Below, one piece after another: positions 1-64,000 of a stretch of 64,000 bases of DNA. A program made the position numbers and the translations under genes. The stretch comes from Mytilus trossulus (lineage: Eukaryota), in assembly GCF_036588685.1 (NCBI RefSeq), contig NC_086378.1, forward strand, positions 89,156,001 to 89,220,000, in the 5' to 3' direction. Numbering within the stretch: the stretch's first letter is position 1; each line of letters opens with the position of its first letter. The notes below the pieces were generated by a model. It searched no databases. It was given only the letters and a program-made list of their open reading frames with translations, and was not told the origin of the DNA.

Positions 1-1034
1 TTTTCCCGTTCAGATATATATAAATTAGATCATTGGTTTTCCTGTTCGAATTGTGTACGCTAATAATTTTGGGGTCCTTTTCTAGCTTGCTGTTTGGTCT
101 GTATCAAAGCTCTGTGTAAAAGGCCATACGTTGACCTGTGTTTGCTATTATTAGGTTGAGAACAACCCTCCCTCAGACAAGGGGTCATTTTACTGATGTA
201 GAAAAGAAAATAGAAATACCAAGGATTTGTTTAGTTCTTCTATACAAAACCTTTGAAAACTGAGAATTTTGTACTCAAAAAGAGGAGAGTTACATCATAT
301 TTTAAACAACTTTTTCTAAAAGAGGTGTCCACTTATTTTGAATAATATTAAACTGTTAAAGAAAATGTGTTAACATGGTTAAAGTCCAGGAATATTATGA
401 GCCCTTTTGTACAAACAAATATATTAGAACTTATATTGATCCTTATAAAACATGTACATGTAAAAGGGATAAATTTATAACAATAAGGGGTTGCCCTCAA
501 ACTGAATATGACTTGGATGGAGAATTGTCTCATTGTCAGTAACACATATATAGACCAGATTTAATTATTTCTTGGTGAACAGGGAAACAATACTTCAGAA
601 ATTAAAGAAATGTCAATGTACTTGTGATAAACCAAGTTTTAATACTGTCAAAACCTACTATTTTATGTTTACAAAAAAAAATTATAATCACTCACCTCTA
701 CTTTTCAAGCTTCGCCTCAAAAATTTGTAAATTTAATATTTTTTTATTAAAATTTTCAAACCACTTGCTCGCCCCACATTTTGAAGTCCAAAAATCTGTA
801 GAACAAGAAATTAAATTGGTGTGGCCTAAAGGAAACAATTCTAAAATATGTGTTCTGTAAGGTGGACCATTAGTATATAATGTACCTGTTATATTTGTTT
901 CAAAAATAGAAATGTTCACTTCTTCATATCTAACATCTTTGTGTGTTCATACTGTAATGCTAAACTATGAAAACATATGCATTCTTTTATCATAACAAAT
1001 GATGTTGATAACATATAACTGATTACAAACTTAC

Positions 1035-4000
1035 ACTGCTACCAGACAGAGGCAGATAGCAGGGTTAGGATTCCAGGCTATACATCTAGGGGTACCTGAC
1101 ACCTTTAATGTTTTCATACATCTCCCTGTAAGTACCTCCCAAAACTTCACTGTTTCATCATCGCAGCCTGAAAATACATTCAAAACAAATTAATAACAAT
1201 CACTGAGGTAGTTTTAATAGAACCTTCATAGCACTTGTACTTAACTTGAAAGCTATAATTAATTTTAGTTAGTAAGTGCAACTTGCACTGCTTCAAAAAC
1301 TTTGAATTTGGTCTGTTCTATGAATCTAAGGTAGATAATTCCTTAAGTTTAAATTACAACTATATACTTATGAGTATTTCAAATAAAATTTTGTTGTTTC
1401 ATCTTGCACTCTATATTTTGTTTTACATGAAATCTACTTTAAACTCAGAGGTTAATGTGCTTAGTCATTATTGCAAATCCTTGACCTATATATGTCCTGC
1501 ATTAGGTTGCTGGATTACCTCCCCTTTTGACATTTCCCCATATTCAATGACTTTGAATAAAATATATGGATGCCAAAAAAAAGCTTAAACATACTAACTT
1601 TTCAGAGTAAAGTGATGATAAAGTAAAATATGAAATTATAAATTAAAAATTATGTGTGTGTGAAGTAATTACTGTGTTTGTTGAAAAACCTATCATGTTA
1701 CAAATTTGCAAATAAAAAAACACTGCAAATTTCAGAATGTATCAAAATTTAAAGCGCAAATGTCCATAATGTTTGAAGGGTATATGTCCTATAGTGAAAC
1801 AGGTTAAAAAGCGCTGGATTGAAGACAATAGCTTTTTAGTTTTTGTCAGTATGATTGTTAATAGAAAGGATTTTTAATAGAGTATATACGTAGAAATTAG
1901 TTTTTATTAATTGCACTTATAATTTTGCAAGTTAATTTTTATCGTTAATTTTCAATTTTATAATGTTGAAATAGAGCTACATTTTCATCTGCTGAGATTA
2001 GTTAAAGATAACAGTATTTTCCAAAGAATTTATTACTGTGTAGAAAGTAAATGGTTAATCTTAACGGTATTCCTAAATTTTATGACACCTTCAGTAGGTC
2101 AGTCTAGTCATTTAGAGTTCAAGTAAAAATCGTCTGCATGTGCAGCTGTGGCTATTTGTTTTAATTACTTTGTTTTGATGATCTCTGGGAATCAGGTTAA
2201 ATTAGTGTGAAATTTTATAACTAATGTTTAGACGTAAACAGATTGTTTTTATCATGCGATAAGTTAACATCAAAAACAGTGTTGTGAAATTGTATTACGA
2301 AAATGATTGTATATATATAGAATAACCATACATTGTCTCGAAATATCAATGTTAGAAACAGGTAGAAAGCGAGGCTGTGAGGAGCATTTCTACCTGTTTT
2401 GAGCCGAGTAAAAATAACAGATTGATATTTCGAGACAATGTATGGTTATTCTTTATATACTGCAACTCTTAAAAACTGTTTTAAATGAAGTATTTTGGGT
2501 AAAAACTTCATTTCTTAATTTGAAGCGGACAACTTTAAATTTACGCAAACCTGTATGTTTTATTGACGTCATAAATAAAACTCTACGGAAACACATTGTC
2601 AACATCATAAACAAGGTGATATACGGTCAGTGACTGTATATCACATATAAATATACGGTCAATGCAATTTGACTGCTCAAATAGCACAGCTGCAGTATAT
2701 ATTGTAAATATTTTATTAAACCGTAGTTATTAGCAAACATTCTTTAGTTATATGATATGGATATAATTATGCTATTAGTATAACATTATTGTCGAACTCC
2801 CAAATCCCAAATTGTCGAACTTTATATGAACAATTTATTCCACTGCACATTTCGAATCATCTCCGCAACAAGCCCAAAGTCATGTGCTCAAATTAATGTT
2901 TATCTTACCTGAGGCTAACCATTGTCCTGTTTGGTCAGCAGATATACATCTAACAATATCTGTGTGGCCTTTATATATCTGTAAAATATATAATTTTTAA
3001 TAGATGTGGTCAAATAATACCAAGAACTGGATCTTAGAATTTATGGTCAATGATTTACTTATAAATTAAAAAGCTGTCAACCAACACATTCAGCAATTTT
3101 TCCATTTATAAAGGGCCAAAACTCAAGAACGGTACATGTGACACCACACAAATTCTAAACATAACGGAGTCTGATAGTTATAGGCATTGTGTAGATTTTT
3201 CATATCATTTGGATAGCTAAAGTTAGAGAACAGAATCTCATCTTGAAAGGATACTAAATATGATTTCCTGTTTCAGCATAAATTTAAGTTTTTAAAACTA
3301 ATTAAAGACGTAGAATCAGTTATTTAAAACAAAATTCAATACAATAAATTCAATTGGATTGGACAACAGACTATGCTGATATTGATTTATTAATACAGGG
3401 GTTATGAACTTGAAGTTTTTGTATTGGCCACTGAAAACTGAACATGGCTATAAGTGATAGAAAAATTATACAGATTGCAAAAGTAAAAACACAAAAATAC
3501 TGAACTCCGAGGAAAATTCAAAAAGGAAAATCAAAAATCAAAAGGCAAAATCAAAAGTCCAAACATATCAAACGAATGGATTACAACTGTCATGTTCCTG
3601 ACTTGGTACAGGCATTTTCTAATGTAGAAAATGGTGGATTGAACCTGGTTTATAGCTAGCTAAACCTCTCACTTTTATGACAGTCGCATCAAATTCCATT
3701 ACATTGTCAACGATGAATGAACAAAACAAACATACTCAAAGAGTAAAAATGTCAAAAATAGGGGTACAGCAGTCAATAATGTGTTATCATCTTAATATCA
3801 CTGTAAACACAACAAATGTAACGAAGAAGTACAAGGAGAAGAGAGAGAACTATTGAAGACTTACAAATAAGGGAGATAACTACTGGAGACTTACAATAGC
3901 TTGCTGTGTAGGAAATGGTTGTAGATCTTTAGGTTTTGGCAGCTTGGGTATCAAATCTTCTGGATTAATGTTCATCTGTAAATAAAAATTATAAATGCCT

Positions 4001-7000
4001 TTCACTGTTGTATCATCAAATCAAGAAAAGTTTTTACTGAATAATTATTTTTTGCATTTATTTATATGATGAATAACATATGCTTATATGACGTTCTACT
4101 GAACAGTTATGATTACTCTCACTTGGTAGAATTTCTATGTTAATAATATTTTAAAGTAAGAGAATATTCCTAAGGTATGGTTGGCAGGGATTTCAATGCA
4201 TTTTGAGAAAGCAACAACCAAATTTTTGCTTAAATTGTATGGTACTTAACATGAGAAAAAAATCCAATTCGTCCCATACCATTTGCATTTCTTTGGAAAA
4301 ATATCTGTCAGACAAATAGTTATCACAATTAAAAAAGTAGTTCATTTCATTAGCAAAATAATTTAGTTATTTTTTTTTCTAAAAGAAACTATTTTGTGAT
4401 AATGAAATCGATAATAGATTAGCCCGTAGACCTATGTTATATGAACATTTAAGTTGAAATGTTTCTCACCCTAGTTTGCTGCTGTCTTGGACATAAATAT
4501 AAATCTAAACATCTTTCAAATCTTTCCTTAACAAAGCTTGAGTATGCTGGTACTAATCTTAAGCTGTCATATTTCTTTGGAATAAAATTCATTCTTCTTT
4601 CTTCTGGTTCTTGTGATAGCCATTGTTCTTCCTATTAAAGAAATAAAACATGTGCAGTCTGCTGTTGTAAATACACAACGTTGGACAAAAGTAAGCTGGG
4701 TAAACAAACTGAAAATCAATCATTAAACAAATATCTAGTCTGAATCTGTGTTGCAAAAAAAAAATGAATTCAAAATATAACTATCTACAATGCATTGAAA
4801 TAGGAAATTACTTTATCTCCACAATTCAGTTTTTAATTGGGTGCATGGTACACTTTCTGTGTTATGTTATGTAATTATTTTCATTCTGTTTTTTCTGTTT
4901 AATAAAATTGAGAATGGAAATTGGGAAGGTGTCAAAGAGACAACAACCTGACCAGAGAGCAGAAAACACCAATGGTTTGCATTTTTGTTATTATTATGCG
5001 TATTGAGTTGACAAATTACCTCCTCCTTGGTAAATAGATACTCTGGTGGTGGGTTATAAGATTCCACATGACCTGGAAGTGTAGCTTTAGGTGCTGGAAT
5101 ATTGGCTCTATATCTCCTTGTGGACTCATTCTAAAATTATAATGTTAATATGCTAATAAAAAATTATGACTATTCAATAAAAGAGAAATTGATCCAAACA
5201 TGATAAATCATGAAAATGTGCAAAAAAATCAGGATTAATAAAATTTACTGTAAACAAAGAGCAGATTGCTCTGAGGGATAAGGTTGTCATTGTTTTCATT
5301 GATACATGTATTAGTATTATTTTCAAAAATAATTCAACTGCATGTGTAGAAAACTTGTAAAATGTAATTTACGTAAACTGAATAGTTATTCATCTTTCAA
5401 ATAGCCAATCCTTGATACAAGTGTATGAACAATGTACTTATTGTGTTGTATTTTTGTACTATCAATTTCAAGTTGACTTTCCACAGCTGTCACTGAGAGT
5501 GAGAGAAGGTATTTAACTTCGTACCTTATCACCAATTTTCCTACGTGAATTCTAGGTGGAACCCCATTCCTAACTCTTTAAATGTTTAATTTCCTTTGGG
5601 TAAGTAGACATGACTCCTTTCTATACACATTCCTCTGTTTAAATTGTGATCGGTTTTAATATAATACCACTTCTATCGACAGGACGAGTTATTTTTTCTG
5701 GACGTATTGTCGTTTAACAAAAGATACTTACGGAAGGGAGACAACTCAAAGCTTTAATATGGAAAACTCCATTTTGGCTGAAGGGGTGTTCTAGTTACAC
5801 CTTTACGTTGTGGACTACTTTTATTTTAATTTGAATGATGGACTATGATGCATATGATTTAAAATTATGCAACAAAAATAACCCTCAATAGCAGACAGAC
5901 ATAGAAAGGATCTCGTGAGTTTCAAATTAATCAATGGAGTGGAGCAACCATTCAATCAGATACCCCTACTAGTCAAGAAAACTATACGCATGTACATAAT
6001 TACCTAAACAAACCCTAGACTTGTGATTTGTAGCAAGGACGTATATCAAATGTTAATTAAACAAACAGCATTTCTTTATGGAGGTACAAGATAAAATATC
6101 AGTTTCATAACGGTGACATATAAGAAAACTCCACTTCAATTCTTATATGACAGAAATAGATTTATTGATTGAAATTCAGAGAACTCAGAGAACATGTTAT
6201 TAAAACCTGGGAATTCCCTCTGACATGTTTCTAAATTTATATAAACACTAAATATAAATACTGTTTAATTCTGATTTTCCGTGTTGTTAAAATCATGCAT
6301 ACAAGTCCAGGGAAATATCTAAACATAAAGATTATTAGAAGAACATTATAGGACAGTTGTTCAAATTCAATCCTTTTGTTTTTTAAACCATTTAAGGCAA
6401 GACAATCTCAAGAATCTGAGATGTTCCTTGATGTTTAGAATAAAACAGTTGACGTGAGGGCATGGTGCTGAGTCAATGGTACAAGTCTACAGATTGCCTA
6501 AAAGCAATGGTATCCTTAAAAAGCAATCCTAGATATAAACCTATGATATCAAAATATTTAACACCCATGTCTCACTTTACAACATTCCTTCCAAGATGAG
6601 CCAAAAACCTTTGGAAATTTTCTATTTTCTTTTTAAAACTTTTTTGAAAACTGTCTCAATAAATTATGAAGTAAGAACTAAAGAGGAGTTAACTCCTACC
6701 TCCTCCTCATCTTTCCACAACATATGGTATTTGGGCTCATCGTCTTCTTGTTCCTTTTTCTCTGTGCTTCTTTTCATCCATCCCATCTTTATAGCATGTA
6801 CCATTTGACCAACCTACAAATATACATACATCTTATTAAATCTGTTCAATGTTCTAATTGTGTTATGTTTATGTATCAGCTAAGTATTCTAAACTTTACA
6901 AAAAAAACCACACTACAATCTATTCTGTGCCTTCTCTGTAATAGAGTTGCTTAAAATGGAAATACTAATATACTGTTACATTAGATAATGTTGTACATTA

Positions 7001-10000
7001 ATTGTTATTATAGTCAGAAAAGATATAAATTTAAATAACTTATATTATCTTCTTTGGATTCATTTATTTTCATGGATACCATTTTTTGTTGATTGAGAAA
7101 TAAAAGCATTTATTTTGATATATGATTTTGATGTTTTATACCAAAGTCTGCAATAAGCCTATATAGAAACTTTTTAAGTTCCATGGTCTTGACTTTTGGA
7201 GTGCAGATAAAATATTTCACAAAACAAATTTCAGTGTCAGCAAAAAATAATGACAGGAAAACAATATATTTGAATCATTTGACATTAGAGTTGTATCATA
7301 ATTTAAAGTGTTGTAAAGGTGACTTTTGAAACTACAGTCACCCAAAATATGAAATGTTTGAAATTCCACATACATCTAAAAGATTTCCTCTAACATTCAC
7401 CTAATGTTTACTGTACATTTATAATTACCTTTAACTTCTCCCATTTTGATGGAATGAAACTTCTTTTGTCAGCTGGTCTGTTGGTAACAGGATGTATCAT
7501 TGTCTCATGTGTAAAGAAGTCAATCCATGGCTAGAAAAGAAGAAGTACATTTCAGTTGTCAATCAAACAAGGTAAACATATTGACCATTGAAGGTAAAAA
7601 AAAAGTTTAGAAATTTATGATGAATCCATTCAAACTAGACAACAATCCATCTATTTGTATGTAAGATTTTAAAAAAAAAATCATTTTTACTCTTTAGCAA
7701 ATTTATTTTTGCTTGAAAGTTTGTGTTTTCCCACTTTTTTTTCAAAATTCAAAAATCAAAATACAAGAAACTCTGAAATATAGTCACATTTTTTTCTCTG
7801 ACATCTTTATTTTACCTCATATGTTTCCTTTGCTCCTCCAGGTGTCCTCTGTAGCATAAGACCTTCTATGAGACTGACATCTTCCTTGGTCAGTAATACA
7901 TTTTGTCCAGTCATTTTGTTTGTCACTGTTCTCCTAAGGTTAAAATTATATGGAATAAAATATAATCAAATGTGTTGAAAAAGGGTTACACATTGCCTTA
8001 AAACAATTCAAAGCATGACACTAAAAGAAATGTTATGTTTAACATCATTCATGTATAAATTTCCTACAGATCTAATTTGAGCGTTCATACTAAGTTATCC
8101 TCACTTTTTAGTTGGTTGTTTCTCTATTGATTAAAAACAATTTATTTTTTTGTTAAATGAAAATCCCCTTCAAGTGCCTTTCACATTCCACGAAGTTGTC
8201 AATTTCATTCTCACCTGTTAGCATATTTTGATTCATCCAGTTAGCTAAAAAAAGTTATGACCCTTAAAATCTTCCAATGATTTTTTGAGATCACCAGCAA
8301 CCACACGTTGATTATTTTTTTTTATACAATGTGTTCGGAAAGGGATAAATTTCCATAGAATTAGAGAAACTAAGGTGTCTTCCCTTTTCAGTGTTCAACC
8401 TCACTGTTAACATTACATACAGTCTCAGTGTTGATAGATTTTCATTTCTCTTCTTTTAGAGAAATATAGAAAATGCTTGATATATAAAGATGAACATCAA
8501 TTGGCCGTTTCAGAATCTAAAGCATCATGGGTAATTTCCATTGTTTATGACATTTTTAACCAATCAGGATGTTTTGGTGTACACTTTTGAAAATATTACT
8601 CATGATGCATTAGATTCTGAAACGGCGAATTGCTGTCACACTTTTAGTATTAAAATTTATAAGAAAACATGCGAATTTTACAGAAATAGATACATTACAA
8701 TTTCCCTTTCTCTTTTACAGTGAATAAAAAAATAACCACACACATGAATATACTTTTGCTTAATATGTTGATACAAACCAATAATCTGGATTATCCATTC
8801 TCTGTAGAAACTCATCCAATTCATCCCCTTTCTTAGGTTTGATTAGCTTCCTTCCCTCTACATCATAACCTATGTGTGGATAGTCCCTATACCATTCCAT
8901 TGGGATGTTACCCACTGTGTTACGGATATCCTGAAAAATACAGCAAAAGTAGGATGTTTTTACTAAACTGTTACTTATTTGTAAATCAACAAAGCACAAT
9001 TCCATTGAGACCTGTACAATAATAGAAAAAAATATTAAGACAAAAAGGCCGTATTTACATCTCAGAAGAAATTCAAACTAACATCTTGTATAATGTGCTC
9101 ATGTGGATACAGATACATTCTAAGTAATAACAATGTACTTTTGTGTTTACCTGCGATACTTTTTATTTGGAGAATTTTCTGTTGATGGTAAAGATATAGA
9201 ATCCTTCATACATCTAGACTGTTTAAATCATTATAAACTTTATTGTACAAATTACATCTTGATATGGCACTATATATGGTGTAGACACCTGTATTGTTGA
9301 AGACTGTGTGTTGTCCTCTATGTGTCTTGCATTATTGTGTAGCTGGGTTGCTGTCTCCTTGATGTATATTATAAAACAACATCTTTATTATCTATTTAAA
9401 TAGTCACCTACATGATCAACTATTTGGTTTTGTTATTGTAACCATTGATAAATATGTAGAAATAAGAATACTTACCATTTAACAAACAATTATTTATATA
9501 CTAATGATGTACAAGAAATCATTTAACCAATCAGATAAGATGATTACATTGATCCTTAAATACTTTCAACCAATCAAAACACCTACCTCTTCATCAGAAG
9601 AATCATGATAGTATTCGTCTTCGACTGTTTGAGATGTTGTTCGTGTATTATTTTTATCATTATATTTATTTTTAGCTGCCACGTTAACAGTGTTTGTATC
9701 TTCTTCATTCACATCTTTGTCTTCTGTATCATTGTCAATCACATTTTCTTTGTCACTTTCTTCATCGTCACTTTCACTGTTATCCTCATCTTCACTGTCT
9801 GATTTGTCATCCTTCTTTACTTCCTATTGAAAAATTATTTATTAAGTTACAAATATATATCAGCAATTTTACATTTCAACTGTTGTAAAACATATTTGTA
9901 ATGTTTGTGGAACATAAATTTGTTTGTGTCTTTAAGGGCCTGTATTATTTCTTGAAGGCTTTAACATATATATACAACCTGAACACACTTTGTTTGTAAA

Positions 10001-10969
10001 TGTACAAGTTTTTTTTTAATGAGAGCATGATAGCCAGTTATTGTTGTGATGTCGTCAGACCATACTGGTAGCAACTTCAATTAATTTCAAGATCAGTTTA
10101 GCAAGTTTGGAGTCTGTTTCTCAATCAAAATACATGATCATAGGATTATATTATTTAGTATGTGGTTGTGTTTAATTGTGTAATAATTTTACAACATTAT
10201 GTTTACATGTTTGACAAATATCTGCAACTGTTATTTACCTTTGATTATTATTGATAATGCATGCCTTAATTCTTTATAACCTAGAACCTTAACTAATGCA
10301 GTGTACTCTCTAGCCCAAAATAGAGTTGTACAATGCCAAGCTCATTTAAGGTGGTACTCAACACTTTAACTCAAATTAATTTGGCTCGTTTAATTTTTAT
10401 AAAGTATTTACTTTGACCCTTTGACAAAAATATAAATAATTTAAAAATTTTGAACCAACTGTTTTATCAGAAAAATTACACTGGTTATATATATATAGTG
10501 CTCAGTTGACTAACACTCATTTTGATTATTGAGAAGTTTAATATCCTTTTCACAACACAACGTAATTAAAACTTTTAGCTGATTTTACAGAGTTATCTCC
10601 CTGTAGTGTTTGGTACCATCTTAAACATGTGCTTCAACGCTACATGTTGATAAAAGTCTTCAATACTCTAAACATATGGAAGAGATATGACATTTAATTC
10701 TTCAATTCTCAAATGTTGAAGATCGTACTTTGACCTATAATGATTTACTTTTATAAATTATGACTTAGATAGAGATTTTTTTCATTGGCAATCATACCAC
10801 ATCTTTATATATATATCACATGGAAGATATATATAAATATAAATGTAGATATCTATACCTCATCATCTGATGTGTCTGGTTCCTCCTCTAGTCCAGAGTA
10901 TATACTTTCTTCTGAATCTGTTGTGTCACCATCTGATTCACTTGCTGATTTGTCATGGAACAAATCCAT
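1035..10969 (-). CDS. BOP1: Ribosome biogenesis protein BOP1/Erb1, multi-exon, 3' part outside the window
   Basis: GT-AG exons read by hand, with consistent phases: 10859-10969, 9587-9823, 8779-8930, 7816-7933, 7429-7530, 6700-6813, 5020-5130, 4470-4631, 3895-3975, 2909-2978, 1035-1167. Translation gives [99 protein letters not shown] and the first WD40 repeats ([18 protein letters not shown]). The ATG at 10969 directly follows an acceptor AG, so it may or may not be the true start. Confidence 0.96.
2316..2700. mobile_element. Palindromic non-autonomous element (double hairpin)
   Basis: AGAATAACCATACATTGTCTCGAAATATCAAT (~2319-2350) is inverted at 2421-2452. A second tatactgca...tgcagtata inverted pair bounds ~2455-2699. 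Confidence 0.6.
3480..3835 (+). repeat. High-copy interspersed repeat (family B)
   Basis: aaatactgaactccgaggaaaattcaaa...aactgtcat(a/g)ttcctgacttggtacaggcatttt recurs at ~33000-33210 and 63850-64000, and inverted at ~43490-43575. Confidence 0.7.
8499..8631. mobile_element. Small MITE with ~37-bp terminal inverted repeats
   Basis: aattggccgtttcagaatctaaagcatcatgggtaat pairs with attactcatgatgcattagattctgaaacggcgaatt. Confidence 0.65.
10350..10620. mobile_element. MITE with TTAA target duplication (Kolobok-like)
   Basis: ttaa|ggtggtactcaacact ... agtgtttggtaccatc|ttaa. A partial second copy lies at ~61300-61415. Confidence 0.65.
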
Positions 10970-11186
10970 CTACAAAAAATATTAGAGACTGGCTGACATA
11001 ATATTACAAGTATCACAAATCCATATCAATAAAATTGAAATGATCCCCATATTTTCAAAAATTTCATATGTGATAACTGTTGGCTAAAATTATCATGATC
11101 AAAACGGACATACAAGTATATATGAAAAATAGACTAAAATCAACAAATCAACACTGAACATGCGACTCTATTCAGCAGCCCTCTGC

Positions 11187-11530
11187 CAGTCAGGATTTTA
11201 TTTACTTGAAGAAGTAAAAAAAAATATACATATGAAATTGCACTGAAATGATTAGTAAAGACATCTGCAAAGAGCAGATAATTTAAAATTCTATTAGAGC
11301 AAAGAAATCCAAAGCTTTCAATAAAAGAAGATAGGATGACTTTTTTACTTCTACAAGTAAAAATATCTGAATTTCTAAGGGACATAACTCAGCCAATATT
11401 TTTTTTTACCTATACAAGTAAATAAAATTCACTTGTATATAAGTATCCTACAAATTTACTTATATGTGTATATATTTTTTTACTTCTTCAAGTAAATAAA
11501 ATACACTTGTACAAGTAGTACCCCTGACTG
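11187..11530. mobile_element. MITE with CAGT termini and a 5-bp TSD
   Basis: TIR cagtcagg/cctgactg, flanked by tctgc on both sides (11182-11186 and 11531-11535). Internal inverted arrays of (t)acaagtaaataaaa. Confidence 0.6.
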
Positions 11531-12542
11531 TCTGCAGCAGAATGTATAAAATGATCAATTAGGGCTAGTACATCAAAAGTATATCCAACAAACTTGGGGT
11601 CTGTTTGAATATTTTTGTGGAAAAGAAAAAGACAGCAAAGTCAGTGATTTAATAGATCAAATGCTGAGAATCAATTACTATTCCCTTCAAATTAACAAGT
11701 AATCAGAAGATAGGTGGTAACACATTTGAACTTTCTGAACTGGCATTGTTGTTTTTTCTATCTGTAATACTGTATAATACTTCCATCATTGTCCATGGTA
11801 TGCTATTTCCAGGAACTGGCAATGTAGAGTTGTATTTTAAATCTATCATCAATAATAGTTAGGACATATGTACATCATTTACATAGTTTGACACAAATCA
11901 TACTACATGTACTATGCCATATTTGTACAATACTTAAATTTAAAATGAAAAAAATATGTGTGTAAAATTAAATTCCAGCATCATTGGCATGTGTACATGT
12001 ATATGTGTGTGGGTGTGTGCATTACTGTCAGTTAGCTACATTACAAAACATGAGTAAAGGGGATCTTTGACACTATGTGTTTGATCATATTCGTTCCTCT
12101 GTATACACTTTTTTGTTTCTATCAATAATCAGAATTCTATTCAAAACGGCACCCAGCATAGTCAAATTGGCACCTGGTTAAATCGACACCGGCATAATCA
12201 AATTGGCACCTGGTTAAATCGACACCCGCAAAGTCAAATTGGCACTTGATATAGTCAATTTGGCACCCATGATAGATTTGTGTAATATATATTCTAACAG
12301 TATTTTTAAGCAAAAACAGTAAAAATAAGGGAGGGGTTGTCCAGAAATATTCACTTAATTTTATTCACTTTTTTTATGGTTGATATACATGTATATATTT
12401 TTTCTCTCTCAAATAAATGTGTATTTTTAATTATATATATATATGAGGTATTGGACATTTTTTTATGCTGTTTAAACTTTCCTGAAATAAACACCTTAAT
12501 TGCTAAATGTTTTGAATGAAAGTTTGAATTATTGATAAAAAT

Positions 12543-13200
12543 AAAATTGAGAATGGAAATGGGGAATGTGTCAAAGAGACAACAACCCGACCAAAATAAA
12601 AAAAAACAAAAAAACACAACAGCAGAAGGTCACCAACAGGTTCTTCAATGAAGCGAGAAATTCCCGCACCCGGAGGCGTCCTTCAGCTGGCCCCTAAACA
12701 AATATATACTAGTTCAGTGATAATGAACGCCATACTAATTTCCAAATTGTACACAAGAAACTAAAATTTAAATAATACAAGACAAACAAAGGCCAGAGGC
12801 TCCTGACTTGGGACAGGCGCAAAAATGCGGCGGGGTTAAACATGTTTGTGAGATCTCAACCCTCCCCCTATACCTCTAACCAGTGTAGAAAAGTAAAAGC
12901 ATAACAATACGCACATTAAACATGTTAAAATTCAGTTCAAGAGAAGTCCGAGTCTGATGTCAGAAGATGTAACCAAAGAAAATAAACAAAATAACAATAA
13001 TACATAAATAACAACAGACTACTAGCAGTTAACTGACATGCCAGCTCCAGACTTCAATTAAACTGACTGAAAGATTATGATTTCATCATATGAACATCAG
13101 GCACAATCCTTCCCGTTAGGGGTTTAGTATCATACCATCATAACATATATGAGAAGAACATAACCGGTGTCATGCCAACAACTGTTTTTAGAATAAATGT
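12543..13200 (+). repeat. High-copy interspersed repeat (family C)
   Basis: The head aaaattgagaatggaaatggggaatgtgtcaaagagacaacaacccgacc recurs at ~4905, 28583, 28662 and 62482 (near-identical over ~170 bp at 62482-62655). Confidence 0.75.
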
Positions 13201-13581
13201 GTTTACATGTTGAAAGGAACTCATATAGTTTTCTTGCTTTTAATTGTCTCATTATTAGCTTGGTTAAAGGCTTCATTGTTTTTTATCATAAGTTCATAAG
13301 TTATGAAGTTATTGAAGAATAAAACATTAATAACTACCTGTATACTGTTGAGTTAAAACAAAACAAAAAACACCATTAACTATGTACTTGATTAAAGTTA
13401 TTAATTACTTGAAAAGAAAACTTATCAAACCATCAGTCATAGAATGTTGGGAAAACTTTAAATAATTAACTATTGTATTCTAATGTTTTTTTAACTGCTT
13501 GATGATTTTTAACACTGTAATTCATGATAAAATACAACCCACAAAATATTCATTTTTAGAATTATTTATACATAATATATC

Positions 13582-16025
13582 CAGTGGCGGATCCAGGGGG
13601 TGGTCTGGTGAGGGGGTGGTCTCACGGCGCACAGGACCACCCCCATGACGAACCTTATTTTTTTTTAAAGTGTCTATTTTTTCAATAACTAGCTAATTAA
13701 CAAATTAACACTTAAGATTAATCCTTTCATCATACTAATTGGTTATGGATTACCTGGATATCTGGAGGTGTCACAATGATAGAATACGGATCAATGCGTT
13801 AATTTCACCTGTATACATGTAATTAAATTGTCAAAACAGCTCGTCAATATAAAGAATTTGACTTCTTATTTTGAAAGGTAAAAACAATTTTTTTTTGTAT
13901 TTTCAAGTGAAATTTTCATATATAATTGCATTGTCCAACTAAGGGAGTCTCGGTTTTAAATTTCATTTATTTACATTTTGAAAAAACAATCATTCTGAAT
14001 GAATGAATTTAAATTTGTTTATCTATCTCCTTTTCCCCCAACATCAACAGCAATTCAAGCACTGAAGTTGGTACCGGCATTTGTACAAAGCGCAACATTT
14101 GATGACAGTGATTTTGCTAGCGCTCGTCACTTTCGTATTTTACGAAAAGGTTTTTTGAAATGACGAAAATATTTCATATCAATTTCGTCACTTAAATTTG
14201 GAAAGTGTAAAAATATTTACACATCAAATTACTTGAATTCTACCTGTCTTTATGTTTCTGACAAGTTTATGACCCTCAGGTAATTAACGTTTACCAAAGG
14301 TGTTAAAAGTTGTGATGACAAGTAATCTGCCTATCGCCAATCAGATGGGTCACTAATCCCTTAATTATTATTATAAAACCTCATAAATGATCATAATAAT
14401 CTGTTTAAATTAAAACCAAATTAAATCAGTCAGTCAGCATTTCATTTTTATCATTTCTCACAATTCTGTCGTATTTTCGTCATTTGAACAAAATTGATAA
14501 TCTTCCCGGACATTTCAACTTTATTTTAATTTCAATATTTCCCTTACGATCATAATTTGCAGTTTGCTTGTCGCAGTTTCGACATTTTAAAGTATTTTCG
14601 TCATACTTTATATAAATATTCATTAATAACTTTCGACAACTTCGATTAAAAAAAATGAACTTTATTCAAAACGTAAATATTTTCACTTGCGTTCCTGTTT
14701 CCTGCTTCCTGTTCTATGTATTGCGCATGCGTAAAAGTTCGTAGATGCATCCGGTTTTATTCTGAAATTATAATTTAATTGGCACTTCCCGTTTTCATTT
14801 CATTTCGTTAAAAATCGAAAGTAAACGTGATCTAGTCTACAGTCATTAGAATCGTCACATTAAGTATAGATGCAGATCCTTCTATCCAATATTAAAGAAA
14901 TTGATTCCAAATAGATATTTAAACGTATTTTCAAGGATATAAATGATTGTGAAGTGAAAAAGTTGTTACAAGTTCATTTGTGCAGTGGTTTAAAAAATAG
15001 AGGCACCCAACTTTTGTTGATCAGGGGTGTGCCCTGAAAATAACTGAAGTGAAGCTGTGAACCATATTTCCAGATCCCTGTTCTTATCTTCATATCTTAG
15101 CATCACATCAGTCAATTCATTCAATATTGCCAATAACTGCCTACATTAGCAATCCTAAAGTCTCAAAAGATCCTAGACTAGTCCTTGAAGGACTTGGACA
15201 TATATGTATAGCTAGTTTGATAAACATCCTAGACCCCTTGCTATTATAAAAAAATAAGGCTGATTTTTATCACGCCCAAAAGTGACTAAAGCCCTCAAAA
15301 TCCTAGCTGAAACCCTGGATGAAATTAAACATTTTGTAGACTTTTACCACACTGATTTGCCGTGTCCATCTACAATGCCGTCCGAGCTGCGTTTGGGGCA
15401 AAAGACTTGCGAGTCAATGCTTTCAAAACCAGAAACTGTAGCTGGTGCTCTGAAAGTATGTTACAAAACAGACTTTCCAAATATTTCTGTTATTGGGGTG
15501 ACGAGTTGCGAATGTGAGCGATCCAACAGTGAGTTATCACTTTTAAAAACCTACCTGAGAACAACTATGAGCAATCGCGTTTAAACAGACTTGCGTTGAT
15601 GCATGTGCACTACAGTTCGGAACTAAACATAAAACAAATTATAGATAACTTTGCAAGGAAACACCCGCGACGCATGATGTTGAATGACCAGATAAACGAA
15701 TCTTTGTTAAATTAGTAAATTTTGAACAATTTTACGTAGAATTGTTTTTACCGATTCAGAACATTTTAGCTAAACTTTTTTTACAGCTTGCTTAATTCAG
15801 ATGCCAGTTGTATGTTGTGCTATTTTAGATTGCAAGATATTGTATAGTCTTAAATAAAAAACATTTTTATATGTCTTTAAATTCCTTTACATAGGAATAT
15901 GAGCATTGCATGGTGTTGTCCAAATTCATGATCTTCCATAATGTAGAAGGTATTTTCAAACCTTTTTCATACTATTCATTATTCATTTGGGACCACCCCC
16001 AAATATTTTTCTGGATCCGCCACTG
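13582..16025 (+). mobile_element. Internally deleted hAT DNA transposon
   Basis: Perfect 15-bp TIR cagtggcggatccag/ctggatccgccactg with a 5-bp flanking repeat atatc. Relic of the hAT C-terminal dimerisation domain at 15282-~15680 (FPNI...VTSCECERSNSELSLLKTYLRTTMS, then LALMHVH after a frameshift). Confidence 0.85.
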
Positions 16026-16258
16026 ATATCAAATATTATTGGATGCCGAATTGACTTTGAATAGGTGCCGATTTGACTAGATGCCGATTTAGCCAGGTGC
16101 CGATTTGACTTTTTTTTATTGGTGCCGATTTGACTTGTACCCTCTGAATAATCAGACCCTTTCATCAGTTCATAATAATTTTCCAAGTGTCTCAGATTAC
16201 TAGATATTTATACTAAAATCTAAAATTTGTGATGTCTGTAAATATATATATCAATTAC

Positions 16259-16600
16259 CTTTAAATACTTTTACAGTATATGTGTCTTAAAGCCACAATA
16301 TGAAAACGTATAGTCTAATACAAGCTGATAAAAAGTAAAATCTTTTTTCGATGTTTACATCTCGTAACCGGAAACACGCTGCATGTTAAAACAAATGATA
16401 ACTTTGAAATAAGTTTCATGTCTTTCACAAATGAATATTCTTAGATAATAGAGATATATATAAACATTTTATACTAACAAATAATTTCATATATATATAT
16501 ATTAAAGACTTTTGTTATTTCTTAAACCAGAATACAATATTATCATTTACGTGTGTCGTATTTATCAAGGGAGAACACTCGGTAACACAGAAACCGGTAA
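16259..16600. promoter_or_regulatory. Candidate bidirectional promoter and non-coding first exons of BOP1 and IMPA
   Basis: Locally CpG-richer, with an ETS-like aaccggaaac at ~16366. Minus-strand donor AAG|GTAATT at 16258 and plus-strand donor CCG|GTAAGT at ~16597. The first coding exons of both genes are preceded by acceptors. No transcript data. Confidence 0.35.
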
Positions 16601-17147
16601 GTGGAAAAACGTTGTTTAATTTGGCAGTTTAGTGGCTGTAAGCAGGTTAAAGTTGTTGACTAGTAAGTTAAAGTCTGTGATCCCCCCTCCACCAAAAAAA
16701 ATCAAAACAAGACAACATGGCAAAAAATAAATAAATAAACAAACAGAAAAATTCAGATTTAAACATTTGTTAAACATGTTAAATAGACATGTCAAATAGA
16801 CAACCAGAACTGATAACACAAATTATTTTATGATGAAGGTAAGAATGTTCTTCTGTGAGGAGTGAAATGGTCATATCTGCTACTGTTGCAGCTAAATTTG
16901 ATAAAATTTCACTGTGTTTAGTCTTTAGTCTTTAGAAGTGTCAACTTGACACTATAATCTCTCTGTAATTTGAATCACACTGGTAAATTTACGTCACTTT
17001 TGTATAAAACTCATTGGTACATTTGTATTTATAATGTGGCACTGCAGAAAAAAAAAATGTAACTAAATAAATAATTAAATAATTAATTACCCCAAAAAAT
17101 TAAATTAAAATTGAATAAATAATTAACCCTCATAAAACCTTAACTAT

Positions 17148-18300
17148 CTATTTTGTGAACCTTCCAGTATCTTTAATAAAGACCCCTAACAAATGTTGAA
17201 TATCTTCTATGTGATGTTTGTAATTATCATTTTCTGTTGTTGCTAACAATACTTCAGATTCAAGTGTTAGTTTTGCTGTTATGAAGTAGAGTGCTGAGCG
17301 GAGTTTTTCTCTAGCCTCCTCATAATTTTCACAATCCAGTAGGTAATGGTCAACTGTTTCTACTTGTCCACAGCTGCATTTGTCAATGAGTGCTGGGCAT
17401 ATTGTTGATTTGTAAAAGTTTAAATTGCAATATCCTGTTCTTAGACTAGTAGTTATTCTATATATTTCAGTTGACGGCTTGTCTTTTGGAAGTGTATTTT
17501 TTACATTTTGTTGAAAGGCATAATATCTTCTTCCTTTATCACTGGTGTCCCATCTGTTTTGCCATTTTACCATAACACTGTCTTTTGCTCCTTTTTGTAT
17601 ATCTTGTTTTGTAAATATTGGAATGCTTTGTATTTTTTCTGCCTCCTGTGCTGCCTTTTTAGCTAGTTGGTCTGCTAGTTCATTACGGTACCTTGTATGT
17701 CAGCGTGTCCAGGGGTCCATTCAATGGAAACAATGATTCCTTCAGATTTAAGTGCCAATATACCAATTTTAATATCATGAATAGTTTTGCCATAATTATC
17801 TGATTTCCAATTTAAAGTTAAAATTCCAATTGCTGATTGGCTGTCTGAGAAAATTTGGATGGATTCAGTGTTTTTTCTGTTGTTTGGAATTATAAGAAAA
17901 TCTATTACTAGCTTGATAGCTACTAATTCCCCTAATAAAATAGATCCTCTATTGGAAACTGGCTGGGTTAACTCCACATGTTCTGTGCTGTTTGATATTA
18001 AAATAGCTGCCCCAGCACCACATGGACCTGGATTTCCTTTGCAGGAGCCATCAGTGAAAGCTAATGTTGTATTATTTTTAAGTTGATGTATTTTTTCCAA
18101 AATAATATTTTTCCCCTGAAATGCTTGTTCCTCTGATCTAGACTTTGAACTTCCGAGATTTTTCCAATACTCTGGTGGTGATTTTGAGGCTGCTAACCCT
18201 CGGAATTCAAATTGAGACTCTATACAGTCAGAATCAATCTCTGTTGACCTTTTCATGTCTTCAGCCTGTAATACCATTCTTCCAATTGGTGAGATTATTT
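17148..18300 (-). mobile_element. 5'-truncated RNase H-bearing non-LTR retrotransposon (I/Nimb-like), 3' end of ORF2
   Basis: RNase H motifs FTDGSCKGNPG, GELVAI, IFSDSQSAI and WTPGHADIQG, then a frameshift before NELADQLAK. C-terminal CCHC knuckle CSCGQVETVDHYLLDC. Confidence 0.9.
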
Positions 18301-20880
18301 TTTCAGGTTCATTTATATTTTTTCAATCTTCAAAAATTTGTTTAATAGGCAAAATTGTGATTTGTCAGAGCAAGGATTTGTATAGTTAAGACGAGATGTT
18401 CAAACAGGTAAAGCAGAGATGATTTACATTCTTGTTTTGATCTTCGTAATAATTAAGTAAGAAAATGACGTTATCGTTATGCGTTACATTTCACACGAAA
18501 CAGAAGTCCAATTATTTATTAAAATTGTTTTTGTCTTTAAGTTCTAATCATTTCCGGTCATATGTGAAACATGTGACTAACATGTGATCACGCCATTACG
18601 GCCGTATGTACGAAATACTAGGTCTAAACATTGTTTTTGTTTCCAACGGGATGTTAGCAAACATAATCTGTAGACATGTTTCGTCTTGTTTAAAAGAGGA
18701 AAATATAATTTTCAAAGAGATTGCGCCGGGGGTCTATTATTTTTCCTATGTGCATAATGTTACATACGATCTTGTGTGAAAATAAATGCCCAATGACTTG
18801 ACAAAATCGATTTCAGATTTGACAGACGTTTAAACACACTACGTTTCCCAATAACAATGTAAAGGGTCCTTGGAAAATTCAATCGAAATTACGTCTCTTA
18901 TCATAGTGCCGATCTTCGTTGGATTGATTTTGCTTCAGCAGTAAATATTACTGGATATTTTAGGTGAATAAAGATAATTAAATGAAAAATGCATGTTAAT
19001 ATACGGTTACACTTGGAATGTACAAAGTTGGTAACTTTGTCACAATTTATAATTATTTTTTTCTATTCATGTTCTGCAAACACTTTTCAGAAACGCAATA
19101 AACTTGTCAAAGGAAAAGTAAACTTTTACCAGGCATGACTTGAAAGGAAGTACTTTATTGATTTTAGCCCACTAAAGTAGGTTAAAATGTGGAAACCATG
19201 TAGATTGTGTACAGGTCACAAATATCACATGGTGCCTATTTTAAAGATTTTAATTCAAAGTTAAAAGTTTTTTTCTTTACTGGATTTAAAGAATTTTACA
19301 TTGCCAATGATTTGGAATAAATTTTATATACATGATATAACTGGAATTTCAAAACCAAATATAAATATTTTTTTTTGGCCAAAACATCAAGATACAACGA
19401 TTATGGTATCCTGTATCAATGAAGAAAATATGGAAAATTCTGAATAAATTGTACTAATTGTTTTCAAAACAAGCACATATTTAGGAGTTTTATAATACTG
19501 TTACATTTAAGATGGATTTTAAGAAAAAGTATACTGTTCAGATTATTTTAAGCAGATTTTGCAATAAAATAAAACTAAAAAAATGCTTTCGGTTTCTTAT
19601 GGATGTATGGTTTCCTGTCACTTTTAAAAAAAACTTTAATATAACATTGAAAATAGATTTTAAATATTAACATGAAGCAAGTAACACTAGTAATGGTGTT
19701 TATTTATGCCTTTTGAATTATATTGTGCAAAATAAAGAAAATAAAGATTGGTTTCCTGTTTGGTTTCCTGTCGTGAAACGGTGAATCAAAATGTATTAAT
19801 TTTTTCTCGAAAAACTCAATTGTTCCATTCATACTATTCTAACACCAACACAACCCACAAAATAAAAGTTAAAATTTTAGAACTTATAAAAAAGGATACA
19901 AAAAGAAACCAAAGGCCGAATACCAAATTATGGTCCATATTCATGACTTGATAGATAAGATCAGCACATGTAGCCATAAACTGTAGCCATAAACTGAGAG
20001 TTGTAGATTTGTAGCATAACTGGTAGTTTTGAGAATATAGAATAGATACAAAAATAGGGTTTTTAATAATAATAATCTGAGCAAGTAAAACACCGATTTA
20101 TCAATATACAAATATTATAAAATTATAAAAATAGATAATCAATTTCAGCTGTACTACATATAAATTTTATTATAAAATGATATAAGCAAAAAATTTCTAA
20201 TACAGAGAATCAGCATGTGCCATGCTGACATAATTTTCCTGTTTGCATGATTCAGGAGTTAATATTGCTTTTCAGACAGCTGGGCCATTATTGAAAAAAT
20301 GTATCAGCCCAGTTTGGGAATAAAAGAATTGAAAATCAATAGATGTCAGATGGTTTTCTTTAAGATGGATAATTTTTAAGTTAATACAATAAAACTTGTG
20401 TATAGATATACATGTAAGTTAAAGTGGTTTGAGTGCCAATGTGACAACTATCCATCCAAGTCACAATTTGTAAAAGTTAATCATTATCATGATTATAGGT
20501 CAAAGTATGACCTTCAACATCATGACCACGGAGCCTTGCATTGGCTCACACAGAACAGCAATGCAAGCTGCAAAGGGCCTAAAAAATTACTAGTGTAAAA
20601 AAATTAAACCATTCAAACAGGAAAACAGATGGTCTAATCTATATAAAATAAGAAACAAGAAAAACATTTATGAACCACATCAAAAAACAACAACCACTGA
20701 ACATCAGACTCCTGACATGCCTGACTGGACAGCTGTAAGCAAAAGCAGTGGGTTTAAATGTTTTTATAGGGAGCCAACCTTCACCATAACCTTGTGTATT
20801 TATTTATATTACTATCCAACATGTGTCCAAGGTTGCACTAGCCTTTTAAAAAAATGGATAAATGAACATATCAGTTTATA

Positions 20881-21150
20881 AAAAAGAAGATGTGGTATGA
20901 TTGCCAATGAGATAACTATCCACAAAAGACCAAAATGACACAAACTTTAACAATAATAGGTCACCGTACGGCCTTCAACAATGAGCAAAACCCATACCGC
21001 ATATAGTCAGCTATAAAAGGCCCCGATAAGACAATGTAAAACAATTCAAGGGAGAAAACTAACGGCCTTATTTATGTAAAAAAATGAACGAAAAACAAAT
21101 ATGTAACACATAAACAAACGACAACCACTGAATTACAGGCTCCTGACTTA
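20881..21150 (+). repeat. High-copy interspersed repeat (family A)
   Basis: aaaaaagaagatgtggtatgattgccaatgagacaactatccacaaaagacc recurs at ~22121, 26049, 30352, 30891 and 47005. Inverted copies at ~1-140, 10730-10805, 31625-31770 and 51278-51330. Confidence 0.8.
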
Positions 21151-21422
21151 GCATGTTTAGTTTTGATTGCGACATTCAGGATTGTTTTATTGGATGAACT
21201 TTCCTCCATGGTCCATCTTTAATCCATGGAGCTCCATGTACTAGTACACTTTCCAACAAAGAAAATAATTTGATTTCAGTATTGTAATTTTAAAACTAGA
21301 TTCAGACTTACAGAAGTGAGTTACAATGAAGTCCAGACGCCAAACACACATCAATGATATACATACAATACACATGATACAACTGACTTAACAATATTGT
21401 ATATTTTATTTTGTAGAATATC

Positions 21423-24400
21423 ATGTCTACTGCAGAAATTCAAGATTATTTAAAGACAGCTACAGGGGTAGCCAAGGAGGCAGGGGAGGTAATTATAAAC
21501 TAAAACAATGTCATTGATCATGTTGATAATCTATATATTCACATTTTTTAATTGGATTAAAAACCTATGATGAATTTAAAAACTAATTTATAAGGTAAAA
21601 ATAAATTACAAAACTTTCCTATAGTGCTAAATTTGTTTTGATTAGTTTCTTGATTTTGCAATTCAGTACATTTTGTATGTTGAAATGATGGTATACACAT
21701 GGTATAATTATGATCCGCAACTTGACTCAAATGTACAAATGAATATAACATTCTCTAAAATGTTTACAATTTAAGACGACTAATGTGTTGAATTGATACT
21801 TTTTGGTCTCACAATTTACACTGCATTGTTATTTATCTTTTCCCTGCCAAAATATTCCAATTGAATACTTCAATAGTCTTCTAAGATATATATGTTGTTG
21901 AATAGAAATAATAGGATACCAACTCCCCCAAAATGTGAAAAAAAAACAGAAAAATTAATTTACTGTTACATAAAGAAAAATTGCATCAAGTTATATAGAA
22001 AATTCAATAAAATGAAAATAGAAAGACAGACAACTACAACAAAAAATAAAAAAGTTTACAAATAAAAAAATAAATAAAAAAAACATGCTAAGTGTTTTGT
22101 TGAATATTAGCAGTAAATATAAAAAAGAAGATGTGGTATGATTGCCAATGTGACAACTCTCCACAAGGTACCAAATAACACAAAAATTAACAACTATAGG
22201 TAACCATACAGCCTTAATCAATGAGCAAAGACCATATCGCATAGTCAACTCTAAAAGGACAAATGACAATGTAAAACAATTGAAACGAGAAAAACTAATG
22301 ACCTTATTTATGTACCAAATACGAAAGAAAAACAAGTATGTAACACATTAATAAACCACAACCACTAAATTACAGGCTCATCACTTGAGACAGGCACATA
22401 CATACAGATTGTGGCAGGGTTAAACATGTTAATGGGATTCCAACATGTCCAACCCTCCATTAACCTAGGACAGTGGTGTAACTATGCAACATAAGAACAA
22501 ACTTTAAAAATTAGTTGAAAAAGGCTTAAACATCCCATCAGATGGATAAAAATACATATTCTATAAATACAAGTGGACTTGGCCAGGTACTTGTACATCC
22601 AAACAACAAAAAGACAATAAGTACAGATCAGAGATTACTCTCAGTTACTGATAGATTAGTCATTAAACTGTCATTTGAATTCTGGTAGCATCATTGGCTG
22701 CTGACATGACCTGTTTGGATTGATATTCATATTAGTATATATCTCATTATTTAGTTGGACAAGGCTTGTTGTATTTTAAACATTGAGATTGATAATACAT
22801 GGGTATGACTCAATGATCAGACATTCATTGTCAGAATTTACCCAAGATTTATATTCCAGGTAGTTAGAGAGGCCTTTTACAAAGAGAAATCATTACAAAC
22901 TAAAAGTAATTACGCTGACCTAGTGACAGAAACAGATCAGGCCGTAGAGAAACAGATAATTAACTCATTGAAAGAAAAGTATCCAACTCACAAGTAAGGA
23001 TAATAATCATTATGAGGCGACATATCTCAGTTTAACATTAGAAGAATGAAGTCCCATGTCCCATTTGCTTTTAACACACACAAATACATTACTGTGGATT
23101 CATTATTTTTCATGGGTACCAATTTTCTTGGATTTAGGAAAATTTTCATTTTGCTGGATATTTGATTTCGTAGTTTTGCTGAAGACTGCATACATTTCTA
23201 TATAACATTTGTAATTCGTTCCACAATGAAATTAGTGGTTCCTAGGTAACGATGAAATCCATAAAAAGTGATATCTAATGAAGCCACAGTAGTCTGCACC
23301 GTTAGCCACTAGTCTAATAGATGCTCCTGATCCAGACGAGTAAAGTTTTATTCAGACTAGTAAATATTTGCAAAACTTTCTTATGACACATAAGGAAAAG
23401 GTGAACATATCCTTCTTCAGAATAGTTTTTGGAATAATTTGGGGCAGACTAATACATCACTGTGTATGTTGTGAGAGAGTCAGAAACCTGGATATTTATA
23501 TAAATTTTAAATTCCAAGATAAAGTGCTTCAGTGTTGATTTAGAATAAAAATAATTTACAAAGGAACTGATATCAATCTCCATATATGCATTTATTGATC
23601 TTAATTCAGATCCTGTGTTTCCAAGCTTTTCTTAAAAAAAGAACTAAAAAGCAACAAACAAATGGAAGTTTTTAACGACCTTGACTGGCTGAAAAGCTTT
23701 ATTCTACTTCATGTTTTAAAAGACCACTTGGGATTGTCTGGTTTTGTTGGAATAATACACACTTTCAAACATTTGAAGGCTGAAATTTCATTGGTTGATG
23801 AAATAATTAATACCAAAACAGAATGTAAAATAGAGTGTTGTCAGATCCTTAGCTTGTAATCAAAGCTTATCACAGGAATTGTATTTAAATCTGAATGAAT
23901 TTTTGGTAACTTTTAGTAAAATAATGAACACTATTTATAATCCCTGGTGTAGATCACATTGTCAATATCTAAAGAAGACTGCTTCATCTTTAGCCATATC
24001 AAATCATTTTGAAGTTTTGATTGAGGAACATTTTATATGTTTGTTTCATATTCGTCATTAAACTACTCAATATGCATGAATTATTTTCCACTGGAAGTAA
24101 ACAGCCTATGGTATATTAGCCCTTCATTTTATAGATTTATTGGTGAGGAATCAGTAGCAGATGGTCATAAAACAGAATGGACAGATGACCCTACATGGAT
24201 CATTGACCCCATAGATGGAACAACGAACTTTGTACATCAAATACCACATACATGTGTGTGTATAGGACTATCTATTAAAAAGCAGGTATGACCTTGATTC
24301 CTGACCTTTGTACATCAAATACCACATAAATGGGTGTGTAAAAAAACCGCTATTAAAAAACCGGTACGACCTTGAACAACTAGCTTTGTACAATAAATAC

Positions 24401-27400
24401 CACAGACATTTGTGTCTATAAGACTCTATAAAAAAACAGGAACAACCTTGAACAACAAACTTTGTACATCAAATGCCACATACATGTGAATGATAGAACT
24501 CCCTATTAAAAACAGGTACGACCTTGAACAACAAACTTTGTACATCAAATGACACATTCATGTGAGTGTATAGAACTCCCTATTAAAAACAGGAACGACC
24601 TTGAACAACAAACTTTGTACATCAAATGACACATGCATGTGAGTGTATAGAACTCCTTATTAAAAAACAGGTACGACCTTGAACAACAAACTTTGTACAT
24701 CAAATGCCACATGCATTTGAGTGTATAGAACTCCCTATTAAAAAACAGGTACGACCTTGAACAACAAACTTTGTACATCAAATGCCATATGCATGTGAGT
24801 GTATAGAAGTCCCTATTAAAAAACATGTGCAACCATATACATCAATTCTTAAAATCAATAGAACTAAATGTTCAATCAAGGTACTGTTGAGGGAAAAGCA
24901 TATTTTAAATAAAAAGCTGTTTTAAGTTTGCAAATACACCACAAGTTGCACAAGAGAAATTTTTAAAACAAATTTGATATTTATGGGTACTTATTTTAAA
25001 ATATTGAGTAAAACTTGTATTGCACGGTTATTTGATATCATGGATATAAGTCTACATTCAAGCTAATAGAAACTATTACTTTTAAATTTGTGGTTCAAAG
25101 ATACTAAAAAAATGTCTGAAAATAGGTATCCTTTGAATAATAATGAATACTTCAATTTCTCTAATGCTTACATTTACAAGAGTGCAGCTAATTCTTTGAA
25201 ATTAATTTACATTTTAGAACTGTTCAATTCATGATAATTATTATTTCTATACATTGTACTTTAGATGGTAGTTGGTGTGGTTTATGCCCCGATTTTAAAT
25301 GAAATGTATACAGGAGCTAAAGGACTGGGAGCCTTCTGTAATGGGGAACGGATATCTACTTCTCAACAAAATGGTAACTATGTCGGAAATAACAAAATCC
25401 ATATAAAAATTTGTTTAACCCTAGAACACAAGTACTCACCAAATCGAGGAGGACCAAAGTCCTTAAACCTGCTATTGTTTTATAGATTTCATTGTAAGCT
25501 ACTTTACTAAATATCAGTTTAAAGATAGATGTAAAGGAGTTATGGATAAGTTTCAATTTTATCATTTGATGCACAAATTTAAAGTTGATATCAATAGTTT
25601 ATGCATTTAATTATTTTGCAAAGGTATAGAAATGTTTTGTTATTTTAATGCATTCATGACATTTATTTCATTGGAATGTTACAAATGAGTAGGATTTTTA
25701 TTTATATGCCCTTCAATGATTGATACATTATAATATCCATGGGTTTATCAGAGTACAAGTTCTAGAGTAATGAAATAGAAATCTTCAATTCCCTGCTTTT
25801 CATATTGTGCAATGGATATTAAATATGCAAATATACTTTCACAGAGTCACATGATTTTTTGGACAATGTCACAAATATTGAAATTAAGCACTCCTCAAAT
25901 TTTCAGCTCAATGGTTAGTTGTATGAGAATTATTGGACATAAATCATAAAAAACTAGGCAATTTTTATTTGTCTTACAAAAGCTCAAGTTTGCATTCATG
26001 AATATGATTTGAAAATTAACATGATAATAGGTTTTATAAAGACAATATAAAAAAGAAGATATGGTATGATTGCCGATGAGACAACTATCCACAAAAGACC
26101 AAAATGACACAGACATTAACAACTATAGGTCACTGTACGGCCTTCAACAACTTTTAATCTTAAAGATTTTCTGACATCTGTAGTCATTTTAGAGTTGTAG
26201 GACTTTGACTATCAATAAATACTGTAAATTCAGAAATTATTGTGTGCATTTATTATTGCGATTTGTCATTTTAGACTCAAATGGGATTTTAATTTTTTGT
26301 GATAATGAGAAAAATCCTAAGTAATTCATTTTTGAAAATTCAAAATGCAAGTTTAGATTATTGCTTTTATTACCCACATTTTTTGCAATTATAAAAACAT
26401 CGCAATGATTTCAGACTTTACAGAAAGTATATTTACATACTTCTTTGATAAAGTTCTAAATTAGAGACATGTGGTTCTTACTTGCTTTAAAAACATAGAA
26501 AGTTCTAAGCGTCACATGAAAAAACAATCCTAGGTGACACATTGGTCATGGTAAAACAGTCCTGGTTGTCACATGGGTCATGGTGAAATGCTTCTAGTTG
26601 TCACATGAGGAAATTTACTTTTAGATACTTATGATTGTTGATTTTAACCATGTTATTAATTTCATCTCAATTTCTCAACCTTTTCAAATATCAAGATGCT
26701 TGAAAAAGTTACCTTTCCTATTGGCTCAACCATACCACTCATTAAGTAGTTAATACTCCACCCTACAGACAAGTTGTCAAATGTGATGCTATCCAAAATT
26801 TTTGGGGAGAACACTCAACAATCTTCAGCAAATTAAGCTTGAAATTGTCACACGTAAAGAATAAGACACCTGTTGAATTTTGTATTAGTAGATCAAAGTC
26901 AAGGACAAAGTGCCTATGATAAGACTAAAATCATTAGTGAACTAGACAAATTTATTGAATATCTGTATTGGTACACTTAAAAATAAAAATGAATAATAAT
27001 TTATCTTTTAAAATGATATATCTTTTCAGACATGAAGCAGGCAATTATATATCTGGAAGGCGGATCCTCAAGAGAACCAGATGTATTAAGAAGAAAATGT
27101 AATATTTATCATAAAGTTGTTGAGACTACTCGTGGGTATGTTTTTAAGATAACTGTGAAATATTTGTCATTATGTGATGTAGATGACTTACTTTCATTCA
27201 AGTGACCTGTTCTTACATTTAGTACAACTTTTGCTAAATGTAAATTGAAGACTCACTTTGTTTCATTGATATTTTATGTAGGTCATATTTCATACAGTTA
27301 TAAGTTTTTATTCAAAGCTATGTTGCTAAAGTTATGTTAATGTGGTCATGATAACATATGTATACCTATATTATTACCTAGTTACTACAAAGCAAGTAAA

Positions 27401-28945
27401 AACCATACATAGTAACTAAGCATTACAAAAAAAAACTTTTTAAAAATCCTAAACATCCGTTTTTTTTTCACTCTTTGATTGAATTTGGATTGCTAATGGT
27501 TACTAAGATATTATATGAACTCTGACCAATATTGTAACTGGAAAGTACACAAGTTTATTTTGGCAATTTTTTTTTGTAAATGTTCAGCTTCTACAGCATT
27601 TTTTATTAGATTTTCTTTTTCTCTTTATTTTACTTTTTGTATTAAATTTGTTTTGAACTTTTTTCAGAAAATAGATTTATTTCGAGATAATCATTTGTGA
27701 ATTGGCAACTGTCTTCAATATTTTATTCTTTCTAAACAACTAAACAAATAACTTTAGAATTTACGTTTTTCTTTTAAAACCTTGAGTCATTCAGGGGAAT
27801 CAAACCTTTTATATCATTTTATAATTTCCACAGGACAAGAACATTAGGTTCAGCAGCTATGAATATGGTAAATGTGGCCAAAGGAAGTGGTGATGCTTAT
27901 GTAGAATATGGTTTACATATCTGGGACTTTGCTGCATCAGGGGTGATACTGTTAGAGGCTGGTGGTGCTATGATTGATCCCGCAGGTAAGAACCTTGGAC
28001 TTAACCTCATAAAAGGGGAGGGGGCTTACTGTCAAGGCTAGTGGTGCTATGATTCATCCCGCAGGAAAGTACCTTGGACTTAACCTCATCAGGGTGGTAG
28101 GGGGGATACTGTTAGAGGCTGGTGGTGCTATGATTGATCCAGCAGGAAAGTACCTTGGACTTAACCTCATCAGGGTGGTAGGGGGGATACTGTTAGAGGC
28201 TGGTGGTGCTATGATTGATCCAGCAGGAAAGTACCTTGGACTTAACCTTACCAGGGTGGTAGGGGGATAATGTTAGAGGCTGGTGGTGTTATGATTGATC
28301 CAGCAGGTAAGTACCTTGGATTTTACCTCACTTAGGGGGGTGGGAGGGGGGTACTGTCAGAGGCTGTTGGTGCTATGATTGTGTTCATGTTGTTAAAGCA
28401 GTCGCATTTATCTCATTTTCAATTAGATTTTTTGGCCATGCACCTTCAGTCATGGTTCATTGACTTTGATCGTTTTGTATAGTTAACAGTAATGCCATTT
28501 TAGTTTCAACATTTGTATGCTACCATTAAATTATGTTACAGAAAAGACATATCTATGTGTCAGCAGTTTATTTAATTAATTAAAATTGAGAATGGAAATG
28601 GAAATTGAGGATGTGTCAGAGGAACAACTACCCAACCAAAAAGCAGAAAAAAGCAGAAATAAAATTGAGAATGGAAATGGGGAATGTGTCAAAGAGATAA
28701 CAACCCAACCATAGAACAGACAACAGAACAGAAGGCTACCAACTGGTCATCATTGCAGTGAGAAAATCCCTCATTTTACGAGTCCTTGCATTGTAGGTAT
28801 TATTATTCATGTAACATTTTGTTTATATTTAACAGGTGGTCCTGTAGATTTCCTTAGTAGAAGAGTTCTCTGTGCCTCATCACAATCTTTAGCAGACCAG
28901 TTATCTACAACCATCCCAGAACATATAGAAATGGAGAGAGACTGA
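21423..28945 (+). CDS. IMPA1: Inositol monophosphatase, 7 coding exons, 275 aa
   Basis: GT-AG exons 21423-21488, 22860-22993, 24135-24285, 25265-25373, 27030-27135, 27834-27985 and 28836-28945 sum to 828 nt in frame. Motifs: [49 protein letters not shown]. Confidence 0.96.
24226..24835 (+). repeat. ~78-bp minisatellite x8 derived from the IMPA exon 3 end plus donor
   Basis: tttgtaca(t) anchors at 24229, 24307, 24385, 24461, 24537, 24614, 24692 and 24770. The first unit is the coding exon end. Confidence 0.92.
27940..28382 (+). repeat. ~81-bp minisatellite x5.5 derived from the IMPA exon 6 end plus donor
   Basis: Unit gatactgttagaggctggtggtgctatgattgatccagcagg(t/a)aagtaccttggacttaacctc.... 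The first unit is coding. Confidence 0.92.
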
Positions 28946-29743
28946 AAATGGCAGACTTAAACAATAAATGTTAGATTTAGCAAAAAAGTAAGGGTGGTCC
29001 TGGTTAATTCTAGTGCAAATAAACACTTAGTGCATTAGTAGGAAGAAAAATTAAAGTTTATTTTCTATGTTAGTTCTAATAATAATAAAAACATTTTACA
29101 ATCAGTGAAAAACATGCAGTGATCTACAGAATTCCAATTTTAGCTGACCAACAGGGTTATTGTTTGATGTCTGTCCTGAGCTTTTAAACAAATGCCTTAT
29201 GTGAGGATGATGCCTTGTATACTAGCATTGTAAGGCTAGGTAAAGGGACTCTTGTTCAAATTTCTCAATAAAGCATTTCTAAAATGGGTTAAATAGGATT
29301 GCTTGTTTAATGACAGTGGGTATATTTCACAGTGGGTATTTAGGTGCTTAATTAGGGAGCCTTGGAACTATGTTGGTTGGTTGCTGGCTAATTAAAATTT
29401 TCATCATACATTTTATAATGGTTAAGAGAGTCTTCTATCACTTTTGATGTTATAGATATATGTTGTTAATGTTATATGTACTATTTTATTTTTTAGAAGT
29501 TATCACTATTTATTATATATTTGCTGGTCAACATTTTTGTATATGTTTTTTTTATAGAGATAATTATTTTATATTAAAATAACAGTACAAAATAAAGTCA
29601 CCATTTGTTATTTTTCTTTGTAAGTAGTGAGACATGTGCAGCGCTGCAGAATAATGACATTGCATTAATTGATGGATGCTCTTTGTGTGTGTCTCAACCT
29701 GGGATGAAATAGTTATCAAATGTACCAGGCTTATAATTTTAAT

Positions 29744-29787
29744 ACGCCAGACGCATGTTTTGTCTACATAAGGCTCATCAGTGACGC
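29744..29787 (-). ncRNA. Degenerate minimal type I hammerhead ribozyme in a repeat
   Basis: The minus strand reads gcgtca-CTGATGA-gcct tatgt agac-AAAA-catgc-GTC-tggcgt. The GAAA box is mutated. Confidence 0.55.
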
Positions 29788-32700
29788 TCAGATCAAAACA
29801 GTTAAAAAGCCAAACAAGTACAAAGTTGAAAAGCATTGAGGATCCAAATTTTCAAAAAGTTGTGCTAAACACGGGAAATTTTAGAACATCAGTCATAGGG
29901 ATGACAAAACAGCAGGGAGGTGTTAAATATTTGTATATAAAGTTTCATACGTTCAAGGTAGTCTTTGGGAATTCTTGATACCTTTTAAACAGATGCCTCT
30001 GAGAATGATGTCATATGTCCATTGCTTGACCTCATTTTTATGGATAATCATCTCCTTAAAAACAAGTTATTTTTTCATGTGAATTTAAAAAAAATAGATT
30101 ATTTAAATTTGGTATATAGGATCCTTGCAAGTTTATATATTCAACAAACAGGGTGACCTGGACATGATCCACTTTATAGAAAATAAATCATGGTTTAATT
30201 TTGTTATCAAGTCCTTATCTCAGATTTCATAATCAATATGTAAACAATGTTTGGAAGGATTTTAAGGCATACATGTCCATTCGGGAGATTTGATTTGACC
30301 ATGACCTTATTTTTATGGATAATTTTTCAATGTTAGGTTTTCATGTATTATAAAAAAGAAGATGTGGTATGATTGCCAATGAGACAACTATCCACAAAAG
30401 ACCAAAATGACACAAACATTAACAACTATAGGTCACCGTACAGCCTTCAACAAAGAGCAAAGCCCATACCACATATTCAGCTAGGCCCCGATAAGACAAT
30501 GTAAAACAATTCAAACGAGAAAACTAACCGCCTTATTTATGTAAAAAAAATAACGAAAAACAAATATGTAACACATAAACAAACGACAACCACTGAATTA
30601 CAGGCTCCTGATTTGGGACAGGCACATACATAAATAATGTGGCGGGGTTAAACATGTTAGCGGGATCCCAACCCTCCCCCTAATCTGGGACAGTGGTATA
30701 ACAGTACAACATAAGAACGAACTATAAAAATATTGTTCTTTATTCTCAAATACTTTAAAGCAATTAGTCAAATATATTTGGTATATATAATGATTGTAAT
30801 GTGTTTATGTCTGCCTTGTATGGTCATCTTACCTTACCTCAATTTCATGAGTAAATGGTCAATGCTATGTTTTCATAGCTAGTAGATAGATATAAGAAGT
30901 TGTGGTATGAGTCCCAATGAGACAACTCTCCATCCAAGTAGAAATGCCTTTACGTAGTCAGATCTATGTCAGTTGTTTCCCACTCGTTCCATTGCTTAAT
31001 ACGATTGATTTTGTCAGTTTGTATGGACCATCTCTTTTATGACGGGTGCCACATGTGGAGCAGGCCACCTTCCGGAGCACATGAGATAACCCCTAGTTTT
31101 TGGTGGGGTCGTGTTGCTTATTTTTTAGTTTTCTATGTTGTGTCATGTGTAATATCGTTTGTTTGTCTTTTTTCATTTTTAGCAATGGCGTTGTCAGTTT
31201 ATTTTCAATTTATGAGTTTGACTGTCCCTTTGGTATCTTTCGTCCCTCTAGTATTTACCTTAAAGTATGATATTTTTGTTTTTTATTATACTTTTTCGAT
31301 TATATGCAACACAGATTTTCCCTAAAGATTGATCAAGTCATGCCCCCCAAAATGATGTATTTAAGCTAGCCATGAGGATCTCTTGGTATTTGTGTTCTCA
31401 AAAATGCGATTCATTTTGGTTTTCCAAACGGTTGGACTCTATCGTACCTGATGATGGCTATACCAGAAACACGTGTTATGTACAGCGTATTCACATGACT
31501 TGATTTATTAGCATCCTTGTAAACATCAACCCTTCTTAAAGGAAATCAGGAAAAGAATCATGAACTTTGGAATATAAGTATCAACTTAAGATGAAAGTTT
31601 ATTATGAATTTACGTTTCATGTCATTTGGGGCCCTTTATAGCTTGTTGTTCGGTGTGAGCCAAGGCTCCGTGTTGAAGGCCGTACTTTAACCTATAATGG
31701 TTTAATTTTTAAATTGTTATTTGGATGGAGAGTTGTCTCATTGGCACTCACACCACATCTTCCTATATCCATGTAATACATTTATCACATCTTGTAAACA
31801 AGGAATAATCTAAAGGAACTAAATATGTAGGTGAATTAATCTTACTTGACAAAGACAGATGGTACAAATGCATTTCCTACCATTTTAAAATGTTTCAAAC
31901 TGAAAGAAGCGATAAGTACTTTAACCTTTCCGTTTCTTAGTTTGTGCAATGAATGTCAACGTGAATTCAACTATATGAGGTATAAGTTTTTACGTTCACT
32001 ATACTAGTGATTGACATTGCAGGACAAACAGGTGCTCTTTTGTGACGCTTGACTTTATCTACCTGACTTTCCCAAGATGAAAAATAAAGCCAGTCAAATT
32101 GAAGCTACTTTTATATTCTTATACCAATTAAGTTTGAAAAATCGAGACAACTAATTGATCAGCAATTTTTCATTACCAAATTAAATATATCTTTTTCTTT
32201 TTAGTAGATTTATATGGTATCAACTAGAAACAGATAAGGGATTTAATAAAAATGTTGTTTTTTTTTTAATGAGATTCTACACCTGCTCTTCACCGTAAAT
32301 TTAAACACGCTTAATATAAACACAGATTACAACACTTGTTTTGTTAGAATTTGGTGCAGTTGGTCATGCCCTACTGAATATGATTTAAAAACAAGGTCAA
32401 ATTAAAACAATAACACATTTTAACAAGGTTGACATTGATGTCTACTGTTTTAAAAGAAAGCTTTTGGCTATTTTGTTTGTTTAAAAAAGTAAAAGATAAC
32501 GAAAAAAATCAGACAGATAATACTTGTGTGCATCAATTTTGATAAAAGTTGCCTACTTCTTTAAAAATTATGCACATATCAACACAATGCTGTTTTACCA
32601 TTGAAACAATAAATAATACCAGAAGTATTATCTGGTACGCCAGATTAACGTTTCATCTACACAAAACACATTAGTTGTGCTTGAATTAAAACAAAATAAT

Positions 32701-33487
32701 TGAAGGCCAAATCATTAACTAAGTTAAGAAGCATAAGACCCATAAGAAAAGAAACATTAATGTTCCTACGAATTTTAACATTATATGCCCGGTAAATTAT
32801 CAGGAAATTAGTGTATCAATTATAAACTCATTTAAGATACAAGAGTTAAAATTTCGTACGTCAAACGCTTGTTTATTCTACAAAAGACTCGGCAGTGACA
32901 CTCGAGTTAAAAACGATATTGAGTCTAAATACATAACGACATTGAAGGTCACTGAAGAAAAAATCAATTCAAATACAGCTTAAATGTCATAAAAAATAAA
33001 AATTACGAAAATACTGATTTCTGAGGAAAATTCAAAACGGAAAGTCCCTAAACAAATGGCAAAATCAAATGATAAAACACATCAAACGACTGGACAACAA
33101 CTGTCATATTCCTTACTTGGTACAGGCATTTTCAAATATAGAAAATGGTGGATTGAACCTGGTTTTATAGCGCGTAACCTTTAACTTGTACGACAGTCGC
33201 ATCAAACTAAAGATAGGCGAAAGATACCAATTTGGATATTCAAACTCGTAAGTCTAAGACACCTTCACAATGTCATGTCAACAACCGAAAAATGGATAAA
33301 AGAAAAATAGCAGTACACAAAAAAAAAAAAAAAAGTAGAAAACCAAAGATTGAACAAAACGAGCTCCCACCAATTACCGATGGGGATCTCAGGAGTAACA
33401 GAATAATAAGAGGATCATTTTCTACGTCATGTTGCTCCTGTAAATACAAACCATATGATAATTCTAAATCGGAAGGTCACATTCTGG

Positions 33488-33565
33488 GAAAGGTGAAGGT
33501 CACAATCGAGGAAAGGTGAAGGTCATAATCGAGGAAAGGTGAAAGTCACAATCGTGGAAAGGTGA
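33488..33565 (+). repeat. 21-bp tandem repeat inside a Penelope-like relic
   Basis: ggaaaggtgaaggtcacaatc(ga) about 3.5 times. Confidence 0.8.
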
Positions 33566-34661
33566 ACGGATTGTGGTTACGAAAATTTGTTTATAAATAT
33601 TTTCGTCGTCAACTCGTGATGGTGTCTATCCATTTTCGAAAAGGATGATTTTAACAATGCAAATTTGAACTCTTTGTTCAAAATATTACCACAATAAGTG
33701 AAAAATATCCGTTGTCCTTTGTGGTATAAATAAAAAAAAAACGAATTTATTCCGTCAATTGAATAAACAAAGGCAACAGTAGTATACCGCTGTTCTGAAG
33801 TCATAAACCGATTTAGAGAAACAATACATGCATTACACATGTTATACTATCAAACATATTACTTTAAATGACACGCACATAACCTATTCTTGAAGAGTTT
33901 TATTGTATTCGTAAGCATCATTGTACATTTGTAAATACAATATGTAGTACATAACTACTTAAACATCAGTACAACAATATTAAATTGTTCGTCGAAATTT
34001 AACTCAGGCTATAAGGATATTTAGACAACACCGCCTGTACTGTGTCCTCGAGACAGTGCCAGGCGCTCGAGACTACACGGTCGTACTTATCAATATACAG
34101 TACATGTATATAAAACAAAAATAATTTTAACTTTGCTAGAAGATATTTCACAATGCATATGATCGAAAGTTTTTGGTTTACACTACATTGAAATAACTTC
34201 GTGAATCTGAACCAAATCAAGAACAGTGTTCTCATGCTGTTACGAAGAAGACGACAAATACAGTGTTAGGTAAATAAGTTTTAACAATTCATTGTGAATT
34301 TCTCCCTCAGTTTGCTAAAAATTTCATTAATCCCTTTCAAATGGTTTATTAAATTTATAAGAACAAGTGCGGCTGTTTTTGACAATCTTTTTGACAGTTT
34401 GTGACGTCTTGACATGCATCCTTCACTATAATTGTGACGACATTTGTCACAAGAGGGTAACACACTTAGGATTTTTGTTGATTTCTTTAACACAGGAAGT
34501 CTAAAATATAATCTTGGAATTAATCGCTTTAGGTATTTACATAATTTATCAATCATATTGACAAACTTGATAACAAATCATTTGAATCTAAAACAACACA
34601 TCTCGTAGGTTTTCATAATGTTGCACAATTAAACCCACAACAACGATTTGTTAATATTTTT

Positions 34662-36542
34662 TTAAGTGTTATGTCTAAATGATATTGCATATTTTAGTTT
34701 ATCCCAAAATAACACATCTCCAATTTTAAGATAGGTTTGAGAATTGAGACAACTTTTCAAATCAGGATCAATATTATCCAAAGAAATATTACCCTTCAAC
34801 ACAATTATCAAATGACGACCTTTATCGTGTAAACTTTTCCTCAAAGCTGTTCGGAACTCCATCATACACCATTCACTCCTCAAGAAATCATTGGTTATAA
34901 GTAAGATGGTGTGATAGCTGTTTTCAACACTGTTGTATATATTATCAGCTATGGTATTACCAACTATAAAATCTCTATGATGAAGACAGAGACTGCATGC
35001 TTTCCCAGCGTCATCTGACTCCAACTTAGGTAAAGCTGTATGTATAACCCATTCAACATCTTTCTCGCTGTAGGCAATAAATGCATCATACTCTTTTTCA
35101 ACGGCTGTGACACTTCTGAGTTCACATGGACATTTTATATTGAGTCGAGTAAACAAAATAACTTTGATCATATTCCTGAAATAGATTGTCAATAAAGTTA
35201 TAATGATCAATGTTATTGTTATGATGCTAAAAACAACTACTTGAAAGTTTACAATTGTCTCCTTGATACAGTTAAGATCTGTAGCGGACATATTTAATAG
35301 CTTACGTCCACGGAATTTGGAGGGTTTTGAACACTCTAGCGACCCAAGGTAATCATAAACTTTTGGCATAGTCTTTGAAGTTAGATATGCCATTACTTCA
35401 AGTACTCCACAATCACATACAAACGGATTTTCACTGATGTCGACTTTAACAAATTCATGAGTTGAGAATGAGTCTATCATATGTTTTGTTAGTGAAGTTA
35501 TATTATTACGCCGTAAATCGATTGTTACGACTGATTTGTTTTTTCTCACAGCTAATCCGTAATCTGGTATCATAGGAAGGACTTGTATGTTATTTTTAGA
35601 AAAGTCTATATATTCCATTACTGGGAATCGTCGTTGCCAGCCTTGCATTTTATAATAAGTGTCAAACATCCCATTATTAGAAAAATTCAATATTTTGAGA
35701 CTTACTGCAACGTCGGTATACAAAATCTTATTGATGTCATTCTTTCTAAGGTTCTCTTTCTTCCCACTCATTTCATAAACCTCAAGGTTGTTGTACAAAC
35801 AGGATCTCTTCTGTGTGTTAAAATAATAGTTATGTTGATTGAGTGCAGTGCTGAAATCAAACAAATGCTGGTTTTCTAAATCTTCAAATGTCACATTTGT
35901 CCCCCTCTGAATAATTGAAAAAGCATTTTCCGGTCCACATTCTGCAGCTCTTGTTATAGGCGAGTTTGCTTTTGGTATTGAGTCATATAAGTCTCCAACC
36001 CTTTGACTAATAATGACGTTGTCCATTTGAAGATATTTAATTGTGTCGGGAATGCTATTTATCAACTCATTCTTGTAATCGGCTCTGTAATCTTTGATTC
36101 GACAGTCTTTGATGTAAATACTATTTAGTTTGTCAGCTCTGAACGGCCAGGGAAAGTGTATGATACCATCTTCACAAGTAACGGATACGTCAAATCTTAT
36201 ATTTGATGATACTTTATCTGTAAAATTTCTAAATTCTGATAACTTGATACTGGAATCACCTTGAATAACACATACAATGTCAAAGTAACTGTGTCTAAGA
36301 TGTGATATATTACATAGCCGACTCCAGTTCTCATGACTTTCAAACTCATTCATCACATCAGAAAAATTGGTAATTTTTTCTATGGAATTATTCATCTGCT
36401 GTTGTTTTACAACCCAATTATCATTCCTTTCGTTTGTTACGGTAACGATATTAAGTTTAAGTCCAAATAAAGGAAAAATATTAAGGATTGTGATTGTGAC
36501 ATAGTATCTCATTCTGAACCGTTTCCTTGAAATGTATTTCAT
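34662..36542 (-). CDS. Toll-like receptor A (short ectodomain, LRR-LRRCT-TM-TIR), single coding exon
   Basis: 626-aa ORF; by alignment to the paralog the start is probably 36512. Hydrophobic N-terminus; LRRs LKILNFSNNGM, MEYIDFSKNNI and IDLRRNNITSL; LRRCT ENPFVCDC...LECSKP...LNC; TM VVVFSIITITLIIITLLTIYF; TIR boxes YDAFIAYS, LCLHHRDFIVG, FLRSEWC and FWDKL. Confidence 0.95.
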   Translation of the reverse strand: MKYISRKRFRMRYYVTITILNIFPLFGLKLNIVTVTNERNDNWVVKQQQMNNSIEKITNFSDVMNEFESHENWSRLCNISHLRHSYFDIVCVIQGDSSIKLSEFRNFTDKVSSNIRFDVSVTCEDGIIHFPWPFRADKLNSIYIKDCRIKDYRADYKNELINSIPDTIKYLQMDNVIISQRVGDLYDSIPKANSPITRAAECGPENAFSIIQRGTNVTFEDLENQHLFDFSTALNQHNYYFNTQKRSCLYNNLEVYEMSGKKENLRKNDINKILYTDVAVSLKILNFSNNGMFDTYYKMQGWQRRFPVMEYIDFSKNNIQVLPMIPDYGLAVRKNKSVVTIDLRRNNITSLTKHMIDSFSTHEFVKVDISENPFVCDCGVLEVMAYLTSKTMPKVYDYLGSLECSKPSKFRGRKLLNMSATDLNCIKETIVNFQVVVFSIITITLIIITLLTIYFRNMIKVILFTRLNIKCPCELRSVTAVEKEYDAFIAYSEKDVEWVIHTALPKLESDDAGKACSLCLHHRDFIVGNTIADNIYNSVENSYHTILLITNDFLRSEWCMMEFRTALRKSLHDKGRHLIIVLKGNISLDNIDPDLKSCLNSQTYLKIGDVLFWDKLKYAISFRHNT

Positions 36543-38099
36543 GGGAAACAGGATGTATCTTGATCCTTAAAAAAATAAACTGAACAAAAAAAGCAGATTA
36601 GAATGCTCTTAGTCTATTTCGTTTGTTTTTCTACATTTCAAAAGACATAAATAAGGATAATAATGGTGTGAACAAACTTGAAGTAATGATAAATAAGAAT
36701 GCTAACGGAACTGTGTACTATCATTTAGTAAAACGTATAGTTCAGACAGTTGTAAAGGATTTCCACAATCTAGTTTAACATTTTTTTAGTAATGATAAAT
36801 AGGTAATATTTAATTAACAACTGTAAAAACAAAAACAAAAATATTACCAGTCTAGATTAAAACCTTCGCGGATACTGTTTTTTTTCAAAATTGGAAAACA
36901 TCACATTGATTGCAAAGCAAAGCTTAAGAAAACAGTTCATAGCAAAAATTTGTTTTTGATTTTGTGCCATATGGTATATCATTACAAGAAAATTATTGTT
37001 TACGTTCTGTATGCATATGCTTTTTGGTAGACAATTATATGATTTGTTTTTTTCTGCACATCCATCAAGCCAGAGAAGCATTTAACAATGTAGTTACTTA
37101 TTTTCTATTATGTCAAAGAAAGACTGTTGCTCCATAGAAATCTTATTTTTGCGTAAGATAACAAGGATTCATCATTTTCTTTTTCGAATAAGCAAACGGC
37201 ACTATATTGTCTTTATGATTTAAAAATATTTTTTTACTGTATTACCTGTTATGGATTGTATGAAAAACTTGAATATAATTGTTTCAACCTTTGTGTTGTA
37301 AATGTAAGGCTTTCAATGACAGTGACCGTTTTTCCACAATTGCGTTGTACAATTGGAGAATGGGAAAAAATTCCAGCTAAATTAGTTCATTATTGTTTCT
37401 TAATGCACTTTGTTTGTTTTGGCGGTAGTAGACAATAGAACTCCTGAGAAACTAGAGCAATTCTTGAAAAGGAGCGACCTTCAATTTCTTGGTAGATCTT
37501 TGATATTAAGTTTAATTTACGATCACGTTTGCAATCGGCTGCCTTGATAATTTTTTTTAAAGATTTTTGGGTCAAAAGCATCAACACTAAAGGTAGCTCT
37601 GAAAAATAGTAGAGCTGAGATTACACGAACTCTAACCCCAGGTCACCAAATGTCGTACCATTCCTAATAAAAATATATGCGACTTATCAAACTCGGAAAG
37701 AGTGACATAACGATGTTGCTTTTTCTTAGCTGAAATGTTTATCAGTTTCAATTTTTCTGAAGCACTAAATCCTTAAAACTATCGGGAAGCAATTATACTA
37801 CCACTTGAAAGAAAAAGAAATCGTTTGTGTCTGTATTTCCCAGAAAAAAAAAACCACAAATACTTAACAATAGATCTGTCAGAAATTTGTAAATTAGATT
37901 CGAATAAAATACTAAATTGAATATCCTGACAGATTATTATAACTAGAATAAAATTATATTCATGACATGAAAGCATGTTAATTCAAGTTTACACTATGAA
38001 TGATAGGGATTGCACATATACCGTAATTATTGAAACCACGTTTCAGAAAAAAAGTTATCAAACAAATTTATTTCGTTTACCTTTATTCATATGATGCTG

Positions 38100-38870
38100 A
38101 GGTCAAAAAGGCACTTCTTAGGAAGACAGAAAAAAAGCTACCAGTATCCTGTAACTTTACTTTCCGCTACATAGATTATGTTTTCTTACATTAAATTATT
38201 CCAAATTTGATAATTTAAATGTTGAAGGAATCTATCTCATCGAACTTGAGATAAAGAAAACAACTCAAAAAGTTAAGTCTGCTTCATTTCTTAAATTAAA
38301 TATTCAAATTAGCTTATGACAATAGAGATGATTTCAGCTTCTTAATTATGAACTTTCCATTTTTATATAGCAATGTTCTATCAGCGCCTGCATACGGATT
38401 ATATATCTCCCAGTTGATACGATACTCTAGGGCTTATATTTCATATCATGTTTTCCTTGATAGGGTGTTGCTACTTATAGAGAAGCCACAAAACCACGAG
38501 TTGAAATTGGTAAAACTTATACTTTCGAAAATTTTACGGACGCCATCACAATTTGGTTGACCGTTACTAAATACCCGTTTCACAGATGAAACCGGATATG
38601 TAACTATTTTCGAAACTATAATCCCGTCCCCATTTTCCGAACGTGACCCTTCCGAATTAGACTTATTACCGGGCTCTTACTAAAAAAAAACCCACTACAA
38701 GTGGTACATGTTGAACAGTATCTACAATATAATCTGAGATCAACCCCAGCTTTTGGTGGGTTCGTGTTACTCATTCTTTAGTTATATATGTTGTGTTTTG
38801 TATACTTTTGTTTGACTTTTGGTCTTTTCTTTTTTTAGCGTTGTCAGCTTAGTTTTAATGTCCCTTTTGT
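38100..38870 (+). mobile_element. Degenerate Penelope-like RT 3' fragment
   Basis: NFPFLYSNVLSAPAYGLYISQLIRYSRA, homologous to 53627-54328. Confidence 0.8.
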
Positions 38871-39191
38871 AACTATTGCCTGGCGGAAAATTAAAAGACA
38901 TCATTGTTTAGTTAAGACCTTTTAGCCGGTTTTTTTTAGACGATTTACAAACTTCTGTCACCGTACAGCATACATTGATATTTACAAAGAAAGAATATCA
39001 ATTTTGTTAATTATTTTGTTTATTCTTGTGTTTTCATTTCAGAAGATGGAATTGCTTCCTGATAGTTTTCGATCTTTTGTTACCATATGCTCGTTTAAAG
39101 AACGTCAATATTTCTTAAAACAAAAGTAATTCTCAGAAAAAAGGAGGTTACAGACCTTGACAAATGAACTATTATATATTATGATTTATAA

Positions 39192-39227
39192 CCCGGATTT
39201 TGATACAGATGATTCCAAGAATTGTAA
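39192..39227 (+). promoter_or_regulatory. Conserved non-coding block upstream of TIR-less receptor A
   Basis: cccggattttgatacagatgattccaagaattgtaa matches 55305-55340 with one mismatch. Confidence 0.5.
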
Positions 39228-39812
39228 CAAAAAAGGTATTATTAATCTAGCTGCGTGTTTATATGAATTTAAATATTGTAAAAATGAAAAGTTTACCTGC
39301 TAGTTCGTTTGATTCAAGGTTCATAATTTGAACATGGTAAGTATACTTAGTTTAATTGTGGTTTATTTGATGCTATTGTTTACGTATTTAGATTTAATAC
39401 ATGATGTGAACACATATTTAACTTATTATTGTAATCATTCGTTATCAATAAAATTATATAAATCCATACCTGATGGTAAGCTGCGATGATTTAAAGTGAA
39501 TAATAAATTGTAATATTAAATAAATCACTTTCCGACCAAATCATTCAGTGATTCTCGAAGCCAAAGTTATAACGATTGAAATCATTGATCACACCATTTA
39601 ATTCAAAGCAGAGAATATTGGAGTTGGGTAATTTTGGTTTTTTACTTTTTTTTTAAATTTAATTTTGCAAGAAGTAACATTTTGTAAGTTAACAGTGAAT
39701 ACTATTATCCTCAAACGGTGTCTTTAAGACGTTTAGTATAAATTTACCAAATGTTTTATCAACAATAGTAGATTCTGCTCTGTATTTGTGCAGTATGACA
39801 TTTAAACAGCTA

Positions 39813-39822
39813 GGGATGTCCC
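39813..39822. promoter_or_regulatory. kappaB-like site
   Basis: GGGATGTCCC fits GGGRNNYYCC and lies ~300 bp upstream of ATG 40113. The homologous position in copy 2 reads GGGTTTTCCC (55914-55923). Confidence 0.4.
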
Positions 39823-40112
39823 CTAAAATATTATTACGTACCCATGTACAAAAAAGAATAAAATATCCGTCTATTTATAACCATGTTCTGCTGAACTAAA
39901 GGAAATACAAAAGAACTTTATTCGAATAGTCGACGAAATAAAAACAAACATTGTATTAATATGATAATTCTAACATTCAAACTTGCAGATGTTTTCTTTG
40001 TTTGTCCTTTAACAGTTAGTTTTAGTACCGTTGCTCTCCCAATAGTGCGAAGAAAACCACGACGGTTCCTAAACACAGTAACATAGCAGATACAGATACA
40101 GAATACGGCATT

Positions 40113-41588
40113 ATGGGTTTTTGTTCGTATCAATCATTATGTGTTGGTCTCCTACTGTTTGTAATATTTGCTCATCACGTGACGACTGAACACAAAAACA
40201 AGATTCAATCAGCAAAGAAATTCTCTCAACTATCAGGGTATGTAGCAGATAATACTACGTTGTCTATCTTACAACCATGGCAACAGTTTTGTAAGGAAAT
40301 AGATTTACCAATACAAGACAAACCTGGTGAATACTATACCGAGATTATTTGTAAAGTCAACAACAATGTTTTAAACTTTCTCGATTTTCGACGCTTTACA
40401 TCCAGAATTAAAGAAGATACGTTATTTTCCGTTGACATAACGTGTGGCCATAATGGAAGCGTTTTCTTTCCATACCCGGGCCGAGCACGTCTCCTCCATT
40501 CATTACGAATATCAGGCTGTATTTTGAATGGATTTACATCCGAAGCCACATCTGATGATATTGATACAATACCTGATAGTATGAAATATTTCACTTTGGT
40601 CAATTCAGTGATATATATGACTCAAAATGATTTTCAACAGTTTCAAGGAGCAAAACATTTGACTAAGTCTTTTCAATGCGGTAATGTAAACGCTATTAAA
40701 ATAATTGAAAACAGTATATCTTGCTGGATTGGTAATGAGAGTAAACGTTCAAGATTAGAAACTTTTCAAGTGCGACCTAATTTCCGTGAACGCACCTGCA
40801 CCTATAAATATCTTCGACATTTGCAGAAAAGTTTTTCAATAATTCAACCATTCACTAGACAGATTGATAAATCTATGTATCCTAATATTGAAATCCTCAA
40901 CTTTAGTGCAGCTAATGTGATTGAAACACCAAAACATTTACAGGAATGGAGGCTAGGAGCAAAGGATTTGAAATATCTAGATCTCAGTCACAACCTAATA
41001 GAAGGTGTTTTTCCTATCATATGTTATGATAAATACAAAGGTGATAGCCCTGAAGGATTTGTAGATTTACGCTATAATAACATATCATCACTCACACAAT
41101 ACGTAATAAGAACATGGTTACGTGATATATGTCATAAACTAACAGTTGATATACGAAATAATCCGTTTATGTGTGATTGCGGTGTAAAGAACTTTCAAAA
41201 CATTTTCCAATATATAGACAATCAAATGGCATCATCATATTATGATGTGAGAGAAAATAATTTCTCTCGTTATACATATCTGTATGATCTTAAATGCTAC
41301 AATCCACCTTCACTGCGGGGGAGAAAAATTTCTAAATTATCACTTAGTGAAATCGGATGCAAGCCTAAATTACAAACAGTAACAACTGTTCCATCAGGGC
41401 TTATTATAGTAGTGATGCTTGTTAGTTTTTTTCTTTGTGTGTGTCTTTTTGTTGGTATCAGATATAGAGAACAAATTGCTGTAAGTTGTAGTAAGTGGCT
41501 TAGTTCTTACTGTCGACCATGTTATAATTTCACGGTTTCTAAGAATGACAATGTGAATGCAATTAACTATACTGATATGACTTTTTAA
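40113..41588 (+). CDS. TIR-less TLR-like LRR transmembrane receptor A (491 aa)
   Basis: Signal peptide; N-terminal Cys region alignable to the neighbouring TLRs; LRRs IEILNFSAANV, LKYLDLSHNLI and VDLRYNNISSL; LRRCT NNPFMCDC...LKCYNP...IGC; TM LIIVVMLVSFFLCVCLFVGI; ~44-aa tail with no TIR. Confidence 0.92.
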   Translation: MGFCSYQSLCVGLLLFVIFAHHVTTEHKNKIQSAKKFSQLSGYVADNTTLSILQPWQQFCKEIDLPIQDKPGEYYTEIICKVNNNVLNFLDFRRFTSRIKEDTLFSVDITCGHNGSVFFPYPGRARLLHSLRISGCILNGFTSEATSDDIDTIPDSMKYFTLVNSVIYMTQNDFQQFQGAKHLTKSFQCGNVNAIKIIENSISCWIGNESKRSRLETFQVRPNFRERTCTYKYLRHLQKSFSIIQPFTRQIDKSMYPNIEILNFSAANVIETPKHLQEWRLGAKDLKYLDLSHNLIEGVFPIICYDKYKGDSPEGFVDLRYNNISSLTQYVIRTWLRDICHKLTVDIRNNPFMCDCGVKNFQNIFQYIDNQMASSYYDVRENNFSRYTYLYDLKCYNPPSLRGRKISKLSLSEIGCKPKLQTVTTVPSGLIIVVMLVSFFLCVCLFVGIRYREQIAVSCSKWLSSYCRPCYNFTVSKNDNVNAINYTDMTF

Positions 41589-41596
41589 ATGTTTAT

Positions 41597-41941
41597 GTAA
41601 ATGATTGGAGCCCTGAGCTTTCAACCCTACGTCACAATCACATCAGTAAATGATTGGAGACCTGAGCTTTCCACCCAACGTCACAATCACATCAGTAAAT
41701 GATTGGAGCCCTGAGCTTTCCACCCTACTCCACAATCACATCAGTAAATGATTGGAGCCCTGAGCTTTCCACCCTACGTCACAATCACATCAGTAAATGA
41801 TAGGAGCCCTGAGCTTTTCACCCTACTTCACAATCACATCAGTAAATGATTGGAGCCCTGAGCTTTCCATCCTACGTCACAATCACATCAGTAAATGATT
41901 GGAGCCCTGAGCTTTCCACCCTACGTCACAATCACATCAGT
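41597..41941 (+). repeat. 49-bp minisatellite x7
   Basis: Unit gtaaatgattggagccctgagctttccaccctacgtcacaatcacatca, starting just after the stop codon of the 40113 gene. Confidence 0.95.
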
Positions 41942-42273
41942 TAATGTATTAATAAAACCATCGATATTTATTGTTTTAACTGAATACTCCATCTAATATT
42001 TATACCGCATAGCCAACAATGGTCTCATATAGTTTTGACAGAAGTTATCATCTCGGACATGATTTCAATATTCGACTGCAAAACACCAAAGGCCAATTCA
42101 ATATAAAAAAATGTAAGCAGATTCTAAATTCTATGTCAAAAAGGTTTTTGGGGTACGACAAAACAAAGCATCAGTGGAATGGTATTTTTATTCAACCTAT
42201 TTTACTACATGACAGATACTATATATAGGTAGATGATAGTTATCAAAGGTACCAGGCTGACAATGCATTTAAT

Positions 42274-42317
42274 ACGCCAGATGCGCGTTTCGTCTACATA
42301 AGACTCATCAGTGACGC
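42274..42317 (-). ncRNA. Minimal type I hammerhead ribozyme (PLE/retrozyme type), near intact
   Basis: The minus strand reads gcgtca-CTGATGA-gtct tatgt agac-GAAA-cgcgc-ATC-tggcgt. Stems I and II pair; stem III is a short palindromic-type stem. Confidence 0.7.
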
Positions 42318-44488
42318 TCAGATAAAATCTAAAATATGCTGCAAATAATTCATATATTGAGCAGATACTCTCACATTTAATAAAGCGTAAAATCGAACAA
42401 GCGTCTCCGTGAAGGGAACATAAGGCATTCACATGTGTTGGTAAAATGAAACAAAGAAGCATACTTTTGGATATTCCCCATTATATAGTAATTTGAATGA
42501 ATTATGTCTACTTTAGGACAACAGTAAAAATGACACTAGCTTTCAACCAGTCCAAATTTATGATACTTTATGATACTTTATGAATAAAGTGTAACGAAGT
42601 ATAGCTCAACGAATTGTTCAATAATTCTCCTTTATTACTTAGTTCATTTAACTTTTTACTAATCATTTTTTTTTGGGGGGAGGGGACTTTTTGTTATTTT
42701 TCCATATAAGAAATGTTTATTCACATAAAACAGCATCAAGTACAACGTATAAAATACATATATATAAATCAATTCATAAAGATGTAAGAAATCCTGCTTC
42801 TGATAATTGTCACTGTTGATCTATAGTATATAGTAACGTCTTGTGCAGGTGTTGAAAAAACGTAGATTTTTTTCCCATAATTTTAAAGGAAATCCTGTTT
42901 AGAAACGTGAGCTGTGAAATATGGGTATCAAAAAGATGACACTTTTATGAATATACGTTGCATGTCATGTCAAACATTTATCAAAAGTTGTAAATAAGGA
43001 ACAAGCTTAAGGAACTGAAACCAGTGAATTAGTTCAAAGTGACAAAGATAAATTTTTCATGTGCACTTCCTACAAACTTGAAACTTTGTAACTGAAATAA
43101 TGTAATAGACAAAAGGTAATATATTTTTTTAACCTATTCATCGCTTATTATAGGCAATAAGTTTCAACACGTTTTATATGAGGTAACATTTTACATTTAT
43201 CTTTTACATGCGGTTGACATTGAACGAAGAGAAGGTTTCATAGTTTTAACATGTTCTTTTTTTCATAAAAAAAATACTATGAATTAAATTTATCAAGACA
43301 GTTTTATTTACTTGCCTTTTGCAAGTTTAGATTTAAGGTTAAATAAATTAAAGCAATGAAAAGATATTAATTATTAATAAAACTATTAAGCTACACAATC
43401 CAGAAAAATAAATGACGGTATGTTAATTGTCGTTACCATAATCCCACCCTCTTTTCCCCAAATGTGACCTACTTATCACCGTGTTTGAGTTTTAAAATTT
43501 GATTTTTCTATTTGATTAGGAACTTTCAGTTTTGAATTTTCCTCGGAGGTCAGTATTTTTGTGATTTTACTTGTTAATCGAAATATTATTATAGCATAAG
43601 CTGTGATAATTTTCTGTATATTTTTTTACAGGTTTTAAAGTTCACTGTATACTATTGGTGTTAAATTATTTATTTAAGCATTTAATTTGCTTTTATTTAC
43701 TATAAAAAGTTAGACATTTCAATAATTTGTTTTTGAAGACCCTTTACTAAGTCGTGGCCCAATACACCAAATTCCTGACAATGTCACTGCAAAAAACAGT
43801 CTTCAATAAGCTGTGTTTAAATTTTGTGAAACACATACTACACGTTGACGTTACGTTTTGTTATAATAAAACACCCATGCAACCACGCATCCCATATTGT
43901 GTTATAATAAAACACCCATGCAACCACGCATCCCATATTGTGTTATAATAAAACACCCATGCAACCACGCATCCCATATTGAACATATTCTTGACCTCGA
44001 AATACATTTCAAACAAACAAATTCTTATCTGTTTCTGCACAGAAATAGCTGTCACTCACAGCATGTATTTAGAGGATGTATTAAAGGTGAAGCAATACGG
44101 CAAATTAGAAATACAAGTGACCATAACAAATTAATAAACAATCTAACTAATTCTAACTAATTTCAAAGTGAAATTATAAGTTAGGGGTTATGATAATGTT
44201 GAAATAGATGATAGTATTACAAATGCTTTATCAATTGACCGTACTGATTTATTACAACAAAACAAATCTAAAGAGAGCTAAGTATTCCGTTAGTTTTAAT
44301 AACTAAATATAATCCATACATACGTAAAATAAAGAAACTTATATTGAAACACTGGCATTTATTACAATTCGACGAAGACTGTGTAAAAATATTCAATACA
44401 GCACCAATAGTTGCGTATATCAAACATAAAATTATTGGAGATATGCTTAGTAGATCAAAGTTAAAGACTTAACATTAAATTGACAGTT

Positions 44489-44673
44489 GGACCCCTGATA
44501 ATGGTAGATCTGTCATAATAACTAGATATATTGAAGAAGAATTAAAATATAAATATATAAATATAAACATGAAATCAATAATTTTCATATTTGATTATAT
44601 TCAAATAGTGCATCTTAAAATGACCATCCCAAGCTTAACTACCGAAACAAGAAATTATTTTTGTGTCGGGTCC
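44489..44673 (+). ncRNA. Hammerhead-like fold with a very long loop II
   Basis: ggaccc-CTGATAA-t-ggtag-[131 nt]-ctacc-GAAA-caagaaattatttttgt-GTC-gggtcc, in the 3' region of the Penelope-like element. Confidence 0.55.
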
Positions 44674-44703
44674 TATCAGCAATATGGGATGCGTTGTTGC
44701 ATG

Positions 44704-45817
44704 CAGGGTTTCCGCTGGCGGTCGCAATTTGCGAAAAAATAATAACTGTGGCGATAAAAATTCGTCATTTGCGAAAGAATTTGGCGAAAGAAATATATAT
44801 AAACGATTTATTTTCCTCCATCTTGTTTATTTACTTTTGTCGAGTTTCTGGGACTTTACCCGATCAGACAATACTCGGAATTCACCTTAACCTCATTAAG
44901 TTTTGGACAGCAAATCAATAATCAGCTGATTGCATTTTATAGCTATCGACAACAAAGGACTAATTAATAAAGGTGTTGATTGAATTGTTTGATAAAATGA
45001 TATGGATAAATGGCTTCCGCTAAATGCCACATACATAATTTATTTACCACTTTGCGACGCACGCGTTTGAAGCAAACTTTTGACCTCTCCTCTCCTTTGA
45101 AGATAGTTTAGAAAAGAAAGCTGTTGTTGTGACCAAAAATCGTCAAAAAGCATGAAAAAATCTCCGATTTTAAACTTTAATTATCCTTTGAATTTAATAT
45201 TGGTAATTGATGAGGGAGACTACTTTAAAATCGTTTGTGTGACACGCGTGTTTCAAGCATAGTTGTACGTCTTTAACTTTTTCATTTACGATGGTCAAGA
45301 AAAGAAAACTGTCGTTATGAAGAAATCTATCCAAGATAGATGGGAACAACCCCTCGAACGAGAGTAGCCCTTCAATTTTATGACTACATATGCAATGATG
45401 GATCAATTTCCTGTGATAAAAGCTTTTGTTATGTTGTAAAAAACACGTCTTAGTACAAAAGAGCATATCAGTATTTTCTTTTAAAGACACATTCCCTACG
45501 AACTATACTGGTATTATATAATCAAAATATGTCCATTAGTTTTGTTATATTCCAGGACTGATATCTTCTTTATTATTAAAAGTATAGTGGCCCCTTCATT
45601 TAGAAAAGTTATTTAAAGTACAATGAATATTTTTCCCTATTAAGTTTGAGAGAAATCACATTATTTAAGGGAAAAGGAGGGGGGTTAAGAAAAAAGGTAA
45701 ATTTTAAACGAAAAATATAGGTATGTTACTTGGCGAAAAAATTAATTAAGTGGCAAAAATTATATTGTTTTGGCGAAAGAGGTGACGAAACAAATTATTG
45801 ACCCAGGGGAAACCCTG
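44704..45817. mobile_element. Non-autonomous hAT element with an 8-bp TSD
   Basis: TIR cagggtttccgctgg / ccaggggaaaccctg. TSD gttgcatg at 44696-44703 and 45818-45825. Confidence 0.88.
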
Positions 45818-47679
45818 GTTGCATGGGTGTTTTATTATAACAAAATAAAAGGTTTGATACATCGAAACCCACCTATTCTATGGTATCTTTCTATTAGGAA
45901 CAATCATTTACTTTTATAAACAGATTCTTGTTTTATCACCTGGATAATCAAGTTAACAAATTGTATAAACCATTCCGTACATTATAACAATATTTCAAAT
46001 GAACGAGTAAACGAGTGAATGTATGAGATTTATATGAGTAAAACATCAGCAAGCAACAATTGACTTAACATAATGCTACAAAACAACTTTAAACAAATAC
46101 GATGCACTATGATTACATGGTGTTTAACCGTTCAAAAAGTGTTGTTGATAATCAATCTTCTAGGAAAAAAATGAAAGTGTTGTTCCGGCAAAACAATCTG
46201 CAAACACTATAGTTATTTGAATTAATTAACAAAAAAATTAACAGAAAAGCTGAGAATATATTTTACACCAACAAATTTGTAATTTTTTAAAACCTAAGGC
46301 CACTAGTACTTTTAGGTCTTTTATGGTGCAGTGAATACAAAATTCTCAAAAATTCTCAAAAATTCATTTTCAACTGTATGTAAAATTCTTTCATATTTTT
46401 CTACACCTGATTCATCACTCATTTCGGGAAAGTATGTTCAGTTGATACTGTATTTTTTGTCCAATCACACTGTTTAGATACATTTACCTAAGTAAGGCAC
46501 TCAAAAGAGCAACCTAAATTCTTGAAAGCAAATACTACCGTGCCACCTATATCACTAACCAAATACTTCACAATCACCATCATGTTGCACTTATAAAAAG
46601 TCTACACTAACACACTGTTCACATGGCTCAATTAAAGGCATCACTAAATCCTTTTTGTCAATGCACTTCTGAAAAACTTCTAGTGTACTTATTGTGAAGT
46701 GTGTTCAATCAGAGACAATATCACCAGAGTGCTCGACTTCTTTAGATCGCCATTGTGTTTATTCGAAGTTGTTCAAATTAAAGTGTACTCGATATTCAAA
46801 TGGATAGGAATTTTGAATCACCTACTGGTCAGCTTGTTAATGTATTCATATGAAGAATGCAATCTTCTTTCATTACGATTTTCGACTTCGAAATTGCGTT
46901 GTGACATGGTCGTTTTTCTAACAAGAGGTTTCTTGGCTTTAGTCACTGCGTACAAAAAAAATATATGCGAGTATGGGAAGACAAAAACATTCATTATTTA
47001 GATATAGGAAGATGTGGTGTGAGTGCCAATGAGACAACTCTCCATCCAAATAACAATATCTGTACATTTTAAAGATTTGATAAAACAAAGGATTTGTTAT
47101 AATAGAAAGTCTATGTACACATTCTTTACAGTAAATCTTGTCAATACGAGTAATAAAACCATAGAAAGACCTTTGTTAATCTGAATGATTATAAACTTTA
47201 AGATATATTAATATGAAGCAGCACATCCCCTACTTATAAGCAAAAAAAATGCCATTTAAGATAATTTGAATACCGTTTTCTTATTGGTTAAAAGACAAGG
47301 TAATAATTAGAATCTACAGTCATAAAATTCTTTCTAAATGACGTAATGATAATTTCCATAAGGATGATTTCAACTTCACCAATTATAACTCTTGGTTCTA
47401 TAGCTTTCTTGTAAGCAGCAACCCTCTATCGTGGAAATTATTATAGTAAATGTAAGCTATGAAATCAACTGAGAAATTAATACCCCATATGCATACTGTG
47501 GATTTATTATTATTCGTTGGATACCAATTTTCGTGGGTTTCATTGTACAGGTAACCACGAATTCAAATATTCAACGAATTACATATTTTCAATAGGTTCT
47601 GTATACAGAGAATGGCAAAACCACAAAAAGAAATATCCACAAAAATGCAAGTTTTCAGCCATCCACGGAAATTGTTTCA

Positions 47680-47985
47680 GTAGGTCACATTCTGAAAAGA
47701 GGACAGGATTTTAGTAACGGCATGAGAACATATTCGTTATCATCTGTGGAACAAATATTTTATAAAGGTCAACCAACTCGTGATGGTGTCCCAAACAATT
47801 GATGAGTTCACTACTTGGAACTCTTGGTTTAATAGTAATCCTCTATCAAGGAAATCATGATAGGAAATACAAAGCCTGAAAGGTCGTATCAACTAGGAGA
47901 TGATATATACCCGTGTGTAGGAACTGCTGGAATGATGCTACATAGACACAGAAAGTTCACAATTGGAAAGCTAACGTCATCTCGG
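47680..47985 (-). mobile_element. Penelope-like RT 3' relic
   Basis: Nucleotide similarity to 53590-53920 (ggtcaaccaactcgtgatgg, ttggaactcttggtttaatag, aaagttcacaattg). Confidence 0.7.
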
Positions 47986-48268
47986 TATATAGATGTGTCA
48001 CACAATTTATCAATCAAATTGACAAAATTGATAAAAAAATATTTTAATCTAAAACAACACGTCTCTTAGGTTATCACAACAATGCAGAAATAAATAAAGG
48101 CTGGACTATTTATGAGATTATAGTTTTTGTACCATATTTAACAAAAAAGAAATAAGTTATTTTTAAAATGATAAACATCTTGTACTGTATAAAAACCTTC
48201 AAATAGACAATCAACCACACACAAAACTGCGCACACACAGTTATATGTACAAAGACATTTTGTTAATT

Positions 48269-50107
48269 TTATTGTCGTAATGATATTGCATATTTCAGTC
48301 TATCCCAAAATAACACATCTCCAATCTTAAGATAGGTATGAGAATTGAGACAACTTTTCAAATCAGGATCAATATTATCTACAGTTATATTACCCTTCAA
48401 CACAATTATTAAGTGACGACCTTTATCGTGTAAACTTTTCCTCAAAGCTGTTCGGAATTCCATCATGCACCATTCACTTTTCAAGAACTCATTAGATATC
48501 AGTAAGATGGTGTGATAGCTGTTTTCAACACTGTTGTATATATTATCAGCTATAGTATTACCAACTATAAAATCTCTATGATGAAGACATAGTCTGCATG
48601 CTCTCCCAGCGTCCTCTGTCTCCAATTTTGGTAAAGCTGTATGTAAAACCCAGTCCATATCCTTCTCGCTGTAGCCAATAAATGCATCATATACTTTTTC
48701 TTCGTGTGCGACATTTCGGAATTCACATGGTAAGTTTATATTGAGTCGAGTAAACAAAATTACTTTGATCATATTTCTGAAATATATTGTCAAAAAAGTT
48801 ATGACGAACAATGTAATTGTTATGATGCCCATAACGACGACTGGAAAATTGATGACTGTTTCCTTATTACAGTTTAGTTCTGTCGACGACAGAGTTATCA
48901 TCTGACGTCCACGGACTTTTGAGGGATTTTCACACTTTAGAGTTCTGAGGTAATCATAAGCTGTTGGCATAGTCTTTGCAGATAAATATTCCATTACTTC
49001 AATTATTCCACAATCACATAAGAAAGGATTTTCACTGATGTCGACTTTAACAAATTCGTGTGTTGAGAACGAGTCTATCATACCTTTTGTTAATGAAGTA
49101 ATGTTATTACGCCTAATATCTATTAATCCTACTGCTTTTGTCTTTTTCACAGTCATTCCGTAATCTCGTATCATTGGAATAACTTTTATGTTATTATTGG
49201 AGAAGTCTATATATTCCATTACTGGAAATCGTAGTCGCCAGCCTTGCAATTTATAGATAGTGTCAAACATCCCGTTACCAGAAAAATTCAATATTTTAAG
49301 ATTTTCTGCAACGTCTGTATGAACAATCTTATTGACATCATTTTTTTCTAAATCTTTCATTCCACTACTTTCAAAAACTTCAAGGTTGTTGTACAAACAG
49401 GTTCTCTTCTGAATGTTAAAATAATGATTATATTGCTGGATTGCAGTTTCGAGGTCAAACATAAAATAGTTGTACATATCTTCAATGTTCGCCATTGTTC
49501 CTCTTTGAATAATAGAGAAAGCATTTTCAGGTCCACATTCTGCAGCTCTTGTTATAGGCGAGTTAGCCTTTGACAATGAGTCGTATAATTCTCCAATCCT
49601 TAGGATAATAGTGACGTTGTCCATTTGTAAATGTTTGATTGTGTCGGGAATGCTGTTAATTAACGAATTCTTGAAATCAGTTCTGTAATCTTTAATTCGA
49701 CAATCTTTGATGTAGATTCTATTTAGTTTGTCTGTTCTGAATGGCCAAGGAAAGTGAATGATACCATCTTTACAGATAACGGATAAGTCAAATCGGATAT
49801 GTGACGATATATGATTCGTAAAATTTCTAAATTCTGATAACTTTATACTGGAGTTACCCTCAACGATACACACAATATCAAAGGCAATGTGACCAGTTTG
49901 TGATATATTACATAGCCTATTCCAGTTCTCAAGGCTTTCAAACTCATTCATAACATAAGAAAAATTGGTATATGTATCTTTTGATCTATTTGTCCGTTCT
50001 TCAGTTGCCAACTCAATACTCCTTTCTGTAGTAACGGAACAGATGTATAATGCAAATCCAAGTCGAAGCAAGGGATACATATTTGAAATTGTGATAACAT
50101 TTTTCAT
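48269..50107 (-). CDS. Toll-like receptor B (paralog of 34662-36542), 612 aa
   Basis: Same architecture as TLR A and colinear along its full length: signal peptide, Cys region, 3-4 LRRs, ENPFLCDC LRRCT, TM, TIR (YDAFIGYS, LCLHHRDFIVG, FWDRL). Confidence 0.95.
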   Translation of the reverse strand: MKNVITISNMYPLLRLGFALYICSVTTERSIELATEERTNRSKDTYTNFSYVMNEFESLENWNRLCNISQTGHIAFDIVCIVEGNSSIKLSEFRNFTNHISSHIRFDLSVICKDGIIHFPWPFRTDKLNRIYIKDCRIKDYRTDFKNSLINSIPDTIKHLQMDNVTIILRIGELYDSLSKANSPITRAAECGPENAFSIIQRGTMANIEDMYNYFMFDLETAIQQYNHYFNIQKRTCLYNNLEVFESSGMKDLEKNDVNKIVHTDVAENLKILNFSGNGMFDTIYKLQGWRLRFPVMEYIDFSNNNIKVIPMIRDYGMTVKKTKAVGLIDIRRNNITSLTKGMIDSFSTHEFVKVDISENPFLCDCGIIEVMEYLSAKTMPTAYDYLRTLKCENPSKVRGRQMITLSSTELNCNKETVINFPVVVMGIITITLFVITFLTIYFRNMIKVILFTRLNINLPCEFRNVAHEEKVYDAFIGYSEKDMDWVLHTALPKLETEDAGRACRLCLHHRDFIVGNTIADNIYNSVENSYHTILLISNEFLKSEWCMMEFRTALRKSLHDKGRHLIIVLKGNITVDNIDPDLKSCLNSHTYLKIGDVLFWDRLKYAISLRQ

Positions 50108-51745
50108 TATGAACCGTTTCCATCAAATATATCAGATGGGATACCGGATGTAATCTTGGTCCTTATAAAATGAGCAGATATATACTTATATAAAAAGCTG
50201 AACGACTCAATTACTTTTTTTAGCGAATAGAATGCTTTAATCTGTCTGATACAGATACATAAAGTATATAAATAGCTCATAAAATAAGGAAAATGACGAT
50301 TTAAACAAATTGATATAATAATAATAATAACAAGTTTACTGAACTGTACTGAAACTAATTACAATGACAGTCGTAAATGTTTTCCTCAATCTCACTTTTA
50401 TTATGATAAATAGGTAACATTTAAAGTTACATTTCAATACATTTAAATCTAACAAATCCAGAATCATTAAATCCTCACGGATACTCGATTCTCCTAGGCC
50501 GGCTTCCCATTTAATTTTGTATATCAAAGATTTAAAAATGTTCACATCACTAATTAAAAGCTTACTATTCAATAAAACAAACGTGTATTATTGGGATACA
50601 AAATAATGGTTACCGTCTGTATGAATATGTTTTGCTTTACTATTATATTTAATGTTTTCATAAACACTTCATGTTAGCCAGGTTATAATATCACAATGTA
50701 ACGGAATGGCAATCATATTATATTTCAACGGTTTGACACCTAAACCATATACATGAAAATGCGAAACAATATCAACGGAAAACATAGCGATCTTATTTAC
50801 AAAAATACAATTAACTTATGACTTGGGTAAATAACCAACTATTCAATTAAGTACGCTCAAAAGATCCATACAGACCACGCACCACTCAAACAATACTCAA
50901 ATAAAAAGCACCGATATGATACACTAACCACTTGCAGTTGTTGTAAAAATATAAATTAAAGCCAATCAACATAGCTGATTTTTGTAGCTGAAAATTTCGA
51001 ATTTGCCATCTCAGTACAATAATCTATATCAAACGAGGAGACTCTAATTTTGAAATTTAAATTTCCCTCACCTTAGCAGCAATTTATTCTCTTCACCTGT
51101 ATATAGAATATATATTTCCCAACTCAATTAGCATTCAAGAGCTTGCAGCTACTATATTGAATTTATTAAACGTCACCAGTTTCTGAGCAAAAAGCTGATG
51201 AACCGGGGTTATGTTAATGAATGTCTTTTCCTTTTTATATATGATATAAAGTCATCGGAAGATATCAAGACCTTCATTCTCTTGTGAAGAGTTGTCTCAT
51301 TGCTAATCATACCACATCTTCTTTTTTTTATAAATTTATAAATAAAAATCAACTTCAGAACGGTTTGGAAGTATACATTATAGATACTGACGTTGTCTGT
51401 TATCCACGCATTCACAAATGCATCAACATAAATAATCAGCATAAATACTTATGTCACACAAATTTTCGGGACAGAAAATTGTGTTGCAGTCATGAACCAT
51501 TTTTTTGTAATGAACAATCAAAAGGCGAAAGTAGTCTGAGTTATCAGCATTGTCAGGTGCAGTACAGGCGATATATTTAGTTTAATATGAATAAGCACAT
51601 TGCCTTTCTTTTCCACAACCTATATAGATACACACAGGGAGAAAGACAGAGGTGATATTTGGTTATTTTGATAAAAGATGTGTTCAAAATTGAAAATGTT
51701 AATGTTGGATGCTATAAGAATTGTTTATATTTTAATTTTATATCG

Positions 51746-52897
51746 TTTTTTTTTTTTTAAGTTAAAATATGTTTTATTATAAAATCTATTTAAACATGAC
51801 ATTCATTGACATTTCATGATTAAAACAAAAATGATGATGAAAAATACAGCACTTTCAGTCATTTCTTTTACATTGCTCCATAGCAAAAAGATAATAATGT
51901 AGCTGTTAGCCTGTAGGTCAGTGAAGCCGATGAAACTTAAAATATTTTACACAGTTAAATTTTAAATTCATCATGAACATGTATAAATACTTGACAATAT
52001 CATAAAAACTACTCAAATTTTGTTCTGAAGAAAGATGACAGGATTGTTGCCCCTTGAATGGGATGAATAAAATAATGATTTTATATACAATGATAAATAT
52101 ACAATCATCTAAGATGAACAATATATACAAATGATCAACTATACATAACAGAAATTGTACATTTCTTGATCCAGGATACCCCCCAATTGTTCACGATACA
52201 GAATCGCCAGTGTTTATTCATCATCATCTTCATCCTCCTCCTCCTCTTCTTCATCATCGTCATCTTCCTCTTCTTCACTCTCTGGCTTGGCTTTCTTTGC
52301 TGGGGGTCCTGCAGGTTTCTTTGCTGAAGCTGCACCACCTCCCCTGTATTTTGCCATTGCCTGTTCATATCTGATTTTATCTGCGGCTGCCTGTTTTTCA
52401 TATTTTGTTCTATCTGTTTGTTTCTCCCACCGTTTTCCCATCTCCTTGGCTACGAGTGCTACTGACTAATCACCATGATCTTTCCTTACTTTTGGTCTTT
52501 CTTCATTACAGAAGAAAAAGAATGCAGAAAGTGATCTCTTTGGTGCATTAGGATCTTTGTCTCTCTTCTTTCTGCCGACCTTCTCTCCTGGTCCTGGCTC
52601 ATAATTTTGCATTTCTAGCTCATATCTAGCTTTGTCTTTCTCTGCCATTTCTTCATATTTCCTCTTTTCCTTGGCACTGATTTCCCTCCATTTTTCTGCA
52701 CACTTTTTTGTGAATTCAGCAAAAACAACTTTTTCTGTTGGATTTTTCTTCTCGTGTTCCTCTCTGAATGACTGCACAAAGAAGGCATAAGATGACATAC
52801 GTCCACGGGGCTTTCCGTCCTTCTTTCCCATCTTGATTTATTATTGATTTAAATAGTTCTATACCCAAGCTGGAAATGTCGCAATGATAACCCACGC
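51746..52897 (-). pseudogene. HMGB: Processed retrocopy of HMGB (two HMG boxes plus acidic tail) with one nonsense codon
   Basis: Intronless frame 52831-52214 ([33 protein letters not shown] tail) interrupted by an in-frame TAG at 52466-52468. AATAAA at 51773-51778, A13 tail at 51746-51758, TSD taattttatatcg at 51733-51745 and 52898-52910. Confidence 0.95.
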
Positions 52898-53329
52898 TAA
52901 TTTTATATCGTCAAATATTAAGTAGGACAATCTGACCATATGGTGAAAAAAGAGTTAAATGAACAAATCTACAATAAAAGTAGCATTTTCATATCATAGA
53001 CAATTCAATGGACCATATTAGGCGTGGCTTAATAATAATTTTGCTAAATCTTAAAAAAACGTATCAGGGAATACATGCAATGAAAGAGGGTGAGTTCATA
53101 GTACATCGCTCACAAATATGCTCTGGGGTAATAGATGGGAAACTGTACCGCTATTTTCAATTAATAATCTATGGAAGCAAGCACAAAACGGTCAGATTAT
53201 TATATCAAACCTCGGCAGAAGAGTGAAGATAGCTATAACAGTATTCCTGAATGATGGAAGAAGGCAATTTAACAATTATGAGACTGCCTGTCATATTCAC
53301 TAAATTATGGAAATAAGAAAGAATCAAAA

Positions 53330-54330
53330 GTGAAAGAGGGACGAAAGATACAAAAGGGACAGTCAAACTCATAAATCTAGAATAAAACGTCATGGCTAAA
53401 AATGAGGAAGACAAACAGACAAACAATAGTACATATGACACAACATAGAAAACCACAGAATAAACAACGCGAACCCCATCAAAAACTAGGGATGATCTCA
53501 GGTGTTCCGGAAGGGTAAGCAGATCCTGTTCCACATGTGGCACCCGTCGTGTTCCTTATGTGATAACAAATCCGGTAAATAGTATAATTCGGTAGGTCAT
53601 ATTCATGAAAGGGAAGGGGATTGTAGTTACGACTTAAGGTACATAACCGATATCATTTGTGAAACGGTTATTCTATAACGGTCAACCAACTCGTGATGGC
53701 GTCTGTAAAATTTACAAAGGAATGTTTTCAACTTCACCATTTGGAACTCTTGGTTTAATAGCTGCCTTGTGAGCAGCAACCCTCTATCAAGAAAATCATG
53801 ATAGGAAATGCAAGCACGGACATATCGTATCAATTGGGAGATATATACCCCGTATGCAGGTGCTGTTGGAATGTTGCTACATAGAAATGGAAAGTTCACA
53901 ATTGAAAAGCTTAAATCATCACTTTTGTCGTAAAGTTTATTTTTCAACCGACGCTCATTATCAATTTCTAGATGTAAGTCAAGATACGAGTCCGACCTAA
54001 CTGTATCTGTAGTATCCTTTATCTCTAGTTTGTTGGGATAGATGCGTTCAATATAGTCACCACATTTTGCATTATTTAGTGAAAGAACATCATCTATATA
54101 GCAGAAAGTAGAGTTAAAGGGTAATGCTAACTTCTTTTCTTTTTCCTCAGAAGTTCCAGCCTCATAATAATAAAGAAATAAGTCGGCAAGTAGAGGGGCG
54201 CAGTTTGTTCCCATTAGAATGGCGGCAGTTTGTTGAAAAACACGTCCTTCGAACGTAACAAATATGTCTTCAATCAATAAATCAAGCATCTTGATTATAT
54301 CAGTTTCTTGAAACTTGATACATAGCAATA
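53330..54330 (-). mobile_element. 5'-truncated Penelope-like retroelement (RT C-terminal half plus 3' region)
   Basis: MGTNCAPLLADLFLYYYE, YIDDVL, YLDLHL, KLYDK, PAYGVYISQLIRY. The 3' region also occurs alone at ~31040-31250. Confidence 0.88.
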
Positions 54331-54672
54331 TAAGAATACCTTATTGATTGGAAAATTTATTTATATAGAATTTTTCAATATCTAGAGTGGAATAATTTAA
54401 TTTGATGTGATGAATCGTACCATGGATATTGCATTCAATTTTCATTGTATTTTCATAAGTTATATTTTTTTATACCTTTTTTTTTTTAAAACAAGATGTG
54501 CGTTGGTCTCTTTCTTATTGAGCCGGGCATTGTCAGTTATTTCCGATCTATCAGTTTGAATGTCCTTCTGGCATCTTTCGCTTTTCTTTTAATCGCTTTA
54601 AAAGGGACCGTAATTTGCCTTATGAATGACAATTAAGTTATTCTACAAAAGACCTTGATAAGCTATTATATA

Positions 54673-55276
54673 TGTTACGGCCAGAAATCGCCTTTAAATT
54701 GTAGCCAACAAAAGACACAAATCAATAGTAAAATTTAACAATATTTAATATACAAAAGTTTACAAAAGGTATTACACAAATATTACTGTTAACTTAACTG
54801 TCAAAATATGAGTCCAATCTGTTATCTTTATCTGTATCCGGAAATCTTTCGGAATCCAATTTGAATATTACGTTCACTACTAATGTCACAATCGAGTATG
54901 ATGTTGTTTGTAGAATAAAAGTGTCAATCCAAATGCTGTGAATACCAATGTCTATCAATGTCTATGTCCAAGTTTAATTATGAGAGGTTAACTTAAGTGT
55001 CTGTATATATAGTGTTGTCATGGAAAATTCTAGAACACTCTATAATGGAACATTGTGGAAAATCCTGGAAAGTTACAACGGAAGTTTCTGGAATAACGTA
55101 GAACTTTAAATTACGCATCTTTTATAAGGATAATTCTAGAAAGTTCCAATCATTCTGTGATTGTTCCAGTGATTCTTAAACTGCACAGTTATAAGATTAT
55201 TTGGTAAACAACTATCAGGCCATACAACACAAATTTGGCCAATATAAATAAACATAATAATTACAATATCATAACA
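54673..55276. mobile_element. Solo LTR (604 bp)
   Basis: TGTTA...TAACA termini with a 4-bp TSD tata. The paralogous region at ~39152-39195 shows the empty site (gaccttga...ctattatata...atttataac). Confidence 0.8.
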
Positions 55277-56235
55277 TATAAAATTATTTATAACGCGTTA
55301 TTTGTCCCGGATTTTGATAAAGATGATTCCAAGAATTGTAAAAGTATAATTAAACTTGTTGTTTGTGTACTTTATTATAACATGTAAGGGATGATTTCAA
55401 TTTTAACATGGTTGGAACGAAAAGGCTAGTTAATTCGATGCGAGTTTTCGAATATAGAAAGGTAGGTATAATTATTTAGTTGGTAGTTTATTTTATAATA
55501 GTTTTGAAGCTCTTACATTTAATGTATTCTTTGATCATGTACATGTCTTTTTATTGTAATCCTTTATGGCAATGCCACTGTGACGATTCAAAGTTTGACA
55601 CATAATAGCACACATAAGATTCTAATTCCGATTTAACTATTCAGTGATACTCGAAGCAAACATCTTCAGGAATCTGGGACCATAGACAAACGGCACACAG
55701 TTGACACCATATAAAAGACGACAAGGTTATAAAGAGCAAAATGGTTGAACTCTTTCAGATACACGATTGAATTAAAAGCATGCCTGCTAACTTCAAAACC
55801 TCCATGGATATATTATAGTACACTGTCAGACGTCAGATATACATTTTCATAATTCTTTTTCAACAATGGCAAATTGCAATCTGTATGTTTGCAACATAAC
55901 CATGGAACAAATAGGGTTTTCCCTCACAAGATTTTTTATAAAAAAAAAGACATGTTCGAGAAACAACACAATACCTCTGTTGAACATAAGTAAATACAAA
56001 AGCTATTACTTGTCTTTCTTGATGAAATAGAATTAAAGTGTTATATGCTTGTTTATTTACACTGAATAACTGCCATTTTTTTTTTATTTGATAGCAATAA
56101 CATTGAAAAGAAGCCATCAAACAGTTGGACTAAGTCACGCTGCTCTTCTTCTAGTGCGGAAACTTCCGCGAAAGGTTCCTACACTGCTTAACAACACATT
56201 GTACACGAGTAGTTACAAGCGGCGAATACGACATT

Positions 56236-57640
56236 ATGGGTTATTGTTTACTTCAACCATGCCGATTCCATGTTACCGTCTTACTGTGTATATTATTTAT
56301 TCATCATGTGAATACTAAAAATAAGATTCAATCAGAAAAGAAATCACTAAAACTGTCAGGTTATGAACTGAATAATATTACGTTTTCTGTCTTACAACCA
56401 TGGGATAAATTTTGTTACATAAATGAGTTACCAAAACTAGACAAAGCTAGTGAATACTATAGCGAGATTATTTGCAATGTCAACAACAATGTTTTAAACT
56501 TTCTTCATTTTCGAGGCTTCACATCCAGAACTAAAGAAGATACGTTATTTTCCGTTGACATAACATGTGGTCATAATGGAAGCGTTTTCTTTCCATACCC
56601 GGGCCGAGCACGTCTGCTCCATTCATTACGAATATCAGGCTGTGTTTTGAATGGATTTACATCCGAGGCAACATCTGATGATATTGATACAATACCTGAT
56701 AGTATGAAATATTTTACTTTGGTCAATTCAGTGATATATATGACTCAAAATGATGTTCAACAGTTTCAAGGAGCAAAACATTTGACTAAGTCTTTTCAAT
56801 GTGGTAATATAAACGCTATTAAAATAATTGAAAACAATATATCTTGCTGGATTGGTAATAAGAGTAAACGTTCACGATTAGAAACTTTTCAAGCGCGACC
56901 TAATTTCCGTGAACGCACCTGCACCTATAAATATCTTCGACATTTGCACAAAAGTTTTTCAATAATTCAGCCATTCACTAGACAGATTGATAAATCTATG
57001 TATCTTAATATTGAAATCCTCAACTTTAGTGCTGCCAGTATAATAGAAACACCAAAACAGGTTCAGGAATGGAGACTCGATTCAAAATATTTGAAATATT
57101 TTGATCTAAGTCAAAACTTAATAGAAGATGTGTACCCTATAATATGTCACGATAGCAACAACAGTGATAGGCCCGAAGGATTTGGAGATTTACGTTATAA
57201 TAACATATCATCTCTCAGACTATTTGGATTCACGAAATTGGTCCATTTCATTTGTGATAAGCTAACAGTTGATATTCGAAACAATCCATTTAGGTGTGAT
57301 TGTGAAATAAAGCACTTTCAAGACTTTTTAGAAAAATACATTATAAATCGTACTGCATCTTTTTTTTAGGTATATGCATGGAGAACAAACAGTTTTCTCT
57401 CGTTATAAATATCTGTATGATCTTAAATGCTACAATCCACCTTCACTAAGGGGGAGAATTATATATGAGCTATCACTTAGTGAAATCGGATGTAAGCCCA
57501 AATTACAAGTTGTTACACATATTCCGACAAAGCCAATTATAGCAGTGATGCTTGTTAGTTTATTTCTCTGTGTGAGTCTTTTTGTTGGTTTCAGATATCG
57601 AGATAAAATGGCTGTAAGTTGTAGTAAATGGCTAAAGTAG
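56236..57640 (+). pseudogene. TIR-less LRR-TM receptor B, split by a +1 frameshift in a T8 run (377-aa ectodomain-only ORF; 467 aa if repaired)
   Basis: ORFs 56236-57369 and 57374-57640 are colinear with the 491-aa paralog. Deleting one T at 57360-57367 joins them as ASFFRYMHGEQTVFSRY. This could be an assembly error. Confidence 0.8.
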
Positions 57641-58309
57641 GTTCTTCCTGTCGATAGTGATATCATTAAACAGATGATAAGAATGCAAAAAAAATGAATA
57701 AAAATTATCATACTTATAATACTTTTAGTGTGTATTTTTGTCTTAATAATATATGATTTACCACTTGGATGATCTTCGAAGACAGCCGACGGCTATATAA
57801 CCTTCTATTCACATAAATGTAAAAACCAATAGATGGCGAGTACCTCCAATTAAATTTTCTAGGTTTGTTTGATTTGATTATATTGAAGATTAGAATTTTA
57901 ACCTGTATAAGAAAGTTTTTTTTGTGGATCGAATCCGTCAACAGAATGGTTCGTCCCTGTTTCACTTTCGATGTTGACATTCTTTACCTGTAAAAAAGCT
58001 GAATCTATGGGTAGCCCATAAGGGATTATGTTGAAAGTCACATAAATCAAGATTCTATGAGGTTGATTTATTCACTTGCGAGTGAAAAATCTATCAACGA
58101 CATTTCTTTGCTTATTTGACAAAAAGTTCACCATACTGGCTGCTAAACTATAAATACGATTTATTATTTCAACATTTTATTTTCATTTAAGTTTGAACAA
58201 AAATATAATTTCTGAATGTTTTATATCTCGTAGATAATGGCCATTTAAGCCCTCCTTCACTTGTTCAGTTACTGTAAATATAAAGACATTGATACTCATT
58301 GTTTTACTC

Positions 58310-60283
58310 GATCTCATGTTGATACCACATACCCCATAATGGTTTGTCCTACCTAGGATCTAGTATTGATACCACATACCCCATAATGGTTTGTCCTACC
58401 TAGGATCTCGTATTGATACCACATACCCCACAATGGTATGTTCTACCTAGGATCTGGTATTGATACCAAATACCCCACAATGGTATGTTCTACCTAGGAT
58501 CTCGTATTGATACCACATACCCCACAATGGTATATCATACCTAGGATCTCATGTTGATACCACATACCCCACAATGGTATGTCATACCTAGGATCTGGTA
58601 TTGATACCACATACCCCACAATGGTATGTCCTACCTAGGATCTCGTATTGATACCACATACCCCACAATGGTATGTCCTACCTAGGATCTCGTATTGATA
58701 CCACATACCCCACAATGGTATGTCCTATCTAGGATCTCATGTTGATACCACATACCCCACAATGGTATGTCCTACCTAGGATCTCGTATTGATACCACAT
58801 ACCCCACAATGGTATGTTCTACCTAGGATCTGGTATTGATACCACATACCCCACAATGGTATGTCATACCTAGGATCTGGTATTGATACCACATACCCCA
58901 CAATGGTATGTCCTACCTAGGATCTGGTATTGATACCACATACCCCACAATGGTATGTCCTACCTAGGATCTAGTATTGATACCACATACCCCACAATGG
59001 TATGTTCTACCTAGGATCTGGTATTGATACCACATACCCCACAATGGTATGTCCTACCTAGGATCTAGTATTGATACCACATACCCCACAATGGTATGTT
59101 CTACCTAGGATCTGGTATTGATACCACATACCCCACAATGGTAGCTTCTACCTAGGATCTCATGTTGATACCACATACCCCACAATGGTATGTTCTACCT
59201 AGGATCTGGTATTGATACCACATACCCCACAATGGTAGCTTCTACCTAGGATCTCATGTTGATACCACTTACCCCATAATGGTATATCATACCTAGGATC
59301 TCGTATTAATACCACATACCCCACAATGGTATATCATACCTAGGATCTCGTATTGATACCACATACCCCACAATGGTATGTCATACCTAGGATCTGGTAT
59401 TGATACCACATACCCCACAATGGTATGTCCTACCTAGGATCTGGTATTGATACCACATACCCCACAATGGTATGTCCTACCTAGGATCTAGTATTGATAC
59501 CACATACCCCACAATGGTATGTTCTACCTAGGATCTGGTATTGATACCACATACCCCACAATGGTAGCTTCTACCTAGGATCTCATGTTGATACCACATA
59601 CCCCACAATGGTATGTCATACCTAGGATCTGGTATTGATACCACATACCCCACAATGGTAGCTTCTACCTAGGATCTCATGTTGATACCACATACCCCAC
59701 AATGGTATGTTCTACCTAGGATCTCGTATTGATACCACATACCCCACAATGGTAGCTTCTACCTAGGATCTCATGTTGATACCACATACCCCACAATGGT
59801 ATGTTCTACCTAGGATCTCATGTTGATACCACATACCCCACAATGGTATGTCCTACCTAGGATCTCGTATTGATACCACATACCCCACAATGGTATGTCC
59901 TACCTAGGATCTCGTATTGATTCCACAAACCCCACAATGTTATGTCCTACCTAGGATCTCGTATTGATACCACATACCCCACAATGGTATGTCCTACCTA
60001 GGATCTCGTATTGATACCACATACCCCACAATGTTATGTCCTACCTAGGATCTCGTATTGATACCACATACCCCACAATGGTATGACATACCTAGGATCT
60101 CGTATTGATATCACATACCCCACAATGGTATGTCCTACCTAGGATCTCGTATTGATACCACATACCCCACAATGGTATGTCCTACCTAGGTTCTCGTATT
60201 GATACCACATACCCCACAATGGTATGTCCTACCTAGGATCTTGTATTGATACCGCATATCCCAAAATGGTATGTCCTACCTAG
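58310..60283 (+). repeat. 47-bp minisatellite, ~42 copies
   Basis: Unit tgataccacataccccacaatggtatgtcctacctaggatctcgtat, with a few recurring variants. Confidence 0.97.
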
Positions 60284-61849
60284 TTTTCATTGAATTTATT
60301 ACTCGGGTACAATCCTTTATTAATCATTTGTCTTAATACTCACAAAGACATATACAATATCAAAATCCTGTACCCATGAGTCTGCGGTCTATATATGACA
60401 CAAAGAACACATTCAACATCACCGTTATTAAGCATTATAAAAATATCGTAATTCAAAATGCATGCTTTGAACGAGTTGTTTATTTCTTTGTTGATAACAA
60501 GATTACTTAGCCGTAGCCACATATCTCATACCGCCGATATGTTATTGAGGAAAAGCATTGCGTGTGCAGTGTATATGATTGTATCTTATGCACATCAACT
60601 TTATTATAAAGTGAGTTTTTGGCTTGTTTTTGTTATGCCATATGCAAAAATGGTGTCATTGTGGTACAATAATGACCAAGACCAACTTCTTTCGTGAAAA
60701 TGATAGATATGAACAGCTATATACTAGTATTACGGAAACAGTCTTATTAAGTACGAGAGATTTCATGACGAACAATATGAGAGGACTGGGTTCAAGAGGT
60801 GTCATTGTGGAACGATAGTCCAATGATTGAACAAATCCTATATTCTTTTGTAAAATTGTTAAATCTTGTGTCGAAAGTAAAATTATAAACCTACTGAACT
60901 CCCTATAGGAAAAACCAGGGTTTAAATTGTGTACGCTAAACACGCGTTTAGTTTACTAAAGAATCATAAATGCGCCTAGTCAGGAGCCTCGTGCCATTGT
61001 TACTCTTGTATGATCTTTTCAATTTTTGTTTATATATGTCTTTCGGAATTTAGTGTGACGTTCATATTCATTGAACGTGTGCATATTCACTGAATGTGTG
61101 CATATTTTTAGTTAGGGACACAGCTCAAGCCCTCTACCTGGTTCAGGATTTTCTCGTTATGTTTAACACCCATTGTTGAGTTCGGATGTTTTCTGCTTTT
61201 GGGTCGGGTTTTTTTTTGACACTTTCTCAATTTCCATTCTTAATATTATATGTCAAAGGGTATTAATAAATATCATATGCAAATTTAGGACATCTAGACG
61301 TTTGGCAAACACTAATTTTGATAATTGAGAAGCTCAATATTGCCTTAACAATAAAACGTGATTCAAATGTTCGGGTTGTTTTACAGAGTTATCCCTATAG
61401 TGTTAAGTACCACCATTTTTCATAAATATATATTGTAAGCTTTTAGATTACAACGATTATTTCCAATCTATAACAGGGAAATGCTTAAAAAACATTGATA
61501 AAACTTGACATTAACAAACGGTTCACTGATTTAATGAATTGTCTCCATAAACCAAAGTCACCTACCCCCTCTACCCTTGACCGTTATCTTTTCTCTGTCC
61601 GTTTTCCTTCCGTCTAAAAAGTAAATATAGTGTTGTGTTGAATTTGGGTAAAAAATCCCAAACTGTAAATAAAAAAAAGGATTTCTTGGAATTTAAGAAA
61701 ACAGCAAAATTTTAAATAACATGAATGAGTATTCAAGAAAAAAATAAATAATCATATCAATAATGGAAATATTGTAACTATGAATTAAAATGCATCAATA
61801 CTAAAGTTGTTCGTGTATTCAAATGTTGTGTATTTTAACACATATCGGC

Positions 61850-63840
61850 TTCCAGTTCAGATAATCTCGGAGACTCCATAACCAGCATGATGAACGTTCT
61901 ACTGATTTTCCTGGCTGTATTACGGCTGTCTCCCTTGCCTTTGTGGCTATTACCATTGTCTGTAGCATCCTTTATACTGACTGTGCATGAAAACCTCTAC
62001 AGCATACGTCTACTGGGAACAGCAACGCTTCCCACCTCTCCCTCTCTCTCTTCAAGTTGTCATCAGCGCTGTGTACTTTTTCTGGATGATATGCTTCTTT
62101 GCATCTCTCTTCCCAAGGAACTGTTAGTTCTATTGCTTCCACATCTTTGACATCTGTAACCAGAACTACAATGTCTGGTCGAAAGGATGTGAGTACGCAT
62201 TCTGGAAACACAAGCTTCTTTCCAATGTCGGCCCTCATTTTTCATTTACTGCACTGTTGCATGACCAGTATCTCCCTCTCTGATGAATCTTTGTATGAGT
62301 GTGTTTCATGCAGATACCTTTCTGGTTCTTCCTTACTACAACATGTACAATAAAGATGCCCTGTTCTTTCTACACTAAACAGTGTTTTAGTGTAGTATTA
62401 TGGATTCTTAATGAAGTTCGCTCTATTTTCGCTTTCTTCTTATACCTATTTTTGAGTTTTTCTCAACTCTTCTCTTACACTAAAATTGAGAATGGAAATG
62501 GGGAATGTGTCAAAGTGACAACAACCCGACCAAATAAAAAAAAAAAACAGCAGAAGGTCACCGACAGGTCTTCAATGTAGAGAGAAATTCCCGCACCCGG
62601 AGGCGTCCTTCAGCTGGCCCCTAAACAAATATATACTAGTTCAGTGATAATGAAATGATAATAACTGTCTGTTATTTCCAACTTATCTATCTTATCGCTT
62701 CTCTTGTACCTCCTGTTTATGTACTTAAGCTCCTTCCTAAAGTGTTTAATTTACTGTCCTCTCCCGTTTGGCGCCTGCTTGATGTTACTCCTTTCTTTCC
62801 TCTTCTCAACACCAAATATCTCCTTCCCAGTGTTATATGTTAGCAAAGTCAGTGTTTCCATCCTCTTCTAAACACATCCTTTGAGCGATGTTTCTAGAAT
62901 TACCACTGAATCGTCGTTCAGATCTCTACATTGGGCTTCACTGTTGCTCTTTCGCCATGTTATCCTTTCTGGTGTGATGTCTCTTGTCTTTACTGTGTAA
63001 TGTGCTCCTCACCATCCAAGATGGGATGACACTGATAAAGAGAGATTCCTTGCGCTATGGTTTGTGTCCTGGCTATGATTCTCTTGCGTCCAACCGGATA
63101 AATATGTGCGCTGCACTGTAACAATTCTTCGACTGCATCCCGACCTTCAGCTATGAATCTTTAAGCATCTTTGGTTCTTGCAAATATTTCCACAATGGAA
63201 GTTAGTTTCTGCTTTCTCACCTGTCAAATTTGTGTGCGCCATTTGTGTCGTTGTCCGTTTTCGTTTCCAAGTCATTGTCGTTTGATCTGTTTGGTGGCGC
63301 CCCTCGTCCTCCCCCTCCGGGATGACTCTGAAGGTATACTTCGTCACTCTGTGTAGTAGCTAGCTGTCTTTTGTGTTCCTTCACGCACGGAAACCACACT
63401 TAAGGTAGTTGTCTTCGAGTGCCCATACCAGTCTGTTCCCGTCTGTCGGCTGTCTCTCCAGTTTCCATTCAGCAATTCCTGATGGTCATTGGTTTCCAAG
63501 AAGAAAAGATTATGACTTACAATGGGTGGCATTCTGTTTTTCTTTTATGTCATATTCTCTTGACTGCTCATCTTCTCTCATCTATGAATCTCTGAAGCTC
63601 TCTGTCGATGTTTTGATGACTTCAGATGGTTCCAGCCTTCAACAGATGCAACCCTGTATCATTACATCCTCCGGTTGGCGGGTAAGTAGAGGTTGCCAAA
63701 CCTATATTTATCAGTACTCGGCATCAAGCTCAGATCATATCGGCGATGCCTTAATCGGCAAGATGAACGTTCTGCTGCTTCTCCTAGCTGTCTAACTGCT
63801 GACTTCATGTCCTCCATTACAAGTAGCATCCTCCACAGGT
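61850..63840 (-). mobile_element. Degenerate RLE-type non-LTR retrotransposon relics (Hero/NeSL-like), interrupted by a family C repeat
   Basis: RPDIVV...IELTVPWEE...FPVDVCCRGF.AQS restriction-like endonuclease signature at 61972-62238. A second 3' end (EAAERSSC) lies at ~63730-63830. Confidence 0.75.
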
Positions 63841-64000
63841 AAACAGTACAATCATAAAAAATACCAGAATAATTCAATAGAAAGTCCCTATATATATAAC
63901 TATTCAAATGACAAAATCTAAAGCTCTAACACATCAAACAAATGGATAACAAATGTCATATTCCTGACCTGGTACTAGCATTTTCTAAGGTAAAAATGGT

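What the first reader, a model, noticed from the sequence alone, without database searches (positions are those of the whole stretch)
34662..57640. Duplicated head-to-head module: signalling TLR paired with a TIR-less paralog of its own ectodomain
Seen: the arrangement [TLR <- -> TIR-less LRR-TM] occurs twice (34662-41588 and 48269-57640). The 3' UTRs (34545-34625 vs 48003-48085) and intergenic blocks are homologous, so the pair was duplicated as a unit. The partner shares the TLR ectodomain motif by motif but is strongly diverged from it, so the pairing is older than the duplication. Known: vertebrate RP105/CD180 is a TIR-less TLR4 homolog that modulates TLR4; plant sensor/helper NLRs such as RPS4/RRS1 sit head to head; Hydra splits LRR and TIR between two proteins. 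Inference: this may be a co-regulated paired-receptor system (co-receptor/sensor or decoy plus signaller). I do not know of one described for bivalve TLRs.
Basis: partly seen in the sequence, partly recalled or inferred. Interest (0 to 1): 0.88.

Follow-up and report, generated by a model that had tools for sequence, protein, structure and literature searches.

The report
Duplicated mussel TLR plus TIR-less neighbour
In a mussel (Mytilus) immune-gene cluster, a Toll-like receptor gene and a neighbouring receptor-like gene that has lost its signalling domain were copied together as a unit. This order is kept in related mussels, but nothing yet shows that the two proteins work as a pair.

Summary
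T1 (34662-36542, -) and T2 (48269-50107, -) are intronless LRR-TM-TIR receptors. P1 (40113-41588, +) and P2 (56236-57640, +) have the same kind of ectodomain and a membrane helix but no TIR. The two [T<- ->P] units are colinear in coding and flanking DNA, so they were duplicated as one block.

The gene order T1-P1-T2-P2 recurs in M. edulis and M. galloprovincialis. All P orthologues lack a TIR, and P1/P2 dN/dS is 0.44-0.50, so P is a maintained gene.

Three corrections apply:
- P is not a copy of T. It falls in the sister subclade, whose nearest TIR-bearing member is a TLR gene about 9.7 kb downstream of P2, just past the window end.
- P2 carries a +1 frameshift in a T8 run in this assembly.
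- TIR loss is recurrent in this family. At least five other LRR-TM genes in this genome lack a TIR, and none has a TLR within 10 kb. About half of 149 family representatives lack a TIR.

The ATGs are 3.5 and 6.1 kb apart, with transposon debris between them.

Best reading: a birth-and-death TLR cluster with a conserved, non-signalling TLR-like gene.

The parts
34539..34633 (-). 3' flank (probable 3' UTR) block of T1, homologous to 48000-48094
   Evidence: blastn 83% over 95 bases, colinear with the coding match
34662..36542 (-). T1: intronless short-ectodomain Toll-like receptor, 626 aa (LRR ectodomain, membrane helix 429-456, TIR 485-593)
   Evidence: ORF; Pfam TIR E 3.4e-12; hydropathy; orthologues in M. 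edulis and M. galloprovincialis at 86%
36543..40112 (.). Spacer of pair 1 (3.5 kb between the ATGs). Gene-proximal blocks 36649-37092 and 39148-40083 are weakly homologous to pair 2; a transposon fragment lies at 38110-38874
   Evidence: Sensitive blastn; no family-related coding relic by profile search
40113..41588 (+). P1: TIR-less TLR-like gene, 491 aa (signal peptide, LRR ectodomain with LRRCT, membrane helix 422-451, about 40-aa tail)
   Evidence: ORF; no TIR by Pfam; AF2 model is an LRR solenoid plus membrane helix, pLDDT 74; a 491-aa member from this 91,445,414-bp contig with NCBI as a source is on record; orthologues 88-90% identical and also TIR-less
41597..41946 (.). 49-bp x 7 tandem repeat starting 9 bases after the P1 stop. 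The flank at 41937-42134 is homologous to the edges of the satellite downstream of P2
   Evidence: TRF; blastn
48000..48094 (-). 3' flank block of T2, homologous to 34539-34633
48269..50107 (-). T2: duplicate of T1, 612 aa, TIR-bearing
   Evidence: 74% aa and 82% nt identity to T1; Pfam TIR E 2.9e-12; dN/dS to T1 0.33, dS 0.45; orthologues at 92-93%
50108..56235 (.). Spacer of pair 2 (6.1 kb), enlarged by insertions: an intronless HMG-box ORF at 52466-52831 (-) and transposon-like ORFs at 53205-54328 (-)
56236..57640 (+). P2: duplicate of P1, broken by a +1 frameshift in a T8 run (57360-57367). The first frame ends at 57369; the second frame runs through the LRRCT and membrane helix to a stop at 57640
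   Evidence: 83% nt identity to P1 over 40101-41585 ~ 56224-57726; dN/dS to P1 0.44-0.50, dS 0.30-0.37; intact 469-471-aa orthologues in M. galloprovincialis, an intact 469-aa P-type protein in M. coruscus and a shorter 405-aa model in M. edulis
58310..60283 (.). 47-bp x 42 satellite downstream of P2, marking the far edge of the colinear duplicated block
   Evidence: TRF; blastn to 41937-42134

Best explanation
This is a segment of a Mytilus-specific, tandemly evolving cluster of short, intronless TLR genes on a 91-Mb chromosome of M. trossulus.

Layout. The local order is T1<- ->P1 T2<- ->P2(frameshifted) ->L003. L003 is a 659-aa TIR-bearing TLR that starts about 3.3 kb past the window end.

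History (shown). T and P belong to two sister subclades of one family. P arose from the L003/L004-like subclade by loss of everything after the juxtamembrane segment. The [T,P] block, from the T 3' flank to the satellite beyond P, was then duplicated once, before M. trossulus, M. edulis and M. galloprovincialis split. The P genes are kept by purifying selection and are TIR-less in every species seen.

Mechanism (inferred). P is most likely a functional, membrane-anchored, signalling-incompetent LRR protein. It probably binds ligand or forms non-productive dimers with related TLRs, and so tunes TLR output in the way known TIR-less TLR homologues do.

Pairing (inferred). The head-to-head position next to T is most likely a historical by-product of cluster growth, frozen by the block duplication, rather than a sign of an obligate T-P pair. 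If P has a preferred TLR partner, L003-type receptors, its closest kin, are at least as likely as T.
For: Structure and duplication: searches show colinear homology at 34539-36574 ~ 48000-50170, at 36649-37092 ~ 50282-50700, at 39148-41585 ~ 55261-57726, and in the satellite flank.

Phylogeny: the T clade has 100/100 support. P groups with L003 and two other TIR-bearing proteins (99/96) and with L004 (91/88). P1 is 39% identical to L003 against 27-29% to T.

Selection: dN/dS is 0.33 for T1/T2 and 0.44-0.50 for P1/P2. dN of the P pair (0.13) is no higher than that of the T pair (0.15).

Cross-species order from consecutive accession numbers, with orthology from trees: M. edulis CAG2184651-56 reads T1 (two pieces), P1, T2 (two pieces), P2. 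M. galloprovincialis VDI78753-58 reads P2, P2', T2, ?, P1, T1. M. coruscus CAC5415041/42 reads P, T.

Recurrent TIR loss: L005, L007, L011, L009 and L008 are T-clade genes of 435-476 aa that end before the TIR (four just after the membrane helix; L009 shows no membrane helix), with dN/dS about 0.35. No family or TIR gene lies within 10 kb on either side of them, nor of the TIR-bearing L004 and L006. Of 149 family representatives, 72 have a TIR, 24 have a membrane helix but no TIR, and 53 have neither.

No hidden TIR exon or relic was found.
Against: - Conservation of the T-P neighbourhood in three to four Mytilus species, with P kept intact and TIR-less, is also what a functional pair would show.
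- No expression data could be obtained, so co-regulation is untested.
- Adjacency in other species rests on accession order, not on coordinates or strands.
- dS differs somewhat between the two gene pairs (0.45 against 0.30-0.37). This needs rate variation or gene conversion if one event made both.
- The proposed modulatory mechanism is by analogy only.
Confidence: 0.6

Rival explanations
1. Paired receptor. T and P are co-regulated from the divergent spacer and act together, with P as co-receptor, sensor or decoy for the T signaller.
For: Divergent orientation in both units, duplicated as a block. The order is kept in M. edulis and M. galloprovincialis, and adjacency in M. coruscus. P is under purifying selection and consistently TIR-less. 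T and P share ectodomain architecture, including 10 invariant cysteines.
Against: This is one independent occurrence only. P is phylogenetically closer to L003 than to T. Five other TIR-less LRR-TM genes and two other TIR-bearing family members have no such neighbour within 10 kb. The spacers are 3.5-6.1 kb and tolerate transposon and retrocopy insertions. P2 is frameshifted in this genome while T2 is intact.
Confidence: 0.15
2. P is a decoy or regulator of its own parental lineage (L003/L004-type TLRs), or of the family in general, in the way RP105 relates to its closest paralogue TLR4. Its position next to T is irrelevant.
For: P's nearest TIR-bearing kin is L003 (39%), which lies about 9.7 kb downstream of P2 on the same strand. 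The juxtamembrane motif is shared with L003 and L004.
Against: No binding or expression data exist. At 39% identity the ectodomains may no longer share ligands or interfaces.
Confidence: 0.15
3. P genes are decaying remnants of truncated TLR duplicates with no function.
For: P2 has a frameshift here. No M. trossulus P2 protein appeared among database hits, whereas P1, T1 and T2 did. M. trossulus P2 is less like its orthologues (82-83%) than P1, T1 or T2 are (86-93%).
Against: dN/dS of 0.44-0.50 is well below 1. Full-length P ORFs with the same end points occur in four species: P1-type in M. trossulus, M. edulis and M. galloprovincialis, P2-type in M. galloprovincialis, and an unassigned P-type in M. 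coruscus. The frameshift sits in a homopolymer and may be an assembly error or one allele.
Confidence: 0.07
4. P transcripts splice to a distant TIR exon, so P is really a canonical TLR.
For: None was found. All TIR-less family members end at the same juxtamembrane boundary, which could in principle mark a splice site.
Against: No TIR-like coding sequence lies between P1 and T2 or between P2 and L003 (tblastn E<=5 and a family profile), nor within 10 kb downstream of the other TIR-less genes. TIR-bearing relatives are single continuous ORFs. Public gene models of the orthologues stop at the same codons.
Confidence: 0.03

Closest known systems
Mussel short-ectodomain single-cysteine-cluster TLRs, probably the 'X' (formerly Ls-type) group of Saco et al. 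2023 (PMC10279657)
   Same: T1, T2 and L003 are intronless LRR-TM-TIR proteins of about 610-680 aa with few canonical LRR hits. They sit in tandem clusters that differ in copy number among Mytilus species, as that paper describes for mussel TLRs.
   Different: Assignment to group X is inferred from the description, not tested against their sequences. That survey required LRR+TM+TIR, so genes such as P1 and P2 were excluded by design.
LRR-only 'TLR-like' proteins of invertebrates (Orus-Alcalde et al. 2021, PMC8609888; Hydra HyLRR with HyTRR)
   Same: P has a TLR-type ectodomain and a membrane anchor without a TIR, the class noted as numerous but left unanalysed.
   Different: In Hydra the TIR partner has no LRR ectodomain, so the split is complementary. 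Here the neighbour T is a complete TLR, and P is demonstrably a secondary TIR loss inside a TIR-bearing clade.
Vertebrate RP105/CD180 (TIR-less TLR4 paralogue) and soluble or decoy TLRs such as fish TLR5S
   Same: A TLR ectodomain retained without a TIR, under selection, and plausibly modulatory. The best Foldseek hit of the P1 model happens to be RP105 (E 4e-6).
   Different: There is no orthology. The fold hit is generic LRR (TM-score 0.29, with Nogo receptor, NGL-3 and FLRT equally close). RP105 regulates its closest paralogue, whereas P's neighbour T is not its closest paralogue. No MD-1-like cofactor was sought.
Head-to-head plant NLR pairs (RRS1/RPS4, RGA4/RGA5)
   Same: Divergent orientation of two related immune receptor genes, duplicated as a unit.
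   Different: From general knowledge, plant pairs share very short promoters, recur as pairs across many paralogous loci, and are genetically co-required. Here the spacers are 3.5-6.1 kb, the pair is a single event, and co-requirement is untested.

Membership tests
Canonical Toll-like receptor (LRR ectodomain + one membrane helix + cytoplasmic TIR) | Cytoplasmic TIR domain | tested here: met
   For T1 and T2: Pfam PF01582 E about 3e-12, above the gathering score. L003 also meets it.
Canonical Toll-like receptor (LRR ectodomain + one membrane helix + cytoplasmic TIR) | Cytoplasmic TIR domain, for P1 and P2 | tested here: not met
   No TIR by Pfam at E<=0.1. The tail after the membrane helix is only 17-40 aa. 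No TIR-coding DNA lies downstream. P is therefore TLR-like, not a TLR.
Canonical Toll-like receptor (LRR ectodomain + one membrane helix + cytoplasmic TIR) | LRR ectodomain with LRRCT and a single membrane helix | tested here: met
   Weak Pfam LRR hits in all four proteins. One hydrophobic helix each (for P2 it lies in the second frame). The AF2 model of P1 is an LRR solenoid matching TLR and other LRR structures.
RP105-type regulatory TIR-less TLR homologue | TLR-type ectodomain and membrane anchor with a short tail lacking a TIR | tested here: met
RP105-type regulatory TIR-less TLR homologue | Is the closest paralogue of the TLR it is proposed to regulate (here T) | tested here: not met
   P groups with L003 and L004, not with T; 39% against 27-29% identity.
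RP105-type regulatory TIR-less TLR homologue | Physical association with, and modulation of, a signalling TLR | not testable with these tools
   This needs co-IP and reporter assays. The one complex prediction returned no answer (see Tried and rejected).
Head-to-head paired immune receptors (plant NLR-pair type) | Divergent orientation with a short shared promoter region | tested here: not met
   The orientation is divergent, but the ATG-to-ATG distance is 3571 and 6129 bases with transposon and retrocopy insertions, and only gene-proximal blocks are alignable. Transcription starts are unknown.
Head-to-head paired immune receptors (plant NLR-pair type) | Pairing recurs at independent paralogous loci | tested here: not met
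   Five other TIR-less LRR-TM genes (L005, L007, L011, L009, L008) and the TIR-bearing L004 and L006 have no family or TIR neighbour within 10 kb. The secreted LRR-only arrays were not checked in the same way.
Head-to-head paired immune receptors (plant NLR-pair type) | Pairing conserved at the orthologous locus in other species | tested here: met
   Gene order from consecutive accessions in M. edulis, M. galloprovincialis and M. coruscus, with orthology from trees. Strand and distance were not verifiable.
Head-to-head paired immune receptors (plant NLR-pair type) | Co-expression and genetic co-requirement | not tested

The most novel reading that the evidence does not exclude
T and P form a true invertebrate paired-receptor module: a signalling TLR and a membrane-bound, TIR-less TLR-like partner, transcribed divergently, co-duplicated, and kept together at least since M. 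trossulus split from M. edulis and M. galloprovincialis. P would gate or broaden recognition by T. That would be a lophotrochozoan analogue of TLR4/RP105 with the genomic logic of plant NLR pairs.
Probability: 0.12. Interest if true: 0.7.

Novelty: new member of a known kind. Interest (0 to 1): 0.35.

Why it matters
Bivalves hold the largest TLR repertoires known, but published surveys count only genes with all three parts (LRR, TM, TIR). This locus and its family show that TIR-less derivatives, both membrane-bound and secreted, make up roughly half of one mussel TLR family. They arise repeatedly at the same juxtamembrane boundary and are kept under purifying selection across species.

These genes are therefore a systematically overlooked layer of candidate TLR regulators. 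The conserved T-P neighbourhood gives a concrete, cheap test case: two genes, four species, and orthologues already annotated. The question is whether such derivatives act on neighbouring TLRs, on their parental lineage, or independently.

As it stands, the locus itself is an ordinary product of tandem duplication in an immune gene cluster.

Tried and rejected
Strand and distance of T and P in other species could not be read, so accession order was used instead.
There is no expression, splice or read-level check of the P2 frameshift.
- Complex prediction on T1 residues 40-470 with P1 residues 25-465 returned 'no answer' (score 0.00, folded without alignments). This is no evidence for or against binding.
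- The bacterial-type promoter/terminator scan of the spacer gave counts equal to shuffles and does not apply to an animal genome.
- TIR relics and hidden family exons were sought by tblastn with T1, T2, L003, L004 and L014 and by a family profile against six-frame pieces of 20000-34500, both spacers, 41589-48000 and 57700-67346. Nothing scored above 3.1 bits. The weak hits at 42256-42339 and 61975-62151 are noise. There is therefore no third degraded T upstream of L003.
- The Foldseek top hit to RP105 was rejected as evidence of kinship, because it is a generic LRR similarity.
- The search of earlier findings by words returned nothing.
- Literature searches found no description of TLR/TIR-less divergent pairs in bivalves. 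Absence from this library is not proof of absence.


Full report
WHAT IS THERE

The window is G000:C6:89156001-89220000.

- T1, 34662-36542 (-), 626 aa.
- P1, 40113-41588 (+), 491 aa.
- T2, 48269-50107 (-), 612 aa.
- P2, 56236-57369 (+), 377 aa, continuing in another frame to 57640.

T1 and T2 have a Pfam TIR domain (E about 3e-12), one membrane helix and weak LRR hits. P1 and P2 have weak LRR hits only. P1 has a membrane helix at 422-451 followed by about 40 residues.

Amino-acid identity is 74% for T1/T2 and 76% for P1/P2. T1/P1 is 27% (E 6e-40), in one alignment from the N-terminal region through the LRRCT and membrane helix. Ten cysteines are invariant in an alignment of 23 family members, both TIR-bearing and TIR-less.

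An AlphaFold2 model of P1 (pLDDT 74, pTM 0.68) is an LRR solenoid with a C-terminal membrane helix. Foldseek finds only generic LRR ectodomains: RP105, NGL-3, Nogo receptor, TLR3/8 and FLRT, with TM-scores of 0.25-0.39.

P2 IS BROKEN IN THIS ASSEMBLY

The P2 frame ends at a TAG formed at the end of a run of eight T (57360-57367). Reading resumes one frame over and runs through the LRRCT and membrane helix to a stop at 57640. M. galloprovincialis P2-type proteins are intact (469-471 aa) and end at the same final residues; the M. edulis model is shorter (405 aa) and the 469-aa M. coruscus P-type protein, not assigned to P1 or P2, ends almost alike.

No M. trossulus P2 protein appeared among database hits, although P1, T1 and T2 models from this contig did. 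M. trossulus P2 is 82-83% identical to its orthologues, against 88-90% for P1, 86% for T1 and 92-93% for T2. Whether the frameshift is real, one allele or a homopolymer error cannot be decided without reads.

DUPLICATED AS A UNIT

Colinear DNA matches run from the T 3' flank to beyond P:
- 34539-34633 ~ 48000-48094 (83%).
- 34656-36574 ~ 48257-50170 (82%).
- 36649-37092 ~ 50282-50700 (62%).
- 39148-40083 ~ 55261-56193 (59-68%).
- 40101-41585 ~ 56224-57726 (83%).
- 41937-42134 against the edges of the 47-bp satellite at 58310-60283.

The centres of the spacers do not align. They hold a shared transposon fragment in opposite orientation (38110-38874 ~ 54157-53346). In pair 2 they also hold an intronless HMG-box ORF and other transposon-like ORFs.

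Synonymous divergence is 0.45 for T1/T2 (0.53 in the ectodomain, 0.27 in the TIR) and 0.30-0.37 for P1/P2. These are of the same order but not identical. One block duplication is the simplest reading. It also means that the two occurrences count as a single independent event.

WHERE P COMES FROM

Searching the whole genome with P1 gave a surprise. After P2, its best relative is not T but a 659-aa ORF at C6:89223347-89225323 (+). That ORF begins about 3.3 kb beyond the window end and about 9.7 kb downstream of P2. It is 39% identical to P1 and carries a Pfam TIR domain (E 4e-19). I call it L003.

A maximum-likelihood tree on 427 ectodomain and membrane columns gives two sister clades:
- Clade T (100/100) holds T1, T2 and L006 on another chromosome, all with a TIR. 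It also holds L005, L007, L011, L009, L008 and a protein from another source, all without one.
- The second clade holds L004 (TIR), L003 (TIR), two TIR-bearing proteins from other sources, and the P group (supports 91/88 and 99/96).

P is therefore a secondary TIR loss inside a TIR-bearing lineage that is sister to the T lineage. It is not a diverged copy of its neighbour.

All TIR-less members end in the juxtamembrane segment, shortly before the first TIR motif. No TIR remnant or other family relic lies after P1 or P2, in the spacers, or upstream of L003.

CONSERVATION IN OTHER MUSSELS

P-type proteins exist in M. edulis, M. galloprovincialis and M. coruscus. All are TIR-less. In the trees, P1 and P2 each group with their own M. 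edulis and M. galloprovincialis orthologues, and T1 and T2 do the same (100/100). The duplication therefore predates the split of these three species. The position of the M. coruscus and M. californianus copies is unresolved for both genes.

Consecutive accession numbers give the gene order:
- M. edulis CAG2184651-56: T1 (two model pieces), P1, T2 (two pieces), P2.
- M. galloprovincialis VDI78753-58: P2, P2', T2, one unknown gene, P1, T1.
- M. coruscus CAC5415041/42: P, T, with a second P at CAC5415047.

The neighbourhood is conserved at the orthologous locus.

IS P FUNCTIONAL?

P1/P2 dN/dS is 0.44-0.50, against 0.33 for T1/T2. The P pair's dN (0.13) is not higher than that of the T pair (0.15). 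Together with intact orthologues that end at the same position, this argues for a maintained gene, with possible recent loss of P2 in this individual. The T-clade TIR-less genes also show dN/dS of about 0.35.

IS THE PAIRING A RULE?

No. TIR loss is common in this family:
- This genome has five further T-clade ORFs without a TIR. Four genes lie on the minus strand at C6:83.33-83.42 Mb; three of them have the membrane helix and L009 ends before it. At least one of these is named 'toll-like receptor 10' in RefSeq. One more (L008, with the helix) lies at 66.8 Mb.
- It also has at least eight secreted LRR-only genes of 364-379 aa, in arrays at 48.0 and 57.9-58.2 Mb.
- Among the 149 representatives that HMMER finds in 1.8 billion proteins, 72 carry a TIR, 24 have a membrane helix without a TIR (mostly 458-527 aa) and 53 have neither.

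I fetched 10 kb on both sides of the five TIR-less T-clade genes, and of the TIR-bearing L004 and L006. Neither a family member nor any TIR was found there. The genome-wide TIR search lists none near them either.

The divergent TLR/TIR-less arrangement is thus unique to this locus within the family in this genome. The spacers (3571 and 6129 bases between ATGs) accept transposon and retrocopy insertions, and only the gene-proximal 0.5-1 kb is still alignable, at about neutral identity. That fits two separate promoters better than one compact bidirectional promoter, though transcription starts are unknown.

MECHANISM

Shown: the domain make-up, the origin by TIR loss, the block duplication, the conserved order and the purifying selection.

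Inferred: P is displayed on the membrane with a TLR-like ectodomain and cannot recruit TIR adaptors. By analogy with RP105, soluble TLR5 and other decoy TLRs (the Ciona paper PMC12816324 summarises these), it most likely tunes TLR responses by binding ligand or by forming non-productive dimers.

Which TLR it acts on is open. Similarity favours L003-type receptors, and position favours T. I put the specific T-P pair at about 0.15.

COMPARISON WITH WHAT IS KNOWN

T1, T2 and L003 fit the short-ectodomain single-cysteine-cluster mussel TLRs that Saco et al. 2023 call group X, formerly Ls-type. They also fit that paper's picture of species-specific tandem duplication. I infer the group assignment from their description only.

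That survey, and Orus-Alcalde et al. 2021, required LRR+TM+TIR. They set LRR-only 'TLR-like' proteins aside while noting that these are numerous. I found no paper describing divergent TLR/TIR-less pairs in bivalves.

The P genes are new, undescribed members of a known kind: TIR-less TLR-like proteins. The paired-receptor reading remains a hypothesis.

LIMITS

- No locus DNA from other species could be fetched.
- The complex prediction gave no answer and is not used as evidence.
- The dN/dS values are simple Nei-Gojobori estimates from my own script.
- The two halves of P2 were analysed separately, or joined with X at the break.

Noticed in passing
L027:3347-5323 (+), i.e. G000:C6:89223347-89225323, about 3.3 kb past the window end: A third TIR-bearing TLR of the cluster (L003, 659 aa). 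It is the closest TIR-bearing relative of P1 and P2 and lies on the same strand as P2, about 9.7 kb downstream. No divergent partner or relic lies upstream of it.
   Followed up: yes
G000:C6:83335461-83420148 (loci L005, L007, L009, L011) and C6:66785317-66786690 (L008): Five T-clade genes of 435-476 aa without a TIR; four end just after the membrane helix and L009 before it. Four form a same-strand array with 14-37 kb spacing. At least one 462-aa gene of this array is named 'toll-like receptor 10' in RefSeq. dN/dS is about 0.35. No TIR lies within 10 kb.
   Followed up: partly
G000:C6:48.00-48.07 Mb and 57.92-58.24 Mb (loci L018-L025): Arrays of secreted LRR-only relatives (364-379 aa) that end right after the LRRCT, with no membrane helix. 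They form the outgroup clade of the family tree.
   Followed up: partly
window 41597-41946 and 58310-60283: Tandem repeats directly downstream of both P genes: 49 bp x 7 starting 9 bases after the P1 stop, and a 47 bp x 42 satellite about 670 bases after the P2 end, with homologous flanks. A repeat-bearing element may mark the old truncation point of the P ancestor.
   Followed up: partly
window 52466-52831 (-): An intronless 121-aa ORF with an HMG box (Pfam E 2e-25) that breaks off in the second box. It looks like a truncated HMGB retrocopy inserted in the T2-P2 spacer, where G+C rises locally.
   Followed up: partly
window 53205-54328 (-), 38110-38874, 30966-31325 (+): Fragments of one repeat family (70-80% identical, different orientations) with ORFs that have no Pfam hit. 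They are probably transposon debris and account for the non-colinear 'homology' between the two spacers.
   Followed up: partly
window 17148-18277 (-): Retroelement remnant: a 200-aa ORF with RNase H (Pfam E 8e-11), followed by a 141-aa ORF without a hit.
   Followed up: no
window 41490-41588 (P1 residues about 460-491): The P1-specific extension of the tail is identical in the M. galloprovincialis orthologue but absent from the M. edulis models. It contains a Y-x-x-M/Y-x-x-hydrophobic motif (YTDM) that could be a sorting or SH2-binding site. This is speculative.
   Followed up: no
G000:C40:2172235-2174105 (loci L017, L026): A copy of the chromosome-13 family member (L006) split into two ORFs of 301 and 339 aa on a small contig. 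It is either a broken paralogue or an alternative haplotype.
   Followed up: no
window 43859-43981 and 33472-33566: Small perfect or near-perfect tandem repeats (41 bp x 3 at 100%; 23 bp x 4 at 90%) in the flanks of the units.
   Followed up: no
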